Source of the DNA: Candidatus Babeliales bacterium | GTDB taxonomy: Bacteria > Babelota > Babeliae > Babelales > JACPOV01 | DNA length: 64,000 nucleotides | NCBI GenBank assembly: GCA_050250855.1 | Contig: JBFWNW010000004.1 | Location: 32,001 to 96,000, forward strand | Direction: 5' to 3' | In this document: positions 1-64,000 of the stretch, in pieces | Numbering within the stretch: the first letter of the stretch is position 1 | How the letters are laid out: each line of letters starts with the position of its first letter | Position numbers and translations under genes: made by a program | The notes under the pieces: generated by a model | Database searches by the model: none | What the model saw: only the letters and a program-made list of their open reading frames with translations | Told to the model about the DNA's origin: nothing

Positions 1-185
1 TCATGGTACGGTTCCATTACTTGATACCAAGCAGTAAGGTCAGCCTGATTGCTTTTTTCTGCTACAAATATTTGGGTTGCAATAGCATCAATAACTTTAT
101 TGAATTCATCATCCTCTTGTGCTTTAGTGAACCCTGAAAAGGCAAAAAAAGAGAGGAGTGCAAGAGACAAAGAGAGTGATTTCAT
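1..185 (-). CDS. Partial secreted hypothetical protein (runs off window start)
   Basis: Manual translation from ATG at 185: MKSLSLSLALLSFFAFSGFTKAQEDDEF..., open to position 1; signal-peptide-like N-terminus. Confidence 0.7.
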   Translation of the reverse strand, partial: MKSLSLSLALLSFFAFSGFTKAQEDDEFNKVIDAIATQIFVAEKSNQADLTAWYQVMEPYH

Positions 186-272
186 AAAAAACCCTTGTTG
201 TTTAAGATGGTTTACTTATAAGTAGTATAGGTTTTTTTTATAGTTTTGCAATCAAAGGGGGCTCTAATAGGC

Positions 273-971
273 TTATTTCCTTCTATTAAGAAGCAAGATC
301 ATGACAATAAGCAAAATAATATAAATATAGTGAATAAAAGGGTAGTTAATTGAGCCAAAAAGAGCAGAGCTAGCTGCCTCAAGCGTGTATTCCATAGCCT
401 GCCCCCCATCAAGCAGAGGTATTGGCAATACATTAAAAGCTCCAAGCTCAATACTTATAGTAGCAATAAAAAATAAGAAAAAGCTGAACCCTTGGAGATC
501 ATGGTGAAATATACTAAAGGCAGAAAGTTGTCCTTGAGAAGCGCTTTTCTTGCCAAGAAGGCCAAAAATAGTGGCAAAGCTTTTTCTTATAAGCTCCATA
601 ACTGTTTTGGTTCCTTGCGCTAATGCAGGGAATAATCTTCTGTAGTCCAATAAAAAAAGCATACAAAGCAAAAACCAGCTGAGTAAAAAATTATTAAAAA
701 TGCCGGCCAGTGTAATAATCATTTTTTGTGTATAAGAAGCTTTTTGTAAATCAGCACTATTAATGCTCACGTAACCACCTAGAGGAAGAAGGCTTATTTG
801 AAATGTTGTTTGGCCTATTTGTTTTTTTATCAATGCCGGACCAAAACCCAAGGAAAATACTGGCGTTCGAATATTAAAAAATTTGCAGGATGCAAAGTGT
901 CCTAGCTCATGAAAAAAAATAACAAATCCGAGCGCAAAAATGAGATACATAATACGGAGTAGTTTTGGCAT
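273..971 (-). CDS. M50 site-2 metalloprotease, RseP-like, lacking PDZ domain
   Basis: HELGH zinc motif, FSLGFGP, LPLGGYV and NVLPIPLLDGG motifs; 232 aa. Confidence 0.85.
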   Translation of the reverse strand: MPKLLRIMYLIFALGFVIFFHELGHFASCKFFNIRTPVFSLGFGPALIKKQIGQTTFQISLLPLGGYVSINSADLQKASYTQKMIITLAGIFNNFLLSWFLLCMLFLLDYRRLFPALAQGTKTVMELIRKSFATIFGLLGKKSASQGQLSAFSIFHHDLQGFSFFLFFIATISIELGAFNVLPIPLLDGGQAMEYTLEAASSALFGSINYPFIHYIYIILLIVMILLLNRRK

Positions 972-1135
972 GATTTTCCTTAAAAGTAATTGTTCGTATG
1001 CTTTATCTTATAAACATAACGTACGAAAGAGCAATTATATAGCGTTAAATTTTTAATGCCCTTACCCTTTGTATTTTTTTTTAATAATTTATTATTATAA
1101 AATGCTATAAAAAAATTGTTATAAAAAAGGATTGT

Positions 1136-2449
1136 ATGAAGCGTCTTCTTTTTTCTTATAAAGATTCTGCTTTAATAAAGCAAGAAAAACTTGCTGCATT
1201 AGCAAAAGATTTAACGCCAGAAATTGAACACATACAAGATCAGCTGTTTTTGGGATATGCAACTGATTATGCATCATTAAATCTTCCAGCAGATAAAGCA
1301 TTGTATCAAGAAGTTGCCGCCATTGCTGCTGAAAAAAAAGCATGTGATCCTGAGCTTGTTATAGTATGCGGTATTGGCGGGTCTCAGCTTGGTACACAAG
1401 CAGTTGTTGAAGCATTAAGTGGTGTTCTTTATCATCAAAGAACTAAGCCTAAAATTTATTTTGCCGATACGGTTGATACTGCAGCAATACAACTACTTTA
1501 TGATAAAGCAGAGGAGTATTTAAAGCTTGGTAAAAATATCATTCTTAATGTAGTTACTAAATCAGGAACAACGACGGAAACTATAGCAAATTTTGAAATT
1601 TTTTTAGCATTGTTAAAAAAATATAAGCCAGATGCTTTTCATAAATTTGTTGTGGTAACAACAGATTATAATTCTCCTTTGCAGGCCTTGGCGCGAGATT
1701 ATAAATTTTCTATTCTTTCAATCCCTGAAAAAGTTGGTGGCAGGTATTCAGTTTTTTCTGCGGTTGGCCAATTTATTTTTATGCTTCTTGGTTTTGACAC
1801 GCAGGAGCTTTTGCAAGGAGCGCAAGATGCCTTGCAATGGTGCACTAATACTGACTATCAAGAAAATCCTGCAGCATTAAGTGCCATGATAAAATATGAA
1901 CAGTATACGCACAACAAAGTAATTATTAATGATTTTTTTGCCTTTTCATTACAGCTGGAATCTGTTGGCAAATGGTACCGCCAATTAGTAGGGGAAAGTT
2001 TAGGAAAAGAGTTTGACCGTGAAGGGAAAAAAGTTAACAGGGGTATAACACCAACAGTTTCGTTAGGCAGTAATGATTTACACTCGGTTGGGCAGCTTTA
2101 TTTAGGCGGCCCATTCGATAAATTCATTACATTCGTGAGCGTGCAAGAGTATAAAAGTCCTTTAGAAGTGCCACATTTTCCTGAATTTAATAATTTGGTT
2201 GCGAACATACAACAAAAAACGTTACCTTCTATAATGAATGCCATTGTGCTGGGGGTAAAAAATGCGTATAAAAATCAACAAAGACCTTTTTGTTCACTTG
2301 TATTACCTAAAATTTCGCCGTATTATATTGGGCAGTTGTTACAACTGTACATGATTGAAGTTATGTATTTAGGATACTTGCTAAAGGTAAATTGTTTCGA
2401 TCAACCGAATGTAGAATTGTATAAAATTGAAACAAGAAAGATCTTATGA
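1136..2449 (+). CDS. pgi: Glucose-6-phosphate isomerase
   Basis: GIGGS, TKSGTTTET, VGGRYSVFS, QLVGESLGK, FDQPNVELYK motifs. Confidence 0.95.
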   Translation: MKRLLFSYKDSALIKQEKLAALAKDLTPEIEHIQDQLFLGYATDYASLNLPADKALYQEVAAIAAEKKACDPELVIVCGIGGSQLGTQAVVEALSGVLYHQRTKPKIYFADTVDTAAIQLLYDKAEEYLKLGKNIILNVVTKSGTTTETIANFEIFLALLKKYKPDAFHKFVVVTTDYNSPLQALARDYKFSILSIPEKVGGRYSVFSAVGQFIFMLLGFDTQELLQGAQDALQWCTNTDYQENPAALSAMIKYEQYTHNKVIINDFFAFSLQLESVGKWYRQLVGESLGKEFDREGKKVNRGITPTVSLGSNDLHSVGQLYLGGPFDKFITFVSVQEYKSPLEVPHFPEFNNLVANIQQKTLPSIMNAIVLGVKNAYKNQQRPFCSLVLPKISPYYIGQLLQLYMIEVMYLGYLLKVNCFDQPNVELYKIETRKIL

Positions 2450-3849
2450 TTGATTGTACCTTTATTATTCTTGGTGCAACGGGTGATTTGGCAAAGCGTA
2501 AACTTATTCCCGCTTTATATAAACTTGTGCAAGACAAAAAAATTCGCAATTTTTTAATTGTTGGCGCAGCGCTCGAGCAGGTAACTGCTGATGAATGTAT
2601 TGACCGTGGGCGCATCTTTATTCCCAATGTAGATGAAGAAATCTGGCGTCGTTTAAAAAAATCTTTTTATTATCAGCAGCTTGATTTTAATGACCATAAA
2701 GGGTTTAAGCATTTAAACCAATTTATTGATTCATTAGAAAAAGAGCACTCTTTTGCAGGCAATCGTTTAGTATATATGGCAGTTCCATCACTTTTTTTCT
2801 GTACTATAACTAAACATCTTGGTGCTTCTGGTATTGTTAAAAAATCTGACAGTAAAGGATTAGTAGGTGGCCATTGGCAGCGCATTATCTACGAAAAACC
2901 ATTCGGTACCAGTTTAGAATCTGCTCGTGATATTAATGCTTGCATACATGAATATTTTAATGAAAATCAAATTTATCGTATTGATCATTATTTAACAAAA
3001 GAGTTAGTAGGCAGTATTTTATTAGCGCGCTTTACGAATATGATTTTTGAACCACTATGGAATAGTAATTATATAGAAGAAGTGCAGATCATTTTAAGTG
3101 AAACACTCGGGGTAGAAGGAAGAGGAATTTATTATGATCAGTATGGTGTGTTAAAAGATATGGTACAAAATCATATGCTGCAACTGATGGCTCTTGTTGC
3201 CATGGAGCTTCCAGAGCAGCTTGATGCACATTATATTCGCGATCAAAAAGCAGCAGTACTCAAAAAAATAAAATGTGTAGGTGGCGTATTAGGGCAATAT
3301 GACGGGTACCTTCAAGAAAAAAATGTTGCTTCAAATTCGCAAACGCCAACCTTTGCCTTACTTGCTATGCATGTTGATACGCCTCGTTGGAAAGGTGTTC
3401 CTTTTTATATAAAAACAGGAAAAACATTATTTCACAAAAATAGTTCTATTCATATTAAGTTTAAAGAAGTTTCGTGTAAGTTGCGTGATCGTTGTATGTA
3501 TACTTCAGATTATTTGAGTATACAAATAGATCCTGATTCAAGTTTTTCTTTGCAATTGAATATTAAAAAACCTGGCCAAACCTATGAAGTAACGCCGGTT
3601 AATTTACATTTTAGTCATAATTATGTTTTTGGTACCACAACGCCAGAAGCATATGAAGTTCTTTTAGAACAAATTATGATGGGAGAACAATCGGTCTCAG
3701 TGCGTTTTGATGAAATAGAATCTTCTTGGCATATCATTGAGCAAATTGAGCAGCTTAAATTGCCAGTGCTCCCTTATAAGCAAAGTTCTCAAGGACCACA
3801 TGAAGCAGAACTTTTTGCAGAAAAACATAAATTATGGTGGCGAGCATGA
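2446..3849 (+). CDS. zwf: Glucose-6-phosphate 1-dehydrogenase
   Basis: GATGDLAKRKLIPAL, EKPFG, RIDHYL, DMVQNH motifs; ATGA overlap with pgi. Confidence 0.97.
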   Translation: MIDCTFIILGATGDLAKRKLIPALYKLVQDKKIRNFLIVGAALEQVTADECIDRGRIFIPNVDEEIWRRLKKSFYYQQLDFNDHKGFKHLNQFIDSLEKEHSFAGNRLVYMAVPSLFFCTITKHLGASGIVKKSDSKGLVGGHWQRIIYEKPFGTSLESARDINACIHEYFNENQIYRIDHYLTKELVGSILLARFTNMIFEPLWNSNYIEEVQIILSETLGVEGRGIYYDQYGVLKDMVQNHMLQLMALVAMELPEQLDAHYIRDQKAAVLKKIKCVGGVLGQYDGYLQEKNVASNSQTPTFALLAMHVDTPRWKGVPFYIKTGKTLFHKNSSIHIKFKEVSCKLRDRCMYTSDYLSIQIDPDSSFSLQLNIKKPGQTYEVTPVNLHFSHNYVFGTTTPEAYEVLLEQIMMGEQSVSVRFDEIESSWHIIEQIEQLKLPVLPYKQSSQGPHEAELFAEKHKLWWRA

Positions 3850-4742
3850 AAGTAGGATTTATAGGTTTAGGAAAAATGGGTTCTGCACTTGTAACGCGTG
3901 CATTGCAAGATGGTCACGAGGTTGTTGGCTTTGATACTCATAAAGAGAATTCACAAGATTTAAAGCAACATAAAAATTTTACGTTTGCACACGATTTAAA
4001 AAGTTTAGTAGATGACACACGGATACTCTGGCTCATGGTCCCGGCTGGCAAGATAGTGGATAACGTTCTTGATGAACTTAAGCCACATCTTGCTGGTCGC
4101 CCTATTATTGTAGATGGAGGCAATAGTAAATTTACTGACTCAATACGTCGCGCCAAAGAATTAGAAACGTGCGGCGTGCATTTTTTAGATTGCGGCACAT
4201 CGGGCGGTATACGTGGTAAAGAAATTGGTTTTTCATTAATGGTTGGTGGCAATCAAGATGCGTACGATGAAATAAAACCATTATTGCAATCATTAGCAGC
4301 ACCCAATGGTTTTGGGTACATGGGCCCTTCGGGTGCAGGGCATTATGTAAAAATGGTGCATAATGGCATTGAATATGCATTAATGCAAAGTTACGCAGAA
4401 GGATTTCATCTTTTAAAGGATGGACATTTTAAAGAATTAGACTTGGCAAAAATTTCTTCAGTTTGGTATAATGGCTCCGTCATTCGCTCATGGCTTTTAG
4501 AATTATGCCATGAAATTTTTCTGCACCCTGAAACATTACAAAAAATTTCAGGAAGCGTTGCAGAAAGCGGGATGGCTCAATGGACTATTGAAGATGCACA
4601 TAAGCATGACATTCCCGTTCAGCTCATTGAAGATGCGTTAGAGATTCGTTTTTGGTCACAGGAGACAGGAGGCAATTATGCTACAAAAGTTGTTGCAATG
4701 CTGCGCAATAAATTCGGCGGCCATGAAGTTCAAAAAAAATAG
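3846..4742 (+). CDS. gnd: 6-phosphogluconate dehydrogenase (short, YqeC-type)
   Basis: GLGKMG, DGGNS, GAGHYVKMVHNGIEY, LRNKFGGH; ATG 3846 overlaps zwf stop. Confidence 0.95.
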   Translation: MKVGFIGLGKMGSALVTRALQDGHEVVGFDTHKENSQDLKQHKNFTFAHDLKSLVDDTRILWLMVPAGKIVDNVLDELKPHLAGRPIIVDGGNSKFTDSIRRAKELETCGVHFLDCGTSGGIRGKEIGFSLMVGGNQDAYDEIKPLLQSLAAPNGFGYMGPSGAGHYVKMVHNGIEYALMQSYAEGFHLLKDGHFKELDLAKISSVWYNGSVIRSWLLELCHEIFLHPETLQKISGSVAESGMAQWTIEDAHKHDIPVQLIEDALEIRFWSQETGGNYATKVVAMLRNKFGGHEVQKK

Positions 4743-5031
4743 TTTACTGTTTATAGTTTTATGCAGTAGCCAGTTGGCATTAAGTTATCCACCACCATTT
4801 GAGTTGAGCAATAGAAAACCTCAACAACAAGAGATGTCAGAAAATGCTAGCACGAATCAGTTGCATAAGAAAAAAAATTTTGATTGTAATGATTGTTTAT
4901 CATGCAAGAAAAAAATGTGTGAGCGATTCTGGAAGCTAGACGAGGTAGTGTTTGCTGGACTCGCAATGGTTTTTCTAGGTGGTTGTAACTATTTATATGA
5001 ATCATGCAATGATAATACTCATTTAGAATAA
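4678..5031 (+). CDS. Signal-peptide membrane protein, array copy 1; 5' end overlaps gnd
   Basis: AGGAGG at 4667-4672 before ATG; hydrophobic leader ending QLALS; C-terminal TM segment with Cys; alternative start at 4723. Confidence 0.7.
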   Translation: MLQKLLQCCAINSAAMKFKKNSLLFIVLCSSQLALSYPPPFELSNRKPQQQEMSENASTNQLHKKKNFDCNDCLSCKKKMCERFWKLDEVVFAGLAMVFLGGCNYLYESCNDNTHLE

Positions 5032-5039
5032 GGTAAGTC

Positions 5040-5552
5040 ATGCTACAAAAATTGTTGCAATGCTGCGCAATAAATTCGGCGGCCATGAAGTTCAAAAAAA
5101 GTAGTTTACTGCTTATAGTTTTATGCAGTAGCCAGTTGGCAGTAAGTATGGATAAGCGCCAGCTAAAGCAGGGCCCAAAGGGTAATACTTTGAGTTCTTG
5201 CAAAGTTCTTGCAAAAAATGCAAAGAAAAATAAAAAACTTCAAGATTCAAAGAATTCTAAGATACAAAGAAATCGCCAGATGCCACAAGGAAACCGTCAG
5301 ATTTTGCCAAGAAACCTAGAACAAGGGGTTGAAGTTGTAGGAGAAATGGCGTTAATGCGAGATAATAATCATAATTATGCGCAATTTTTTAGATTTCCTG
5401 TGCTTTTTTCATTGATTATTTTTGTCATTTTCATGAATTTTAATAATGACACTAATAATACAAGACAAGAAATCCAGACTACAAAAGATTTCACTGGTCA
5501 TCATTTAGGATCACTTAAATCTACTTTTATGAATAATGAACCTAATCAATAA
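5040..5552 (+). CDS. Signal-peptide membrane protein, array copy 2
   Basis: Same 36-aa leader; basic N-region; hydrophobic FPVLFSLIIFVIF segment. Confidence 0.7.
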   Translation: MLQKLLQCCAINSAAMKFKKSSLLLIVLCSSQLAVSMDKRQLKQGPKGNTLSSCKVLAKNAKKNKKLQDSKNSKIQRNRQMPQGNRQILPRNLEQGVEVVGEMALMRDNNHNYAQFFRFPVLFSLIIFVIFMNFNNDTNNTRQEIQTTKDFTGHHLGSLKSTFMNNEPNQ

Positions 5553-5567
5553 AAACAGGAGACAATT

Positions 5568-5954
5568 ATGTTGCAAAAATTGTTGCAATGCGACGCAATA
5601 AATTTAGCAGACATGAAGTTCAAAAAAAGCTGCCTATTGCTTATGCTTTTATGCTGCAGCCAGTTGGCATTAAGTATGGAAGAAGGTGGTTTCCGTAAAA
5701 GAAAGCCTCAAGAACAACAGATGACACAGAGCGAAGATTCTGAGTTTCAAAAAGAAGTTGCTCGCCAGCGAGAAATAAACGAAGCAATACAAAAGCGGCA
5801 AGAAGCGGAATTTAGAGCAAGGGATAATGATTGTACTAATGGTTGTTTTTGTTTGATTGCTTTAGGGCTTATCTGTTTTGAGTTTTTGCTGCAACCTCTT
5901 CTTATTGCTTCATACTATAGTGACAGAGGAGATAACTGGCGTCCACCATATTAA
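5568..5954 (+). CDS. Signal-peptide membrane protein, array copy 3
   Basis: Same leader with AGGAG RBS; RKPQ-QQ motif shared with copy 1; Cys-containing TM segment. Confidence 0.72.
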   Translation: MLQKLLQCDAINLADMKFKKSCLLLMLLCCSQLALSMEEGGFRKRKPQEQQMTQSEDSEFQKEVARQREINEAIQKRQEAEFRARDNDCTNGCFCLIALGLICFEFLLQPLLIASYYSDRGDNWRPPY

Positions 5955-5985
5955 TCTTAAGATCTGAACCTTAAAATTAAATTTT

Positions 5986-6023
5986 AAAAAGGCTCAATGA
6001 TCAATGGTCATTGGGCCTTTTTT
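5986..6023 (+). terminator. Intrinsic terminator (probably bidirectional)
   Basis: aaaaaggctcaatga/tcattgggccttttt stem followed by T-run. Confidence 0.8.
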
Positions 6024-6070
6024 GCGTTATACTGCTAGGAAATTATTAACAAAAAACTTTAGTTATTTAT

Positions 6071-6796
6071 ATGGTATATTTTTTTCTTTTATTTTTTTTA
6101 TTGCATACGAGCACTGATCTATGCCAAGAGTATGAAACTTATTTTCAAGAATTTCCTCAAGCAATAAATTTTCACATTCTTAATTATGTGATATCAAATA
6201 CAACAAAAGCCAAGCATAAAATTGCAAAAATAAGCAACGTTAAGCCATTTGATGAACTCTGTGCATGGGAGTGGTCTGATACAGAGCATCCACGGCCTTT
6301 GCGTATAGAAAGTGCAATTCTTGCTAGTACAGAAATTAATACTAAAAATATTGCAGGAATATTGAAGCGTGCTGATCAATTGAAAGATGAAAAGAAAAAG
6401 CAAGAATGCTATAACGCCTTGAACGTTGCAGATCCTTGGTATATGCACTTCTATAATGCTCTTACGTGTGGCAGCTGTACTCTTTGCAGCTGTAAAACAG
6501 CTGACAAGCTTCATGCTGAACATGTTAAAAGTTATGAAAATTTAGTAAGGAAAAAATATGGTATTGAAGCGCTTGATGAAGAAAAAATTAAAACTATGTA
6601 TAATTTTAATAGTTATGTAGAGAAAAAAAAGAATGCTCAGTGCTTTGTACCACTATGTTTAGGAGGGACTTTTTTGAGTTTTGTTTGTTTTCCTTGCTTA
6701 ATAGTTTCACTCAGTGCTCAACTCTATGAAAACTATTGTTGTAGTTGTTGTGTGCGCTGCTGTCGTGAGTGTGATGAGGTTTCTTTTGCACACTGA
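6071..6796 (+). CDS. Secreted F-box-like, KYG-motif, Cys-rich protein
   Basis: Signal peptide; FQEFPQAINFHILNYV; YENLVRKKYGI; Cys-rich tail. Confidence 0.7.
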   Translation: MVYFFLLFFLLHTSTDLCQEYETYFQEFPQAINFHILNYVISNTTKAKHKIAKISNVKPFDELCAWEWSDTEHPRPLRIESAILASTEINTKNIAGILKRADQLKDEKKKQECYNALNVADPWYMHFYNALTCGSCTLCSCKTADKLHAEHVKSYENLVRKKYGIEALDEEKIKTMYNFNSYVEKKKNAQCFVPLCLGGTFLSFVCFPCLIVSLSAQLYENYCCSCCVRCCRECDEVSFAH

Positions 6797-6831
6797 ATTG
6801 CTAGAAAATTATTAATAAATCCAGGTTTTAC

Positions 6832-7488
6832 ATGAGAAGATTTTTTTTTCTAGTTGGTTTGTATAGTTCTTATTTTTTTTGCCAAGAAAAAGATCTCCAT
6901 AATCTTGCAGTCCAACCTTATGATATAAAAAATACTGTTATCGATTTTGTTATGCAGCTGCCACCCAATAGTTCATGGCAAGAAAAAAAAGCAGTGCTCA
7001 AAGATACGCTCAGTTTAATGCAGGTCAATAAAGAATTTAAGCAGTTAATAAATACTAAAAAAGAAAAGCTAGAGCTTCTTAAAAAAGTTGTACTATTATT
7101 ATCCCCTGATGCAAGACCGACTCCTAAAGATATAAAATTTTGCATGGATTATGCTGTACAACAGAATGATAAAATAGCTCTCGATCGTGCGTATCAAGCA
7201 ATTTCAATAGGCCAAAAAGATGCTTTTGATAGTGGCTCTTTGTTTGAATTATGCTGCTATTTTCCATCGACACAAGAAAAAAATCTTATCTTTACTAATC
7301 AGTTTAATGATGCAGTACAAAAAAAGTACGGATTACAAAAAATAGACTATGAGCAGTTGCAAAAATATGAAAGCTATGAAACTTTTATATTTTGGAGATG
7401 GATTTTCAATTGTATAGTATGCCCATGCTATGTAGGATGTAAGAATAAGCCTTGGCAAAAGGGCATGAAAGGAGCAAGAATTGAATAA
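6832..7488 (+). CDS. Secreted F-box-like, KYG-motif, Cys-rich protein
   Basis: LAVQPYDIKNTVIDFV...SLMQVNKEFKQL; FNDAVQKKYGL; CIVCPCYVGC. Confidence 0.7.
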   Translation: MRRFFFLVGLYSSYFFCQEKDLHNLAVQPYDIKNTVIDFVMQLPPNSSWQEKKAVLKDTLSLMQVNKEFKQLINTKKEKLELLKKVVLLLSPDARPTPKDIKFCMDYAVQQNDKIALDRAYQAISIGQKDAFDSGSLFELCCYFPSTQEKNLIFTNQFNDAVQKKYGLQKIDYEQLQKYESYETFIFWRWIFNCIVCPCYVGCKNKPWQKGMKGARIE

Positions 7489-8038
7489 GTATACTACGTT
7501 CTGGGGCATATTCTTTTTTTGTACGACCGTTTTCTGTATGGATGATTCTCAGTTTATGTTCCCTATAAATCTTCCCATGTCTGAGCATCAAATAGAACTT
7601 GATCCAACATGCTTTCAAAATATAGGGGATATGTGTACTTGTGTATTACCAGGACCTCATGAGAAAACACCCTTTCGAGCATATTGGGATGAAGAATGTT
7701 ATAAAGGATTTACCCAGCGTGTCCAAGAAAAATATGGCATTGATAAACCTATTCCAGAAAAAAGCTCCCATGATTATTTACACTATCGAGCATCAAGAGA
7801 AGAGTATTTGGGCTGTTGTTTGGCTGGGCTGATAAACTCTTTGAGATGTTGCTGCTGCCCTTGCTTGACAGCATATTCATGCTGCTGTGATGTTTGTCCG
7901 TGTTTAGATGTTTGCCCATGGGAAAGCTATGCATGCGAATGGTTTTTAAAACCTGTATGTTGTGATGAAGATGCGTGTATAGGGTATTCTTGTTCAGCGT
8001 GTTGTTTTTGTTGCTGCACCGTGTGTGATAGTCAATGA
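7481..8038 (+). CDS. Secreted very Cys-rich KYG-motif protein
   Basis: TTG start after AAGGAG; signal peptide; FTQRVQEKYGI; CCCCPC and CCFCCC runs. Confidence 0.7.
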   Translation: MNKYTTFWGIFFFCTTVFCMDDSQFMFPINLPMSEHQIELDPTCFQNIGDMCTCVLPGPHEKTPFRAYWDEECYKGFTQRVQEKYGIDKPIPEKSSHDYLHYRASREEYLGCCLAGLINSLRCCCCPCLTAYSCCCDVCPCLDVCPWESYACEWFLKPVCCDEDACIGYSCSACCFCCCTVCDSQ

Positions 8039-8106
8039 TTTACTAAAATCATACTCTTGAAATAGTTAGTTGAAATTTGATAATTGTATATAAAAAAGGG
8101 AATTAT

Positions 8107-8322
8107 ATGAATTATAAAGTAGTTGTACTGAATATTATTTTTTGTGCGTCCTGCTTATATGCGCAAGAAGATCAATCTATTCCATTACCAAAAAAAACAG
8201 ACGTAAATATTAAAAAAAATGGCTCTAAAGATCTTGAAAAATTGGGTGAGGCAGCAGCTTATGGCCTTCAAGAAGTATTAGCTATAGTTCAAAAGTACTA
8301 CCTTATGCTTACAACAGAATAA
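8107..8322 (+). CDS. Small secreted hypothetical protein
   Basis: ATG 8107 after AAGGG; signal-like ...SCLYA|QED. Confidence 0.55.
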   Translation: MNYKVVVLNIIFCASCLYAQEDQSIPLPKKTDVNIKKNGSKDLEKLGEAAAYGLQEVLAIVQKYYLMLTTE

Positions 8323-8345
8323 AGAATTCATTCCAAGGAGTTTGC

Positions 8346-8981
8346 ATGAAGATAATTGATATCAGTTGGCCTATCTCTGAAGCTATGACTGAATATAAGG
8401 ATGGCAAGTCGGTAAAACTTACGCCAACCAAAACTATGGAGCATAATGGCGTACGGGAATGGCTTTTGCAGATGAATAACCATACAGGAACGCATATAGA
8501 TGGCCCTGCGCATTTTCTTGCAACCGGGCAAACGATTGATAAGTTTGAATTGCAAAGTGTAATTGGTCCATGCCGCGTACTAGATCTAACCTCGGTGACC
8601 GAAAAAATAATGCCAGAAGATTTAGAGCCGTTTGGTATAGAAAAAAATGAAATTATTCTTTTAAAAACAACTAACAGTTTTCGCCAGCCTACCGATAATT
8701 TTACCTATAATTTTGCCTATATAAGTGACGCCGCTGCTCATTATCTTGCGCACGCACGCATAAAAGCGTTAGGCTTTGATTATCTTGGTATTGAGCGTAA
8801 CCAGCCAAACCATGATACGCACAAAGCATTTATGCAGTTTAATATTCCTATAGTGGAAGGATTGCGTTTAGGTGCAGTAAGTGCTGGTTCATATTTTTTT
8901 GTTTGTTTGCCACTGTATGCAGTTGGTCTTGATTCTGCACCGGCCCGTGCAGTGTTGCTTGAAGGGGTGAAAGTAACATGA
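8346..8981 (+). CDS. Cyclase family (kynurenine formamidase-like) metal hydrolase
   Basis: HTGTHIDGPAHF signature, GFDYLGI, IVEGL, DSAPARAV; AAGGAG RBS. Confidence 0.92.
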   Translation: MKIIDISWPISEAMTEYKDGKSVKLTPTKTMEHNGVREWLLQMNNHTGTHIDGPAHFLATGQTIDKFELQSVIGPCRVLDLTSVTEKIMPEDLEPFGIEKNEIILLKTTNSFRQPTDNFTYNFAYISDAAAHYLAHARIKALGFDYLGIERNQPNHDTHKAFMQFNIPIVEGLRLGAVSAGSYFFVCLPLYAVGLDSAPARAVLLEGVKVT

Positions 8982-9646
8982 AGAAGTTATGTATTATTTT
9001 TATGCTAGCAGGAACTTTGGGTGCAATGGAGCCGAAGAAATCTGACAAAGGTAAAAAAGAAACAACGCCATTGCTTAAAAAAGAGTCTAATTCATCTCAA
9101 TCGAGTGACTATCATAATTCAGGATTTGAGGTTTCTTCTTCTAGTGATGCTAGTTTGCTTAAGCCAACAACGCAAATGATGGAAGTTGAAGAGTGTGAAA
9201 AGAAGTATGAGCAAAGAAAAGAAATAATGCAGAAAGCTATAGCTGGCATAAAAGCATGTAGAAATAACATTGACAATGTGAAGCTTACTACTGATTATAG
9301 CTTTATTATTTGGGTTGCAAAAGATAAAGCTGAGGAATTTAAAAAATATTACTATCAGCTTGTTGCGGTGCAAAACTTACAACATAAAGATGAAAAGTGG
9401 GAAACATATCCTGTTTCTGGTAATTGTTGTTATAGCGGCACTCTTATAGAAAGAAAGACAGCTTCTATACGTCCAGTATTAGATGAAAACTGTTTGAGAA
9501 ACGAACTTGGTGATTTAGGTTGTTTACTCTATCGTGTTTTAACGGTATCTGAGTATGATGAATCATTGATGTTTTATTCTGATTTTCCTCGTAACGTTTC
9601 ACGAAATACCTTAACGGAGTATGTTAAAGAATCAAAACGTCATTAA
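8978..9646 (+). CDS. Secreted hypothetical protein
   Basis: MKK + hydrophobic core + LGA|MEP; ETTPLL motif; ATGA overlap. Confidence 0.75.
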   Translation: MKKLCIIFMLAGTLGAMEPKKSDKGKKETTPLLKKESNSSQSSDYHNSGFEVSSSSDASLLKPTTQMMEVEECEKKYEQRKEIMQKAIAGIKACRNNIDNVKLTTDYSFIIWVAKDKAEEFKKYYYQLVAVQNLQHKDEKWETYPVSGNCCYSGTLIERKTASIRPVLDENCLRNELGDLGCLLYRVLTVSEYDESLMFYSDFPRNVSRNTLTEYVKESKRH

Positions 9647-9666
9647 TAAAAAAGAGGGGGACGGGG

Positions 9667-10506
9667 ATGATAAAAAATATAATACTTATTATAGGGATAA
9701 TTATTAGCTCATCAGTAGAGGGCATGGAACCTGAAGAGCTATTTCAAAAGCGCGTTGATGAAGAACAAAAAAAGAAAACAAAAAATTCGCCAAGACCAGA
9801 ACTTAATAAAAGGCTTGCTGTTTCTGAAGAAACGATACAAGCACATGATAAAAAAAGAGGGTTAACAGAAGCGTCTTTACTTTTTGTGCATCAGAAGAGA
9901 AATAGCCAGAACATTCTACCCGAAGGTCTTTCAAAAAGAAACTCTTATTATCAAGAGTATAGTCAGCTGGTGGAACTTATTAACGAAATTCCAGATGATA
10001 CTAAACGAGAAAATTTTGTTAAAACTATAATAAATAATAAGCAAGAAGAAGAGTTTGTTGCAAAAATGATCAATATTATTAACGAAAATGTGGTTGACTG
10101 TGAGATTAAATATGTAAGTCATACTGTTGATTATGAATCTGGCTGCACCATTACCGTACGAGCTATCCATAGCAAACAGCTTAAAAAAATCTTTTTAACC
10201 TTAAATGAACTTTATAAGCAGGAACAAGAAAAAGTATCTCTAGAAAATAAGCCAAAAAAAGGATCGTTCCTTAATATTTTTAGTTGGTCATTTTCAGAAA
10301 AAAAATCAGAAAAAGTGCCTGAGTCTGTTTTCAAAGAAAAAGAATTTAAAAAATTTGATACATGCCAAGACAATATTCTTTTTGAGCTTGCAACAAAGGG
10401 CTGCTATTTTGATGGCAGAACGCATTATACTCTTGATGAAATATTTAAGTTTAGCAAAGAAATTTCACCATACTCAGAAAGCTCACAGAATTTGTTTGGT
10501 GAATAA
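9667..10506 (+). CDS. Secreted hypothetical protein
   Basis: Signal peptide ...VEG|MEP; 279 aa. Confidence 0.75.
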   Translation: MIKNIILIIGIIISSSVEGMEPEELFQKRVDEEQKKKTKNSPRPELNKRLAVSEETIQAHDKKRGLTEASLLFVHQKRNSQNILPEGLSKRNSYYQEYSQLVELINEIPDDTKRENFVKTIINNKQEEEFVAKMINIINENVVDCEIKYVSHTVDYESGCTITVRAIHSKQLKKIFLTLNELYKQEQEKVSLENKPKKGSFLNIFSWSFSEKKSEKVPESVFKEKEFKKFDTCQDNILFELATKGCYFDGRTHYTLDEIFKFSKEISPYSESSQNLFGE

Positions 10507-10555
10507 TTTTGAAACTGAACGAAAATTCTATTTAAGAGTATGTATTTATTTCGTT

Positions 10556-10696
10556 CGTTCGTGGTGAGGGTTTTTCGTAGAAAAACGTCTCGAACCATAC
10601 GAACTCAAAATTAAAATATAATTTTTTATTTTTTGGTAAGTTGTCGTTATGGTTCGAGACGCAAACTAAAATAAGTTTGCTCCTCACCACGAACGG
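10556..10696. repeat. REP-like palindromic doublet, family B
   Basis: cgttcgtggtgagg..cgtctcgaaccat / atggttcgagacg..cctcaccacgaacg; near reverse complement of 57778-57912. Confidence 0.9.
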
Positions 10697-10704
10697 GATT
10701 GAAA

Positions 10705-11268
10705 TTAAGAATCACCCAAAGCTTTTTTAGTCAAAACGCGCATAATTCCTTGAGCAAACAGTTCTGCAGCTTTGGGACCTACGGCCGTTACTACAAGGCC
10801 ATCAGTGCAAATATCATGGCCCTTTGCATACTCTACGCCATTTCCTTTAAAAATAGTTTCTAATGCCAAATCATCATCCCAGCCCGTTGCCTTTTTGCCA
10901 GCAAGAGCATTTGCTTTTGCAAGAATGCGTGGTGCAATGCAAATAGCGCCATAAGGAATAGCATGTTTTTTTGCTTCAGATGCAATTTTGTAACTTATTG
11001 AATTATCAAGACAATCCATAGCACCAGGGCCGCCAATAAAAAATACGCCATCATAATCTGTTGGCTTAAGTTTATCAAGCGTACTATCAACGAGAGTGGT
11101 GGATTGATCAGATGCTACAGCACCACCGGGTTTATCACTTGCCGTAATAACCTTAATACCGTAACTTTCTAAAATTTTTTTGGGAACACCATATTCAATG
11201 GGTTGGTAGCCGTTTGATGCAATAATAAATACAACTTTTTTACCTTTGAGGTATTCTTTATGTTCCAT
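10705..11268 (-). CDS. DJ-1/PfpI family protein
   Basis: YDGVFFIGGPGA, GAICIAP nucleophile elbow, GKKAT. Confidence 0.92.
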   Translation of the reverse strand: MEHKEYLKGKKVVFIIASNGYQPIEYGVPKKILESYGIKVITASDKPGGAVASDQSTTLVDSTLDKLKPTDYDGVFFIGGPGAMDCLDNSISYKIASEAKKHAIPYGAICIAPRILAKANALAGKKATGWDDDLALETIFKGNGVEYAKGHDICTDGLVVTAVGPKAAELFAQGIMRVLTKKALGDS

Positions 11269-11366
11269 AGATTTTCCTTTTTTTTATAGTTTCATTTTAG
11301 CAGAATAAAAATTAATGTCCTGCTTGTCTACCTGGGACAACCGGTCTCATTAGAAGTATTTTTTAA

Positions 11367-11394
11367 TTGACATTATTACCTGGTATAGTACCAT
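11367..11394 (+). promoter_or_regulatory. Putative sigma70 promoter of DUF4097-like gene
   Basis: TTGACA at 11367 with TACCAT 16 nt later; also extended -10 TGgTATAGT at 11381. Confidence 0.45.
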
Positions 11395-11431
11395 ATTGTA
11401 ATATATGTTTTATAGTTTAAGGTGATTCTAC

Positions 11432-12400
11432 ATGAAAATAAAGCTATCTGTTGCGCTATTCTTTGCGTCTATTTGTAATCCTGTTTTTTCTTGGTGGCCT
11501 TTTGGCTCCTCAGGTAGTAGTTATGAGATTATTATCAATGGCAAAAGATATAGTAGTGAAAATAGTTGTTTTTCTAGCCAATTGACTGAAAAAGAGACTA
11601 GGACTGAGTCCGCATCAAATATTAAGAATCTTGATGCTAAGACTTCATCGGGAAAGATTGATGTTGTTGGCCAACCGTATATATCTGATGCAATAATTGA
11701 TATGGTTTTTAAAGCATCTCAAAAAGAAGAGATTGAACGCATGAAGAAAGCAGTTATTATTCAAAATAAAAACAATACGCTTTTTGTTAAAGATAATATA
11801 CCGCCCGATTGTTTTAGTTGTTCTATTGATTTTAATGTAAAAGTACCACAGCAAATTAATATTGATGCTTCTGCAGCTTCAGGTAATATTTCGGTTAAGG
11901 CTGTAACGGGTTTTCTTAAGTTTTTAACAGCAAGTGGAGATGTTACTACTAAGCATATAGGTGGTGGTATACAAGGAAAAACAAAGAGTGGCAATATTTA
12001 TGCCGAAAATATAAAAGGTGATGCAAATCTTAAAAGTTCTAGTGGTAAAATCTTTGCTGGTTTTGTTCAGGGAAATCTTTTTGCTACGAATTCTTCAGGA
12101 TCTATAAAAGCCCAAGATATTAAAAAGAACATTAGAACAGAAACAACTTCAGGTGATATTAAGGCTACAAACATAGGTGGCAATGCTGAATGCGCTAGCT
12201 CTAGTGGGAGTATTTTTATGGATGCTGTTAGAGGATCGCTTTGGGCGCGAGCTATTTCTGGAAGTATTAATGCTTCTAAGGTAAGAGATAGCTATGATTT
12301 CAAAACAACTTCAGGAAATATTTTTATTCAAAAGCATCCAGAGTTTAAAGGAGCTTTTCAACTAGCAAAAACAGTTTCAGGAAGAGTAAAATATAAATAA
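11432..12400 (+). CDS. Secreted DUF4097-like beta-strand repeat (adhesin-like) protein
   Basis: Signal peptide; about nine 19-aa repeats centred on (T/S)SG(D/N/S)I. Confidence 0.85.
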   Translation: MKIKLSVALFFASICNPVFSWWPFGSSGSSYEIIINGKRYSSENSCFSSQLTEKETRTESASNIKNLDAKTSSGKIDVVGQPYISDAIIDMVFKASQKEEIERMKKAVIIQNKNNTLFVKDNIPPDCFSCSIDFNVKVPQQINIDASAASGNISVKAVTGFLKFLTASGDVTTKHIGGGIQGKTKSGNIYAENIKGDANLKSSSGKIFAGFVQGNLFATNSSGSIKAQDIKKNIRTETTSGDIKATNIGGNAECASSSGSIFMDAVRGSLWARAISGSINASKVRDSYDFKTTSGNIFIQKHPEFKGAFQLAKTVSGRVKYK

Positions 12401-12414
12401 AAATATTTAATTAA

Positions 12415-13374
12415 TCATTTTTTCATTTTAGCAGAATAAAAATTAATGTCCTGCTTGTCTACCTGGGTTTGTATATGTAAAGCTGGAAAGGTAATATCTT
12501 GGTATGCCAATCTTTTTTCTAAAGGCGTAATAGTGATAGCAGAGCCAATCTGTTTTTTATAGATTCCTAGTCTGTGTAATGTTATATTTTTTTGTTCCAC
12601 AATTTTTTTTACCTGGCCATATGCGCGGTACAGCTTTTTGCTGCCATTGCCTTGCCAAGAAATCAGATAAAGATTTTTTACCTGCAGATGCATACACAAA
12701 GCGCATACCGCCTCAAAAGTAAGAATACTAGGCTGTGCAATAATAACATGCTCCAAGCAGATAGAGCCGAATTTTTTATGGAGTGTTGGTGCCAGTGTAT
12801 ATTCAATCCATGAAGGTGTTGATGCATAATGGCCAAGATAGCCAGGATCAATAAATACTAATCCATCTTCCTTTTTCATAACAGTAACCGTGCCGCGATT
12901 GCACGGTAGTTCAAGATAAGCTGAGCTTTCTTGCAGCCATGCTAAATATCCTATAAACAAATACAGCAATAATAAAAAGCTCCAGATTGCACGAACCATG
13001 CTTTTAGTATAATGCAGAATAAAAAATGCGCTTGCGACAAGCAATAGAAGTACTAACAAAGAAGGTTGCTTTAAACTAATGAGCCATCCTTGTGTATGAA
13101 ATGCTAAAAGAGAGCGCCAGCTATGCACAAGGTATTCAAGAAGATATACAAGCCAACTATTTGGCAGATGCAAAAGTTCTGCAAAAAAAAGCAATGAAGA
13201 GAGTAACAAAAATGCCATCAATAGCGGTGTGAAAATAAGATTAGCAAGAGGGCTCATCACCGATAACGGCAAGCCCCAACATATAAGAATAGGCAAAGAC
13301 CCCAGAGTAATAAAAAGCTGTACGTATAAAAAACGGATAAGGTAATGGTATAAAGCAGCGCTTTTTATGTTCAT
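12415..13374 (-). CDS. ComEC/Rec2-related membrane protein (partial Competence domain + degenerate MBL-like domain)
   Basis: QLFITLGSLP..SPLANLIFTPL TM pattern, FIDPG; no HxHxDH motif. Confidence 0.65.
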   Translation of the reverse strand: MNIKSAALYHYLIRFLYVQLFITLGSLPILICWGLPLSVMSPLANLIFTPLLMAFLLLSSLLFFAELLHLPNSWLVYLLEYLVHSWRSLLAFHTQGWLISLKQPSLLVLLLLVASAFFILHYTKSMVRAIWSFLLLLYLFIGYLAWLQESSAYLELPCNRGTVTVMKKEDGLVFIDPGYLGHYASTPSWIEYTLAPTLHKKFGSICLEHVIIAQPSILTFEAVCALCMHLQVKNLYLISWQGNGSKKLYRAYGQVKKIVEQKNITLHRLGIYKKQIGSAITITPLEKRLAYQDITFPALHIQTQVDKQDINFYSAKMKK

Positions 13375-13621
13375 AATGCCCCAGTATAGCGGTTTTTGGT
13401 ATATTCGTCATAATTTAAAAAATAAAAAAAGAGCCTTTCAGGTTAAAAAGGCCCAAAAAACCCTTTAATTTAAGCAAAATATTGCTTTTTTAGCTTCTTT
13501 TCTGGCACTCTGGTACATGAGGATGGTACTCATGAAGTGCCCCAAGTAATGAGGTAAAAAACATCTTGGGATTGTGGGTATCATTCTCGTAAGTAAATTG
13601 TTTAAAAATAAAGGATGAACA

Positions 13622-13852
13622 ATGAAGAAATTATTAGTAATGATTATGATGATAAGTTCTGTAGCTGGTCTTAAAGCAGTATGTTTTGATGAATCAACGT
13701 GTCCTGAAGTGACAATTCAGCAACAAGAAGAAAATAAAGAAACTGCTGATACTAAAAAGCTTGACACACAAGAAGCTAAAAAGCTATCAAAGGAAAAAGA
13801 AGATGCTTTGATTGCTGAAGCGTTGATCATTGAGCAAACAAAAGAGCAGTAA
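13622..13852 (+). CDS. Small secreted hypothetical protein
   Basis: AAGGA RBS; MKKLL...GLKA signal. Confidence 0.65.
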   Translation: MKKLLVMIMMISSVAGLKAVCFDESTCPEVTIQQQEENKETADTKKLDTQEAKKLSKEKEDALIAEALIIEQTKEQ

Positions 13853-13874
13853 AACAATTTTTAAGGAGTTTGTG

Positions 13875-14510
13875 ATGAAGAAATTAATGATGGTTATTTT
13901 TTTAAGTGCGCCATTCACTGTAGGCGCAAATGATCTTGGATCTCTGTTAGGAAAATTGACGGGAAAAATCGACCCTCAAATTACGGTAGCAGAAGGTGTT
14001 GTTTCGCTATTAGGTTCTAAGTTTCCTCAATTAAAGCCATCATTAGAAGGTTTTATGAATAATATCAAGGAAGCTGAAAAGCTAATACAAAAACAACTTA
14101 ACCAAGCAGAATTGGAAAAGTTATTTAATACGGTTAGTAACGTTCGTACTCAGTTAAAAACGTTAGCAAGTACTGTTTTGCCTCAAATAAAATTAGGTGT
14201 AAGCAGAAAGCTGACTGCAGCTCAATCAGAAGCTAAAGGACTTTTCAATCAGTTAGAGGGTATTGTTACTGATTTCTTAGTTGGAAAAGCTGAAGGTCTT
14301 TATAAAGAAGCTCTCAAAAAAGCAGGGGAACAGCAAGACCAGTTTATTGCTAAGGCTCAGTTGATTCTTGGTGCTTTGTATACGCAGCAAGATTTAGATG
14401 CAGACCTTTTACGAGGTAAAGCATTAGATTTGAGTAATAAGCTTAATAACTTTATTAAGAGTAAGCCTCAGCTGAAAGCTAAGCTCGATAAATTAATAAA
14501 AAGCTCATAA
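13875..14510 (+). CDS. Secreted helical hypothetical protein
   Basis: AAGGAG before ATG 13875; signal peptide; amphipathic helices. Confidence 0.75.
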   Translation: MKKLMMVIFLSAPFTVGANDLGSLLGKLTGKIDPQITVAEGVVSLLGSKFPQLKPSLEGFMNNIKEAEKLIQKQLNQAELEKLFNTVSNVRTQLKTLASTVLPQIKLGVSRKLTAAQSEAKGLFNQLEGIVTDFLVGKAEGLYKEALKKAGEQQDQFIAKAQLILGALYTQQDLDADLLRGKALDLSNKLNNFIKSKPQLKAKLDKLIKSS

Positions 14511-14584
14511 GGAAACTCCTTTTAAGGGAGACAAGAAAAGGGGAGTTGCAATACTTCCCTTTCTTGGTTTGTAAAGGTGATGTT

Positions 14585-15283
14585 ATGATAAAAAAAATTC
14601 TACCGATAATTCTTGGAGCATATTTTTCTTTAGGTGCGAGCGATTATATCATACGTCAACCCAAAACATCTGAAAGTGTAGTAAAGGGTGTGCATGTTCA
14701 AAACATTCTTTCTGCACAAGAACTTAATAAAGCTCTTGATACAGAACATAGAGAACAGTTGAGTGCTCTTATACGAAAAATTAAAGGAAAATCTACTGCA
14801 GAGGAACGGCTTGCTGAACTGAGTAATATCGGGCGACTTTCTTTTAAATATCCAGAATATGCACACGTCGTTGATTTTTTTAAAGATATGGAACGGCACA
14901 TGTTTTATATTTCAAAAACAACGGTAAATATCTTTGATCAACTACTTCCAAGTGTGAATATTTTGCATAATGCATTTATATTACTCTCACAATTGACAAC
15001 AGGTGAGGACCAAAAAATTTTCAAAACTCTCCATAACTTTTTTGAAGTAATTTTATTTGATTTAGCATGGCAGCGTTATCGTGAAGGCTTGTATTTTCGC
15101 AATAAAGGCGACAAGCAAGAATTTATTAACTATATAACGATTGCGCAAGCACTTATTTTTCGTCTCAAAGAAACTAATCCACGCGCAGCAAAATTCTTTG
15201 CAAAACTTGATACCTATCAACCAGTTCCTTTCATAAAAGAAATTCAACATCTTGGCGGTATGGCAAAAGGTGGTGGGTTTTAA
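14585..15283 (+). CDS. Secreted hypothetical protein
   Basis: AAGGTG before ATG 14585; signal peptide ...SLGA. Confidence 0.75.
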   Translation: MIKKILPIILGAYFSLGASDYIIRQPKTSESVVKGVHVQNILSAQELNKALDTEHREQLSALIRKIKGKSTAEERLAELSNIGRLSFKYPEYAHVVDFFKDMERHMFYISKTTVNIFDQLLPSVNILHNAFILLSQLTTGEDQKIFKTLHNFFEVILFDLAWQRYREGLYFRNKGDKQEFINYITIAQALIFRLKETNPRAAKFFAKLDTYQPVPFIKEIQHLGGMAKGGGF

Positions 15284-15364
15284 ATCCCAATTTTTTATTG
15301 TTCTTTTTTTCTAAAAATTTTATGGTTATAAAGGTGAATTTTTCAAGAAAGAAAGATAAGCAAA

Positions 15365-15592
15365 ATGCATAAAAAAAGGCATCTAGTTATTTTGTGCTGT
15401 ATGTTCATGCAGATAGTATGCATGCAAGATGGTGGACAAAAAGTACCAAAGAATAGTGCACCAGCACAAAATCCTCCTGTCTCTAAACTTTCCCTCTATT
15501 ATGCAAATAAAGTAGGTAATGATGGGACGGTGCTACACTTTGTTGGTTCTAAAAAAGCGTGTTTTCAATTCTTAAAACAAAAAAAATCCTGA
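15365..15592 (+). CDS. Small secreted hypothetical protein or remnant
   Basis: Signal-like ...IVC|MQD; GTVLHF resembles the start of an ankyrin repeat. Confidence 0.45.
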   Translation: MHKKRHLVILCCMFMQIVCMQDGGQKVPKNSAPAQNPPVSKLSLYYANKVGNDGTVLHFVGSKKACFQFLKQKKS

Positions 15593-15606
15593 AAAGAAGA
15601 TAAAGT

Positions 15607-17466
15607 ATGAATAATGCATTAGTAGACTTTTTAAATCATAAAGCTTATGCAATGCGTGTTTCTTCTTTACAGATGACAACGCATGCAGGATCTGGGCACC
15701 CAACATCAGCGCTATCAGCAGCTGATATTATGGCGGTGCTCTTTTTTTATACCATGCAGTATGATCCAAAAAATCATGATAATCCAAATAATGATCGTTT
15801 TATCCTTTCAAAAGGTCATGCATCGCCAATTTTATATGCAGCGTATAAAGAGTTAGGAATTCTTTCAGAGCAAGATCTTATGACCTATCGCACATTTGGT
15901 TCTGTGCTAGAAGGCCATCCAACGCCACGTTTTTCTTACAGTCAGGCGGCAACTGGTTCTTTAGGGCAAGGACTTTCTATTGCTGCAGGAATAGCATTAT
16001 CAGCTTTTATGGATAAACGTCATTTTTATACGTATGCATTATTAGGCGATAGTGAAGTAGCCGAAGGCTCCGTGTGGGAAGCAGTGGAAGTTGCAGCATA
16101 TTACAAACTTCATAACCTTGTTGCTATTCTTGATGAAAATCGTTTAGGACAAAGTACAGAAACTATAGATGGTTACGACAGTAATAAGTATGCACAAAAG
16201 TTTGAAGCATTTGGTTGGAACCCATTAATTGTTAATGGTCATAGTGTTATTGAATTAATGAATGCTTTTGACCAAGCGCAAAAAAGTAAAGACAAACCTT
16301 CCATTATTATCGCAAAAACTATTAAAGGATATGGCGTTCCAGAAGCTGAAAATAAAATGGGTTTTCATGGCAAAGCATTTTTGCACGAAGAGCTTCCTGG
16401 CATTTTAGCTGAAATGAAAAAAAAGTTTGCCTATGCTGCCAGCTATGCTGATTCTTATGCATGGCAGCCAAAATTGCCAAAAGAAGAAACAAAGAAACCA
16501 TTTAAAAAGATTTCACTATCGCTACCAACGTATAAAAAGGGTGATGAAATTCCTACGCGCAAAGCATATGGGCAAGCACTTGCTGCACTTGGTTTTGCAA
16601 GTCAAGAAGTAGTAGCTCTTGATGCTGAAGTAAAAAATTCTACGTATGCAGAAATTTTTGAAAAAGATCACCCAAAAAGATTTGTGCAATGTTTTATTGC
16701 AGAACAAAATATGATTGGCATGGCAGTTGGCATGACAACACAAGATAAAATTCCTTTTGCATCAACCTTTGGTGCTTTTATGACGCGCGCATTTGACCAA
16801 ATTCGCATGGCAGCAATTGGGCATGCACCATTGCGTTTATGCGGTTCACATGCAGGGGTCTCTATTGGCCAAGATGGGCCTTCACAAATGGCGCTTGAAG
16901 ATATTGCGATGATGCGCACCATCCCCGATTCTGTTATTTTTTATCCAGCTGATGCGGTTAGCACCTATAAATTGGTTGCTGTAATGGCCAATAATAATGA
17001 AACTATTTCCTATCTGCGCACAACGCGTGGTGCAACGCCAGTTTTGTATGACAACAATGAAGAGTTTAAAATAGGCGGTTGTAAAGTGCTGCGTCAGAGT
17101 GATCATGATACTGCTTTAGTTATTGGCGCCGGCATTACACTCCACAATGCACTTGAGGCTTATGAATGGTTAAAAAAAGAAAAGATTACGATTGCGGTTA
17201 TTGATCTTTATTCGGTAAAACCACTTGATCATGAAACAATTCTGAGCATGGCAAAAAAAGCTGGCAACTGCATCATTACCGTTGAAGATCATTATTTAGA
17301 AGGTGGTTTAGGCCAAGCCGTTACCTGTGCTTTACGCAATGAAAACATAGAAATAACCAATCTAGCTGTTCGCAAATTACCACGCTCAGGAGCGCCAGAA
17401 GAGCTTATGGCGTGGGAAGAAATTGACGCACAAGCAATTGTCCATGCTGTTAAAAAAATTTATTAA
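15607..17466 (+). CDS. tkt: Transketolase (single chain, about 620-aa type)
   Basis: SGHPTSALS, DRFILSKGH, TGSLGQG, GDSE..EGSVWEA, IAEQNM, GQDGPSQM. Confidence 0.95.
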   Translation: MNNALVDFLNHKAYAMRVSSLQMTTHAGSGHPTSALSAADIMAVLFFYTMQYDPKNHDNPNNDRFILSKGHASPILYAAYKELGILSEQDLMTYRTFGSVLEGHPTPRFSYSQAATGSLGQGLSIAAGIALSAFMDKRHFYTYALLGDSEVAEGSVWEAVEVAAYYKLHNLVAILDENRLGQSTETIDGYDSNKYAQKFEAFGWNPLIVNGHSVIELMNAFDQAQKSKDKPSIIIAKTIKGYGVPEAENKMGFHGKAFLHEELPGILAEMKKKFAYAASYADSYAWQPKLPKEETKKPFKKISLSLPTYKKGDEIPTRKAYGQALAALGFASQEVVALDAEVKNSTYAEIFEKDHPKRFVQCFIAEQNMIGMAVGMTTQDKIPFASTFGAFMTRAFDQIRMAAIGHAPLRLCGSHAGVSIGQDGPSQMALEDIAMMRTIPDSVIFYPADAVSTYKLVAVMANNNETISYLRTTRGATPVLYDNNEEFKIGGCKVLRQSDHDTALVIGAGITLHNALEAYEWLKKEKITIAVIDLYSVKPLDHETILSMAKKAGNCIITVEDHYLEGGLGQAVTCALRNENIEITNLAVRKLPRSGAPEELMAWEEIDAQAIVHAVKKIY

Positions 17467-17741
17467 TCAGAATATCCGGATTCATCATGGGAAGGATAAT
17501 CTGAATCAGGAAAACTATGAGAAGGTTTTTTGCAGCATGTATCGCATAATTCACAGCAAATTATAAGGCACAAAAATAGATTTGATGCTCCTTGTTTTTT
17601 TTGGGTAATGAGATTCGAATTTTCATTTGGACCAAGACCGTATTTAGCAGCTACTCTTGAAGTAAATTCTTTTGTGTCAGATTCCATGGCAAAAGAGTTA
17701 GTTGATGCAATTGCCAAGAGAATAATTAAATAATTTTTCAT
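17463..17741 (-). CDS. Small secreted KYG-motif Cys-rich protein
   Basis: SFA|MES; FTSRVAAKYGL; CLIICCELCDTCC. Confidence 0.7.
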   Translation of the reverse strand: MKNYLIILLAIASTNSFAMESDTKEFTSRVAAKYGLGPNENSNLITQKKQGASNLFLCLIICCELCDTCCKKPSHSFPDSDYPSHDESGYSD

Positions 17742-17831
17742 AGTGCAAATTAATCCTTACGAAGATGACATATTTTTTATTTTGAAAAGATGATTATAAC
17801 ATATAGATTGGTATTGTATATAGTATTTTTT

Positions 17832-18671
17832 TTACGATAATAGTTCTTCAAGCTGCTTTTTATTATTTTGAGATATAAATGTTGCGCGGCTCAGTAAATC
17901 CTTAGCAGTTTCGCCGTAGTTATTTTTTAATGTTTTTTGTGCACCATGGTTTAATAATGCTTGTATTATATCAACCACATTTTTTTGTGTATGCACCGTT
18001 GCTTTTTGTACAACATACATTAACGGCGTGTAACCCTTATGATTTTGTATATTGCAATCTGCACCCCATGCAAGAAGCTGGTCGGTAGCTTCTTTATGCA
18101 CACCCCATACGGCCCAATGTAAAGCTGTTTGTTTATTCTTATCTTGTTGATTAATAAGACATTTTTTTGTACCAAAAAGAAGTTTCATGATTTCAAGCTT
18201 ACCAGCTCCAGAGGCCCATTGAAAAGGTGTTTTTTCTTCATTATCTTTCAATTCGGGATTTGCACCGTTATCAAGAAGAAGCTGTGCCATACCAGTATGT
18301 CCTTTGTAACTTGCCCATGCAAGAGGAGTTTGTCCTTTGTTATTACGTGCATTTATTTGTACTTTTGGTTGTTTCAACAAGAGGGTAACAATATTAAAAT
18401 GATTATTGCCTGCGCTCCAATGCAAAGCGGTTTCGCCATTTTTATCAGTGCTATTTAAACAAGAAGGATTGGCTTCAAGTTTTTGGTTGACGGTGTCAAA
18501 ATCTCCATGGCCAGCGGCCCATTGAATAGAAATGTCATTAGATTTTTTATTAGGTGTTTGAAATGTTACTTTTGGTTTTTGGGGTTTTTTCTTTTTTGTT
18601 TCATCCATAGGCTGCGCTGTTTGAGCTGCAGTAAGGATGAAAAGAAAACCATAGCATAGTAAATTTTTCAT
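17832..18671 (-). CDS. Secreted ankyrin-repeat protein (paralog of 19900-20778)
   Basis: GETALHW, GQTPLAWA, QTALHWA, GYTPLMY repeats; signal peptide. Confidence 0.95.
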   Translation of the reverse strand: MKNLLCYGFLFILTAAQTAQPMDETKKKKPQKPKVTFQTPNKKSNDISIQWAAGHGDFDTVNQKLEANPSCLNSTDKNGETALHWSAGNNHFNIVTLLLKQPKVQINARNNKGQTPLAWASYKGHTGMAQLLLDNGANPELKDNEEKTPFQWASGAGKLEIMKLLFGTKKCLINQQDKNKQTALHWAVWGVHKEATDQLLAWGADCNIQNHKGYTPLMYVVQKATVHTQKNVVDIIQALLNHGAQKTLKNNYGETAKDLLSRATFISQNNKKQLEELLS

Positions 18672-18705
18672 AAATGCTTCCTTTTACGTATAGTGTTTGT
18701 ATAAG

Positions 18706-18926
18706 AGCTTATCCATAAATTCAAAAAAATGATATTTTGTGTTCGTACCCTTCGACCCATTCGACAAGCTCAGGGCAGGCTCCCCTCGAATTGCCTTTAG
18801 TCCCGAGCAGCTGCAAAGCTGACGAGGGGTCAGGGCGAACGGAATAAAAAAAGCATTTATATTAAAACCGTTCGTGCTGAGTTTATCGAAGCATTCGAAC
18901 GTCAATTAATAATTTATGGATAAGCT
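18706..18926. mobile_element. MITE-like element carrying a REP-like doublet
   Basis: Perfect 16-bp TIR agcttatccataaatt/aatttatggataagct; ATAAG directly repeated on both flanks (18701-18705, 18927-18931). Confidence 0.75.
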
Positions 18927-18962
18927 ATAAGTATAGCATAACATTTTATGTATGCATGATTC

Positions 18963-19011
18963 AAAAAAGAAAAAATAATGGATAGGCAGTTATTCTGCCT
19001 ATCCATTATTT
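18963..19011 (-). terminator. Intrinsic terminator
   Basis: 17-bp perfect stem aaataatggataggcag/ctgcctatccattattt, T-run on minus strand. Confidence 0.85.
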
Positions 19012-19936
19012 GAATTATTTGTTTAGAGATAAAAGATTTAAAAGTTCTGTTTATTCAAATACACCTTTTACGCAGCAGGTACATGGAAAAAATAACCAAC
19101 CATAAAACGTTTTGCCTTCTTCAAAATTTCTTTTTCCAGTAGAATCATATTTGTCATGACAACAGTCATGTGCTATTAGAGAGCCCACACAGCAAAGAGG
19201 GCAAAAGATCAGTTGTGTGGCGGTACGTGCACTACACATAAGAAGCCATATTCCGGTGCCTAAATAGTATTTTCTTGATTTTTTATATTCTTCATAATTT
19301 CCATGTTCCAATGTACTAGAAGAAGCGATGCCATATTTTTGTTTAATGCGTTTGGTGTAGTTTTCTTGGCAGATTTCATTCCATTTTTCTTCTTCTTCCG
19401 GCCATCGCATACACCATGGCACGGTGCAAATACAGCAATCTTGGCAAGTATCCAAACAGTCGGATTGATAATCCATTTTTTTGTAAGCTTTTTGCATTGT
19501 TATTTGATCATTATTTTTTTGAGCAATTTCAATAATTTTTTTTGCATTTTTTGGTGTTAATCTTAAATGTTGAGCAAGAAGCTTTTCAAGTTTGGGACTT
19601 CTTGAGTTTGAGAGTGGCTCAAGGTTGCTACACAATGTATGAAAATGCTTATTAGTTTTTGCCATTGCTTTAATTGTTTTTAAACTATCTTCACTGTCAG
19701 TGGCAATATATTCTAAGATGTGCAGTTGCACAGGAAGCGGCACCTCATTCAGATAATCATACGCAACTATTTCTTGTTTTGAATCTTTTAACAAAGGCGT
19801 AGTTTCTGATGTCATTGCATTAAAAGAATATGCTGCGGTAATTATTGTTAGGTACGTTATACATTTATTCATATTTATCCCTGATAGTGTGATTTTGAAT
19901 TATTTGTTTAGAGATAAAAGATCTAAAAGTTCGGTT
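19009..19936. repeat. 43-bp direct repeats (19009-19051, 19894-19936) flanking the F-box-like gene
   Basis: tttgaattatttgtttagagataaaagat(t/c)taaaagttc(t/g)gtt, 41/43 identical; second copy spans the ankyrin gene 3' end and stop. Confidence 0.92.
19051..19872 (-). CDS. Secreted F-box-like, KYG-motif, Cys-rich protein
   Basis: FNA|MTSETTPLL; LNEVPLPVQLHILEYI...AMAKTNKHFHTLC; YTKRIKQKYGI; Cys clusters. Confidence 0.8.
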   Translation of the reverse strand: MNKCITYLTIITAAYSFNAMTSETTPLLKDSKQEIVAYDYLNEVPLPVQLHILEYIATDSEDSLKTIKAMAKTNKHFHTLCSNLEPLSNSRSPKLEKLLAQHLRLTPKNAKKIIEIAQKNNDQITMQKAYKKMDYQSDCLDTCQDCCICTVPWCMRWPEEEEKWNEICQENYTKRIKQKYGIASSSTLEHGNYEEYKKSRKYYLGTGIWLLMCSARTATQLIFCPLCCVGSLIAHDCCHDKYDSTGKRNFEEGKTFYGWLFFPCTCCVKGVFE

Positions 19937-20778
19937 CTATTGTTTTCTGATATAAATTTTGTAAAATTTACTACATGATCAGCAGCAGATTCATTAAATT
20001 TATTTTTTAATGATGGATTTGCACCATGTTTTAACAATAACTGTATAATAGCAACTACATCTTTTTGAGTGAGTACACTTGCTTTTTGTGTGACACGCAT
20101 TAAAGGCGTGGTCTCATTATTATCAGTTGTATTACAATCAGCATTCCAAGCAAGAAGCTGTTCTACGGCTTTTGTATGAAGACCCCAGACTGCCCAATGC
20201 AGAGCGGTTTGACCAAAAGTATCTTTTTGATTAATAAGACATTTTTTTGTGCCAAAAAGAAGTTTCATGATTTCAAGCTTGCCAGCTCCAGAGGCCCACT
20301 GAAAAGGAGTTTTTCCTTCAACGCCTCCTAGTTCAGGATTTGCGCCAGCATCAAGAAGAAGCTGTACAATATCAGTATGTCCTTTGTAACTTGCCCATGC
20401 AAGAGGAGTTTGTCCTTTGTTATTACGTGCATTTATTTGTACTTTTGGTTGTTGTAGCAAGAGCTCAACAACTTTTTTTTGGTTATTGCTAGCAGCCCAA
20501 TGTAAAGCAGTTTCGCCACGTTTATCTGTGTTGTTTATTATAGATGGACTATCGATAAGCCATTCTTGGACCGTATCATAGTGACCATGACCAGCTGCCC
20601 ATTGAATAGTTATATCATCAAACTTTTCTACCATGGGTTTTTGTTCATAAAAATTCTGGCTCGTTTTAGCTTGAGGCATATATTTTTGTTGCGCTCGAGA
20701 AAGTTTTCTTTCCATAGCTTGCATTGATCCAGCAACAACAAGAAGGAAAAGAAGGGGATATTTTGTATAAGTATTCAT
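19900..20778 (-). CDS. Secreted ankyrin-repeat protein
   Basis: GETALHWAA, GQTPLAWA, GKTPFQWA, GQTALHWA; MQA|MER. Confidence 0.95.
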   Translation of the reverse strand: MNTYTKYPLLFLLVVAGSMQAMERKLSRAQQKYMPQAKTSQNFYEQKPMVEKFDDITIQWAAGHGHYDTVQEWLIDSPSIINNTDKRGETALHWAASNNQKKVVELLLQQPKVQINARNNKGQTPLAWASYKGHTDIVQLLLDAGANPELGGVEGKTPFQWASGAGKLEIMKLLFGTKKCLINQKDTFGQTALHWAVWGLHTKAVEQLLAWNADCNTTDNNETTPLMRVTQKASVLTQKDVVAIIQLLLKHGANPSLKNKFNESAADHVVNFTKFISENNRTELLDLLSLNK

Positions 20779-20942
20779 ATAAACACTCCATTTAGTTATG
20801 CTTTTGTTTAATATCTATTAGTAATTATATCATAAAAAAAATAAAAGTAAAGGGGGTTTTATACCTGTAAAGAGAGCACAAAGCCCCAAGGCTTTTCAGT
20901 AGCTTTTGAAATACCTATTCTGGGGGTGCTCAGGATAGTCTT

Positions 20943-22580
20943 TTACAGACTTCTGGTTGCTACAAAGATAGGCAATTTTCCCTCTGCGCGCAAAGTTCCT
21001 TTAATAACATGAGCAACGGTATTAAATGCATCAACATCATTTTCATAGCCCATAATAAGAGCATCAGGTTGTAATTCTAAGAATAAGGGAATGCTATACG
21101 GTGTGCCAAAAAGAGCAATGATAACTGTTTTGCCCGATAAGTTTTTTAAGAATGTTAAAAATTCAAGGGAAAAACCATAGAGCTGTTTATTCTTTTCTGG
21201 GGCACAGGTAACAATAATTGTTTGATAGTTTTTAGTAAGCGCGGCACATTTAGGTATAGTTTCAGATGCTACGGTAAAAGAGGGTATTTCTAATATTCTG
21301 TCAAACATACTGTTGTGTGGCGTGCAATGAAAAATGCACGTATTTTCAGTATACGCGAGCGGCAGCATATTATTATTGCATATGAGTGTAATAGCTTTTT
21401 CAAAGGCCATTTTTTTCAGCTGACAGGCAGAAGCGTCATGTATGCGCGCTAAAGCTTGTTTTTCATCAATAAATTTTTCTTTATTCAGGTGAAGTTTTTC
21501 TTTTATCCGTAACAATTTAAGAACTTTTTTATTAACCTTTTTTTCTGAAAGTATACCCTCTGTAACAGCTTGTTCAAGATAGGCTATAGTTTCTGGGACT
21601 AAAATAGGACAGAGCAAAATATCGTTACCCGCTTGTAGTGCTTTCAATGCAACCTCTTGCGCTGAATAATGATTGGTAAGTGCTTTCATGCCCAAGCCAT
21701 CAGTGAATACAAGGCCTTTAAAGCCAAGTTCTTTTTGCAGAATATTTGTTACGACATTTCCAGAAAGGCTTGCTGGTAACGAATCATCAAAAGCAGGAAT
21801 AAGAAGATGAGCATTCATAACAGCAGCAACACCAGCATCAATAAGTTGTTTGAAGGGGTAAAGTTCTTGCGCGTGCAGTTCATCTTTATTTTTTAAAATA
21901 GTTGGCAAGTGATAATGTGAATCAAGATTAGTGTCACCATGCCCTGGAAAATGTTTTGCGCAAGCAAGAATGCCGGCATCTTGCAAACCATGCATAAATG
22001 TTGCCCCGCACGTAGCAACGTGTTCTTTCGTGTCGCCAAATGCACGATCATGAATTACAGGATTGTCAGGATTGGTATTACTATCAACAACCGGAGCAAA
22101 ATTAATATGAACACCAATAGCTTTGCATTGCTCCCCAATTTCTTTGCCAACGGCATAAAGCAATGCGTGGTCTTGCATAGCGCCAAGCGTAAGATTTTTA
22201 GGAAAGCGGACTGCATTTTCATGGCGCATAGCAAGGCCCCATTCGCAATCTTGTCCAACGAGTAGCGGAATTGCGCTCAATGCTTGGAATCTATTAGTAA
22301 GCTCTATTTGCCTACTGGTAGAACCTTTATATAAAAAAATAATGCCGCCAATGGAATACTGTTCTATGAGCAGCTCAAGATGATCATGATTGAGATTATA
22401 TGCAGATCGTTGTTGCCAATCAATTTGATCATGCGAAGGTGGTAAAACTGCTGCTGTTGTTGCCACCATGCATAATTGACCAATTTTTTGACGAAGTGAA
22501 AGGTGTGCAAGCGTTTCTTCTGCCCAACCGGCATGCGCGCTTGTTGAGAGTAGTATGATACTAAAAATATTTATTTTCAT
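20943..22580 (-). CDS. GH3 beta-N-acetylhexosaminidase (NagZ-like), exported
   Basis: KHFPGHGDTNLDSH motif, DCEWG, FAPVVD, TDGLGM; ATG 22580 precedes signal peptide. Confidence 0.92.
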   Translation of the reverse strand: MKINIFSIILLSTSAHAGWAEETLAHLSLRQKIGQLCMVATTAAVLPPSHDQIDWQQRSAYNLNHDHLELLIEQYSIGGIIFLYKGSTSRQIELTNRFQALSAIPLLVGQDCEWGLAMRHENAVRFPKNLTLGAMQDHALLYAVGKEIGEQCKAIGVHINFAPVVDSNTNPDNPVIHDRAFGDTKEHVATCGATFMHGLQDAGILACAKHFPGHGDTNLDSHYHLPTILKNKDELHAQELYPFKQLIDAGVAAVMNAHLLIPAFDDSLPASLSGNVVTNILQKELGFKGLVFTDGLGMKALTNHYSAQEVALKALQAGNDILLCPILVPETIAYLEQAVTEGILSEKKVNKKVLKLLRIKEKLHLNKEKFIDEKQALARIHDASACQLKKMAFEKAITLICNNNMLPLAYTENTCIFHCTPHNSMFDRILEIPSFTVASETIPKCAALTKNYQTIIVTCAPEKNKQLYGFSLEFLTFLKNLSGKTVIIALFGTPYSIPLFLELQPDALIMGYENDVDAFNTVAHVIKGTLRAEGKLPIFVATRSL

Positions 22581-22689
22581 AGTGCTTTCTGGTGCCGCGC
22601 TCAATCATTATTATCATTATATTTCAATTGAAAAAATACTCTTTTAATAGTATTATAATACTATATTTTTAACCACATGAGGTGAACCT

Positions 22690-23127
22690 ATGATTACCAC
22701 AACATTATATTGGTTGCTAGCAGCACTTTTATTATTATTTTTTGAGCTGGCAAGTCCCAGTCATTTTTTATTTTTTTCATTTTCATGTGGTGCTTTAGGC
22801 GGTGCTATTGCTAGTTGGTTGAATCTAACAATTTTTTGGCAGGCACTTATAGCATGTGCATTTACCATCAGTTCATTTATCTATTTGCGTTGGTGGTTGC
22901 AGGTGCATACTAAAAAGAAAGCGGAATATGAATCAAATATGTTTGCCTTGGTAGGTAAAACGGGAATTATTACCAAAGCAGCGCAAGCTCAAGAATTTGG
23001 GCAGGTTAAAATTGGCGGCCAAATATGGTCATGCCGCGGTGTACATGATCAAGCCATGCAAGAAGGAAGTAGAGTGCGTATCGTCCGTGTGCAAGGTGCA
23101 CATGTTGTTGTAGAACCTCTTGTTTGA
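22690..23127 (+). CDS. NfeD-like membrane protein
   Basis: Hydrophobic N-terminus, LVGKTG, GQVKIGGQIWS; adjacent to SPFH gene. Confidence 0.9.
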   Translation: MITTTLYWLLAALLLLFFELASPSHFLFFSFSCGALGGAIASWLNLTIFWQALIACAFTISSFIYLRWWLQVHTKKKAEYESNMFALVGKTGIITKAAQAQEFGQVKIGGQIWSCRGVHDQAMQEGSRVRIVRVQGAHVVVEPLV

Positions 23128-23139
23128 AAGGCTTAGATT

Positions 23140-24120
23140 ATGATCGAAATTGGTATTTTTCTTATAGTTCTTTTAGTTATTGGTGCATTTATTTTAGCGC
23201 AATCTGTCTATTTAATTCGCCAATCAGAGGCACTTATTATTGAACGTTTTGGGCGCTTTGACCGTGTATTAACGCCAGGGTTGCATATGATTATGCCATT
23301 CATGGACCGTCCTCATATGGTTGTTTGGACATTTTTGGTGCCTGATGGCCGTGGAAAATATATGCGCATTTTGCAAAACGTTACTAAAATTGATCTGCGC
23401 GAAGCGGTATATGATTTTCCAAAACAAAATGTAATTACCAAAGATAACGTAACCATGGAAATTAATGCCTTGTTATATTATCAAATTACTGATCCAAAAG
23501 CTGCTATTTATGAAGTGGCGAATTTGCCAGAAGCAATTGAAAAATTAACGCAAACAACGTTGCGTAACGTTATAGGTTCCTTGGACCTTGATGAAACATT
23601 GACTTCACGCGATCAGATCAATGAAAAGCTTCGTATTATTTTAGATGAAGCAACAGACAAATGGGGCGTTAAGGTAAACCGTGTTGAACTGCAGGAAGTA
23701 AATCCACCGCATGATATTCGTCAAGCAATGGAAAAACAAATGCGCGCTGAGCGTGATCGCCGTGCAAAGATTTTGGAATCTGAAGGTACTAAGCGTGCAG
23801 CAATTTTAGAAGCAGAAGGTATGCAAGAATCAAGTATTCTTAGAGCAAAAGGTATAGCAGAATCACAAGTTATTACCGCAACTGCAGAAGCTGAAGCCCG
23901 TTTAAAAATTGCTCAAGCTGAAGCAAAAGCTATTGAAATGATTCAGCAAGCAATGCCAGCTGGCGATCCCATGCATTATATGATTGCAACGCAGTATATC
24001 AAAGCCTTGCCAGAATTAACTAAAGGCAAAGATGATAAACTGGTGGTAATTCCTTACGAAGCAGCATCGCTGGCTGGTTCTGTAGCTTCTATTAAGAAAA
24101 TATTTCAGGAAGTGAAGTAA
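23140..24120 (+). CDS. SPFH/stomatin (QmcA-like) protein
   Basis: ERFGRF, ITKDNV, TTLRNVIG, WGVKVNRVE, AERDRRA. Confidence 0.95.
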   Translation: MIEIGIFLIVLLVIGAFILAQSVYLIRQSEALIIERFGRFDRVLTPGLHMIMPFMDRPHMVVWTFLVPDGRGKYMRILQNVTKIDLREAVYDFPKQNVITKDNVTMEINALLYYQITDPKAAIYEVANLPEAIEKLTQTTLRNVIGSLDLDETLTSRDQINEKLRIILDEATDKWGVKVNRVELQEVNPPHDIRQAMEKQMRAERDRRAKILESEGTKRAAILEAEGMQESSILRAKGIAESQVITATAEAEARLKIAQAEAKAIEMIQQAMPAGDPMHYMIATQYIKALPELTKGKDDKLVVIPYEAASLAGSVASIKKIFQEVK

Positions 24121-24127
24121 GTTTTAT

Positions 24128-24276
24128 ACTTATTCATGAATTATTAACTACCGTCCGAATGCTTCGACAGGCTCAGCACGAACGACTGTAATGTAACTTT
24201 TTTTTTATCCGTTCGCCCTGCGGTGCCCGGCGTAGCTTTACGCAAAGCCTGGGAGCTCGTCGAAGGGTACGAACGG
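24128..24276. repeat. REP-like doublet, family A, with nested 33-bp module
   Basis: gcttcgacaggctcagcacgaacg..ccgttcgccctg[insert]agctcgtcgaaggg; left end resembles the TIR of 18706-18926. Confidence 0.85.
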
Positions 24277-24291
24277 AGAATTAATCGAAGC

Positions 24292-25569
24292 TCAATCTAC
24301 ATCACTATATTTTCTGGGTAAATTTTTTTCTCCCTGATGTCTACCAATATTATAGATATCTTCCAAAGTTGGTTTATATTCAGAGGCTGGGGTATTTTGT
24401 TCAATCTGTTGCAATGATGTTTCAAGAGATGAAAGTTGTTTTTGGAGCGATTGAAGCTCAAGAGCAAGAGGACTTGCAGCAGGTGTTTCAATGGTAATAG
24501 GTTTTGTTACAGGAGCAGCCTTTACCGTTTTATCCCAACCATCTTTTCTTTGGTATATAAATAAATAGCCGCTTGCATTCGATTGGAGACCACCTTCAAT
24601 TTGTTCTTTGTGCTGAGAGTCATTAATTGATACTTGAAGTACTTGCTGGTCATCGCAACGATACCAGATGTTATTTGGTTGACGAACATAAGCCCAGTAA
24701 TGACCACCTTTTGCACCGCCACCTTGCACGATTACGCTTATTAATTCATAATCTGTCGGTTGGCCTTTTGTATTGACATAGTTTTTAATATCAAGTTTCT
24801 CAGGAATAGAAATTTGGTTGTGCAATTTTTGGCCAAAATTATCAAAGCGTTTTAGTGAAATAAAGAGAATTTCTGGTGCTTTGGACATTTTAAGTTGCTT
24901 GGTACAATCTGCGCGTTTTTCTTGTATGTTTGCTGCTGTTTCTTTCATACCTTTTTTGTATATGATGTATTCATCAATTTTTTCTATAGCAAAATAATTC
25001 TGTAGGCATTCTTGTAAGGAATTTAAGTTTTTTCCACTATTATTTTGTATCGGAAGGTCTAGGTTCTGGGCATCGTCTGTTTTAGGAACAGAAAAACCTT
25101 TATCTTGAGTTCTTGCAGGGCAATTGATCGTTGATATGAGTAAAAAATGAAAAAAATTTTTTATGGGCGAATTTTCTTTCTCTTTATCTGTGGCATATTT
25201 ATTATGTAATTTTTCTGAAAATTTCCATATAAATTCAGTAGCATCTTCTTGCGAACCACAGACAGGACCTTCTTCCTCTGATTTCATCAGTTCGTATGCT
25301 TGTTTATCCAGTGTTCCCAAAGTACCACTGCATCCAAATGTTTGTTGAGGAGTATTTCTAAACTGAGTAATAAGAGTAATATAATTACCAACAATAGTTT
25401 GATCCGTTGGTTTTTGTTGTATAAGAAAATTAGTCAATGGGGTGATGTTGTATAATGCTTGAAGGCTGGCATTTAAAAAGCAGGTGTTGCCACAATTTTG
25501 CAGCTTATGCGGTTGAGCGAAGGCAGTTTGTGTTGCCAAACACATAATAAAAAGAATAAGTTTTTTCAT
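24292..25569 (-). CDS. Secreted USP-family (peptidase C19) deubiquitinase-like protein
   Basis: Cys box LQNCGNTCFLNASLQAL, QEDATEF, LKRF, His box GGHYWAY, WYRCDD, YLFIY; signal peptide. Confidence 0.92.
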   Translation of the reverse strand: MKKLILFIMCLATQTAFAQPHKLQNCGNTCFLNASLQALYNITPLTNFLIQQKPTDQTIVGNYITLITQFRNTPQQTFGCSGTLGTLDKQAYELMKSEEEGPVCGSQEDATEFIWKFSEKLHNKYATDKEKENSPIKNFFHFLLISTINCPARTQDKGFSVPKTDDAQNLDLPIQNNSGKNLNSLQECLQNYFAIEKIDEYIIYKKGMKETAANIQEKRADCTKQLKMSKAPEILFISLKRFDNFGQKLHNQISIPEKLDIKNYVNTKGQPTDYELISVIVQGGGAKGGHYWAYVRQPNNIWYRCDDQQVLQVSINDSQHKEQIEGGLQSNASGYLFIYQRKDGWDKTVKAAPVTKPITIETPAASPLALELQSLQKQLSSLETSLQQIEQNTPASEYKPTLEDIYNIGRHQGEKNLPRKYSDVD

Positions 25570-25871
25570 AAAATCCCTTTTTTATAATGAATTATTTTTG
25601 AGCATACTATTTATTTTTTATGGTTTACAAGGATTTTAGGGCCCTACGGGCTAGTTTTTTTTGTTTATTATATTTTTTATATCTTAAGTTTTACGACCCC
25701 TATTCGGGGCAGAACCAGCCCCTTTTGCTTGTACAAAAGGGCTGGACAAAAATACACCAACATGCTGTTGGATCAGCTTGCCCGCTCAGACATCAACCAC
25801 TCATCCTTCGGCTTTCAGCCTTGGCTTCAGGTCGCTGATTCGCTACCGGTGTGAATGTATAAATTATAATT

Positions 25872-26007
25872 CGTTCGCCCTGAGCCTGTCGAAGGGGTGC
25901 GAACAAAAAGTAAGGCCATTCGTATGCTTCGACAAGCTCAGCACGAACGGAGTTAGTGTTGAGCATAGCGTTTACTACTGAGTTTATCGAAGTATCAGCA
26001 CGAACGG
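25872..26007. repeat. REP-like units, family A
   Basis: cgttcgccctgagcctgtcgaaggg / gcttcgacaagctcagcacgaacgg plus a degenerate third unit. Confidence 0.85.
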
Positions 26008-26290
26008 TTAATTTTAATATTATGCACCTTGAAAGCTCATATGTTTGAGAGCTTCTCAGTTTTCTTGCCCGGCGTAGCTTTTTTAAGCGAAGCCTGGGTA
26101 AAAACTGGAAGCCGAGTTATGAGCGCAGAGAGATACATAAGAGATCTTCTCTTATGTGCCCTTGTGTTAAGGGTATTGGGCACGCAATACCTTTGTGCCC
26201 TGCGCCTGGCATGAAGGCGTCGTGAGATATGCAAAAATAAAAAAATAGATGTTGTAGAAAGATAAAATTAATTAAATTAATTAAAAAAAA

Positions 26291-28345
26291 TTATTGAGCC
26301 CAATTTTTTTCTATTCCCTTTTTTAATAAAGAAACAACCACCTCTGTTTGGAGCGGGCTGCTCTCTACATTCCCATCCCAGGGTTCTTTGCGAGGCTCTT
26401 CAAGGCGTGAAATTCTGTTAAACCAAATGCCGTCATGCAAGCGCCAAAGATCACTAATTTTATGCACATCACTTTCTTGCTGTAGTTTAGAAAGTAGCAG
26501 GACAGGCAGCGAAATAAGATGAATATTATTGTTGGCCAACTGAGTGTAGTATCGGTAAAATTCGTTATTAAATGTAGCCATAATAACCGGTTCGTGTGCA
26601 GAACTAAGACCCGCCAAAATACCTTGATAAAACCAGTTGTGCGGTAAATTAATATTGTAAGCAGCAATAATACCGCCTGGTAGGATCGTATTAATCTGTT
26701 TTTTTATGAAAGTGCCAAGCTTGCGCGCTTGTTGCTGTAACGCTCCAAAATATTCGTCCATAAGTTTGTGCCGCATCAAGAAGCTGGTGCGTTCTTTGGT
26801 TGTTTTGAGTGTGAGCGCTTCTGGTTTGTTGGTAACTCTGCAATAACGGCTCCAAGATGTATCTGAAAAATCCATAAATTCGGTAAACTGTCCTGTTTGA
26901 TCTTGTGCATGATACATTTCAAAATCAAAAAAGATGCCAGCAAGCGGTAAACCGCTACCAAGTGAACTTTGCCATGCAGTAACAAACTCTTTGAGTACGT
27001 CAAACAGCTCTGGCTTCCAAAATCCTTTAACATCAAAAGGGTTTGGTACTTTATTGTAGACGTTTCCATACATATCAGTTGCAGGATCGTGAGGGCGGTG
27101 TGTCGCTAAATTTCCCGTCAGTTCCATGCCAACAAAAAGCTTTGGCACAGGGAGTTTAAGCTCTGCTGCTTTTGTACGTAAAGAACTGGTGAACTTTTTA
27201 ATGTCGCTAAAAAGTTCTTCCTTTTTTTCCTTGTTGACAGCTTTGGTGCTTAGATACGTTTCAGGATTGAGTTGCAGCCAGAGCATATTCATACCAGATT
27301 TTAGCAAGTGCTCAATTGCTTTGTCGTTATCAACGTATGGCGGAATACCCAGCCAACCGCACGCAACTCCTTTTTTTGTCCAATTATATGGTGGTGCCAT
27401 TATGTTACGCTGATCGTGCACCGTGTTTCTAAGTTTGGCAAAAGATTGAGCAAGGAGTGCTACAGGAACAGCTTTTTTTTCAGTAGGTTTTAGATTTCCG
27501 GTTGCGCTTGCTTGTGCACATTCATGCATAAATGCTTGGAGCCCTTCAAGAAGTGCGGTGCGCAAACGCAAATCTACAGGATTATACACAAAAGGATCTT
27601 TAATATCAGCAAACGTGACCGCATTGTTGGTTGTTATGAAAAATTGGTTGCCCGTAGCGCGATTTTTAATATAAAAACCGAGAGGATAGATTGGCCTGAG
27701 TGCGCTATCAAACATGCAATTTTGTAAGGGAAGTCCCGTTGCAACAAGTTCATTATTTTTTTTATAAAGCGGTTTGAGCTCAGTGAGTGCTGCCTCTTGT
27801 TTAGTATACGATGCGGGGAGCATAGAAGTATCATAAAGTCTACTTTTGCTTGCATCAGACTTGACCATATGCTGCAAGCCTTGCTTTAAAAAGGTATCAA
27901 AATCAGAAGACATGACCCGTTTTTCTTGTATGCCAAGGCGCCGTAACAGGTGGTGTGCAAGAGAAAAAGTTCCTATCGGATTTGCACCATGCGGCAAAAG
28001 AAGCATGATCGTTTTATTTTTTTGATCGCGAATTTTTTCAAAAAGTGTGAAAACATGCTGTAAAATTGGATTTTTTATGCTATGCTTATTGCTAAGTTCA
28101 CGCGCTAGAGCATGAAACATTGAGTTATCAAGTGCAATAATAATAGTTTGATACTGCTCAATATCGGGCGATTCTAGGTGATAAAAATGATGATACGTTG
28201 GGCGCAAGCCTGCTTGGCGCGCAAACGTCATGAGCGTGTGGTAAACGGAGGGGTTCTGATTGCCAGTATCAAGAATTAACAGATTGTTGGATGCTGCGCT
28301 ACTCACAAAAAAAGTACAGAGCATTAATGATAGAATGATTTTCAT
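26291..28345 (-). CDS. Large secreted hypothetical protein; possible C-terminal glycoside-hydrolase-like barrel
   Basis: 684-aa ORF with signal peptide; GIFFDFEMYH and GMNMLWL segments are only suggestive. Confidence 0.7.
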   Translation of the reverse strand: MKIILSLMLCTFFVSSAASNNLLILDTGNQNPSVYHTLMTFARQAGLRPTYHHFYHLESPDIEQYQTIIIALDNSMFHALARELSNKHSIKNPILQHVFTLFEKIRDQKNKTIMLLLPHGANPIGTFSLAHHLLRRLGIQEKRVMSSDFDTFLKQGLQHMVKSDASKSRLYDTSMLPASYTKQEAALTELKPLYKKNNELVATGLPLQNCMFDSALRPIYPLGFYIKNRATGNQFFITTNNAVTFADIKDPFVYNPVDLRLRTALLEGLQAFMHECAQASATGNLKPTEKKAVPVALLAQSFAKLRNTVHDQRNIMAPPYNWTKKGVACGWLGIPPYVDNDKAIEHLLKSGMNMLWLQLNPETYLSTKAVNKEKKEELFSDIKKFTSSLRTKAAELKLPVPKLFVGMELTGNLATHRPHDPATDMYGNVYNKVPNPFDVKGFWKPELFDVLKEFVTAWQSSLGSGLPLAGIFFDFEMYHAQDQTGQFTEFMDFSDTSWSRYCRVTNKPEALTLKTTKERTSFLMRHKLMDEYFGALQQQARKLGTFIKKQINTILPGGIIAAYNINLPHNWFYQGILAGLSSAHEPVIMATFNNEFYRYYTQLANNNIHLISLPVLLLSKLQQESDVHKISDLWRLHDGIWFNRISRLEEPRKEPWDGNVESSPLQTEVVVSLLKKGIEKNWAQ

Positions 28346-28458
28346 ACCGTGTCTTTCCTTATTTTTATCTTTAAAGACACTATAGTATAATAATCATTAA
28401 CCAAGCAAGTTGTTTTTTGGCAAAGAAATATATGCAGTATTTTGTAGAAGGATCGATT

Positions 28459-29376
28459 ATGAAAAAATTATTAATGGTGATGTTTTTTAGCCTACCAGTC
28501 GGTACAAGTTGGGGGATGGAAACTGAGAAGCCAAAAACACAAACCAATTTCACTCAACGTACTAAGAAAAATACTAGTACTTCAACGTCTCAAAAAGCCA
28601 TTACACCACGACATTTAGCTCAATTGGCAGAATTTGAAGTAGCTAAAGAAAATGCTCTCATGACAGAACGAAATAAACTCACCAATATGCATAATAGAAT
28701 TTATAATCATAGCATGCATGGTATGGATGATGGAATTGCTAAATTTTTTTCACAGATGCCACCAGTAATAGTTTTTGAGGGTTATAACCGTGCTTTTAAT
28801 TCTGATTATCAGCTAAAAAAGTCTTTAGAGCATAATAATATTACTGCCAAAGCTCAAAAAGATGTATTAAGTGCTTTAGATGGAAGAAAATCTTCTTATA
28901 TTGAACAGGAAAATGGGCAAGGGGTTGAAGCTCCAGAGTTAGCTGGACTTAGAAAATTGGTAGAAGAGGAGTGTTCTAATGAATTCAAAAAAAAATCGAT
29001 GCTAGGAACATTAGATGCTATTGATGAAATTATTCATAGTACCAAATTTTATGCTCAACAAAATCCGCAGCAAATGAAAGAAAAATTAGCAGCATTTAAT
29101 TATATGTTACAAGTAGATCTTCCTGTTCTAGAGAAATCTAAAGAGAAAGCAACATTTATTGATGATCTTGAGAATACAGTAAAAAAGTTATATGCATTGG
29201 TTACAAAAGCTCCTACTAGTTTTGAAAAATTCACAAATGAAGTAGAAAATGGAAAGGCTCTTCCTTTGGCAGTTATAGGAACTGCAGTAGGGGTGGGCAC
29301 TTTGTGTGTAGGTAAAATGATTTATGATGCAGTTACTACTTCTGTTGAAGTTGCTATTGCTGCCACTGAAGGCTAA
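28459..29376 (+). CDS. Secreted hypothetical protein with C-terminal hydrophobic segment
   Basis: AAGGA before ATG 28459; SWG|MET; LAVIGTAVGVGTLCVG. Confidence 0.75.
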   Translation: MKKLLMVMFFSLPVGTSWGMETEKPKTQTNFTQRTKKNTSTSTSQKAITPRHLAQLAEFEVAKENALMTERNKLTNMHNRIYNHSMHGMDDGIAKFFSQMPPVIVFEGYNRAFNSDYQLKKSLEHNNITAKAQKDVLSALDGRKSSYIEQENGQGVEAPELAGLRKLVEEECSNEFKKKSMLGTLDAIDEIIHSTKFYAQQNPQQMKEKLAAFNYMLQVDLPVLEKSKEKATFIDDLENTVKKLYALVTKAPTSFEKFTNEVENGKALPLAVIGTAVGVGTLCVGKMIYDAVTTSVEVAIAATEG

Positions 29377-29378
29377 TC

Positions 29379-30125
29379 TTACCAATATTTTTTGATAAAA
29401 AGTGTATGCGCTGCTTGCAATAACAGCAGCGCATAGCAAAATGCATATAAACTGCCATACAAAAGCTGCGCCATAGCTAAAGGTAGCTGATGCACTACAG
29501 CATTTTTTATGTCAATTAAAGCAAGATCAGGAAAACAGTAATACAGTGCTGTGCCAAATACATAAAAAATTCCTTCTTTGTGTGCAAGAAGCTCGTACCA
29601 CGTATGATTTGTGTAAGCGATTGCATAAAAACTAAACGTTGCAAGGTATGCCATATTTACGGAAAGCAGTAAAGAAAAAAAGAAAGCAGCAGCAAGAAGC
29701 ACCATACATTCAAGCCCAATTCCAATAAAACCTGGTAGTATATGCCAGAACCATTGATCAGTCAGATAATACAGTACAACTACTGATACGCCATAAAATA
29801 CAACTACAGCACTGCCCAGTGCACTAAAAAAGCCGGTAACGGTTTGCCAAAAAAAAGATGAGCGTGAGGTAGTGCATAAAAAAAAGTCATAACTTTGATA
29901 GAGCTTTTGTTTTTCAAAATAAGGAATGGCGTATAAAAAGATTAAGCAAAAACAAAAGATCTGCAGAGCAAAAAAAAGAACATCAACTAAAACTTTTTCA
30001 TAACTTCCTAAAGCACTAAGGGCTGCCGTGTTTCCCACACTGACGCAGCCCAGCATTATGAGCGCAGCAAGCTGTATGATGTTATGCGCATACAGCTGCT
30101 GTAGCGTAAAAATTAATACGGTCAC
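29379..30125 (-). CDS. ABC-2 type permease-like membrane protein
   Basis: About six TM segments, SRSSFF, YYCFPDL; probable GTG start in GTGA overlap with upstream stop. Confidence 0.7.
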   Translation of the reverse strand: MTVLIFTLQQLYAHNIIQLAALIMLGCVSVGNTAALSALGSYEKVLVDVLFFALQIFCFCLIFLYAIPYFEKQKLYQSYDFFLCTTSRSSFFWQTVTGFFSALGSAVVVFYGVSVVVLYYLTDQWFWHILPGFIGIGLECMVLLAAAFFFSLLLSVNMAYLATFSFYAIAYTNHTWYELLAHKEGIFYVFGTALYYCFPDLALIDIKNAVVHQLPLAMAQLLYGSLYAFCYALLLLQAAHTLFIKKYW

Positions 30126-30604
30126 GAAGCAACAACAGGAGGATTCGTAGAATACGTAGTGCCGCCTGGATTTTCCAAAATAGCAGGAATTATTCCTTGC
30201 TTGCATAATGAATGAATAAGAAGGCGCACAAAATTATCAAGCTGTGCTTGCGTAGGGTTTCCGCGTTTAGTTAGTTCATTCGCTATGTTGAGGATGCTAT
30301 CCACCATGCAGGTAGCGTTGAGTGTAATGTTTGCTTTATTATGACGGTCAATTAAAATTTTGCTAAAGCTTGCTAAAATACGCATAAATTGTCTGAAAAT
30401 AGCAATATCTGTTTTACGTTCTTCATTACTTTCTAGCGTATCTTCTTGAGCAGTAGAAGTGCTTTTTAAGATTGCAACTAGTTCTTCAGAAAGAGAAAGC
30501 GTTGCCATAAGATTTTCAGCCGTTAGATCAGTTTCTTGCTCAGTAGCATGTATATTCGAATTCATACCTGCTACTAAAAGGCCTATACATAACATTCGTT
30601 TCAT
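30122..30604 (-). CDS. Secreted hypothetical protein
   Basis: AAGGAG RBS; signal ...IHA|TE. Confidence 0.75.
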   Translation of the reverse strand: MKRMLCIGLLVAGMNSNIHATEQETDLTAENLMATLSLSEELVAILKSTSTAQEDTLESNEERKTDIAIFRQFMRILASFSKILIDRHNKANITLNATCMVDSILNIANELTKRGNPTQAQLDNFVRLLIHSLCKQGIIPAILENPGGTTYSTNPPVVAS

Positions 30605-30622
30605 AGAGACTCCTTTTTTTTA

Positions 30623-30673
30623 CGTTCGCGTATTCCCTTCGACTCACTTTGTTCGCTCAGGGAGACCGAATAC
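30623..30673. repeat. Single degenerate REP-like unit, family A
   Basis: cccttcgac-tcactttgttc-gctcaggg. Confidence 0.6.
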
Positions 30674-30709
30674 AATTAAAAAAAGTCTAAAAACCTAAAC
30701 CTTGTCAGG

Positions 30710-32005
30710 TCAAGAGATTACTGGTTCTTTTATAATGCGCACCTGAGAAACTCGTTTAGGGCTTGCTTGTTGCACTAAGAATTTATACTGTTTATAAATA
30801 ACTTCCTGGCCTTTTTGAGGAAGATGTTGCAGTTGTTCTGTTAAAAAACCTGCAATAGAGACAGCATCTTCTACTTCAAAAGTTATGCCAAGTAATTTGC
30901 TTAATGAATCAAGATCGATACTGCCATCAACAAGCCAATCCCCTTCACGCAAGGTAATTATTTTTTCTGGAACTGCTTCGTATTCATCACGAATTTCACC
31001 AACAATTTCTTCCAGAATATCTTCAAGCGTTACCAGGCCCATGATAATGCCATGTTCATTCAGTACAATAGCAATATGCATGCCTTTTTGACGAAATTCA
31101 CGTAATAATTGATTGATTTTCATGCTTTCTGGTACAAATAAGATGGGTCTTACTATTGATTCCAGGGGTTTTTCCTCATGTTTTGCCATGAGATTAAAAA
31201 TATCTTTTTGTAAAACCATACCAATAATATTATCTTTATTGCTTAAATAAACTGGCAAGCGAGAATATTGATATTTGCAAAACGTATCAAACGATTCTTC
31301 TATAGTATCTGTTGCATTAAGCAGAATAATATCAACAGCAGGTACCATAATTTCTTTAACTTGCTTAATTCCTAACTTGAAGACACTTTGTAACATTTCT
31401 GTTTTTTCTCGCTCCATGAGTCCTTTTTCATTGATGTAATCAATTAAAAAGCGAATTTCATGTTCAGTAACAAGCGATTCTGTTCCATGTGCTGGCCCAC
31501 CAAGTAGACGAATAACCGCGCTTGAAATGGAAACAAGAATTTTGACAAAAGGATACAAAAGATAAAAAGTAATGTTTGTTAGCCATAGTGTTGATCTAAA
31601 CAAACGTTCACCATGAACCTTTGCAATATTTTTAGGGATAACTTCACCAAAAATTAAAATTGCAATGGTACCAAAAGCGATACCCAAAGAGAATCCTAAG
31701 CCACCCGAAAAATGCAATCGAGCAAAAATGGTTTCCATAATATTGGTAATCAATGCTGCAGCACTAACGTTAGCAACACTATTAGCAATAAGCATGGTTA
31801 CCAGTACTTGCTGAGGATGCTCTTCTAGTGTTTTAAAAAGCTCTTTGTAACGAGATGTGGTTGATGCAAGTTCTTTAAGTTTAAAAAGACGTAATGCAGT
31901 AATGCTCGTTTCTAAGAAGGAAAAGAGTGCACAGCCAAGGAGTGCAATGAAAAATGCTATTACTTGTGGATATAAAAAACCTTGTAATAGGGCGTTTGGT
32001 TCCAT
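30710..32005 (-). CDS. HlyC/CorC (CNNM + CBS pair + CorC) family protein
   Basis: FSFLETSI, FGEVIPK, YSRLPV, GLVTLEDILEEIVGEIRDE. Confidence 0.95.
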   Translation of the reverse strand: MEPNALLQGFLYPQVIAFFIALLGCALFSFLETSITALRLFKLKELASTTSRYKELFKTLEEHPQQVLVTMLIANSVANVSAAALITNIMETIFARLHFSGGLGFSLGIAFGTIAILIFGEVIPKNIAKVHGERLFRSTLWLTNITFYLLYPFVKILVSISSAVIRLLGGPAHGTESLVTEHEIRFLIDYINEKGLMEREKTEMLQSVFKLGIKQVKEIMVPAVDIILLNATDTIEESFDTFCKYQYSRLPVYLSNKDNIIGMVLQKDIFNLMAKHEEKPLESIVRPILFVPESMKINQLLREFRQKGMHIAIVLNEHGIIMGLVTLEDILEEIVGEIRDEYEAVPEKIITLREGDWLVDGSIDLDSLSKLLGITFEVEDAVSIAGFLTEQLQHLPQKGQEVIYKQYKFLVQQASPKRVSQVRIIKEPVIS

Positions 32006-32039
32006 AATAAATTCTCTCTCTCAATTTTTAAGGAAACTA

Positions 32040-34001
32040 TTAATCTTCATCCTCTTCATCATCAATATCAGTTACCATTACATCAAACTCTTTATCAAAG
32101 AATGATTCAAGTTTTTTACTACGAGAAGGGTGGCGAAGTTTACGTAATGCTTTAACTTCAATCTGGCGAATACGCTCACGCGTAACAGAAAAGTCTTTAC
32201 CAACTTCTTCCAACGTATGTTCTGAGGCAACATCAATGCCAAAACGCATTTTAAGTACTTTTTCTTCTCGTGGTGTTAAGCTTTTCAAGACTTCACGAAC
32301 ACGTTCTTTTAAGTCGTTGCTTGCAACAGTATCTGCTGGAGAAAAATCATTTTCATTTTCAATAAAATCTTTAATATATGCATCTTCACTATCGCCAACC
32401 GGTGTTTCAAGAGAAATGGGTTCTTTAGAAATTTTAATAATATTTTTGATTTTTTTCTCATCAATATTAAGTTCTTTTGCCAACTCTGCATGGCTTGGTT
32501 CTCGACCATGTTCTTGCACAAAGGTACGTTTAATTTTATTAATTTTATTGAGCGTTTCAACCATATGCACCGGTACACGAATAGTGCGTGATTGGTCTGC
32601 TATAGCACGCGTAATTGCTTGACGAATCCACCAGGTAGCATAGGTAGAGAATTTATAACCACGCTCGAACTCAAACTTTTCAACGGCTTTCATGAGCCCA
32701 ATATTACCTTCTTGAATAAGATCAAGAAAGTGAAGACCTTTATTAATATATTTTTTTGCGTTGTTTACTACCAAGCGTAAGTTTGCTTTAGCAAGGTCGT
32801 CTTTTGCTTTCTTATCTTTAACAAGGCCTACGTGGAGCTTTGCATAATGTTTTTTTATTTGATCAAGAGGAAGTCCAAGCTCATTTTCAATCTTTTTAAG
32901 TAGCTTTTGATCAGCACGTATAGTACGCAACAACTCCTCCTTTTCTGCCAGTTGTTCAGCAGTAGGATTTTTAAGGTCTTCAAGATATTTTAATTTAGCC
33001 TCAAGGCGTTCAAGGGCATAAATCTTTTCATTAATTTTTTGTACACCTTTTTCTATGCGCTTTGCAAGCTTTTTAATGAGTTTATTAGAAAGCTTTATAG
33101 ATTGTATGGTATTACAAATTTCTTCTTTGTTTTTCTTTACTTTATTAAGCATCTCGGTTTTCTTTTCTTGAGAATCAAGTTTACCGCGATAGCTTAAATA
33201 AATTTTCTCTTCATTTTCTATTAAGTTCTTAATATCATTAATTGTTTTAAGAAGTGCCTTTTTTTCTTCTTCTACTTTAGGTAAGTTTTCTTGGTCAAAT
33301 TCAGAAAACTGAATGACATCTTTTAAAGGAAGTGTATTTTTTTGTAATTTTTCACCGACTGTTACAAACTCTTTATGGATAAAGGGAAAGCGAGAAAGTG
33401 CTTCAATGGCTTCTTTTTTACCTTCAGCAATTTGCTCAGCAATAACGGTTTCAGTTTTTTTATTCAAGAGAGGAATTTTACCAATTTCACGCAAATAAAC
33501 CTTAACGCCATCTGTTAATTGAGCGCTGGCAGCGGTTTCTTTAATGACATTCTCTTTGTTTTCTTCATCTTCTGCTTCATCTTCATTTTCTTCTTCTTCT
33601 TCGCTATCACTATCAAAATCTAGGCTTTCAAACTGAGGTTTTGATCCTTTGCGATCTTCTTCTTTATCATAATTAAGATCCGAGCCATCTTCTAAATCTT
33701 TTTCAGTAATAAGCTCAATGCCTTCTTTTTCTAAAGTACGCAGAAGTTCAGTTACTTCTTTTTCTATTAAATGGTAGCGTTGTGAAAATTCTATAATTTC
33801 TTCATACGTAACTAAGCCGCTTCGCTGTCCTTTTTCTATGAAGGATTTAAATATTTCAGCTTTAAAATCAGCATCACTTTTTGCTTTTGCCTCAGATCCT
33901 TGAGGAGCAGCTTTTTCTATTTTTGCAGAAGATTCTTTTTTTTCTACTTTTGGCTTTTTGCCCGTAATTTTTTCTTGTATATTTTTTATAAGCTTTTTCA
34001 T
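32040..34001 (-). CDS. rpoD: Primary sigma factor sigma70
   Basis: [47 protein letters not shown]. Confidence 0.97.
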
Positions 34002-35788
34002 ATAAGTCCCTTACCTATTAATTTCTCTTTTAACTGTTTAAAATGCTCCAGCTGTTTTTGAATGCTTTCCAGATCACCTTTCTGCTGAGCAAGTTCTAAT
34101 TTTTTCTTGGTATCAGCAACAAAATTTTTCCACGTTCTTTTTTGAAATTCTGCCAGAAGATAGTCTAAATTTTCACTATTTTCATACTCTTGGCATTCCA
34201 AAATAAGATTGCTGATCAATCGTTTTTCAGGCTCATGAAGGAAATCAAAAAACTGCATAAAATCAAAAGGGGAATCTCTATCTGGCGATTCTGTCTTTTT
34301 TAATACATCTTTTAATGGAGAACTCAGATATTCTACTAGATATTCCCTATCTGCAGGCTGCAGCAATTCCATGTTATTTATTATAACAGAAAATAATTTT
34401 TTTTCCAGTAAAGGGATTTCTTTCAAGATCGTGACAGAGGAGGATTCCTCTGGAGAAACCTCGTTTAGAGGGGCTTTTTTGCTGATCTCAGCAGAAGGCT
34501 TTTTAAGGCGATACAGCTCTTTCTTAAGAGTGCCGAAGGGAACGTCCAAGGATTGAGCCGCCTTGGAAAGTAAAAGCTCCTGTTTGAGCGGGTCGGCTAT
34601 TTTTTGGATGGTTTCAAGCAGTGAGCGGACGATACCAACTTTTTCTTGAAGGCTTTTTTGCTTGAAATCATGCGCCATAGATTCAAGCCAGAACATAAAG
34701 ATATCCTTTGCTTGCTTTATCAAAAGGGCTAAATCTCCTTGTTTTTCGATAAATGATGCAGGGTCTTCCCCTCTAGGAAGCTCAATAACAGAAAGTTCTA
34801 AATCTACAAGCCAGCAGAGTTCTGTCAGACGAAGTACTGCCTGAATACCTGCTTTATCGCTATCATAAAGAATAAATAACTTTTGTGCATAGCGAGAAAG
34901 GAGCTTTAAATGCTCTTGGGTGCAGGCAGTTCCGAGTGTGGCAACGGTATTTTCAAAGCCTTCTTGTACCATGGCAAGGCAGTCAGTATATCCTTCTACC
35001 AAGAAAACGGTGCCCTCGTGTTGAATAGGCACTTTTGCTCGGTCAAGACCAAACAGCAGGGATCCTTTAGCAAAAAAATCATTTTCTTTTGAGTTGTAAT
35101 ACTTAGGGCGTTCATCATCTTTTTTAAAGATTCTACCGCCAAAACCACAGAAGCGGCCCAGGTGATCTTGAATAGGAAAAAAGACGCGATCTTCAAAAGG
35201 GGAATAAAGGACTGATTTGCCTTGGGCAAGGATATTGGCTTGTAAAAGATCTTCAACTAAAAAATGTTCTTTGCCAACAAATGCAATGAGCGATTTGAGT
35301 GCCGGCTGACCACTGGGGAAATACCCGAGCTTAAAGCTTTCTATAGTTTTTTGGTTGATTGATCGCTGTGAAAAGTAGCGTAAGATTACCGGTGATTTTA
35401 ATAAATTTTCATGGCACCATTGCGCAACAAGTGAGCAAAGTTTATGGTAGCGCTTTTTCTTATCAGGTGCATCTTTGGGGCCTTCTTGGTGCTGCAACGA
35501 TTTTAATTCTTCCGGAATTGTTAACTGATAGCGTTCTGCTAAAAATTCGGCAGCTTCTAGGGCAGAACAGTTTTCCACTTTTTCTATAAAAGAAATAACG
35601 TCACCGCCACTGTGGCAGCCAAAGCAGTAAAAAATTTCCTTATGAGGACTTACGGTAAAGGAGGCAGTTTTTTCTTGGTGAAAAGGACATACCCCTTTGT
35701 AATAAAGACCAGCCTTCTTGAGCGTAGCGTATTCACCAACCACGGTTAAAATGGAAAGGTTTTGTTTAATAAAACTAAAAAGATTCAT
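33998..35788 (-). CDS. dnaG: DNA primase
   Basis: CPFH..CFGC zinc ribbon, KYYNS, EGYTD, YDSDKAG, DP; coupled to rpoD. Confidence 0.97.
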
Positions 35789-36560
35789 GCGTTTTGGTAG
35801 CGTAAGAAAGTACGAAAAGTCCGATGCAGCTGCTGACCATAAGCGCTAACGCAATCCACTGATTTATAGCAAGCAGAGAATATGGCGCCATTCCAAAAAA
35901 CTGCTGATCGCCGCGTAAAAAATCTATAAAAAAGCGTTCTGAGCTTGCCAACAGTAAATAGATGCATAAGAGGTACCCTGGTTTTTGAAAAAAATTTTGT
36001 ACTTTATAGAGTAGCAGAAAGAGCAAAAAAAGAAACAATGCGCTGTATAGTTGCGTTGGATGCAGTGGAATGTGCCGCGGTGCTACGATATCAGGGTGCC
36101 AGTACGTAATAGCAAAAAAGAGCTTTGTTGGTTTGCCATAGCAACAACCTGCCAAAAAGCAGCCAATCCGAGAAACGCTATGCAAAAGGGGAGCATACAA
36201 TGCAGCTATATCAAGTACAGCAAGTAATGAAAGGTTATAGTGATGCACAAAGAAAGGCATCATGCATAAAATTCCTATAATGCAACCCAATACAGAACCA
36301 CCACCTTGCCATACTGCGAGCATTTGCCATAAAGAGGTGTACTGTTGCCAATTGGTGAGTACAAAAAGAGCTCGGGCGCCAGCAAGGCCTGCCACAATGC
36401 TACACATAATGAGTGTTGAAAATTGATCTGGGGTTATATGCTGTTGGGCTTGTTTGTTTTTGCCAAAAAGCCATGCAACAAGCACGATGCCTAGAGCAAT
36501 GCAAAGTCCATAACTATTGATGGAGAACTGTCCGTAAATAGGCAAAATTTTTGGTATCAT
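35775..36560 (-). CDS. lgt: Prolipoprotein diacylglyceryl transferase
   Basis: YG, GAR, WQGG, RIGCFLAGCCYG, HPTQLY, RFFIDFLR. Confidence 0.93.
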   Translation of the reverse strand: MIPKILPIYGQFSINSYGLCIALGIVLVAWLFGKNKQAQQHITPDQFSTLIMCSIVAGLAGARALFVLTNWQQYTSLWQMLAVWQGGGSVLGCIIGILCMMPFFVHHYNLSLLAVLDIAALYAPLLHSVSRIGCFLAGCCYGKPTKLFFAITYWHPDIVAPRHIPLHPTQLYSALFLFLLFLLLYKVQNFFQKPGYLLCIYLLLASSERFFIDFLRGDQQFFGMAPYSLLAINQWIALALMVSSCIGLFVLSYATKTHESF

Positions 36561-36568
36561 AAAAATAT

Positions 36569-37108
36569 TTAGTGCTCTCGTGTATACGATGATTCAGCTA
36601 CGCATACCCTTTTTGCATTTTCAAGGGTAATGCGATAATCATCATCCCACGAAAAGTCGATAGCAAGCTCTTGTTTTTCTTCCGGTACTTCAAACTCAAG
36701 CTCTCTCTTTTCATGATGCCATGTTTTACCAAATTTATGAAGCTTCCATTCATACTGTACTCTAATTTTTTTATCATTCGTGCAAATGGTGGGAGCATGC
36801 AGTTTTGCTCTGCCTTTTACGAGTGTTAAATACGGTTCATTATTGACCAATATTTTAAAATCTGAAGGATACGGTTTGTACCAGTGATGCTGATACGTTA
36901 TTGTTTTGTCAGTAATTTTGTTTTGTAAGGTAATAGTTTTTGGCAAACTGATTTTTTTATTTTCTGTAGTTGTTGTTGTGGAGAGTGATAGTTCTTGTGG
37001 TAGCACGCTGCTAGCGCTATTTTTTTTATTATCGCTAGGTTCTTTACTTTCAGGTACATTTGATGCAGAGAGCGAAATGGTAATAAGGAACACAACATAT
37101 TTTTTCAT
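36569..37108 (-). CDS. Secreted hypothetical protein
   Basis: Short signal-like leader; 179 aa. Confidence 0.7.
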   Translation of the reverse strand: MKKYVVFLITISLSASNVPESKEPSDNKKNSASSVLPQELSLSTTTTTENKKISLPKTITLQNKITDKTITYQHHWYKPYPSDFKILVNNEPYLTLVKGRAKLHAPTICTNDKKIRVQYEWKLHKFGKTWHHEKRELEFEVPEEKQELAIDFSWDDDYRITLENAKRVCVAESSYTREH

Positions 37109-37112
37109 AATA

Positions 37113-37499
37113 CTACTTTGCTAATTTTACATTAAACGTGAAGAAATACAGGGCAGCCCATAAACCAAGTATATAAGTTTTAACATGATACCTATTATAT
37201 CTATTTTGTACATGAGTATTATATAAAATTCCTTTCTCAGGATCTTTGCCATGTTTAATAGTAAGCTCTATAACTTCAGTGCCAAACTCTAAACCAAAAG
37301 AAAGTGGATGCTCAAGTACAAGGGTGACTTTTTCAAAATCAGCAGATTTTTTATGATCATATCCTTTTATAATGTAAGGAATTCCTTCATAAACAAATTC
37401 CTGCCCGACATGAAATTGTCGCGGTAGTATAATATGTTTTTCTGATTGTATGAGTGTAGTAGTGAGCATGAGCATGCCCATTAAAAAAAGTTTTTTCAT
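37113..37499 (-). CDS. Secreted/membrane hypothetical protein
   Basis: AAGGA RBS; signal peptide; C-terminal hydrophobic segment. Confidence 0.7.
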   Translation of the reverse strand: MKKLFLMGMLMLTTTLIQSEKHIILPRQFHVGQEFVYEGIPYIIKGYDHKKSADFEKVTLVLEHPLSFGLEFGTEVIELTIKHGKDPEKGILYNTHVQNRYNRYHVKTYILGLWAALYFFTFNVKLAK

Positions 37500-37646
37500 A
37501 CCAATCCTTTTTTATTTTGGTAGACCCAGTTTTTTTTGTAAGGTGATTGTACTACGTTTAGTATACAAAAAACAATATACCGATTTTTAATGAAAAAATA
37601 AAAGAGAGTGTCCTTGTGTATCTTTAAAAATAAAAAGGGAGATTTT

Positions 37647-38060
37647 ATGATAGATACAAACAGAGTAATGATTATTCTATTATTTTTTACCTCCTACATC
37701 TTTGCTTCTCAGATGGCAAGAGAGAGCCAGTGGCAGAGGATTTTGACAAAAAAACCTAGCGAAAAAGATACAGCTTTGTACTATTTTACTCCGCAAGACA
37801 TGCAAGAATTAAGTGCAACAGGTATTAGTTACCTTGTTAATGAAGATTATGAAATGTATAAATCATTTTTGTTGAAAGATGGTTACCAGTTTGCAGCAAG
37901 CAAAACACAACAAGGCCTTTTTAAAGCCTGGTGCATAAAAAGATTTAAAAAGGAAGATGAAGAAGGGGTTGTGAAATTTCTTTATCTTTGGGTTGATATT
38001 GCTAATGATGCGCAGGGCGTTTATAATTTACTTGAAGGTTTTAAACAAAAAAAACAGTAA
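37647..38060 (+). CDS. Secreted hypothetical protein
   Basis: GGGAG before ATG 37647; hydrophobic leader ...IFA. Confidence 0.65.
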   Translation: MIDTNRVMIILLFFTSYIFASQMARESQWQRILTKKPSEKDTALYYFTPQDMQELSATGISYLVNEDYEMYKSFLLKDGYQFAASKTQQGLFKAWCIKRFKKEDEEGVVKFLYLWVDIANDAQGVYNLLEGFKQKKQ

Positions 38061-38073
38061 AAGGAAAGTATTA

Positions 38074-38376
38074 ATGGCCTTGCCTAAGAGCTTTGTGGTT
38101 TTGCTTATGGTTTGCTCTATGAATCTTGTTGCTGCAGACTATATGACGGAAGAAGATTGGAGAAATGTTAAAATTTTAGAGATAAAAAAGCGTATAGCAG
38201 ATCATGATGAAGTATATACTGCCCTTGGTAATGAAAAAATTTTTCATGCTTCAAAAGATTGTTATGGAAACTATTATGCTTTTACAGAAACGCATGATAA
38301 AACAAATATAATGTTTATTTCTTTACCGCGCGTACTTTTTGATTTTCTTAAAAAACAAGCCGAGCAACAAGAATAG
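38074..38376 (+). CDS. Secreted hypothetical protein
   Basis: AAGGA before ATG 38074; signal ...LVA|AD. Confidence 0.65.
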   Translation: MALPKSFVVLLMVCSMNLVAADYMTEEDWRNVKILEIKKRIADHDEVYTALGNEKIFHASKDCYGNYYAFTETHDKTNIMFISLPRVLFDFLKKQAEQQE

Positions 38377-38377
38377 T

Positions 38378-40165
38378 TTACTTCGTTTTACTAAAAATAC
38401 GCACAATCAATAAAGAAATTGCCGCGGGCGTCATACCAGGAATAAGCGCTGCTTGCGCAATGGTTTTGGGCTGGTATTTAGCTAGTTTTTGTTGAAGCTC
38501 TTTTGAAAGTCCTGCAAGAGCAGAATAATCAACATGCGCAGGGATAACGAGCTCTTGATATTTTTCTGCTTTTTCAATTTCTTTTAACTCGCGTTGTATA
38601 TAGGGCTCATAGCGCAATTCAGCCCAGACAGAAAGTGCAGCACGATCATTGAGTTTGTGTTCTGTAGCTTCATGAATACGTGTTAAATTTTCCTCATCAC
38701 GGCCAAGAAGTTGAATTAATTCTTTATTGTTTTTACGCAATTGTGCTGCGGTTGCAAGTACCAGTTCATGTTCTGCTTTAATTACTTGATAAAGCTCTTC
38801 ATTAATCAAATTATAGGCATATGCTTTCTCTGCCAAGCGATAGAAAACATTATCTTGGCGCAAAATAAGTCTACGCTCAGCACGTGAGGTGAACATGCGA
38901 TACGGCTCATCAACGCTTAGAGTTACCAAATCATCAATCATAATGCCGATATAACTTTCATGGCGAGAAAGGATAAACGGTTCTTTGCCATGAGCTTTTT
39001 GATGCGCATTAATGCCAGCAATAAGTCCTTGCCCAGCAGCTTCTTCATAGCCGGTAGTGCCATTAATTTGTCCTGCCAAAAAAAGACCAGTGCAATTTTT
39101 TACTTCAAGCGTATGATGCAATTGATGCGGCAGTACAAAATCATATTCTACCGCGTAACCAGCTTTTGCAATTTCTGCATGTTCAAAGCCTGCAATACTG
39201 CGAATAAATTTTTCTTGCACCTCTAAAGGAAGTGACGTTGAAATACCATTTGGATAGAGTTCGTCATGGCGCGCTGTTTCCGGTTCAACAAAAATGTGAT
39301 GCGAGGTCTTATCCGGAAAGCGGGTAATTTTGTCTTCTATGGAAGGGCAGTACCGTGGCCCACGTGAAACTATGGTTTTTGATAAAATCGGTGAAAGGTG
39401 GGCGTAATTTTTTATAATTTCGTGTGCCGTTTCATTGGTGCGGGTAATGTAACAAGGAAGTTTATTAACAACCTGATGGCCTTCAAACTCAAAAAGATAG
39501 CTAAGTTCATCAGCTTCTTGGCATTCCATTTTTGAAAAATCTACTGTTTTTGCAACAAGGCGCGGCGGCGTTCCTGTTTTTAAGCGCCCAAGTTCAAGAC
39601 CCAAGGCTGCAATATTTTTAGAAAGACCGGTTACCGCTTGTTCACCGCGGCGGCCAGCTTGTTCTTGTTTGGTGCCGATATGAATTAAACCATTTAAGAA
39701 GGTGCCGGTTGTCAGAATTACGGTAGGTGCATGCAAGAGCGTGCCATCTTTAGTTTGAATACCCTGTACGCTTTTGCCAGAAAGCAAAAGCTGCTCAACA
39801 TGTCCTTCGTGAATAGTAAGATTTTCTGTTTTTTCTAAAGATTCGATACTGAGCTTATTGTACGCATCTTTATCAATTTGCAGTCGCAGCCCTTGTACGG
39901 CAGGGCCTTTTTTTGTATTGAGCATACGTGCTTGCAAATAGGTTTTGGTGCACAGCTTTGGCATAAGGCCACCCAAAGCACTAACTTCAAAAACAATATG
40001 GCCTTTGCCAATGCCGCCAATAGCAGGGTTGCACGGCATCCAGCCAATTTTTTGTTTATCAAGGGTAATGAGGGCAGTTTTTGAGCCTAAGCGTGCGGCA
40101 GCATATGCTGCTTCAATGCCTGCATGCCCACCACCTACAACAATAACATCATATACATTATTCAT
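38378..40165 (-). CDS. mnmG: tRNA uridine-5-carboxymethylaminomethyl synthesis enzyme
   Basis: GGGHAG, MPCNPAIGG, RLKTGTPPR, PRYCPSIEDK, GQINGTTGYEEAA. Confidence 0.97.
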   Translation of the reverse strand: MNNVYDVIVVGGGHAGIEAAYAAARLGSKTALITLDKQKIGWMPCNPAIGGIGKGHIVFEVSALGGLMPKLCTKTYLQARMLNTKKGPAVQGLRLQIDKDAYNKLSIESLEKTENLTIHEGHVEQLLLSGKSVQGIQTKDGTLLHAPTVILTTGTFLNGLIHIGTKQEQAGRRGEQAVTGLSKNIAALGLELGRLKTGTPPRLVAKTVDFSKMECQEADELSYLFEFEGHQVVNKLPCYITRTNETAHEIIKNYAHLSPILSKTIVSRGPRYCPSIEDKITRFPDKTSHHIFVEPETARHDELYPNGISTSLPLEVQEKFIRSIAGFEHAEIAKAGYAVEYDFVLPHQLHHTLEVKNCTGLFLAGQINGTTGYEEAAGQGLIAGINAHQKAHGKEPFILSRHESYIGIMIDDLVTLSVDEPYRMFTSRAERRLILRQDNVFYRLAEKAYAYNLINEELYQVIKAEHELVLATAAQLRKNNKELIQLLGRDEENLTRIHEATEHKLNDRAALSVWAELRYEPYIQRELKEIEKAEKYQELVIPAHVDYSALAGLSKELQQKLAKYQPKTIAQAALIPGMTPAAISLLIVRIFSKTK

Positions 40166-40195
40166 GGTACTATTCGTTAATTATTAAAAACATGA

Positions 40196-40228
40196 AAAAA
40201 GCCGTAGAAAACAATCTCTACGGCTTTA
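40196..40228 (-). terminator. Intrinsic terminator
   Basis: aaagccgtaga/tctacggcttt stem with T-run on minus strand. Confidence 0.75.
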
Positions 40229-40252
40229 ATTATAGCTTAGCTGATAGTTATT

Positions 40253-40867
40253 TTAAAGATTTTTCTTATCAAGAAACTCTTTTACAAGTCTTTTATTAAG
40301 TTCTAGCTTTTTTTCATCAAATAGCTCTTGTATTTTGTTTGCGCAGGAACTAGCACGTTGACTGGAAGGAAGATGATCCCTGGAATAATCAAGCACTTGT
40401 TGAGCTGTTAAAGCTTCTTTAGGCAGTGAGTAGTTTTCATGAGGGTTTCCTCCGGCTTGAAGTAAGAGGTGGAGACCAGCTAAAGGACATTGTTTAGTTA
40501 AGACTGTTTGAATAAGAGTTGAATAAACAGTCTCTCCCATAATATCTTTTGTATAATCAAGATGAGTATCATATTTTGGTATTACTGTGTTGGGGTGATA
40601 ACCTAAATCAAGAGCATTAAGAGCCCCTTCTCTAGGATCAATCAATATGGAGATTCTTAAATCTCTTAAGGAACTCTTTGTTGCGAAATCGAAAAGTTCT
40701 TTACTTTCTTGACAATAAAATGAATTTTCATTACGTAGGCAGCTTGACGCATAATTATTTTTTAGTTTTTGCAGAATCTTTTTTGTTTTTTGGAGATCTG
40801 AATTTTGCTCTGAAGCCTGAGCTGCAGCTAGAGAAAGTAGTAATAATAGCGCTAAACATTTTTTCAT
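40253..40867 (-). CDS. Secreted paralog family protein (copy 3 of 3)
   Basis: MKKCLALLLLLSL leader; LG.HPNT, CPLAGL, LTAQ, KIQELFD. Confidence 0.85.
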   Translation of the reverse strand: MKKCLALLLLLSLAAAQASEQNSDLQKTKKILQKLKNNYASSCLRNENSFYCQESKELFDFATKSSLRDLRISILIDPREGALNALDLGYHPNTVIPKYDTHLDYTKDIMGETVYSTLIQTVLTKQCPLAGLHLLLQAGGNPHENYSLPKEALTAQQVLDYSRDHLPSSQRASSCANKIQELFDEKKLELNKRLVKEFLDKKNL

Positions 40868-41551
40868 GATTTATAATTCCTATATTAGTAGAGATTAAAG
40901 CTTTGTTTTATCAAATAGCTCTTGTATTTTATCCATGCATGAATTAACTTCATGATGTTTTTTAGAATAGTTATCTCTGTATTGCTGCTCTCCATTAAGA
41001 AATTCTTGAGCAGTCAAAATAGGAGGAAAGCTAGGTTCTTTTCCTTGTCTTTTAGCTTCTTTATGCAAAGGATGGTTAGCCATTTTATTAGGATTTCCAC
41101 CATTTTTAATTAAGAGTTGAAGGCCAGCTAAAGGACATTCTTTTTTATAATATGCTTCTTCAAGGGTTCCCCATGCGGTATGGCCTAGAATATCAGTCTC
41201 TCCCCATGGAATATAATGCTTAGGCATTAACGTATTAGGTTTGGCTCCTAAGGTAAGAGCTAATGAAGCTCCTTTTTCTGGATTAGCATGGATGGTATCT
41301 AATAATGAACGTACAGCTTTCTTTTTTTCAGAACTATAGAGAAGCTTACATGTTGTGTATTCAGAAGACTCTTTTCCCAGAGTAGTTTTAAGAGATTCAC
41401 ACTTGCTTTTTTGTTCAAGCAGCTCTTTTCTTTTTTCTTCCATTTTTTTACGCATATCTTCTGAAGCCTGAGCAGCCGATAAAGAAAGTAGTAATAATAG
41501 CGCTAAACATTTTTTCATGATTTATAATTCCTATATTAGTAGAGATTAAAG
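40809..41551. repeat. 92-bp direct repeats (40809-40900, 41460-41551): upstream stop + intergenic + signal peptide
   Basis: 88/92 identical, including 69 consecutive identical nt. Confidence 0.93.
40895..41518 (-). CDS. Secreted paralog family protein (copy 2 of 3)
   Basis: Same leader and motifs. Confidence 0.85.
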   Translation of the reverse strand: MKKCLALLLLLSLSAAQASEDMRKKMEEKRKELLEQKSKCESLKTTLGKESSEYTTCKLLYSSEKKKAVRSLLDTIHANPEKGASLALTLGAKPNTLMPKHYIPWGETDILGHTAWGTLEEAYYKKECPLAGLQLLIKNGGNPNKMANHPLHKEAKRQGKEPSFPPILTAQEFLNGEQQYRDNYSKKHHEVNSCMDKIQELFDKTKL

Positions 41552-42160
41552 ATTTTTCTTATTAACTAACTGTTTTCTTTTATCAAGTCTCTGCTTTTTT
41601 TCATCAAACAATTCTTGTATTTGGTTAGCGCAAGAAATAACAGGTTTTGTTTTATAATCAGAGTCTGCTCTCAAGCTTGTTAGAAGCTCTTGAGCTGTTA
41701 AAGTTCTAACATTGTTTTCGCTAAAGCTTGATCCTGGGATCTGTAATAGAGACCCTGTTTTATGCCAAGCGTAAGTTTTTGTTGCATTAGGATCGCCTTT
41801 TTTTTGAAGTAAAAGCTTAAGTCCTTCGAGGGGGCATTCTTCTATAGACTTAGCTCGCGTAAGAATTGAAAAAGTAGTGGCGCCCATAACATCAGTATCT
41901 TCTTTTTTATCAAAAGGCAAAATGATCGGCACCACAGTATTTGGATGAATCCCTAAATCAATGGCTGTTTTTGCACCATGATCAGGGTCCAATAAGATCA
42001 TTAATGTTCCAAGTCCTAGGGTTTGAATATTATTTACATGACGAGTCAATTTTTCATGATCTTTTTCCAATTTTTGCAATTCAGCTTTTCTTGTTTGTTC
42101 GTCCATAGCCTGAGCAGCAGATAAAGAAAGTAGTAACAGTAATGCTAAACATTTTTTCAT
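41546..42160 (-). CDS. Secreted paralog family protein (copy 1 of 3)
   Basis: Same leader (AQA|MDE) and motifs; alternative start 42178. Confidence 0.85.
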   Translation of the reverse strand: MKKCLALLLLLSLSAAQAMDEQTRKAELQKLEKDHEKLTRHVNNIQTLGLGTLMILLDPDHGAKTAIDLGIHPNTVVPIILPFDKKEDTDVMGATTFSILTRAKSIEECPLEGLKLLLQKKGDPNATKTYAWHKTGSLLQIPGSSFSENNVRTLTAQELLTSLRADSDYKTKPVISCANQIQELFDEKKQRLDKRKQLVNKKNL

Positions 42161-42204
42161 AGTTATTTCTCTTTTCATAGTTATAGGGCCTCCATTTCCC
42201 CGTT

Positions 42205-42990
42205 TTATTCAAAATACTCTTTGATAGAATCTTTTAAGAATGCAGCAACAATACAGATTTTTTCCCAGAGCGTTTGATCAAATTCGCTTTGGTCAAAGAA
42301 TTCAGTTGTTATTTCAACAGCTTCTCCGGCTTGTTCAGGCTGTACTTCTTCTGTTGGGGTTTCTTCTTGAGCTGCTTTTTTTGTTTGTGTGGATAGTTCT
42401 TCTTGAACTGCAGGTTCTTCAGTCACAACAAGTTCTTGAGCTACTGATTGAGCATCTTGTGCTGTTTGATCTTGAATAACTTCTTCAAGTATCGCAACAA
42501 CTGCTTTTTCTTGTTCTTCTGTTGCTAAAGATTCTTCTGCTTCTCCCGCTGCATTAGGATTAACTGGTTTTACATTCAAGCGTTTGAGTAAGCGAGCATG
42601 TAGCTGAAGAAGTATTTTTTTGAATGAATCTGGCATGAAAACTTTATATTTAAATAATGTTTTCTTAACCTGATCAATTTCTCGTGCTGATGCAGTTCTC
42701 ATTCCCTGCGCATCATGCAAGAAATTGTTAATCATAGAGCCAAATTTTTCTTCAAGGAGCTTTTTATTGTCATCTACCAGTTTGATAAGTTCATCAACAA
42801 AAAAGCTGAACGGTTGAGAGCTGTGTTTTGTTTGTTTTACGTAAACACACACTTCTAAGAGTTCATATATCTGTTTTCTGATTTCATCTACCGTAACATA
42901 TTGATTACAGAGAATGCTTTCAGAAAATGAGGCCGATGCAAGCATCGTCAGGAAGATAGTTTTTTTGTAAAGGTTCTTGTTGAATTTCAT
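42205..42990 (-). CDS. Hypothetical protein with acidic low-complexity C-terminus
   Basis: AAGGA before ATG 42990; signal-like leader; E/Q/A-rich tail. Confidence 0.7.
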   Translation of the reverse strand: MKFNKNLYKKTIFLTMLASASFSESILCNQYVTVDEIRKQIYELLEVCVYVKQTKHSSQPFSFFVDELIKLVDDNKKLLEEKFGSMINNFLHDAQGMRTASAREIDQVKKTLFKYKVFMPDSFKKILLQLHARLLKRLNVKPVNPNAAGEAEESLATEEQEKAVVAILEEVIQDQTAQDAQSVAQELVVTEEPAVQEELSTQTKKAAQEETPTEEVQPEQAGEAVEITTEFFDQSEFDQTLWEKICIVAAFLKDSIKEYFE

Positions 42991-43396
42991 TAAGTGTCCT
43001 TTCAATTTCATTTCTATCGAAATAATCGGCTTTAAAAATCTTTGTTATTAAGCCTTGTTTATATAGCTGTCAAAATTTCTCTTAGCATCTCCCAGTTTAA
43101 AGAGGTTCAAAATATTGTCAAAAGGGCTGGCTGCTAAGGCCTTTTTAACCTGTTTTTACCTTTTTTGGGGAGTTGAGTATCACAAAAAGTACCCGAATTT
43201 TTACAAAAAATAAAGGTTTTATTTAAAAAGATTTTTGTTATTAGTTTCAAATTGAAATAATCAACAAGGGTTGGTGTGTTTTGTGTTTCAAAGTAGGCAA
43301 TAATAAGCTTAGTATTGTGCTTTGCGTAGAACTATTTAGACTAAACAATGATGATTTTTTTTCTGGGTATAAACAGGCTAAATTATTGAATCTAAG

Positions 43397-43512
43397 AGTT
43401 TGTCCGTAAATTATTAATTATCGTTCGAATGCTTCGACAGGCTCAGCACGAACGGTTTTAATGTAAAGTATTGCCTCTCCGTTCGCCCTGAGCTTGTCGA
43501 AGGGTGCGAACG
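43397..43512. repeat. REP-like doublet, family A, with one TIR-like end
   Basis: agtttgtccgtaaattattaatt-cgttcgaatgcttcgacaggctcagcacgaacgg..ccgttcgccctgagcttgtcgaaggg. Confidence 0.88.
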
Positions 43513-43528
43513 TAATTAAGGAAAACCT

Positions 43529-44590
43529 ATGCTTTTTCATCTGGCTGCATACCTGCAGCATTCATTATCGGCATTGAATGTAATCCATTACGTGAGCTTT
43601 CGTGCCATGGCCGCATTGCTGACATCGTTACTCTGTTCTTTTTTGTTTGGTACGGCATTTATTGAAATATCAAGAAGGCTATTTCGTTCAAAGGCGCGTG
43701 AATGGACACCAGAAATGCATCGAAGTAAAGATAATATGCCAACCATGGGTGGTATTTTTATTTTATCAGTGGTGACCTTCAATAGTTTATTGTGGTGCAA
43801 CTTAGCAAAAGTTCATGTATGGCTTTTTTTAGCGTGTATGTTTAGTTTCGGTGCTCTTGGTTTTTGGGATGATTGGCAAAAAATAAAAAAGCATAAAGGT
43901 ATTCCTGCGCGTACTAAATTTTTATGGCAACTTTGTGTTGCGCTCTTTTTTATAACTGCTTTAATAAAAACAGGATTGTCCCAAGAAATTAGTTTTCCTT
44001 TTTTTAAATGGTTGCACCCAGATCTTGGGTGGTTATTTATTCCTTGGGCCGTTTTTATTATCGTTGGGTGTAGTAATGCCGTTAATTTGACCGATGGTCT
44101 TGATGGGCTTGCTATTACTTCACTTATTCCCAATTTCGCTACCTTTTCTTTGATCTGTTATCTTGCTGGTAATTATAAAATAGCAAACTATCTACATATT
44201 CCTTTTGCCGATAGTGCTGAAATAGTTGTCATTGGTGCTACGTTAGTGGGGGCTTCACTTGGTTTTTTGTGGTACAACACGTACCCAGCACAAATTTTTA
44301 TGGGCGATATTGGTTCACTTGCTCTTGGTGCAGCACTTGCCTTAATGGCGCTTCTCTGCAAACAAGAACTTCTTTTGGTGATTTCAGGAGGTTTATTTGT
44401 AGTAGAAGCACTTTCTGTTATTGTGCAGGTAGCATCATACCGATGGTTTGGCAAACGTATGTTTAAAATGGCACCAATTCACCATCACTTTGAACTGATT
44501 GGTTGGCAAGAATCAAAAATTACTATGCGCTTTGGAATTATCTCTCTTATCTTGTGCTTGATTGCCTTAATGACGCTGAAGATGCGTTAA
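43529..44590 (+). CDS. mraY: Phospho-N-acetylmuramoyl-pentapeptide transferase
   Basis: PTMGG, DD, NAVNLTDGLDGLA, FMGDIGS, MAPIHHHFE. Confidence 0.97.
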   Translation: MLFHLAAYLQHSLSALNVIHYVSFRAMAALLTSLLCSFLFGTAFIEISRRLFRSKAREWTPEMHRSKDNMPTMGGIFILSVVTFNSLLWCNLAKVHVWLFLACMFSFGALGFWDDWQKIKKHKGIPARTKFLWQLCVALFFITALIKTGLSQEISFPFFKWLHPDLGWLFIPWAVFIIVGCSNAVNLTDGLDGLAITSLIPNFATFSLICYLAGNYKIANYLHIPFADSAEIVVIGATLVGASLGFLWYNTYPAQIFMGDIGSLALGAALALMALLCKQELLLVISGGLFVVEALSVIVQVASYRWFGKRMFKMAPIHHHFELIGWQESKITMRFGIISLILCLIALMTLKMR

Positions 44591-45875
44591 TTTTTTTAAT
44601 AAAAAACATAATACAACCAGTTCCTACTGTCACTAAAAACGCAGCAAGATAAAAAAACCCTTGGTGCGTGAAATTACGAATGCATAACGTAAAAAGGATA
44701 AGTACACTTATGCAGCCAAGTACAGGAAGAGCAATGGGAGCTAAATTTTCCTGTTTTTTGTAATCATGCACGAGTAATCCTGCACAACTCAATAAGAATG
44801 CAATAGAAAGCGCAAAGATACTTATTTGCTGTAATACTATTTGCTGAGCGCCGGTCAAGATTAGATAACTTATGCAAATAAATCCTTCAGCAAGAATACA
44901 CAAAAAAGGAATGCCGTACTTATTTTTTGCAACAAATGATGGTGCATAAAAAATATGATTATGCTGTGCAAGAATATAAAGATTCCATGCGTTACTTAAA
45001 ATCATGCCATAGCTCCCGCCCAATGCTGCCGTAGCAGCTGCAATATGAACTATATTTGCAAGATGAATACTCAAGGCAGAAGAGCCCAGCACGGCATTAA
45101 AGAATGAAGGAAAAACAGCAAGGAAATTTTCTTTACCAAAAAGTATTGATCCTAGCGCTAACGATGTTAAAAGCTGATACATAATGGTAATGCTAATAGT
45201 AGCTAAGAATGAATATAAAATTGCTTTGCGCGCATTCTTTTCTGGATTTTGTATAGTAAGGCTCAATGAGCAGGCTGTTTCAAAGCCAACAAATGCGTAG
45301 AGCACTAAAGGAATAGTTTTTGGAATACCGTCCCACAATAATAATGTTTCTGGCGCATGCCAATGGCCAAAAAGATAAAGACTGCTCAGGATAGCAATAA
45401 CGATGGGGGTGGCTTTTAAGAAAATAAAACCATACATAATTTTGGTGCCCGTTTGCAGCGCATAATGGTTGAGCCACATAAAAAGGGCAATAATGCAGCT
45501 ATCAATAAAGAATGCTGGCAGGAGCGCAAGGGCAGGGATAATGCTTTGTATGAGCATCGTGAAAATGTGAATGAGCAATGCGGTGGAGGCGAGCTTGCCG
45601 ATAAAATAAGACCATGCACTTAAAAAGCCAAAAAAGGGTGAAATTGTTCTGGCAGCATACACATAAAAGCCACCTTCAGGAAATTTTTTAATAAGCGTTG
45701 TAATGGAAAAAATAATGGGTAATAAAATAATCGCGGCCACGCAGTAACTAACAAAGCTTAAAATACCGGCAAAGTTAATAAGATTGACCGTATTAATAAA
45801 AACACCACTACCAAACATAACGTTGATATTAATAAGAATTGCTTGGCCCAGCGTAAGTTTCTCTTGTTTATTCAT
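44547..45875 (-). CDS. APC family amino acid permease
   Basis: GSGVF, GGFYVY, YAFVGFE, NPEKN; about 12 TM; ATG 45875 overlaps upstream stop. Confidence 0.9.
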   Translation of the reverse strand: MNKQEKLTLGQAILININVMFGSGVFINTVNLINFAGILSFVSYCVAAIILLPIIFSITTLIKKFPEGGFYVYAARTISPFFGFLSAWSYFIGKLASTALLIHIFTMLIQSIIPALALLPAFFIDSCIIALFMWLNHYALQTGTKIMYGFIFLKATPIVIAILSSLYLFGHWHAPETLLLWDGIPKTIPLVLYAFVGFETACSLSLTIQNPEKNARKAILYSFLATISITIMYQLLTSLALGSILFGKENFLAVFPSFFNAVLGSSALSIHLANIVHIAAATAALGGSYGMILSNAWNLYILAQHNHIFYAPSFVAKNKYGIPFLCILAEGFICISYLILTGAQQIVLQQISIFALSIAFLLSCAGLLVHDYKKQENLAPIALPVLGCISVLILFTLCIRNFTHQGFFYLAAFLVTVGTGCIMFFIKKINASSASLRQSSTR

Positions 45876-46615
45876 TATTTGCTCCACAATTCATACATGG
45901 CAATTGAGCCAGCAACGGCAGCATTTAAACTCTCTACGTTACCTGGCATAGAGAGCGTGATAGTTTGCTCGCATTCTTTGAGCCATGCAGAGCGAATGCC
46001 ACGAGCTTCGTTGCCTATTACCAAAAGTACCTTTTTATCAATGGTTTCTAGCGAACTACCACCATGTACAATAAGCGCAGCCAGCGCAAGATTTTTTTTG
46101 TGATCCATAAGCTCTTGCCAGGTGCATTGAAAAAGAGTTGCTTTGCCGATGGTGCCAGCAGATGCTTGAATAACTTTTGGATTCCAAGGATCAACACCTT
46201 CAACAATAACAATAGTTTTTTTTCCCATGGCAATGCAAGTGCGAATTAAGGTTCCCATGTTGCCTGGATCGGTAATATCAGCAAGAACAATGCCAGCATC
46301 TAATTGAGCAAATGGCGGTTGCTTTGGTAATGTAAATACGCCTACAATGCCGCTTGGCGTGCTAGCAGCGCTTATTTTTTCCATGACGGGTCGAGAAACA
46401 ATAGTAATAAGATTTTCATCAACAAACGTATCAACTTTATCAATGCTTTCTTCTGTTACATAGATTTGCAAAAGTTTTACTTCTGCTTCAAGCAATGTTT
46501 GGCAAATACGCAGGCCTTCGGCAAGAAAGCGTTTTTCTGTGTAACGCTTTTTAGCATCATGAAGCTTGGCCAGGTTAATGATTTCAGGATTTTGGCGAGA
46601 GGTTATTTTTTTCAT
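45875..46615 (-). CDS. TrmH/SpoU family RNA methyltransferase
   Basis: ITSRQN, DPGNMGTLIRT, GNEARGI, ESLNAAVA. Confidence 0.93.
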   Translation of the reverse strand: MKKITSRQNPEIINLAKLHDAKKRYTEKRFLAEGLRICQTLLEAEVKLLQIYVTEESIDKVDTFVDENLITIVSRPVMEKISAASTPSGIVGVFTLPKQPPFAQLDAGIVLADITDPGNMGTLIRTCIAMGKKTIVIVEGVDPWNPKVIQASAGTIGKATLFQCTWQELMDHKKNLALAALIVHGGSSLETIDKKVLLVIGNEARGIRSAWLKECEQTITLSMPGNVESLNAAVAGSIAMYELWSK

Positions 46616-46631
46616 AAATTTTTATTCATTA

Positions 46632-46716
46632 GTTCGCACCCTTCGACAAGCTCAGGGCGAACGTGGGACTTATAAAAATAACCGTTCGTGCTGAGCTCGT
46701 CGAAGTATACGAACGG
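46632..46716. repeat. REP-like doublet, family A
   Basis: gttcgcacccttcgacaagctcagggcgaacg..ccgttcgtgctgagctcgtcgaag. Confidence 0.9.
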
Positions 46717-46842
46717 TTTGAAATGTCTGTAATTAGTCTAGCAAAGGCTTATGAAAAAGCTATGAAGATTTGAAATAAAGGGTTTTTAGCTTTAAACTAT
46801 GAAAGCAGTTTTTACATAATAGTTAACAACCAAGGAGTTTCT

Positions 46843-47259
46843 GTGGAATTTAAAAGAATATTCTTTTTTGCTTTTTTCTTAAATTTTGCCTGTGTATCCC
46901 TAAACATGGAGCAGCACAATTTAGTGCAAGAGGATAAAATATCTTTTATTGCAATTCTTGGAAAACTGAGCAGAAAAGAGGAACTAACTTTAAAAGAGCG
47001 AGAAAAATTTGAAATGTATCGCAATTGTATTGTTGGTAGCGTTGCAAGTGTAAGCTTTTTTTATCTTACGCCTCCATTTGGTTTTGGAGCTTTGTTTTGT
47101 ACAACGTGGAAAGGATTATGTGCAGCTGCAGGAACGGTAGGTGTTTTTGAGCTGATGAGAAATTATAGCTGGGAAGATATTAAAGAGAAGGCAGATAAAA
47201 TTATCGCAGACTTTAAATCTCATGCTGAAGAGTCTTCGCACGATAATATTGCATTATAA
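46843..47259 (+). CDS. Secreted/membrane hypothetical protein
   Basis: AAGGAG + GTG; signal ...SLN|MEQ; Gly-rich hydrophobic hairpin. Confidence 0.7.
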   Translation: MEFKRIFFFAFFLNFACVSLNMEQHNLVQEDKISFIAILGKLSRKEELTLKEREKFEMYRNCIVGSVASVSFFYLTPPFGFGALFCTTWKGLCAAAGTVGVFELMRNYSWEDIKEKADKIIADFKSHAEESSHDNIAL

Positions 47260-47330
47260 AACAGTGTAGACTTGCTAGAATGATTTTTTAGGTGAATAAG
47301 CTCTTAAATAATTAGGTGACCGAAAAGAGA

Positions 47331-47804
47331 TTATGGTTCCAAAGTTAATTCTGGAGCTTTAAGCGTAACGGCTACATGATACTTACCGTGTACCCCTTGT
47401 TCTTCATAATCTTTTTTGTTTTTATATATTCTTTCAATACTTATTTCTTGCTGAGACTGAGATGAAGATAGGTAGGCTTTTGCACTAAAGTCAGTTCCCA
47501 AATCTGAGACAAGCAGTGTTAATTCATACTTTTCTTTTGAATTTTTTGGAGCATTTAAAGGTGTTAGTGTTGCGGCAAAAATGGCATATTTGTTTGCCAT
47601 GAGCTTAGAGAGAGGGAAATCTATTCCTCTTGCTATCTTCCCTGGATTCAATGGAAAGATTTTATCACTTAGGGTTACCTCAAAATTTTTATTCGTTTCA
47701 TTTTTAATGGTCAACGTAGCGCTGAGCTCTTTTTTTTGTTCTGCTCCGAAGAGTTGAGTGGTTATAAGGGCTAAGCCGATCATACTATATTTTATTATTT
47801 TCAT
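47331..47804 (-). CDS. Secreted hypothetical beta-rich protein
   Basis: Signal ...LFG|AE; LTIKNET. Confidence 0.7.
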   Translation of the reverse strand: MKIIKYSMIGLALITTQLFGAEQKKELSATLTIKNETNKNFEVTLSDKIFPLNPGKIARGIDFPLSKLMANKYAIFAATLTPLNAPKNSKEKYELTLLVSDLGTDFSAKAYLSSSQSQQEISIERIYKNKKDYEEQGVHGKYHVAVTLKAPELTLEP

Positions 47805-47925
47805 ACTATTTTTCTTTTTTTAATAATATTATCTCATTATTTTTTATTGTAACAAAATAGGGACTGGTAAGGCAATGAAGTGCTTAAAAAAGCCTGTTTT
47901 TCAGCAAAAAAACCTGATTTTGGTC

Positions 47926-49056
47926 TTAAATCTCATCCTGGAGAATTTTAGTGCGATAATCCTGCATTAATTGCACCATAAAGTGGATATTATGCAGGGT
48001 TGCCAGGCTGTAGGCCGTCATTTCTTTAGCTTTAAATAAGTGATGTAAGTAGGCCCTGGTATATTTTGTGCAGACAAAGCAGGTGCATTCTTTATCGATA
48101 GGTTCAAATGAAGTACGGTTAGCGCTGTTCATAATTTTAACAAAACCGTTTCTGGTAAAGAGCAAGCCGTGACGCGCAGAGCGTGTAGGGTGCGAGCAAT
48201 CAAGCGTATCAATGCCAAGTTTTATGCAGGCATCAATAGAAGCAAGGTCGCCAATGCCCAGTAAATGATTTGGTTTATCAGCGGGTAGTTGTGGCATTAA
48301 ATCTTGCAGCATAGTAACCATTTCTTCTTTATTTTTGCCGACACTGCCACCAATAGCAAAACCATCAAAGGGCAATGCGGTCAAAAACTTTGCACTTTCT
48401 GCGCGCAATGCAGGATCTATGCCGCCATGAATTACCGCATACATTGCCTGATTGTTGGGATTTTTAAGATGATGTTCTAATGAACGCTGTTCCCAGCGAT
48501 GCGTGCGGTCTAATGATTTTTTTAATGCTTTTGGATCAATGTGATAAGGCGGTAATTCATCAAAAGGGATGATAATATCAGCACCCAAATCTTTTTGCGC
48601 TTGAACAGAAGTTTCCGGTGTCAGTAATACTGGGCTTCCATCGCGGTAAGAGCGAAACAGTACCCCGTCTTCATCTATTTTGAGCACGGAATTGTCATAT
48701 TTTTTTTGCCCTTTGCTTTTCAGCTCATTGGCAACACCGCCGTAAGCAAGACTAAAAACCTGAAAGCCGCCTGAATCGGTAATAATAGGTTGGTTGCGAT
48801 TGATAAATTTATGGAGCCCCCCAGCTTGTTTAATAACCTCAGTACCGGGTTGCAGCATTAAGTGGTACGTATTGCAAAACATAAGCTGCAAACCAAGATC
48901 ATCTGCCGTAACGCTATCAAGCGCTTTAAGCGTTGCATTGGTGCCAACAGCTACAAAGTTTGGCGTGTCAATAATGCCGTGTGGCGTATGAATGCGGCCA
49001 ACACGGGCTTTTGATTTTTTTGATTGATGGATGAGCTCAAACTTAAAGTTTTTCAT
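47926..49056 (-). CDS. tgt: tRNA-guanine transglycosylase (Chlamydia-like)
   Basis: NTYHL, TDSGGFQVFSL, HLLGIG, CTCFVC, HN. Confidence 0.97.
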   Translation of the reverse strand: MKNFKFELIHQSKKSKARVGRIHTPHGIIDTPNFVAVGTNATLKALDSVTADDLGLQLMFCNTYHLMLQPGTEVIKQAGGLHKFINRNQPIITDSGGFQVFSLAYGGVANELKSKGQKKYDNSVLKIDEDGVLFRSYRDGSPVLLTPETSVQAQKDLGADIIIPFDELPPYHIDPKALKKSLDRTHRWEQRSLEHHLKNPNNQAMYAVIHGGIDPALRAESAKFLTALPFDGFAIGGSVGKNKEEMVTMLQDLMPQLPADKPNHLLGIGDLASIDACIKLGIDTLDCSHPTRSARHGLLFTRNGFVKIMNSANRTSFEPIDKECTCFVCTKYTRAYLHHLFKAKEMTAYSLATLHNIHFMVQLMQDYRTKILQDEI

Positions 49057-49717
49057 GATCTTTTTTCATATAAAATGTTGCAACGGCCGTAAGGGGAGAG
49101 GCAATAATAATACTGATTATTTTTATACTGTAGCTGACCAGCACAATGTGCCACATATTATTTACCATACCATAAAGCCCTAAAAAGCTGAAGAGCAGCG
49201 TATCGAGTAATTGCGAACAGCTCATGGTTGCAAAATTACGGGCAACTACATAATGCCCCTCATAATAGGCTTTGAGCTTTGCATAGAGATAATTTTCAAA
49301 GCTTGAAGAAATAAAGTAAGAAATCAGTGATGCAGCAATAATACGCGGGGTAGCGGCAAAAATAAGGGCAAAATGTTCATGCATAGTATCATACATATTC
49401 GGTATATACCAGAGATGCAATGTTGCCAACATTCCTACAAACAGAGAGCTATAAAGAGCAGTAGTAAGTGCGCGTTGTGCTGCCTGTTTGCCACAATATT
49501 CATTGAGCAGATTGAGCGCAAGAACGCTGCCAGTAATAAAAGCATCAGTACCCGTTACATTGAACCCAAAAAGATCAATTTGTTTAGTGACCAGTATATT
49601 GGCCATGACAAACGTGAGGCTGACAAAGACGGTAAGCGCCTGTTTGCCTAAATACGCAGCACCAAGAGCAGCTAACGCAATAAGAGTTGTGTGCAGGATA
49701 AAAATAAGTTCGTTCAT
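49043..49717 (-). CDS. yhhQ: Queuosine precursor transporter (YhhQ/Vut_1 family)
   Basis: ANILVTK, LNEYCG, PRIIAAS, RN..SQLLDT; overlaps tgt start. Confidence 0.88.
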   Translation of the reverse strand: MNELIFILHTTLIALAALGAAYLGKQALTVFVSLTFVMANILVTKQIDLFGFNVTGTDAFITGSVLALNLLNEYCGKQAAQRALTTALYSSLFVGMLATLHLWYIPNMYDTMHEHFALIFAATPRIIAASLISYFISSSFENYLYAKLKAYYEGHYVVARNFATMSCSQLLDTLLFSFLGLYGMVNNMWHIVLVSYSIKIISIIIASPLTAVATFYMKKDHEKL

Positions 49718-49725
49718 AGTTTAGA

Positions 49726-50511
49726 TTAAAGGGCTAAGAAAAAGGTAATATAAAAACCTATATGAGCGCTAATTTGAGAAAGAAAGCTTTTATCATTTTC
49801 TTTGAATGATTTTAGAGCCTGCTCAAAGTAAGAAGCTTGTGAATAAGGTTCAAGAATACGATCTAAACATTTACGAAAATCTTTAACTTTAAGTGCCCCT
49901 AGTTTTCCTATATAAGCATTGATAGTTTCTTTGCGATCTTTGATTATTTCTTTTAAATCATCAGGGGTTAGTTCTTGAGGCTGCAGAGAATTCCAAGGAT
50001 TAGCAAGAGCTTCTTGTAACTGTTCTTTAATAATTGAGTCAATTTGTTTAATAAGAGGGCTCAGAAGGGGCAGTTTTTTTTGTTCTTTTTTTAAGAAACT
50101 ATTAATATTTTGAGCAGTATTGTAGAGGGACTCTTCAATATTTTCTTTAAAAAGATCTATAGCATTAAATTTTTCAACTTCTTCGATATTATTATCTTTT
50201 TGTTGTTGTAGGATGAGCGCGCAGGTTGATCCATAGTCTACATTAATCATGAGAGCCATAGTATAAAAATGCCTGAATACATCAAGTATAAATAATCTTC
50301 CTTCTTGCTGGAGTTTGTCAATTTTAGCCTGATCGGTGCCTACATTATTAATGATTTTTTCAAATTCTATACATATTTTTTCAGCATAGATGTCATTAGC
50401 TGAAAGATTTATTTTTTCAAGAAAATTCGGTACCACATCATAATACCAAGTCCCATTGCCGCCGGCTTGAAGTGATGTCGCAATAAAAAGTACAGCTAGA
50501 ATTTTTTTCAT
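49726..50511 (-). CDS. Secreted helical hypothetical protein
   Basis: GGAG before ATG 50511; signal ...SLQA. Confidence 0.75.
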   Translation of the reverse strand: MKKILAVLFIATSLQAGGNGTWYYDVVPNFLEKINLSANDIYAEKICIEFEKIINNVGTDQAKIDKLQQEGRLFILDVFRHFYTMALMINVDYGSTCALILQQQKDNNIEEVEKFNAIDLFKENIEESLYNTAQNINSFLKKEQKKLPLLSPLIKQIDSIIKEQLQEALANPWNSLQPQELTPDDLKEIIKDRKETINAYIGKLGALKVKDFRKCLDRILEPYSQASYFEQALKSFKENDKSFLSQISAHIGFYITFFLAL

Positions 50512-50707
50512 GAAATACTCCATTGTTTTTAAATAAAGAATGCTACTAATGCTATAATAGTTGCATTTTTAGGCAGCAATGTCAAAGGGATGCTTGATTG
50601 AATGGTGTTTTTGGTCTTATGTTTGAGTCCTAGGGGGTTGTTGACAAGGTATTTGTTTGAATTATGCTGTAGGTGTGTGTTATGAGTTATTTTAAATAGG
50701 GGTTCTT

Positions 50708-51220
50708 ATGTCTAAAAAGATGTTTTTTATAGGTTTAATAGTGCTAGCTGCAGGGAGTATGCAGGCAGGAAATATGTTGAGTTTTTTACCTGAGCAGTCA
50801 GTGCTTCGTTCATATTGCCAAGCCCATCCTTATAGTAAAAATACGTATGCAGTTGTGCAATTTTTCAAAAGGATAGAAAAGGCTTTGTCTCAAATGCTTT
50901 TAAGAAATGACCTTTACGCACTCGTTGAACAAAAAGAAAAGCAGCTTAAGCAATTAGAAGAAGGTAAAGAAGAAGCTTTAGCGATTAGGCAAGACCTGCT
51001 AGAGCTCTATGCACAGATAGAAAAAATAAATAATCAGGTAGAGCTTGTTGTGCAAGGTAGATTTTCTGAACTTGATGAGTTAGAAAAAGTTATAGAAAGC
51101 ATAGTACAAGATGATTCTCTATGGGAGCAAGAATCTAGTTATTTAACAGAAGCTCTTATACAATATGATGAAAGCTTACAAAAAGATAAAGAAGCTACTT
51201 TAGCAAAGGGTACTCTTTAA
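50708..51220 (+). CDS. Secreted coiled-coil hypothetical protein
   Basis: Signal ...SMQA; heptad-rich. Confidence 0.7.
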   Translation: MSKKMFFIGLIVLAAGSMQAGNMLSFLPEQSVLRSYCQAHPYSKNTYAVVQFFKRIEKALSQMLLRNDLYALVEQKEKQLKQLEEGKEEALAIRQDLLELYAQIEKINNQVELVVQGRFSELDELEKVIESIVQDDSLWEQESSYLTEALIQYDESLQKDKEATLAKGTL

Positions 51221-52178
51221 ATCCCACTAACCTGCATTCTGGTTGGGGCAAAATGCCAAACTGGTCAAAAACAAGCTTTTGCATAGTACGGGCAAGTTGA
51301 ATAATATCAGCACTCGTTGCATTACCGCGATTGACAAGCATATTAGCATGTTGATGGGAAACGGTAGCGCCGCCTACTTGCAAGGCGCCTTTTACCCCAA
51401 TTTTATCAAGGTAATACGCCACGTAGATCATTTTTTTTCCATTACTCTCAAGCGTCACTTCATGTTCATGGAAATTTCTAAAAAAACTACCGCAAGTTCC
51501 TTTTTGCGGATAGCGAGCAGCACGGTGCCGGATGATTTCTTTTTTGCGCCCACGGGCGTAGGCAATTTCTTCAGGGTTTATTTTTTTTAGCTTAAAGGTT
51601 GCACTCAGAAGAAAATGATTTTCCTTGAGCAGAGTTGATTGATTGTAGCCAAAATCAAACCATGAAGGATCAACAGTTTTTATGACGCCGGTATCTTTTT
51701 CAATAATCTGTGCAGAAACTAAAAACTGATCTAATAAAAATTCAAAATAATGAAGATTAATATACACAGCGCCGCCAACCGTGCCAGGAATGCCACTAAA
51801 CTCTTCAAGTCCGCTTAAGTTATGCGCAAGGCAATATTCAATAAGATCATCAAGCTGCACGCCAGCACCGGCAGTAAGCAGTTCATATTGTTGGTCCCAC
51901 GGTTCTTGCACGAGTGCAGTAAGTTTTGGCCGAATAACAAGGCCATCAAACCCTTCATCGGCAATTAAAATATTGGCACCAGCACCAAGAATAAAAAGAA
52001 GAAGTTTATGCTCGTTTGCAAATTGCAACGCTTGCTGAAACTCTTGCGGCGTCGTTGGCTCACAAAAAAATTTTGCTGCACCACCTGTTGCAAACCAGTT
52101 TTTGTCAGCAAGAGAGATATTTTGTTGTATTATTGCGGGGATGGAAGTTGTATTTTTTGATGATTCTGCTCTGAGCAT
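51195..52178 (-). CDS. murB: UDP-N-acetylmuramate dehydrogenase
   Basis: GGAA, LGAGANIL, GIPGTVGGA, CGSFFRN, HANMLVN. Confidence 0.95.
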   Translation of the reverse strand: MLRAESSKNTTSIPAIIQQNISLADKNWFATGGAAKFFCEPTTPQEFQQALQFANEHKLLLFILGAGANILIADEGFDGLVIRPKLTALVQEPWDQQYELLTAGAGVQLDDLIEYCLAHNLSGLEEFSGIPGTVGGAVYINLHYFEFLLDQFLVSAQIIEKDTGVIKTVDPSWFDFGYNQSTLLKENHFLLSATFKLKKINPEEIAYARGRKKEIIRHRAARYPQKGTCGSFFRNFHEHEVTLESNGKKMIYVAYYLDKIGVKGALQVGGATVSHQHANMLVNRGNATSADIIQLARTMQKLVFDQFGILPQPECRLVGFKEYPLLK

Positions 52179-52199
52179 CTATAGTCCTTTTTTAAAGGA

Positions 52200-52350
52200 G
52201 TTCGCACCCTTCGACAGGCTCCCAGACTTCGCACAATGCTACGTCGGGCATGGCAGGGCGAACGGAAAAAAATATTTGCATTAAACCGTTCGTGGTGAGG
52301 AGTCCGGCGTAGTTTTTAACGAAAGCCAGGACGTCTCGAATCCATGAACG
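52200..52350. repeat. Hybrid family A/B REP-like doublet with two nested modules
   Basis: A arm interrupted at gct^cag by 52221-52253; B arm carries ccggcgtag..gaaagccagg. Confidence 0.85.
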
Positions 52351-52356
52351 TCAAAA

Positions 52357-53277
52357 TTACTTACCAACCTCGCATGATGTTTTTGCCGGCAAGGTGCGTA
52401 CAACAACTTCTTGTTGCGCTACGCGTTCTTGGCAATCAGTGCTGCAGGTGTTGCCACTTTTTTCAAGGCACGGTGCGCATGCAGTAAACTGCTTATTGCA
52501 GAATGCATTGATGCAGTTGGTGTATTCATCACACGGCTCATTGCACAGTTCACAATGACTCAAAACATCATTGTTTACTTTCATGGCAATGCGGCCATCA
52601 AAGACGTAATTTTTGCCACGGAAAAAGCCGTCAGGAAACTTTTCTACATAGCGATGAATGCCACCTTCAATTTGGTATACTTCTTTTGCTACATTTTTTA
52701 ATTTAAGAAGTGCAGAAGCGCGTTCACAGCGAATGCCGCCCGTGCAGTACATTAAAACTTGCTTGTCTTTAAAAAGATCCAAGTTTTTTTCGACGTACTC
52801 AGGGAACTCTCTGAATGTTTCAATATCAGGAACGATAGCATTTTCAAACTTACCGATTTTTGCCTCAAACGCATTGCGCGCATCAAGGATAACTAAATCT
52901 TCAGGCTTTTGGGCAATCAGTTCATGTGTTTGTTCAGGCGTTAAATGCTTGCCGCCATGTTCAGGGGTAAGCTCTCGTGGGTCAATGCCCAAGCGGACTA
53001 CCTCAGGGCGTACCTTAACTTTGAGTTTAGGAAAACAATCAGCATTGGCCATGCTTTCTTTATAGTCAACATCAGCAAACAGTTCATGCGCTTTCATAAT
53101 TGCTACGTATTGGTCTGCCGCTTCTAGCGCGCCGCCAACGGTGCCATTGATGCCTTCATGGGCAATCAAAATACGGCCCTTAAGGCCTAGCTTTTCGCAC
53201 AGTTCACGCTGCCAGTCACGCAGTGCTTCTGGATTTTTGATTTCGATGTATTTGTAAAAAAGTATAATTTTATTCAT
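52357..53277 (-). CDS. trhO: Rhodanese-related tRNA U34 hydroxylase (YceA/TrhO family)
   Basis: LFYKY, GRILIAHEGINGT, YCTGGIRCE, GKNYVFD. Confidence 0.9.
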   Translation of the reverse strand: MNKIILFYKYIEIKNPEALRDWQRELCEKLGLKGRILIAHEGINGTVGGALEAADQYVAIMKAHELFADVDYKESMANADCFPKLKVKVRPEVVRLGIDPRELTPEHGGKHLTPEQTHELIAQKPEDLVILDARNAFEAKIGKFENAIVPDIETFREFPEYVEKNLDLFKDKQVLMYCTGGIRCERASALLKLKNVAKEVYQIEGGIHRYVEKFPDGFFRGKNYVFDGRIAMKVNNDVLSHCELCNEPCDEYTNCINAFCNKQFTACAPCLEKSGNTCSTDCQERVAQQEVVVRTLPAKTSCEVGK

Positions 53278-53316
53278 AGTACCTGTACTATAGCAAAAAA
53301 AATGGCTTTTGTACAT

Positions 53317-53348
53317 AAAAAGTCCCCGGCTTTTGATGGCCGGGGCTG
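53317..53348 (-). terminator. Intrinsic terminator (homologous to 54156-54190)
   Basis: ccccggc-ttttgatg-gccgggg stem, T-run on minus strand. Confidence 0.8.
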
Positions 53349-53381
53349 TAGAATCAAAAAATTAAACTTATGATTGTCTAT

Positions 53382-54026
53382 CTATTTTTGGTTTTCAAGA
53401 TCTGCAGCAATATCCAATATTGCATCGATAAGTTCTAGAACTTGTTCTTTGAGTTGGGCTACAGCAGGAGAATAATCAGGAATATGTTTAACTAGGTTCT
53501 TGCTTATTTCGAGCATTTCAATCTCTTTATGGTTACGAACTATTTGATTGAGTAGGGGGCTGCTAATGATCATACCTAACTGCATATGAAAGCCTTTTAA
53601 ATAATTTATAGCCTTTTTTTCGTTTGGAAAGAGATCTTTTGCAGCGTTTTGGTTTATCTCGGATAGGAATTCTTCTTTAGCTTTAGCCACTTTTGTTTTG
53701 CATTCTTCCTTAGACTCTCGATCTATAAAAATTTTTTTTAGTCTTTTTACTTCCCTAGAACCATGATCGGGTATGTTTTTTAGTTCTAAAAGCATGTATT
53801 GAGAAGGAAATGCTTCACAAGGAGCATCATTAAACACAATATTGGCAGCTTCAATGATTTTTAGATGTATATTGACTCTTTCTTCTCTTAATTTCAGAAT
53901 AGAATCATCTTTTGTTGGATATAGTATTTTAGCGCGTTCTATTTCTCCAGAAGCAAAAAGATCGTTTGAGCCTTTAAGCTGAAAAGCTATACAAAGCAGG
54001 GCAAGAGAAAAAATCTGTTTTTTCAT
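53382..54026 (-). CDS. Secreted hypothetical protein
   Basis: MKKQIFSLALL leader. Confidence 0.75.
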   Translation of the reverse strand: MKKQIFSLALLCIAFQLKGSNDLFASGEIERAKILYPTKDDSILKLREERVNIHLKIIEAANIVFNDAPCEAFPSQYMLLELKNIPDHGSREVKRLKKIFIDRESKEECKTKVAKAKEEFLSEINQNAAKDLFPNEKKAINYLKGFHMQLGMIISSPLLNQIVRNHKEIEMLEISKNLVKHIPDYSPAVAQLKEQVLELIDAILDIAADLENQK

Positions 54027-54155
54027 AAGAAGCCTTTATGTAACAGTGGTTTTGTAAAGTATTGTACTATGACCAAAATATCATTTTTTTTTTTTATATC
54101 AAGTAAAAGTTTTTTGGATAGTATGTGCTAATTGGCATTTTAGAGAATTGGGGTA

Positions 54156-54190
54156 TAAAAATACCCCGGCTTTTGAGGGCCGGGGGTGTG
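54156..54190 (-). terminator. Intrinsic terminator
   Basis: ccccggc-ttttgagg-gccgggg stem. Confidence 0.8.
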
Positions 54191-54206
54191 TTTTTCTAAG
54201 CGGCAG

Positions 54207-54767
54207 TTATTTTATTCCTTGGCCAACATCTGCAATTGTACTACGTAGCTTTAAAAATTCTTTCCACAAAAATGCATTAAGATCTTCTTCTTCAGGAAAC
54301 TGTTTTACAATTTCTGGATGTTCCTCAATATAACGATTTTTGAATACTAAAAATTTTTCAGCAAATTTTTGCTGTAAGCACTCATTTTGCGAGGGGTATG
54401 GTTTTAGTTTACTCGCCAATTTTTTAGCGTCAGCCATGAGTGTTTTTGCGACTTCCTTTTTGATCATATTGTCTTTTGAAAGAATAGGAAATGTATCAAG
54501 TCTATTAATAGTACTATCTATTTTATCTATCGAGCGTTGAAAGCTAGCAATTTCTTTTTCTGATAATGAGCTATAGCTTAATGAACCACATGTTTTGTAT
54601 TTTTGATAGTTATGAGAGGTTTTTGCTAAAGGCTCGATATTTTTTCTGAGTATATAAGAACTTTCTAGCGCTACATTGTGTGCATTATCAATGGATGATT
54701 CTAGACTAAAAATATTGTCCGAGTAACACGTTATAAGGAGTGCAAGCGCTAAAATCTGTTTTTTCAT
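54207..54767 (-). CDS. Secreted hypothetical protein
   Basis: MKKQILALALL leader. Confidence 0.75.
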   Translation of the reverse strand: MKKQILALALLITCYSDNIFSLESSIDNAHNVALESSYILRKNIEPLAKTSHNYQKYKTCGSLSYSSLSEKEIASFQRSIDKIDSTINRLDTFPILSKDNMIKKEVAKTLMADAKKLASKLKPYPSQNECLQQKFAEKFLVFKNRYIEEHPEIVKQFPEEEDLNAFLWKEFLKLRSTIADVGQGIK

Positions 54768-54934
54768 AAAAAACCTTTATGCTGTAATGATTTTGTAAAA
54801 TAGTATCAGTTAACAATGCCATTTTTTATAGTTTCTGCAACTAAAATATTCTTTGGCTTTTAGGCTCGTTGCAGCTTTTTCTTTTTTCTCTTACACTAAA
54901 GCAATATAAAGTTACAGATAAAAAGGTTTTTTCA

Positions 54935-57274
54935 ATGAAATTATCACTTTCATGGATATTTGATCATATTGTTGGTTCATGGCACAAGCAGGATATTCCG
55001 GCGCTCGTGCAAAAGTTTAACCAAACAACGGCAGAAATTGAGAGCTTTAAAAAGGTTACGCTCCCGCTGCAAGAGCTCTTTTTAGTGCGCGTAGTGCGCA
55101 ATGAAGAGCAAGCAACTCTTGCTAGCTGCCCTGAATTAAAGCAAGAATTAAGTTTACCGCAGCGTCCCGGGGCTCTTGTTGGTGCTGTTTATATGATAAG
55201 AAAAACGGCAAAAAATTTCCGTTGGGCAGAGCTTGCAGATCTTTTTTCAGCAAAAGAGGGATTGGTTCCTGCGCTTTCTTGTGCAGAAGATGAGCTTGCT
55301 GGTGGTTGGAAAAAAAGTATAGAAGCAGAAGATTACATTTTTGAGCTTGATAATAAATCAATTACCAATCGTCCTGATTTGTGGGGCCACCGTGGTGTTG
55401 CGCGTGAAATTGCAGCACTTTTGCAGCTTACGCTTAAAGATGAAAAAGATTTTTTGGCCGATATTCCTGAAAAGCAGTATGAAAAATCTGCTGCAGCAAC
55501 AAAAACAGATCCCTTCAGTACAGAGATTCATGATAGTGCCGCAGCGCCACGTTTTGCAACCTTATACGTGAGTGATGTTGCATATCGAGCTTCATGGCTT
55601 TGGATGGCGTGCCGCCTTGCGCGTGTTGATGCGCGTCCTATTGATGCCATTGTTGACCTGACGAATTATGTAATGCTTGATTTAAGTGAGCCGATGCATG
55701 CTTTTGATGCTGCAAAAATTGGCACTAAAACGATTGGGCCACGTTTTGCACAGCAAGGACAAAAACTTACGTTGCTTGATGGGCAAACTATTGAGCTTAC
55801 TAAGCATGATCTTGTTATTAGTGATGGCAAAGAGGCACTTGCTTTAGCAGGCATTATGGGTGGGCTTGCAACGGCCGTAACGCCAACAACAACATCACTT
55901 CTTTTAGAGGCTGCATGTTTTGATGCTGGCACTATTAGAAAAAGTTCCCAGCAGTTTCATATTCGAACAGAAGCATCTGCTCGTTTTGAAAAAAGTTTGG
56001 ATCCTAATCAAAATGTTGCTGCATTACGGCGCTTTGTGCATTTAGCGCATGCTGAAAAACTTCCTATGGTGGTTGCAGAACATATAGTTTCTTTAGGAAA
56101 ACCGGCACAACCAAAAGTTATAGAACTGTCTCAGGATTTTATTGAAAGCCGTATTGGCACTGTACTACAACAAGATTTTATTATTAAAACATTGCAAGAA
56201 CTTGGCTTTAGTGTTGAGCACCTTAAAAAAGATGGCGTATCGCTGTATCGCGTTACCGTGCCGACGTTCCGCGCAAGCAAAGATATTACTATTAAAGAAG
56301 ATATCGTAGAAGAAATAGCACGCTTTTTTGGGTATGATAACATTCCATTAGTGGTGCCCTCATTGCCAATCAAGCCATCAGATAACAGTGCTGTTTATAT
56401 AACGCGCACTATCAAAGAGATTTGTGCTTTCGGTATGCAAGCACATGAACAACAAAATTATGCTTTGTATGATGAGCAGTTTTTGCAGGAGCTTTCGTGG
56501 CAGCCAGCTAATGCAGCACGCTTAAAAAATCCTCTTTCTGAGCATTGGCAGCGTTTGGTCACGTCGCTTATTCCTCATCTTGTTAAAAATATTAAAGATA
56601 ATGTAGTGCACCAGGATGATCTGCGCTTTTTTGAAATCAATAAAATATGGTCTGAGGATAAAAAAGATATTACTGAGCAAACTTCATTGGCCGGTATTTT
56701 TTATGAAAAAAAGAAAGCGGTTGATTTCTATCAAGCAAAAGAGTGTTTAACAGCATTGTTTCAAGCACTGGGCATTACTGCTTCTTGGCAGAAAAAAGTA
56801 AAGCCAGAGCAACCATGGTATCACCCGTATCAAACGGCCGTATTGTATGCTGATGATGTATTGCTTGGTTATGCCGGGATGCTTAATACTGGATTTACGA
56901 TGAACGTTTTAGAAGGGGATGCATTTTTATTTGAGCTTGATATGCAAGCATTACTTACCTTAGCGCGTAAAAATAGTCACAAACAATTTAAGCCGTTGCC
57001 AAAATTTCCAGGAACATCATTAGATGTGAGTATGTTTGTGCCACTTTCAGTAACAGTTGGTAATCTTACGCAAATAATTCAGGATGCTGATAAGCGTATT
57101 ACCTCTGTCGCGCTGGTTGATTTTTTCCACAAAGAAGAGTGGGGCGATAAAAAATCTATCACTATGCGTTTTGAAGCATGCGATCCGGATAAAACATTAA
57201 GTAAAGAAGATATTGACGCGCTTTATGCACAGGTTCTTGCTGCGCTTAAAAAAGTTCATGCGGTTGTGCGATGA
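54935..57274 (+). CDS. pheT: Phenylalanine-tRNA ligase beta subunit
   Basis: [50 protein letters not shown] tail. Confidence 0.95.
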
Positions 57275-57765
57275 AAAAATTAGTTTCATCCTTGAGCGTA
57301 TTCAGTCTTGTATTGTTTTTGGATCGTGTAACAAAGTATTGGGCGTATCACTACGCGCAGCATACTATTGCTATTAATAAGTTTTTTTCTTTATCACTTA
57401 CGTTTAATCGTGGCATTTCATGGGGTATTGGCAATGGGGCATCTTCAGCAACCTTTGTACTAATATCCTGTATGGTTGCGATTCTTTGCAGCTCATTTGG
57501 TTACTATATGGTACAGCGCTATCAAGAAGGAAGCTCTATAGTGCCTGAGCTTTGTATTTTTGCTGGCGGTATTTCTAATGTTATAGATCGTGTTTGGTAT
57601 CATGGCGTTATTGATTTTATTGAGCTTCATTATGGCGCGTGGTATTGGCCATCTTTTAATGTTGCAGATATGGCGATTGTTATTGGTGTTGTGATTTTGA
57701 TGGTTAAGATGTTAATACCCGTTTACGGCGAAAATTTTTCAAAGAAAAATATATCGAATTTGTGA
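57271..57765 (+). CDS. lspA: Signal peptidase II
   Basis: [28 protein letters not shown]. Confidence 0.95.
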
Positions 57766-57777
57766 GTTAATTATTTT

Positions 57778-57912
57778 CCGTTCGTGGTGAGGAGCAAACT
57801 TATTTAGTTTGCGTCTCGAACCATACGGAATCCTGAAAAAATATATAATTTTTTAATTTTGAGTTCGAATGGTTCGAGACGTTTTTCTTCGAAAAACCCT
57901 CACCACGAACGG
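57778..57912. repeat. REP-like palindromic doublet, family B
   Basis: Near reverse complement of 10556-10696. Confidence 0.9.
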
Positions 57913-57962
57913 GATATATAACTTTAGCAAATATTGTTCTTAGGCAGAATTTACGTTAATTT

Positions 57963-58445
57963 ATGAATGATTTTATTAATATGAAACATATAATGAATCG
58001 ATTTTTTCTTACCTTAAGCACCATGGGTCCTATTGGTTATTTTAAAGCGCCTGGGACCATGGCAAGTCTTTTTTCTTTACCCATTATTTTTTGCATGCAT
58101 CGCCTTTCATTACCTATGTACCTAATGGTTGTCGTTCTCAGTTTTTGCATTGCTTTTATAGGTATAAAAAAATCGTTACTATTTTTTAAAAAACATGATC
58201 CATCAGAAATTGTCATAGATGAATATGTCGGTTGTTTGGTAACATTTTTGGCATTTCCCAAAACGCTTGTAACCCTTTTTTGGGGTTTTATTTTTTTTAG
58301 ATTTTTCGATATTGCAAAATGCTGGGGCATTAAATCGTGTGAACGTTTACATGGCGCTCTTGGTGTGCTATGTGACGATGTTCTTGCTGGCGTTTTTGCT
58401 AATATTTTCTTGCACATATTTTTCTTTTTAATGTCATATGTATAG
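57963..58445 (+). CDS. pgpA: Phosphatidylglycerophosphatase A (start uncertain)
   Basis: APGT, HDPSEIVIDE, FRFFDIAK, DDVLAG. Confidence 0.93.
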   Translation: MNDFINMKHIMNRFFLTLSTMGPIGYFKAPGTMASLFSLPIIFCMHRLSLPMYLMVVVLSFCIAFIGIKKSLLFFKKHDPSEIVIDEYVGCLVTFLAFPKTLVTLFWGFIFFRFFDIAKCWGIKSCERLHGALGVLCDDVLAGVFANIFLHIFFFLMSYV

Positions 58446-59097
58446 TATTGTTAATGCCTATCAAAAGATTATTTCACTTATAATGCCGCCATTTTGCGCT
58501 GCATGCCATGCATTTCTTGCAGGACAACAAGTGTTGTGTGCTTCTTGTGCCGAGCGTATTAAACCAGTAATACCAGTGCACGTTAACATTACCAAGCGCT
58601 ATCAAATGACGGTGTATGCCGTTGCGGCTTATCAAGATCCTTTAAGAAAAATTATTATTGCAAAGCGGTATTCACAGCGTACTGCAGCGGTGCAACTTGC
58701 CACGTTTATGAATAACTATTTAGAAGAATATAATTTTGCCTGCGATCTTTTTATTCCCATCCCACTTCATTGGACACGGTATGCATGGCGTGGTTATAAT
58801 CAGGCAGAAATTATTGCAGCGTATCTTGCAAAGAATAATAATAAACCGTTGGTTTCTTGTCTTTCAAGGATTAAACGAACACCGTTGCAAGTGAGCTTGA
58901 GTATTGATGAACGTGAAGATAATGTAAAAAATGTTTTTTCACTTTCTGAACACATGAAAGACCAGCTCAAAGATAAACATATTGTGCTTGTGGACGATGT
59001 TATGACAACGGGAGCAACGTTGCGAGCAGCAGCAAAAGTACTTGCACAAGCGCGGCCGGCCTCAATTTCAGCGATTGTTGCAGCACGGGTAATTTGA
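58438..59097 (+). CDS. comF: ComF family protein
   Basis: CxxC..CxxC, PIPLH, RGYNQA, VDDVMTTGAT. Confidence 0.92.
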   Translation: MYSIVNAYQKIISLIMPPFCAACHAFLAGQQVLCASCAERIKPVIPVHVNITKRYQMTVYAVAAYQDPLRKIIIAKRYSQRTAAVQLATFMNNYLEEYNFACDLFIPIPLHWTRYAWRGYNQAEIIAAYLAKNNNKPLVSCLSRIKRTPLQVSLSIDEREDNVKNVFSLSEHMKDQLKDKHIVLVDDVMTTGATLRAAAKVLAQARPASISAIVAARVI

Positions 59098-59178
59098 GTT
59101 TTACTGTTGTTGTGATAGGCTACAAAGTCGTAACAAAAAAGTAATCGTTAAGTTTTTACATGCAGAAGGAGCATCGTT

Positions 59179-60246
59179 ATGAATAAAAAAATTTTTAGTT
59201 TATCAGCTCTCGTAACATCTTTGATTGTGCTATCAAGTTGCGACTGGGGCAAAAAAGAAGAGGTAAAAAAAGAAACTTCTTCAACAGCGCAAGAAAGTAC
59301 AGCAGCGCCAACAGGAGAAGTGCTCTTGACCATTAACGGCAAGCCAGCTATCACGACATCACAGTTTGAAGAGTACAAAAATTCTGTTCTTGATGCACAG
59401 CCACAATTAAGACAACTTATGGCGTTTATGCCTGATGCTGAAATGGAACTTTTCAAAAGCATGGCCAATGAAATTATGTTGAAAAATTGGATTGAAAAAC
59501 ATGGTATTGATAAACGTGCAGATTATCAAAAAGATCGTCGCATGGGCCAAGAATTTTTAGATCGTCAGCTTGCTATCAAATATTTCCAACAAGAATATCC
59601 AAAAATGGCAAAAGTTGAAGTAACTGATGCAGAAGCCAGAAAAATTTATGACGAAAAGAAAGAAACTACTCCTGAACTTATGATCTCTCAAGGTGGTATT
59701 ACTATTGAGCTCGTTGAATTCAAACAAGAAGCTCCTGCAAAAGAGTTCTTTGAAAAGGTAAAAGAAGCGGGCAAAGACTTTATGCAAGTGGCAAAAGATG
59801 CACAATTAAAGCCTAAAGAAATAAAAGGCGTAAATGGCCAATCGTTTGAAGTAGATGGTGCCGTGCGTGAAAAAGTTACAAAAATGAGCAGATTACCGGC
59901 TACTGAACTGATTAAAGGCAAAGATAAGTTCTTTGTCGTGCGTGCTGTGGTAAAAGATGAAGCAAAATATGTACCATTTGAACAAGTTAAAGAGCCAATC
60001 AAGCAACAACTTAAGGCGCAAAAGCTATTCACTGAAGAGCTTGATAAGTTGAGAAAAGATTTTGATATTCAAGAAAATAATGCCTTCTTTGAAAAACAAA
60101 AACAAGCTCGTCAAGAAGAGCTAGAACGCATGAAAGAAGAAGCCCAAAAACAAATGCAAAAAAAACAAGCGCAAACAACAGAAAAGTCTGATAACCCTGT
60201 CGTAGCGCAGAATAGTCAGAAAGCTGCTGTTGTAAAAGGTGCATAA
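59179..60246 (+). CDS. PrsA/PpiC-like foldase lipoprotein
   Basis: Lipobox LSSC; VLLTINGKPAIT, VEVTDAE..Y, PFEQVKEPI. Confidence 0.8.
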   Translation: MNKKIFSLSALVTSLIVLSSCDWGKKEEVKKETSSTAQESTAAPTGEVLLTINGKPAITTSQFEEYKNSVLDAQPQLRQLMAFMPDAEMELFKSMANEIMLKNWIEKHGIDKRADYQKDRRMGQEFLDRQLAIKYFQQEYPKMAKVEVTDAEARKIYDEKKETTPELMISQGGITIELVEFKQEAPAKEFFEKVKEAGKDFMQVAKDAQLKPKEIKGVNGQSFEVDGAVREKVTKMSRLPATELIKGKDKFFVVRAVVKDEAKYVPFEQVKEPIKQQLKAQKLFTEELDKLRKDFDIQENNAFFEKQKQARQEELERMKEEAQKQMQKKQAQTTEKSDNPVVAQNSQKAAVVKGA

Positions 60247-60281
60247 GAGCTTGAGCTTTAGCGCTGATAGACGTATACTAG

Positions 60282-60316
60282 ATGGGGAATCTACTAAAAG
60301 GTAGGTTCCCCGTTTT
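60282..60316 (+). terminator. Intrinsic terminator
   Basis: ggggaatctac/gtaggttcccc stem + T-run. Confidence 0.7.
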
Positions 60317-60348
60317 AGTTTAAAAAATCGCATACTATTTGAGAGCAT

Positions 60349-61320
60349 ATGAAGAAAATTGTATTAGTTTTTATCACAAGTTTATGGATGGTGCCAGTTA
60401 TCTGTCGCCCGGTAAGAAAAAGAGTCGTTAAAACAACTCATGCAGAGCAAAAAGAGCTGTTTTCTGTCAAATCAAAGACGGGAGCTCATTTGAACAGTGC
60501 CGATCATGCAGATAAGAAGGTTGATGCGGATACAGCTTCAAGGAAGTTAGTTGATAAAGTTGAGGCGATTGTTCATGGTCCAGAGCGTAGCCAAATTTTT
60601 TGTAAATCAGATCAAGCGCGCCGTGGCATTGACGGTAGAACGCGAACACTTGAAGATAGTATTACTGAAGAGCTTTTTTACCAAGAAGCGATACGCTATA
60701 AAATTCCTATAGATGATAACGTTGTCAAACAACATTTGGAAAAAACATTGCAAGGTTTTGGCTTAAAATCTGGTGATGAATACAATATTTTTGCCCAAGA
60801 AGGGTATACGTACCAAGAAGGTTTTGAACGCTTCAGATTAATGTACGCCAATAATGTGATGGTTGATTATAAAGTGCGCCAAGGAATGTTGATTCCAGAA
60901 GATGAGGTTATTTCTTATTACAACAAGCATCCTATAGAAAAGCAGCCAAAATATCAGCTGCAAATGTCCTATGTTTCTGACCGTGGCAATAAAAAAGAGA
61001 CAAACAAAAAGCTTGAAGAGTTTGTACAAACGGGAAAAGGTTTTGACATTCAATGGAGTGATCCTTACTGGCTTTTAGAGCAAGATATTGCTGAGGGGCT
61101 TGAATTTATTACTGCTATGGAACCTGGTGCTATTAAAAAACAAAAAGTTTCTGACGGCTTTCAGCTTTTTCAGCTGAAGGCAAAAAAATCAAGACGCTTT
61201 GTTTCTCTCAAAAAGCGCTATCGTGATATTATGGTCAGACTACAAAAGCCAAAATTTGAAGAGACTTTTGAAAAATATCGCAAATCGCTCTTTGATGCAG
61301 CAACAATTGTACATATGTAA
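60349..61320 (+). CDS. SurA-like chaperone
   Basis: LVDKVEAIV, IPEDEVISYY, A.I terminal pattern; next to PrsA-like gene. Confidence 0.7.
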   Translation: MKKIVLVFITSLWMVPVICRPVRKRVVKTTHAEQKELFSVKSKTGAHLNSADHADKKVDADTASRKLVDKVEAIVHGPERSQIFCKSDQARRGIDGRTRTLEDSITEELFYQEAIRYKIPIDDNVVKQHLEKTLQGFGLKSGDEYNIFAQEGYTYQEGFERFRLMYANNVMVDYKVRQGMLIPEDEVISYYNKHPIEKQPKYQLQMSYVSDRGNKKETNKKLEEFVQTGKGFDIQWSDPYWLLEQDIAEGLEFITAMEPGAIKKQKVSDGFQLFQLKAKKSRRFVSLKKRYRDIMVRLQKPKFEETFEKYRKSLFDAATIVHM

Positions 61321-61322
61321 GT

Positions 61323-62099
61323 ATGAAAAAGCTTCTAGTAACTTTTTTAATCTTAACAAATGTACTTTATGCAGCTGATAACCAAATGAGCGAAAAGAAT
61401 TTTGCTAAAGTTTTGGAATCTTCCGATCTTGAAAAGATTGAAGAGTATTTAAAAATAAATCCAACTGATCTGAATAAACTTATATCTAATGGTTTTTGGA
61501 TAAAATTTTCTTATAAAGATTTTGATTCTGTTGCTATTCCTTTTCTTCTGCCTCTTGAGTATGCTGTTTTGTCAAATAATAAAGGTATGGCAGAACTTCT
61601 TTGCCGCTACGGGGCAGATCCTAATGCTTACGATTTTAAAATTCTTTATAGTGCAGTTTGGTATGGTCTTTCCGATTTTTTACCATTCTTACGTGATCAT
61701 GGGTTGAATTATGAAAATAAGATTGGCATGAATCTTTTACATTGTGCTTGTGAATCAAGAAGCAGGATAGATGCTCCAGAGCTTGTGGCAACTATACTTA
61801 CGTTATGGGGACCATCTATGCTTGAAGAAAAAGAGTTTAAAACAGGATTAAAGCCCTTAGAATATGCACAGCAGACTAACTATAAATCATCGTATATGGT
61901 TGCATTTGCATTACGTGATAAAGAACTTTTAGAAAACCAGATGGACAAGGTTAGAGAAAAAATAATGCATGAAAAGATGCAGTCTCAAAGAGTACCAAAT
62001 CTAACTTCTTATCTTTTTAATCGAGAACTTGGCATGAGCAATGTGGATATGATGCATCAAAGTAATTTAGAAAACTACTTTCAGCAACAAGAAAAATAA
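61323..62099 (+). CDS. Secreted ankyrin-repeat protein
   Basis: PLEYAV..ELLCRYGADPN, GMNLLHCAC, GLKPLEYA; signal peptide. Confidence 0.85.
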   Translation: MKKLLVTFLILTNVLYAADNQMSEKNFAKVLESSDLEKIEEYLKINPTDLNKLISNGFWIKFSYKDFDSVAIPFLLPLEYAVLSNNKGMAELLCRYGADPNAYDFKILYSAVWYGLSDFLPFLRDHGLNYENKIGMNLLHCACESRSRIDAPELVATILTLWGPSMLEEKEFKTGLKPLEYAQQTNYKSSYMVAFALRDKELLENQMDKVREKIMHEKMQSQRVPNLTSYLFNRELGMSNVDMMHQSNLENYFQQQEK

Positions 62100-62106
62100 A
62101 CTGATC

Positions 62107-63339
62107 TTAACTAACTTCTTTTTGACTGATTTCCTCTTGTAATTGTAAAGCTTTTTCAATAAGCATTTCTTTTTGCGGCGTCAGTTCAGGTTTTGACGTA
62201 AAATAGGTTTCAAGCAGATCTTCTAAACTCATATCAATTTTCATAGCAGCGCGTTGTTGGCGGCGTTTCTGTTGATGCACGGGAATAATGCCGACAATAT
62301 CATGCGCAGCATTGCACGCGCGCTGTACTGCATTTAAATCAACGGTATCAGCAGAACCTTCTTGTAGATAATAAATAATTTTTACCACGGCATCTTTAAG
62401 ATCATGCTGCTGTAATGCTTCTATAATCTGGTTGGTTTGTGATTCTTGATTTAATTCAACATCAACTTGAATAAAGGGGCGTTGCGGTGTTTTGATAAAT
62501 TCATAGGTTGTTTTTTCTTTACTATGAATGGTCACCAGACAAAATCCTTTATCTTCTTTACGCTCGCCAAAATCTATGCGTTCAATAGAACCAGAATAAA
62601 CAACCGGAGGATGTCCTTTGAGGTTTAAATCTTGAAAACGATGCAAGTGGCCGAGTGCAACATAATCAAACGGTTTTATCGCAAGTTGTGAAGGTAAAAA
62701 TACAGGATCGTTACCGTAAATGGCGCGTTTTTCTGAGCCTGAAAAAATACCGGAACTGACTGTTAAGTGGCCCGTAAGAATGGCAGGTAAGGTTGGGTCA
62801 AGAGTTTCGGCTAAATGATTAATAATATTGCTTGCAGATTTTGCAATATAATCAGTTAATTCAAAAGAAGATTTAAAACTATGCTTTTCAGAAATAGCAA
62901 TCGTATTGCGCGTTGGCCACGGCATACCGACAATTTGTAAAGGACCATGTTTTGTTTGCAAGGTAAGTGCTGTTGGTTTACCAATAACATGAAAGCCATC
63001 AAGTGGCAGATCGCCAAAAACATCTAACGTATTTGCTTTGCCAAAACTTAAGGGATTATCATGATTTCCTACTACAATAACGGCAGGTATTTTTGCTTTA
63101 TGCAAGCGCAATAATGCACGCAGCAATAAGCGTTGTTGCGTGGGGCTTGGATTTGTTGTTTTATACGCATCGCCGGCAATTAAAAATGCATCAACACCTT
63201 GTTCAATAGCGCAATCAATGGCAGCATTAAATGCTTTATCAAAATCAAGCAAACGGGTGTGAATGCCCGTTTGAGGATCTATGCGGCCATAATTTTCCAT
63301 GCCGTAATGAATATCAGCGGTGTGAATAAAACGTATCAT
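62107..63339 (-). CDS. sbcD: Exonuclease SbcCD subunit D
   Basis: HTADIH, AGD, GNHD, DYVALGHLH, YSGS. Confidence 0.93.
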   Translation of the reverse strand: MIRFIHTADIHYGMENYGRIDPQTGIHTRLLDFDKAFNAAIDCAIEQGVDAFLIAGDAYKTTNPSPTQQRLLLRALLRLHKAKIPAVIVVGNHDNPLSFGKANTLDVFGDLPLDGFHVIGKPTALTLQTKHGPLQIVGMPWPTRNTIAISEKHSFKSSFELTDYIAKSASNIINHLAETLDPTLPAILTGHLTVSSGIFSGSEKRAIYGNDPVFLPSQLAIKPFDYVALGHLHRFQDLNLKGHPPVVYSGSIERIDFGERKEDKGFCLVTIHSKEKTTYEFIKTPQRPFIQVDVELNQESQTNQIIEALQQHDLKDAVVKIIYYLQEGSADTVDLNAVQRACNAAHDIVGIIPVHQQKRRQQRAAMKIDMSLEDLLETYFTSKPELTPQKEMLIEKALQLQEEISQKEVS

Positions 63340-64000
63340 GAATTTTCTAAACTATCGTTGCTTGTTTTTATTGCCCCTAAAAAACTGTGTTCATTAACCT
63401 CTTTTTTTTCTGAGCGGTTATTTTTTTTTGCCGCTATTTTTTTAGCATACGCTTCTTTATTTATTTGTCGAGCGCGGCCAATGGCAAGTGCTTGAGCGGG
63501 AACGTCTTGGGTAATTGTTGATCCTGCAGCAGTATACGAATCTTTTTTTATGGTTAAGGGTGCTACTAAGGTGTTATTGCTTCCTATAAAAACATTTTCT
63601 TCAATAATGGTTTTATGCTTTTGAAGGCCATCATAATTACACGTTATCGTGCCAGCACCAATATTGCTTTTGCTGCCTACGTGAGCATCACCCAAATATG
63701 CTAAATGTTTTGCTTTTGCGCCAGCTTGTAGTGTTGTGCGTGTTGTTTCAACAAAATTACCAATAACAGCTCCCTGCTTGAGAACTGATTGATTGCGTAT
63801 GTGAGCAAATGGTCCAACCGCGCATTGAGGTTCAATAAGTGCATCGCTTATAACCGAATGAGAATAAATGGTTGTATTGTCACCAATGTGGCTATTTTTG
63901 ATAATGCAAAAAGGTTCTATGGTTACATTGTAGCCAATTTTTGTACCATTAAAAAGATGAACGCCAGCGCCTATTTTTGTTCCTGCTTCTATGGTAATAT
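63336..64000 (-). CDS. glmU: GlmU acetyltransferase C-terminal part (5' end outside window)
   Basis: GPFAHIR, GNFVE, KHLAYLGDA, NIGAGTITCNYDG hexapeptide region. Confidence 0.93.
   Translation of the reverse strand, partial: ITIEAGTKIGAGVHLFNGTKIGYNVTIEPFCIIKNSHIGDNTTIYSHSVISDALIEPQCAVGPFAHIRNQSVLKQGAVIGNFVETTRTTLQAGAKAKHLAYLGDAHVGSKSNIGAGTITCNYDGLQKHKTIIEENVFIGSNNTLVAPLTIKKDSYTAAGSTITQDVPAQALAIGRARQINKEAYAKKIAAKKNNRSEKKEVNEHSFLGAIKTSNDSLENS

Follow-up and report, generated by a model that had tools for sequence, protein, structure and literature searches.

Short direct repeats around orphan exported-protein genes in a Candidatus Babeliales genome: probable scars of tandem duplication and of insertion with long target duplication

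A 64,000-nt stretch of a Candidatus Babeliales genome (the window; contig JBFWNW010000004.1, positions 32,001 to 96,000) holds, between positions 4665 and 54800, five loci at which orphan exported-protein genes are bounded by short direct repeats. The question is whether these repeats mark one system that gains and swaps single-gene cassettes, as a sequence-only reading had proposed. A repeat search of the whole window recovered all five sets in place; they are called here loci 1 to 5 in the order of the window. As that reading had noted, at four places the repeat covers the 3′ end of the gene before it, which is itself whole (gnd, ankyrin gene 2, the ComEC-like gene and the upstream paralogue at 40.9 kb), and at loci 1 and 4 repeat identity ends at an apparent signal-peptidase site (...ALS^ and ...AQA^, respectively, judged by eye). 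A Pfam domain scan likewise confirmed that no integrase or transposase domain is present in the 66 window ORFs scanned. The further claim that the cargo differs between the repeats was borne out for copy 2 of locus 1, but not for locus 4, where the genes are full-length paralogues, nor for copies 1 and 3 of locus 1, whose mature parts are related; at locus 5 the mature parts are marginally alike.

The genome under study (G000, 1.22 Mb) was compared with relatives labelled G001 (its sister genome), G002 and G005. The backbone of the window is collinear with two relatives, and the sequence comparison supports reading the orphan exported-protein genes as lineage-specific additions to it. The repeats are genuine; they resemble what two already known processes leave behind, not the marks of a new cassette system. 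We consider it probable that the five loci record two ordinary, recombinase-free routes of gene gain, namely tandem duplication and insertion with long target duplication.

Tandem arrays of signal-peptide genes at loci 1, 4 and 5

Locus 1 starts with a gnd-like 6-phosphogluconate dehydrogenase gene (3834..4742, + strand; Pfam NAD_binding_2 and 6PGD), whose protein is 72% identical to its G001 orthologue. A 108-nt repeat occurs here three times, at 4678, 5040 and 5568, with copies 2 and 3 being 96% and 81% identical to copy 1. By repeat search and alignment, copy 1 (4678..4785, +) takes in the final 65 nt of gnd and the signal-peptide codons of small signal-peptide gene 1 (4723..5031, +), the start of which overlaps the gnd 3′ end and the product of which has a hydrophobic segment at its C-terminus. 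Copy 2 (5040..5147, +), in which the gnd-tail frame is still open (tblastn E 1.9e-11), leads into small signal-peptide gene 2 (5085..5552, +). In copy 3 (5546..5675, +), homology to the gnd tail is seen from 5546 on (tblastn E 1.7e-10, 28 residues); small signal-peptide gene 3 is at 5613..5954 (+). G001 has one orthologous small gene at this place, which also overlaps the gnd 3′ end; because the ancestral gene thus started inside gnd, every duplicated unit carries a gnd tail.

Compared with the single G001 orthologue, the mature parts of copies 1 and 3 score z 5.0 and 5.8; compared with each other, they score z 2.8 as protein and z 6.2 as DNA. The mature part of copy 2 is unrelated to either in all three frames. 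The 5′ patch therefore joins copies 1 and 2 (96%) and the mature part joins copies 1 and 3, so that the genes of locus 1 are mosaics. Such mosaic identity suggests that gene conversion acts on the 5′ patches.

Locus 4 (40253..42178, −) is an array of three signal-peptide paralogues of 204, 207 and 210 aa that align from end to end at 37–42% identity (blastp E 1e-19 to 1e-28); by synteny the array is missing between mnmG and the next backbone gene in both G001 and G002. Its repeat measures 125 nt (at 40809 and 41460, 90% identical) with a 92-nt core of 95.7% identity, and a 54-nt signal-peptide repeat occurs three times. The junction patch (40809..40933, partner 41460–41584) joins the signal-peptide codons of one unit to the 3′ end of the following unit across a 27-nt spacer.

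At locus 5, signal-peptide genes A (53382..54026, −, 214 aa) and B (54207..54767, −, 186 aa) have in common a 68-nt leader with the first codons (53994..54061, partner 54735–54802, 79%) and a 35-nt terminator repeat (at 53315 and 54155, 89%), both copies of which score as terminators on the minus strand (53324..53345, −, for gene A; partner 54164–54185). The mature parts show a marginal likeness (z 2.9, matched by 7 of 500 shuffles), which counts against paralogy; the locus is probably a tandem duplication. A different two-gene pair, which by eye looks like a Phd/Doc toxin-antitoxin pair, stands at this place in G001, and the site is empty in G002.

Genome-wide enrichment of repeats was clear for start codons and weak for stop codons, the latter a check that had been proposed for the cassette idea: 33 of 184 short local repeat intervals touch a start codon, compared with 13.2 ± 3.5 under random placement (2.5-fold; none of 1000 placements reached 33), and 19 touch a stop codon, compared with 12.4 ± 3.2 expected. 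Adjacent same-strand paralogue pairs account for 96 of 1251 adjacent pairs in G000 versus 43 of 1123 in G001. Across 37 signal-peptide-like pairs, nucleotide identity is 78% over the first 25 codons versus 63% over the rest, with a gap above 0.1 in 22 of them, and third-position identity at identical residues falls from 0.82 at codons 1–10 to 0.65 past codon 100. These values support tandem duplication, and 5′ leader and signal-peptide patches are more alike than the remainder of the genes. At loci 1 and 4, and probably 5, small signal-peptide genes would have duplicated in tandem, and their mature parts would then have diverged fast; the leader or signal-peptide patch (at locus 4, the entire unit junction) would stay alike or be re-homogenised by gene conversion or unequal crossing-over.

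Single-gene inserts at loci 2 and 3 and similar layouts in relatives

In the relatives, the DJ-1/PfpI backbone gene (10705..11268, −) directly follows the ComEC-like backbone gene (12415..13374, −; a weak Competence-domain match, PF03772, E 4.9e-4, below the cut-off), with gaps of 140 bp in G001 and 79 bp in G002, where the ComEC-like orthologues are 59% and 36% identical, respectively. The genome under study has in this place a gene for a signal-peptide protein with DUF4097-type beta-strand repeats (11432..12400, +), on the strand opposite to its neighbours. It lies between two 47-bp copies that are 100% identical: one within the intact ComEC-like 3′ end (12421..12467), and a displaced one (11290..11336) that holds the last 15 full codons of the ComEC-like gene and lies at a distance of 21 nt upstream from the start of DJ-1. 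As in G001, the working copy has AAAAAATGA at its end; the displaced copy runs on differently. This cargo was absent from all nine same-family genomes searched; its best database matches carry PF13349 at 31–35% identity, and its nearest database relatives bear names from other phyla, and no donor context was found; both points weigh against import from a diverged relative.

Locus 3 lies next to ankyrin gene 2 (19900..20778, −), a paralogue (60% amino-acid identity) of ankyrin gene 1 (17832..18671, −). Here the copies are 43 bp long and 95% identical; one (19894..19936) lies where the intact ankyrin gene 2 terminates, and the displaced one (19009..19051) comprises that gene's last 11 full codons, stop and 6 nt (tblastn E 8.6e-4), with an intrinsic terminator (18973..19011, −, 17-bp stem) immediately past it. 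The cargo (19051..19872, −) encodes a 273-aa cysteine-rich orphan with a hydrophobic N-terminus, found in this genome alone among the 31 searched, where a paralogue on contig C1 is 36–40% identical. The 47-mer and the 43-mer each occur only twice in the 1.22-Mb genome, which excludes a chance origin. A domain scan found no mobility domains in the cargo of either locus, and there are no terminal inverted repeats. Both loci read as true single-gene insertions between unique copies of a neighbour's 3′ end.

The same layout was found elsewhere in our own screen, which used crude longest-ORF gene calls and filters of our own setting: once more in G000 (45 bp, contig C1), three times in G001 (the rtcB end, 48 bp; a promoter, 49 bp; the cca end, 72 bp plus a diverged in-frame tail of 115 bp) and twice in the 800 kb of G005 that were screened (the end of a PLP-enzyme gene, 53 bp; the PBP2 gene end, 40 bp plus a weaker stretch of 18 bp). 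In the four gene-end cases of the relatives, the displaced copy differs from the working one in a coding-like manner: 5 of 6, 5 of 5, 5 of 8 and 13 of 42 differences are synonymous, and there is no stop. Against random changes, the corresponding P values are 0.0026, 0.0002, 0.0022 and 0.0002 under a null in which only a neutral copy changes; a mixed null is more lenient (about 0.01 for the 5/5 case by hand estimate). This divergence points to homology-anchored import from a diverged relative, not to a staggered cut. For cca, the evidence on polarity points both ways: the sole same-genus orthologue is nearer to the displaced tail (27 versus 22 of 37), but the working tail scores higher for 16 of 21 orthologues. 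The displaced copies at loci 2 and 3 have 0 and 2 differences, too few to show allelic origin; the cases in the two related genomes suggest by analogy that these loci, too, arose by homology import.

On this second route, a single foreign gene would come to adjoin a gene end and leave a 43–47-bp second copy of that end on its far side. The incoming DNA, from a diverged relative, would bring its own version of the gene end and pair homologously there, and the other side may be closed by an illegitimate joint, or a recircularised piece may enter through one Campbell-type crossover. The RecA, DprA and ComEC-family genes of this genome fit such a route. The tight repeat length, 40–53 bp in seven of eight cases across three genomes, is no prediction of this model. 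Of the claim that one-gene cassettes are gained through short homology at gene ends, the one-gene insertions at loci 2 and 3 remain, with recombination through homology as the best-supported route; the single system does not.

Other explanations of the repeats

In a working integron-like system, effector cassettes would leave as circles through their flanking repeats, re-enter at gene ends and have their cargo swapped. Relatives do offer the empty sites and alternative cargo that such a system predicts and that had been suggested as a check (locus 2 is empty in G001 and G002, locus 5 has another pair in G001 and is empty in G002, and locus 1 has a single copy in G001). Flanking repeats of 43–53 bp recur at seven sites in three genomes, the displaced ends resemble alleles of another lineage, as expected if the repeat travels with the cargo, the genome encodes RecA, DprA and a ComEC-family protein, and such a life cycle was proposed for restriction-modification genes in the available text of Furuta et al. 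(PMC2853133). We nevertheless regard this system as unlikely. No pair of repeats was seen to enclose alternative cargo at one site, and at ten other backbone gene ends bordering genome-specific blocks in the window, no remnant is present. The k=31 contigs examined gave no sign of excision, circles or swapping, events that contigs of this kind cannot reveal. Several repeat pairs are too diverged for a RecA crossover (the longest identical run in the 53-bp pair of G005 is ~17 nt), and neither a common motif nor a recombinase was found. The idea of one accretion system did not survive, since three of the five are simply paralogues arrayed in tandem and no shared site or common mechanism was found.

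Elements that integrate at gene ends, such as phage 21 and e14 in icd, classically duplicate the 3′ end of the target gene and bring in a copy with synonymous differences. In line with this footprint, a gene 3′ end is touched in six of the eight cases. The loci could thus be decayed islets of the prophage, ICE or CIME type, in which an integrase placed an element carrying the gene 3′ end as attachment site and was later deleted together with most of the element. This seems quite unlikely given eight different targets in three genomes, no integrase in any of the inserts scanned, insert sizes of 0.4–3 kb with cargo as the only coding content, and just two PF00589 matches in G000 (open frames of 304 and 328 aa), taken to be XerC/XerD by size alone. 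The tight repeat length, together with repeats that are target-derived and mutually unrelated, would also suit a transposase- or casposase-like enzyme that makes nicks staggered by ~45 bp, with gap filling producing a true target-site duplication. Such an enzyme is very unlikely, because a filled-in duplicate decaying neutrally would not give the coding-like differences of the relatives' four gene-end cases, and because a simple staggered cut needs the G001-like ending at locus 2 on the displaced copy, not on the working one. Nor were there terminal inverted repeats, an rve-type transposase in the genome or a mobility domain in the window. Finally, the small contig C8, made of 100% identical repeated pieces of 97–536 bp, has the look of a graph artefact. 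That graph joins or collapsed or duplicated k-mers in the metagenome assembly created the five repeat sets is nonetheless extremely improbable, because in two public runs of the same study, independent contigs again contain the locus 2 insert (11307–12450) and span both locus 3 repeats (18880–20402 and 18880–20114). Insert depth resembles that of the flanks (13 versus 15.5–17.3 in one run, 7.8 versus 6.4–8.2 in the other), the repeats are imperfect at four loci, and other genomes have the same layouts.

Comparison with known systems

The proposed likeness to integron turnover failed on each defining feature tested. Single promoter-proximal genes gather at defined spots in both, but here there is no IntI and no attI or attC, the repeats are mutually unrelated, and several of the cargo genes come with a leader and a terminator of their own. 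In the multigene families of Mycoplasma Vlp genes, Borrelia OspE/F-like leader peptide genes and conotoxins, the leader or signal peptide is conserved and the mature parts are hypervariable. The arrays described here resemble them in their clustered or tandem paralogues and in a near-identical promoter, leader and signal peptide, with likeness dropping at or near the cleavage site; unlike them, they consist of orphan families and show no phase-variation machinery or repeats of that kind.

Nobusato et al. 2000 is said to be reference 37 of Furuta, Abe and Kobayashi 2010. The available text of the latter (PMC2853133) describes "insertion with long target duplication" of restriction-modification genes, mostly in naturally competent species, and loci 2 and 3 match this pattern: one gene or a small set without a mobility gene, direct repeats of more than 30 bp found nowhere else in the genome, and only one target in a relative. 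Its list has repeats of 46, 46 and 47 bp, and contact with the 3′ end of a gene is seen for two. The cargo differs, being restriction-modification genes there and orphan surface or secreted proteins here, and the coding-like divergence of the displaced copy, found here in the relatives' cases, is not reported in that text, which also states that release and re-infection of restriction-modification genes have no experimental evidence. A further parallel is C-terminal displacement by homology-facilitated illegitimate recombination in Rhs, CDI and T6SS effector-immunity arrays, as described by Kirchberger et al. 2017 (PMC5361080). There, at dedicated loci, the 5′ part conserved within one toxin family is the anchor, whereas here the ends of unrelated housekeeping genes would serve, and the displaced piece is only 15–20 codons long, unlike in those arrays. 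In both, a conserved incoming stretch would anchor by homology and the non-homologous end would join illegitimately, older gene parts are pushed downstream as orphans, and a constant 5′ part is combined with a variable 3′ part.

Repeat sets and the collinear backbone

A repeat search recovered all five repeat sets that the sequence-only reading had placed in the window: three 108-nt copies at the end of gnd (96% and 81% identity; locus 1), two identical 47-nt copies at the ComEC-like gene (locus 2), two 43-nt copies at the second ankyrin gene (95%, differing at two sites; locus 3), a 125-nt pair at 40.8 and 41.5 kb (90%, with a 92-nt core at 95.7%; locus 4) and, at 53–55 kb, a shared 68-nt leader (79%) together with a shared 35-nt terminator (89%; locus 5). 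The 47-mer and the 43-mer each occur exactly twice in the source genome, G000. The sets are, as had been claimed, unrelated to one another, each deriving from its own neighbouring gene. Independent contigs from two public runs of one study reproduced the locus 2 insert and spanned both locus 3 repeats, with depth over the insert and over locus 3 resembling that of the flanks, which argues against an assembly artefact. The region is covered by three runs, as k = 31 contigs that break inside the 47-bp repeat, with empty and filled alleles indistinguishable; in run X3 the depth over the insert was low, within the range of that run's patchy cover.

G000, in which the window is C4:32001-96000, comprises 1.22 Mb in 11 contigs with 36% G+C and encodes many ankyrin genes, and by a crude rule about one-third of its ORFs (453/1262) have a signal-peptide-like start. 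A eukaryote-type ubiquitin C-terminal hydrolase (UCH) is encoded on the reverse strand at 24292–25569 (E = 8.6e-44) and is kept at the same spot in related genomes G001 and G002 at 38–39% identity. The small genome, the ankyrin genes, the hydrolase and the share of signal-peptide-like ORFs all fit a member of the Babeliales/Dependentiae.

We compared the window ORFs by tblastn with the syntenic contigs of G001, from the same genus (~60–75% amino-acid identity), and G002, from the same family. One collinear backbone runs along the entire window in all three genomes, interrupted by approximately 11 blocks found in G000 only, and all five loci fall within such blocks. Sites lacking the insert were found in both relatives at loci 2 and 4: the ComEC-like gene and the DJ-1 gene are adjacent, with a gap of 140 bp in G001 and 79 bp in G002, and mnmG is separated from the next backbone gene by 164 and 234 bp, respectively, against three genes in G000. 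At locus 5, the interval from the rhodanese-domain gene to pheT measures 160 bp in G002 and holds an alternative two-gene pair in G001. By eye, this pair (G001:C13:83700-84850, corresponding to window 53317–54868) resembles an AbrB/Phd-type antitoxin and a Doc/Fic-type toxin. The empty or differently filled sites demonstrate that lineage-specific accretion at intergenic spots is real.

A Pfam search found no integrase, transposase or reverse-transcriptase domain among the 66 window ORFs, bearing out the sequence-only reading on the first two. Genome-wide, G000 has no match to the rve transposase family (PF00665) and only two matches to tyrosine recombinases (PF00589), in open frames of 304 and 328 aa off the window contig, which, by size alone, we take to be XerC and XerD. 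RecA, DprA and a ComEC-family gene are encoded. No known RNA family reached its gathering score in the window. Two families of dispersed intergenic palindromic repeats were noted, one of ~35 nt in dozens of copies and one of ~50 nt in ~17 copies, with window members at 18730–18900, 24154–24204, 25919–26002, 43424–43512, 46633–46715 and 52188–52221. The 3879-bp contig G000:C8 is built of 100% identical repeated pieces of 97–536 bp, which suggests an assembly-graph artefact or else a collapsed repeat.

Single-gene insertions at gene ends

Loci 2 and 3 are true insertions. The locus 2 insert measures 1084 bp and carries, on the opposite strand, a gene for a DUF4097-type signal-peptide protein, which comes with its own 95 nt of upstream DNA. 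It is flanked by the intact 3′ end of the ComEC-like gene, which holds the working copy of the repeat, and by a perfect 47-bp displaced copy lying 21 nt upstream of the DJ-1 gene. The best database matches of the cargo are 31–35% identical; it turned up in none of the nine same-family genomes searched, no close relative that could mark a donor appeared in the genome or metagenome contig databases, and the 47-mer has no exact match in metagenome contigs. At locus 3, an 842-bp insert with a cysteine-rich orphan gene lies between the intact end of the second ankyrin gene and a 43-bp copy that leads directly into a terminator (17-bp stem). Among 31 genomes searched, this cargo was seen in G000 alone; a search for flanks shared with its paralogue on contig C1 of G000 found none, and the whole 3.5-kb ankyrin block holding the locus is absent from G001 and G002. 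Neither insert has terminal inverted repeats, the pairs found being at chance level, and Pfam detected no mobility domains in or beside them. Ten other backbone gene ends bordering G000-only blocks in the window bore no remnants (best tblastn E at least 0.02), so the gene-end footprint is occasional, not the rule.

We screened for unique direct repeats of 30–140 bp, spaced 250–5000 bp apart and outside paralogues. G000 yielded locus 2, a 45-bp pair on C1 that flanks a gene for a 164-aa membrane protein, and an 88-bp pair resembling a dispersed hairpin element; the paralogue filter removed locus 3, as two ankyrin genes are involved. In G001, three of 22 candidates were kept: a 331-aa orphan flanked by a 48-bp repeat at the rtcB end, an 80-aa gene flanked by 49 bp at a promoter-like stretch, and an 838-aa orphan flanked by 72 bp (98.6%) that run on into a diverged, in-frame cca tail of 115 bp. 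The 800 kb of related genome G005 gave 15 candidates, five of which passed a looser filter and two of which were judged to be inserts. In one, the end of a PLP-enzyme gene is repeated over 53 bp and flanks a 435-aa orphan; in the other, the PBP2 gene end is repeated over 40 bp plus 18 weaker bp up to the stop codon and brackets four genes. The latter insert (G005:C1:548684-551806, 3 kb) has two small ORFs, a gene for an ankyrin protein and one for a 563-aa protein whose C-terminal part matches a colicin-type Cytotoxic domain (PF09000, 29.8 bits), the layout of a predicted polymorphic toxin with candidate immunity genes.

Such inserts could arise by a simple staggered cut whose ends are filled in, leaving a duplication that then decays, or by homology-anchored import of DNA from a diverged relative that carried its own version of the gene end. 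In the four gene-end cases from the relatives, the differences between displaced and working copies were silent in 5/6, 5/5, 5/8 and 13/42 instances, an excess over random changes in each (P = 0.0026, 0.0002, 0.0022 and 0.0002, in the same order), and no displaced copy contained a stop codon. This pattern points to two alleles that had each evolved as coding sequence, not to a filled-in duplication followed by decay, and favours the diverged-relative source. At locus 2 the 47-mer corresponds to the 3′ end of the G001 ComEC-like orthologue, and the working copy ends as in G001 while the continuation of the displaced copy differs, which is consistent with import and counts against a simple staggered cut. 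The displaced copies at loci 2 and 3, with zero and two differences, offer too few sites for the silent-site comparison. Outgroup evidence is mixed: for cca, the same-genus orthologue is nearer the displaced tail (27 vs. 22 of 37), most of the orthologues compared (16/21) fit the working tail better, and at the rtcB end the two copies match outgroups about equally (37 vs. 36 of 48, our own count). Seven of the eight cases have repeats of 40–53 bp, near the 46–47 bp in the literature, a clustering that the import model does not predict. On these alignments, homology-anchored import from a diverged relative is favoured as the origin of such inserts, although not decisively.

Tandem arrays and shared 5′ patches

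Loci 1 and 4 are tandem arrays of signal-peptide genes, and so, with less confidence, is locus 5. Locus 4, where the cargo had been said to differ, holds three full-length paralogues, 37–42% identical (E from 1e-19 to 1e-28), unrelated to the next backbone gene (42205–43011; z below 0.7). Their most similar DNA is the unit junction, which runs from one unit's 3′ end through a 27-nt spacer into the signal-peptide codons of the unit that follows; the 5′ patch of leader and signal-peptide DNA is 86–89% alike, versus 52–60% for the rest.

At locus 1, each of three small signal-peptide genes (copies 1–3) starts within a copy of the 108-nt repeat. The G001 equivalent is a single small gene that starts inside the last gnd codons and has the same build as the G000 copies, namely a signal peptide, a charged stretch and a hydrophobic tail; inspection of the gnd loci of nine relatives indicated that the overlap is confined to this genus. 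Since the ribosome site and start lie inside gnd, duplicating the small gene must copy the gnd tail, which accounts for the apparent gene-end duplication. The mature parts of copies 1 and 3 resemble that of the G001 orthologue (z = 5.0 and 5.8) and each other (z = 2.8 for protein, 6.2 for DNA). The mature part of copy 2 matches neither these copies nor the orthologue in any frame, and a frameshift origin was rejected across all frames (best z = 2.7). Different cargo thus holds for copy 2 and fails for the related copies 1 and 3. By its 5′ patch, copy 1 pairs with copy 2 (96% identical there, with no alignable mature part); by its mature part, it pairs with copy 3. The locus 1 genes are therefore mosaics. 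The spacer between gnd and the cyclase gene (window 4743–8345; G001:C13:119900-122300) is a growth zone, with a spacing of 9 nt in related genome G027 and 768 bp in G002, four small genes in G001 and seven genes in G000, three of them weakly related and cysteine-rich.

The locus 5 genes have in common a leader, first codons and a terminator, each gene carrying its own leader and terminator. Their mature parts show marginal likeness (z = 2.9, reached by 7 of 500 shuffles), and with less confidence we read the locus as a probable old tandem duplicate.

Adjacent same-strand paralogues make up 96 of 1251 adjacent ORF pairs in G000 and 43 of 1123 in the 1.115 Mb of G001 covered, and local DNA-repeat clusters number 59 and 28 over the same scopes. 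G000, with about twice as many of each, has gone through a recent burst of local duplication. Among 76 analysable pairs, the first 25 codons were compared with the rest: identity was 0.78 vs. 0.63 in the 37 signal-peptide-like pairs, with a difference above 0.1 in 22, and 0.61 vs. 0.57 in the 39 others. Third-position identity at identical residues declines from 0.82 to 0.65 along the genes, a gradient partly due, perhaps, to start-region codon bias.

The sequence-only reading had implied repeat enrichment at gene ends genome-wide and spoken of reusable signal-peptide modules. Of 184 short local repeat intervals outside single-ORF interiors, 33 overlap a start codon, against 13.2 ± 3.5 (maximum 25) in 1000 random placements; stop codons are overlapped by 19, against 12.4 ± 3.2 and within the random maximum of 23, a weak enrichment. 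Among 18 pairs hand-picked because their 5′ patch is strong, seven have a patch boundary within ~3 residues of the apparent cleavage site, four of these being the window's own pairs; the patch extends 121–263 nt into the mature part in another seven, ends inside the signal peptide in one and is uninformative in three. The tendency towards shared signal-peptide DNA is real, and its boundary is untied to the cleavage site. Shared 5′ patches are what partial gene conversion in tandem families is expected to produce.

Many signal-peptide-like ORFs have a small residue, Met and Asp/Glu directly after the hydrophobic core (...SYAME, ...VQAMD, ...SFGMEPE), a pattern present in 62/453 ORFs of G000 versus 17/418 when a control segment of those proteins was scored, and in 52/369 versus 6/345 in G001. 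Window examples lie at 5085–5552, 5613–5954, 41546–42178, 19900–20778, 17832–18671, 8978–9646 and 9667–10506. The mature proteins would start with Met-Glu or Met-Asp; our literature search found no description of this pattern.

Routes of gene gain and comparison with known systems

Dependentiae are uncultured, reduced parasites of protists. Orphan proteins with signal peptides account for a large share of their genes, 44% of coding sequences in Chromulinavorax (PMC6561590). How such genomes go on inventing host-interaction genes with no mobile elements at work is, to our knowledge, poorly understood. Two routes are seen in the window: heavy local duplication with mosaic 5′ ends, and insertion of one gene at a gene end with a short displaced stub. 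The stubs in the relatives diverge like a second allele, favouring import over a staggered cut; the portions of the literature at hand leave the mechanism open. Gene gain through short homologies at gene ends is thus partly supported, as recombinase-free, homology-based accretion at two loci, and not as one system.

A more far-reaching reading, which we consider unlikely, is a competence- and RecA-driven, recombinase-free mode of gene addition with a ~45-bp ruler, in which the last ~15 codons of a conserved neighbour serve as a portable landing pad and leader patches are copied in parallel. If it were true, single genes would travel with their stub among related genomes sharing a host cell, and copying of leader and signal-peptide patches between neighbours would put new sequences up for export. 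The same process would then underlie the 46–47-bp long target duplications of Haemophilus and Thermus and would be a main source of new secreted host-interaction proteins in Babeliales.

The integron-like system proposed by the sequence-only reading is not supported. Integrons have an IntI-type tyrosine recombinase beside the array, whereas none is found among the 66 window ORFs; their attC sites have a common imperfect-palindrome structure, whereas the repeats here are five unrelated, neighbour-derived sets; and their cassettes are mostly promoterless and served by a common promoter, whereas the locus 5 genes carry their own leaders and terminators and the gene inserted at locus 2 is encoded on the opposite strand behind its own upstream DNA. 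A site-specific integrative island or CIME is unlikely, as the inserts scanned contain no integrase and the eight target sequences are all different. So are a transposon or casposon, given inverted repeats at chance level and no PF00665 match, and a diversity-generating retroelement, given a 47-bp pair that is identical, a 43-bp pair with two differences and no reverse-transcriptase domain among the window ORFs.

Several known gene families combine a conserved leader with a variable mature part; in open-access text on Dependentiae, we found no account of conserved-leader tandem arrays or gene-end duplications. A tandem paralogue array, with homology extending beyond the repeat, describes locus 4 and copies 1 and 3 of locus 1, such homology being absent from copy 2, and homogenised 5′ leaders, more alike than the rest including at silent sites, are seen at loci 1 and 4. 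For the insertions, Kirchberger et al. (2017; PMC5361080) put forward homology-facilitated illegitimate recombination as the origin of displaced toxin gene ends. In Furuta et al. (2010; PMC2853133), "insertion with long target duplication" is defined for restriction-modification genes, with unique repeats above 30 bp, no mobile element and mostly competent species; the repeats there include lengths of 46, 46 and 47 bp, two of them reaching the 3′ end of a gene. Loci 2 and 3 agree with that description in every respect compared, with unique 47- and 43-bp repeats and no mobility genes, and at locus 2 the insert is missing from the collinear site in G001 and G002. No new kind of system is needed for either route.

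Follow-up and report, generated by a model that had tools for sequence, protein, structure and literature searches.

A probable tandem duplication of a small overlapping gene at the 3′ end of gnd in a Babeliales (Dependentiae) genome

Organization of the gnd locus

The stretch of DNA analyzed here (the window; 64,000 nucleotides) belongs to the MAG of an uncultured Babeliales (Dependentiae) bacterium of the protist-parasite type, with a genome of 1,218,285 bases and a GC content of about 35%. The present genome is referred to as G000, and its genus-mate as G001. The genes pgi, zwf and gnd form a block linked via 4-nt ATGA overlaps, with gnd at the last position (Table 1), and both pgi and zwf were confirmed by Pfam. 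The gnd product ends in ...ETGGNYATKVVAMLRNKFGGHEVQKK*, and its tail motif TGG(N/D)Y.TK.VA..R..FGGH was conserved in all 20 of the related loci examined. In relatives, the gene usually found 3′ of gnd is the cyclase gene, which is located at most 1.5 kb after gnd in 11 of the 20 related loci and directly 3′ of gnd in the locus L025. The interval between gnd and cyclase carries one copy of each of two orphan families in G001, and three of each in G000. The paralogues of the second orphan family are related to each other at tblastn E values of 0.004–0.044; more paralogues were detected at C1:60378-61097 and C4:51153-51683, and no Pfam family was found for the members at 6071..8038.

Table 1. Coordinates of the features in and around the three-gene array (positions within the window)
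Feature	Position	Strand	Description
gnd	3846..4742	+	short-type 6-phosphogluconate dehydrogenase, 298 aa; Pfam NAD_binding_2 1.3e-40, 6PGD 1.2e-22
Promoter-like site	4443..4472	+	inside gnd; TTGGCA-18-TATAAT, 11/12, with TG
AGGAGG	4667..4672	+	in gnd Thr-Gly-Gly codons; Shine-Dalgarno-like, GGAGG at −10 to −6 of ATG 4678
Small gene 1	4678..5031	+	117 aa (MLQK ATG 4678) or 102 aa (MKFKK ATG 4723); G001 orthologue
Leader copy 1	4678..4785	+	45 nt before MKFKK ATG (gnd tail, other frame) plus 63 nt signal peptide, end ALS
A8 run	4732..4739	+	gnd Lys-Lys codons and signal-peptide n-region; Lys in either frame
Small gene 2	5040..5552	+	170 aa; inner ATG 5085; leader 5040-5147; gnd-tail relic 5036-5101
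Small gene 3	5568..5954	+	128 aa; inner ATG 5613; leader 5568-5675; gnd-tail relic 5546-5629 including gnd-derived GGAG 5558-5561
Intrinsic-terminator hairpin	5986..6022	+	17-bp stem then T run; closes the three-gene array
Second orphan family, three paralogues	6071..8038	+	241, 218 and 185 aa; signal peptide, ..KKYG.. motif, Cys-rich hydrophobic C-terminus
Cyclase-family gene	8346..8981	+	Pfam Cyclase 4.9e-25; far edge of 3.6-kb insertion hot spot

Three small genes follow on the + strand, all in direct orientation. Gene 1 overlaps gnd by 65 nt if it starts at the MLQK ATG, or by 20 nt if it starts at the MKFKK ATG. The ATG of gene 2 is located 8 nt past the stop of gene 1, and that of gene 3 is 15 nt past the stop of gene 2. 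Gene callers disagree on the start: in the database records, copy 1 is given in its 102-aa form (P0004) and copies 2 and 3 in their long forms (P0002 and P0001, respectively). With the off-frame stop rate of 0.083 in this genome, the chance of obtaining the open mature frames (81–134 codons) is 9e-4, 9e-6 and 3.5e-4, and the three ORFs are judged from the sequence to be real, presumably expressed genes. None of the three proteins gave a Pfam match at E ≤ 0.01. A minus-strand TTG ORF of 118 aa at 4847-5203 was treated as a shadow ORF; it is impossible in the single-copy genus-mate, because it runs across the 3′ part of gene 1 and through leader 2.

The hairpin downstream of gene 3 has a predicted stability of −24.8 kcal/mol (z = −4.04), equalled by 1 of 200 shuffles. 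The small genes are probably co-transcribed with pgi-zwf-gnd up to this terminator and translationally coupled. The promoter-like site inside gnd is a possible internal promoter of the array, to be taken only as a lead since promoter-like sites in the whole region were in no excess over shuffled sequences (20 against a mean of 18.0).

The leader repeat and the gnd-tail relics

An initial annotation of this DNA had described a 108-bp block at the head of gene 1 that recurs at 5040 and 5568. This direct repeat was confirmed: relative to the reference copy at 4678-4785, the block at 5040-5147 is identical at 104 of 108 positions (96%) and that at 5568-5675 at 88 of 108 (81%). By DNA search of the whole 1,218,285-base genome, the block was found at just these three places. 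It comprises the last 21 gnd codons plus the stop codon, in the other frame, as well as the signal peptide; in copy 1 the signal-peptide n-region still lies within gnd. The AGGAGG and the other-frame ATG are indeed situated within gnd codons, as had been noticed, and the frame opened by the ATG at 4678 reads MLQKLLQCCAINSAAMKFKKNS and then enters a hydrophobic stretch up to QLALS.

Relics of the gnd tail were detected by tblastn in both downstream copies, covering gnd residues 277–298 in copy 2 (86%, E = 8.2e-6) and residues 271–298 in copy 3 (68%, E = 6.0e-5). The ATG(s) and n-region codons of both copies come from the gnd-derived sequence 5′ of them, as does the SD-like GGAG of copy 3. Both copies keep the alternative-frame ATG together with an RBS-like sequence, AAGG in copy 2 and GGAG in copy 3, at −10 to −7, in agreement with the earlier description. 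The accompanying proposal that the tail of a housekeeping gene was adopted as a translation start holds for at least the n-region (20 nt of overprint from the MKFKK ATG, or 65 nt from the MLQK ATG as a putative start) and for the relics 5′ of copies 2 and 3.

The identity between copies 1 and 2 has sharp borders. It begins no more than 4 nt away from the ATG and breaks off directly after AGT (Ser −1), so that the reported stop of similarity after ALS/AVS was reproduced: the successive 30-column windows give 29/30, 30/30, 22/24 and 23/28, then drop to 10/29 and 14/28. Only four differences separate leaders 1 and 2, three nonsynonymous and one synonymous. Leader 3 is 19% diverged, yet the ATG, SD sequence, open frame, cleavage-type motif and hydrophobic core are all kept, with conservative changes in the core. 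RNA folding of the three leaders gave nothing beyond shuffles (z = 0.47, 0.83 and 0.12).

The A run of the leader is A8 in copy 1 and A7 in copies 2 and 3. Together with A7–A8 runs in cargo 1 (cargo meaning the part behind the leader), these could be slippery tracts allowing on/off switching or a +1 fusion between Gnd and gene 1, and the products would then be phase-variable surface proteins. The A8 run falls precisely where gnd stops and the leader n-region is encoded, and here a +1 shift would be expected to enter the gene-1 frame, and the indels and frame differences between copies suggest past frameshifts. However, runs of 7–8 A are common at about 35% GC, and no variation in A-run length was observed in the contigs of four metagenome runs, although contigs hide minority variants. 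Such switching is considered very improbable.

Initiation codon of the small genes

The lines of evidence on the start codon conflict. The genome-wide peak of GGAG lies at −8 to −12 before first-ATG starts, and nonsynonymous changes in the MLQK frame were fewer than random (p = 0.011 and 0.027). The SD motifs and this substitution pattern favour the MLQK start. The MKFKK start is favoured by the 63 canonical signal peptides of 15–28 aa in this genome; the h-region/c-region pattern ending before M-E or M-D was found in 63 ORFs. A basic n-region follows directly after the initiator Met with the MKFKK start in copies 1–3 or the MLKK start in G001, while initiation at MLQK would give an n-region of 22 residues, untypical of Sec-type signal peptides. 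The two starts appear about equally plausible, and both may be used.

Protein architecture and relationship of the cargos

Putative export was judged from motif and hydropathy. The leader h-regions have 17-residue Kyte-Doolittle means of 1.48–2.03, and the c-regions (A-L-S, A-V-S and A-L-S) have small residues at positions −3 and −1. The ALS/AVS site is followed by Y or M, so no lipobox Cys is present at +1, and the only Cys residues there lie within the h-region. A second hydrophobic segment was detected near the C-terminus of all three proteins (17-residue means of 1.86, 2.43 and 2.44). The initial annotation, in which all three cargos end in a TM-like segment, is accurate as to the presence of the segment, but the copy 2 protein does not end there because about 38 polar residues come after it. 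The AF2 model of copy 1 has a low mean pLDDT of 57.5, with helices at 5-21 and 55-96 and pLDDT below 50 for residues 25-55. No usable match by features was obtained for copy 3 in the ESM Atlas, the structure neighbours being generic helical membrane-anchored proteins. These characters point to small exported or membrane-anchored proteins that likely constitute one orphan family, each with a short tail behind the C-terminal transmembrane helix.

The three cargos had been described as different from each other, and this is correct only for cargo 2. In local alignment of the mature parts against 500 shuffles, significant similarity was observed between cargos 1 and 3 (z = 3.2; 6/500), between cargo 1 and the G001 protein (z = 4.8; 1/500), and between cargo 3 and the G001 protein (z = 5.9; 0/500). 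These three proteins share the layout of signal peptide, disordered charged linker, Cys motif and C-terminal TM, and they are, as judged from the alignments, diverged homologues. In frame, cargo 2 resembles neither cargo 1, cargo 3 nor the G001 protein, z being below 0 in all three pairs (500 shuffles); the similarity of cargos 1 and 2 does not exceed that of shuffles (z = −0.7; DNA z = 0.1). The layout of cargo 2, with signal peptide, basic linker and TM, is as in the others. When its own frame was compared with frame +1 of cargo 3, a single local match of about 50 residues was detected, with score 51 and RNLEQG in common; this score was reached in 2 of 300 codon-shuffles and 0 of 300 mononucleotide shuffles, taking the maximum over all 27 frame pairs. 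At the DNA level cargos 2 and 3 are not significantly similar (local score z = −0.2). The local match is a hint of a frameshift in copy 2. The homology of cargos 1, 3 and the G001 protein, together with the common architecture and weak out-of-frame match of cargo 2, argues that whole-gene tandem duplication explains most of the array.

Decay of duplicates was also considered, in which only gene 1 or none of the genes would be functional, and copies 2 and 3 would be young, pseudogene-like sequences whose openness and leader similarity merely reflect recency. The family is tiny, cargo 2 is unlike anything else, and leaders 1 and 2 differ in a seemingly neutral manner. This reading is, however, quite improbable, as the diverged leader 3 still retains its start signals and signal-peptide features, the open frames are longer than chance would give, the C-terminal TM is kept in all copies, the spacing of the genes is tight, and nonsynonymous changes in the MLQK frame lie below random.

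Stability of the array

The block had further been regarded as a recombination handle, that is, a portable 108-nt module copied or recombined onto unrelated coding sequences, so that the same start and signal peptide would precede a series of dissimilar exported cargos. The sharp identity step of copies 1 and 2, running from the ATG to Ser −1, is in line with this idea, as is cargo 2, which lacks in-frame similarity to the others and could be unrelated sequence given a copied leader. Paralogues of the cargos, cargo 2 included, were found elsewhere in the genome at no better than E = 0.015. In the Mycoplasma vpma/vsp loci, according to the available text of PMC2268961, a conserved 5′ UTR and signal peptide can be a recombination substrate. 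Against it stand the homology of cargos 1, 3 and the G001 orthologue, the common layout and out-of-frame match of cargo 2, and the presence of just three copies, adjacent and in direct orientation. Moreover, a Pfam scan covering 16 ORFs of 273-12400 detected no recombinase.

Rearranged forms of the array were not found in the contigs of three metagenome runs, and over 3600-6600, covered with contigs of four runs, the array contained neither joints nor indels; this speaks only weakly against a handle, since rare variants are lost from contigs. Of these runs, X1 and X2 possibly represent the source samples. As is usual for unitigs, the contigs are interrupted at the repeat, and the segment 4690-4738 shows about twice the depth. 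A single listed joint, 3721 to 4326, with a side of 25 nt, lies in zwf/gnd and most likely came from other organisms. We consider a mobile leader module an unlikely origin of the array; what is sound in the idea is that the abrupt step between copies 1 and 2 does point to gene conversion or recent leader transfer.

Taxonomic distribution

The identity of genes downstream of gnd in relatives, a check suggested by the initial annotation, was examined in 20 gnd loci. An ORF of at least 113 aa in the +1 frame overlaps gnd in 2 of the 20 loci, those of G000 (three copies) and G001 (one copy), and measures 4–45 aa in the other 18. The other-frame ATG itself is present in 13 of the 20 loci as a by-product of TAT-GCN. 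With the gnd tail kept in 20/20 loci and the long +1 ORF in 2/20, the gnd frame is the older one.

After search of 5.8 billion clustered proteins (lengths 62–298 aa), only 5 of 1587 candidates were at E ≤ 0.01: three from the present window, P0003 of G001, and one close relative, P0005. Six-frame search of 261 genomes of the order gave strong matches (E ≤ 1.9e-33) in only two genomes and weak matches in 18 further genomes (E = 8e-6 to 0.0097); of eight weak-match loci inspected, six were signal peptides of larger unrelated proteins. A protein-pattern scan of metagenomes matched 414 stretches, of which none was confirmed as a family member, and a DNA-pattern scan matched one contig, with only the conserved gnd tail and then the cyclase gene directly. 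By these searches the small-gene family is lineage-specific and the younger frame taxonomically restricted.

Discussion

The array is probably best explained by tandem duplication of a gene that overlaps gnd, together with the gnd tail, the mature parts then evolving fast and leaders 1 and 2 probably undergoing gene conversion. As the first step, in the common ancestor of G000 and G001, the start of the founding gene would have moved into the last gnd codons. In the +1 frame, the Lys-rich and A-rich gnd tail would provide a basic signal-peptide n-region, and the gnd motifs T-G-G-N-Y-A and G-G-H-E would by chance encode an SD sequence with ATG and a second ATG. Two tandem duplications with breakpoints inside gnd would then have taken place in G000, leaving copies 2 and 3 with a gnd-tail relic of 66–84 nt, which would now serve as their translation-initiation region and N-terminus. 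The mature parts would have diverged very fast by substitutions and indels, probably including a frameshift in copy 2, while the similarity of the leaders would be kept partly via selection on the signal peptide.

Recent gene conversion probably homogenised leaders 1 and 2, a view that depends on one copy pair and four differences. It is suggested by the identity of leaders 1 and 2 at 104 of 108 positions while their cargos are unlike, and by leader 3 matching leader 1 at only 88 of 108 though cargo 3 can be aligned to cargo 1. A further point is that, of the four differences between these two leaders, three are nonsynonymous.

The array shares features with several known systems. ESPR is the extended signal peptide region of autotransporters and two-partner secretion proteins. 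If the MLQK start is used, the present leader would resemble it in having a classical signal peptide behind a conserved N-terminal extension of about 15 residues. It shows no sequence relationship to ESPR, as the three proteins gave no Pfam match at E ≤ 0.01; the present extension is gnd-derived, and its passengers are tiny, putatively membrane-anchored proteins. The Borrelia Erp/Elp-type genes have an upstream homology box and leader in common, so that neighbours with differing mature parts have the RBS, start codon and signal peptide as a common block, whereas most cargos at the present locus are homologous.

Within the same phylum, 44% of CDS in Chromulinavorax destructans carry signal peptides, which are enriched in ORFans, as stated in the available text of PMC6561590. 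With this large share in Dependentiae, the term effector, applied to the cargos in the initial annotation, was a guess. The signal-peptide ORFan families and tandem secreted arrays of Dependentiae covered there are likewise small, fast-evolving, Sec-type, tandem, lineage-specific and without Pfam families. The present array differs in that its first gene begins within a housekeeping gene, of which the duplicates bear a relic as their leader; such a relic is not described for Chromulinavorax in the available text of PMC6561590, and none was found in our literature searches. Among the matches listed for overprinted signal peptides and for tandem families with a conserved leader, all cases were general or eukaryotic.

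In Mycoplasma, the vsp/vpma genes are clustered; they show high conservation of the 5′ UTR and signal-peptide region, and beyond the N-terminal region homology is lost (PMC2268961, available text). The present array is similar in its conserved 5′ region and signal peptide with divergent mature parts. The Mycoplasma products are, however, lipoproteins switched by inversion through a neighbouring site-specific recombinase, while the present array has no lipobox Cys at +1, no recombinase among the 16 ORFs of 273-12400, direct orientation, and no rearrangement in the contigs. For overprinted same-strand gene pairs, E. coli cases are given in the available text of PMC4683798, and the likeness lies in a young frame over an older conserved one, with start signals that are codon by-products of the old gene. 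At the present locus nucleotides 4678 (or 4723) to 4742 lie in two frames, the older conserved and the younger restricted and presumably translated. The overlap here is short (20–65 nt), involves only the N-terminal leader of a mostly downstream gene, and was later copied away from its parent. The array is a combination of gene overlap and tandem duplication, and represents no new mechanism or class of system.

It is conceivable, though doubtful, that the 45 nt before the MKFKK ATG are a translated extension under purifying selection, born by overprinting and freed from gnd by duplication, with the leader kept uniform via gene conversion in which the gnd tail is a partner. If so, the 3′ end of gnd and an array of fast-evolving exported proteins would co-evolve, and frameshifts would create new cargos behind a fixed start and export module.

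Under the preferred reading of tandem duplication, the locus shows several steps toward new exported proteins in host-dependent bacteria: the gnd tail would offer an SD sequence, ATG and basic n-region, a downstream gene would adopt them, and tandem duplication would be followed by divergence of the mature parts, possibly by frameshift. The locus is well suited to illustrate overprinting in teaching, and likewise how the secretome of Dependentiae evolves.

Genes downstream of gnd

Babeliales (Dependentiae/TM6) are a group of protist parasites. The genome carrying the window is 1.22 Mb in size with roughly 35% GC, and is represented by 11 contigs with a completeness of 95.08%. The local gene order was assigned by Pfam.

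Features of the gnd region and members of the orphan families (window positions unless a contig is named)
Feature	Position	Strand	Basis or remark
M50 peptidase gene	upstream of pgi	-	Pfam
pgi, zwf, gnd	consecutive		Pfam; linked via 4-nt ATGA overlaps
Small ORFs (genes 1, 2 and 3)	4678-5031, 5040-5552, 5568-5954	+	after gnd
Strong hairpin terminator	5986-6022		z -4.04
Three larger orphan ORFs (second orphan family)	6071-8038 (6071-6796, 6832-7488, 7481-8038)		tandem copies right after the small-gene array; Cys-rich hydrophobic tails
ORF of 71-81 aa	between Cys-tail ORFs and cyclase-family gene		
Cyclase-family gene	8346-8981		Pfam
Two further signal-peptide ORFs	downstream of cyclase-family gene		
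DJ-1/PfpI gene	beyond the two signal-peptide ORFs	-	Pfam
Signal peptides ending before Met-Glu/Met-Asp, window examples	8978-9646, 9667-10506, 5040-5552, 5568-5954		
Further members of second orphan family	about 19153-19683	-	
	G000:C1:60378-61097		another contig of the same genome

Inside gnd, about 200 nt upstream of the small-gene array, a near-consensus sigma-70-like promoter (TTGGCA-18-TATAAT with TG, 11/12) was observed at 4443-4472, but this site may be incidental because its TATAAT sits in the Gnd codons for W-Y-N. On the minus strand, leader 2 and the 3' end of gene 1 are covered by an antisense TTG-started ORF of 118 aa (4847-5203). It is regarded as a probable shadow ORF; with a single gene copy, the genus-mate genome G001 cannot have conserved it.

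A leader overlapping the gnd tail

The initial annotation described a signal-peptide leader overprinted on the gnd tail; the observation itself was confirmed, while its interpretation was supported in part. Both the AGGAGG sequence (4667-4672) and the ATG in another frame (4678) were located within the gnd codons for T-G-G-N-Y-A, and a second ATG in the same frame as the first (4723) within those for G-H-E. The first 65 nt of the 108-nt leader of copy 1 represent the +1 frame of the final 21 codons of gnd plus its stop. The block does recur downstream as reported, with 96% and 81% identity for copies 2 and 3 against copy 1 as the reference (100%), and no further occurrence was detected by searching the whole genome. 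By tblastn with Gnd, relics of the gnd tail were found before copy 2 (Gnd residues 277-298, 86%) and copy 3 (residues 271-298, 68%). The A8 run encoding the Lys-rich Gnd tail reads Lys in either frame and would thus offer a ready-made n-region of a signal peptide, so the overlap was probably easy to evolve.

Runs of 7-8 A are present in the leaders and cargo 1 (4732-4739, 4869-4876, about 4903-4909, 5094-5100 and 5622-5628). The A8 run at 4732-4739 coincides exactly with the gnd stop; translation slipping by +1 at this run would pass from gnd into gene 1. Among metagenome-run contigs aligned to the array, no variants in A-run length were found.

The identity between copies 1 and 2 stops exactly behind the Ser codon of the predicted cleavage site, in agreement with the break after ALS/AVS noted initially. 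Of the 108 leader sites, 4 differ between copies 1 and 2 (three nonsynonymous, one synonymous), and the cargos of these copies, the mature parts behind the leader, are no more alike than shuffled sequence. Between leaders 1 and 3 there are 20 differences over the 108 sites, yet their cargos can still be aligned. Selection on the signal peptide alone cannot account for synonymous sites that are nearly identical. The simplest account, and a probable one, is that copies 1 and 2 recently underwent gene conversion or that a leader was recently transferred between them. No more than this is left of the proposed recombination handle; no sign of programmed or ongoing recombination was observed. None of the 16 ORFs of 273-12400 carries a recombinase domain by Pfam, the array genes are all on one strand, and no rearranged forms were present in the contigs of three runs. 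Rare variants are, however, lost in contigs, and the assembly itself may derive from two of these runs.

Cargo proteins

The TM-like ends suggested for all cargos were recovered as a second hydrophobic segment near the C-terminus of all three proteins. The AF2 model of copy 1, which is of low confidence, contains helices at residues 5-21 and 55-96, with residues 25-55 at pLDDT <50. The proteins would be exported by Sec and then cleaved behind ALS/AVS, and the mature product may be a small single-pass membrane protein anchored through its C-terminal helix, with a disordered, charged and fast-evolving N-terminal part outside the cytoplasm. The label of effector is not justified by the data.

The claim that each leader carries different cargo holds for copy 2, whose mature part has no in-frame similarity to the other cargos (z below 0) and no paralogue in the genome. 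In contrast, significant similarity connects the mature parts of copies 1 and 3 with each other and with that of the G001 protein: z was 3.2 for copies 1 and 3 (score reached by 6 of 500 shuffles), 4.8 for copy 1 and G001 (1 of 500) and 5.9 for copy 3 and G001 (0 of 500). An R-K-P-Q-x-Q-x-M stretch, a C-x-x-C motif and a TM helix are common to these three. Cargo 2 in its own frame matched cargo 3 in the +1 frame with a score of 51, RNLEQG included. When the best of the 27 possible frame pairs is taken, codon-shuffles reached this score in 2 of 300 cases and base-shuffles in none of 300; at the DNA level the match was not significant. A frameshifted descent of cargo 2 from the same gene is hinted at by this match but not proven.

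Chance alone is unlikely to have left the three ORFs open: at the genome off-frame stop rate, the mature frames of copies 1-3 have probabilities of 9e-4, 9e-6 and 3.5e-4. The family is tiny: in a search restricted to lengths of 62-298 aa, five proteins reached E <= 0.01 among 5.8 billion clusters, three of them the window's own, and of 261 genomes from the order, 2 gave strong six-frame matches. Between the G001 protein and its close relative in the database (P0005), the first 33 residues are identical and 15 of the remaining 64 differ; as within the array, the leader is conserved while the ectodomain changes.

Signal peptides ending before Met-Glu or Met-Asp

Throughout the genome, 63 ORFs carry a signal peptide of 15-28 residues that ends in Ala, Ser, Gly or Cys directly before Met-Glu or Met-Asp. 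When Met is replaced by another residue in this pattern, Gln gives 41 matches and no other residue more than 28, although Met makes up only 2.1% of residues. Among 8 inspected loci of other Babeliales with weak six-frame matches to the small-gene family, exported proteins show this ending in 5, and in a sixth M-H follows the signal peptide. The ending may represent a motif for cleavage or sorting specific to the lineage; alternatively, its Met may be a second start codon from which a signal-peptide-free form is made. The accessible part of one account of Dependentiae (PMC6561590) does not mention it.

Choice of the translation start

Evidence conflicts on which of two in-frame ATGs, 45 nt apart, is the start, and the outer (MLQK) and inner (MKFKK) candidates stand at nearly equal chances; dual initiation is possible. 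On the side of MLQK, this genome uses Shine-Dalgarno sequences: an SD 4-mer stands at -18 to -7 of the first ATG in 339 of 778 long ORFs, compared with 49 of 778 when a control window is taken, and genome-wide GGAG peaks at -8 to -12. GGAG(G) or AAGG is found at -10 of each of the three MLQK ATGs but of none of the MKFKK ATGs. The stop codon of the preceding small gene is 8 nt away from the MLQK ATG of copy 2 and 15 nt away from that of copy 3, fitting translational coupling. The 45 nt ahead of MKFKK are, in copy 3, conserved to the same degree (36/45) as the signal peptide (52/63). The changes in these 45 nt yield fewer nonsynonymous codons than random in the MLQK frame (p 0.011 against copy 1, 0.027 against copy 2) and show no such deficit in the gnd frame (p 0.61). 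This pattern counts in favor of MLQK, although on few changes and with three frames open to testing.

Start at MKFKK is favored by the 63 signal-peptide ORFs, 54 of which have no upstream in-frame ATG: its 21-residue peptide is typical of this set, and the 36-residue form exceeds the maximum. Of the 8 inspected weak-hit loci in other Babeliales, 6 encode proteins that begin directly with a signal peptide of the same style (MKF, MKL or MKK). The inner ATG of G001 lies one codon further on with its own GGAGG, so that an ATG just before basic residues is kept in both genomes via different gnd codons. Gene callers are likewise divided: on record are short forms of copy 1 (102 aa) and the G001 gene (97 aa), and long forms of copies 2 and 3.

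Age of the frames and the gnd-cyclase interval

The gnd frame is the older of the two. The Gnd tail is conserved in all of 20 related loci. The +1-frame ATG, present in 13 of these, is a by-product of TAT-GCN. A +1 ORF of at least 113 codons exists only in the present genome and G001, and ends after 4-45 codons in the remaining 18. The gene number after gnd differs between relatives, as the initial annotation had proposed to check, with a single small-family copy in G001 against three here.

The cyclase gene is located within 1.5 kb after gnd in 11 of the 20 loci and directly after gnd in a metagenome contig as well, whereas the distance is 3.6 kb here and 1.9 kb in G001. The gnd-cyclase interval is thus a lineage-specific insertion hot spot, holding one copy each of the small and Cys-tail families in G001 and three of each here. 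Two more signal-peptide ORFs of 195 and 75 aa in the G001 interval (gnd locus L024, 5072-5659 and 5731-5958) have no obvious counterpart in the window, indicating that the content of the interval turns over quickly.

No Pfam family matches the second orphan family. Its members share a ..(K/E)KYG(I/L).. motif, their signal peptides stop right before Q-E or M-D, and the C-terminus is hydrophobic and very rich in Cys. The G001 copy is at the same position, and the stretch LPLDVKRIIVNCIL in its N-terminal part is presumably F-box-like.

Comparison with known systems

The array is closest to the signal-peptide ORFans of Dependentiae, a large set that evolves fast; signal peptides are reported for 44% of CDS in Chromulinavorax (PMC6561590). 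Mycoplasma vsp/vpma loci are alike in that a conserved 5' region and signal peptide precede unrelated mature parts, as far as the available text describes them (PMC2268961), but none of three defining features tested, lipoprotein signal, neighbouring recombinase and inversions, was found here. Young frames overprinted on old genes are known in bacteria, according to the accessible portion of PMC4683798; in contrast, the overlap here is short and confined to the leader. A narrow literature search, which is not proof of absence, found no published description of a housekeeping-gene tail serving as leader of duplicated exported-protein genes. The locus is a variation on known things, combining a tandem array of secreted ORFans, a same-strand overlap and a conserved leader, and does not represent a novel type of system; as a snapshot of evolution, it is instructive.
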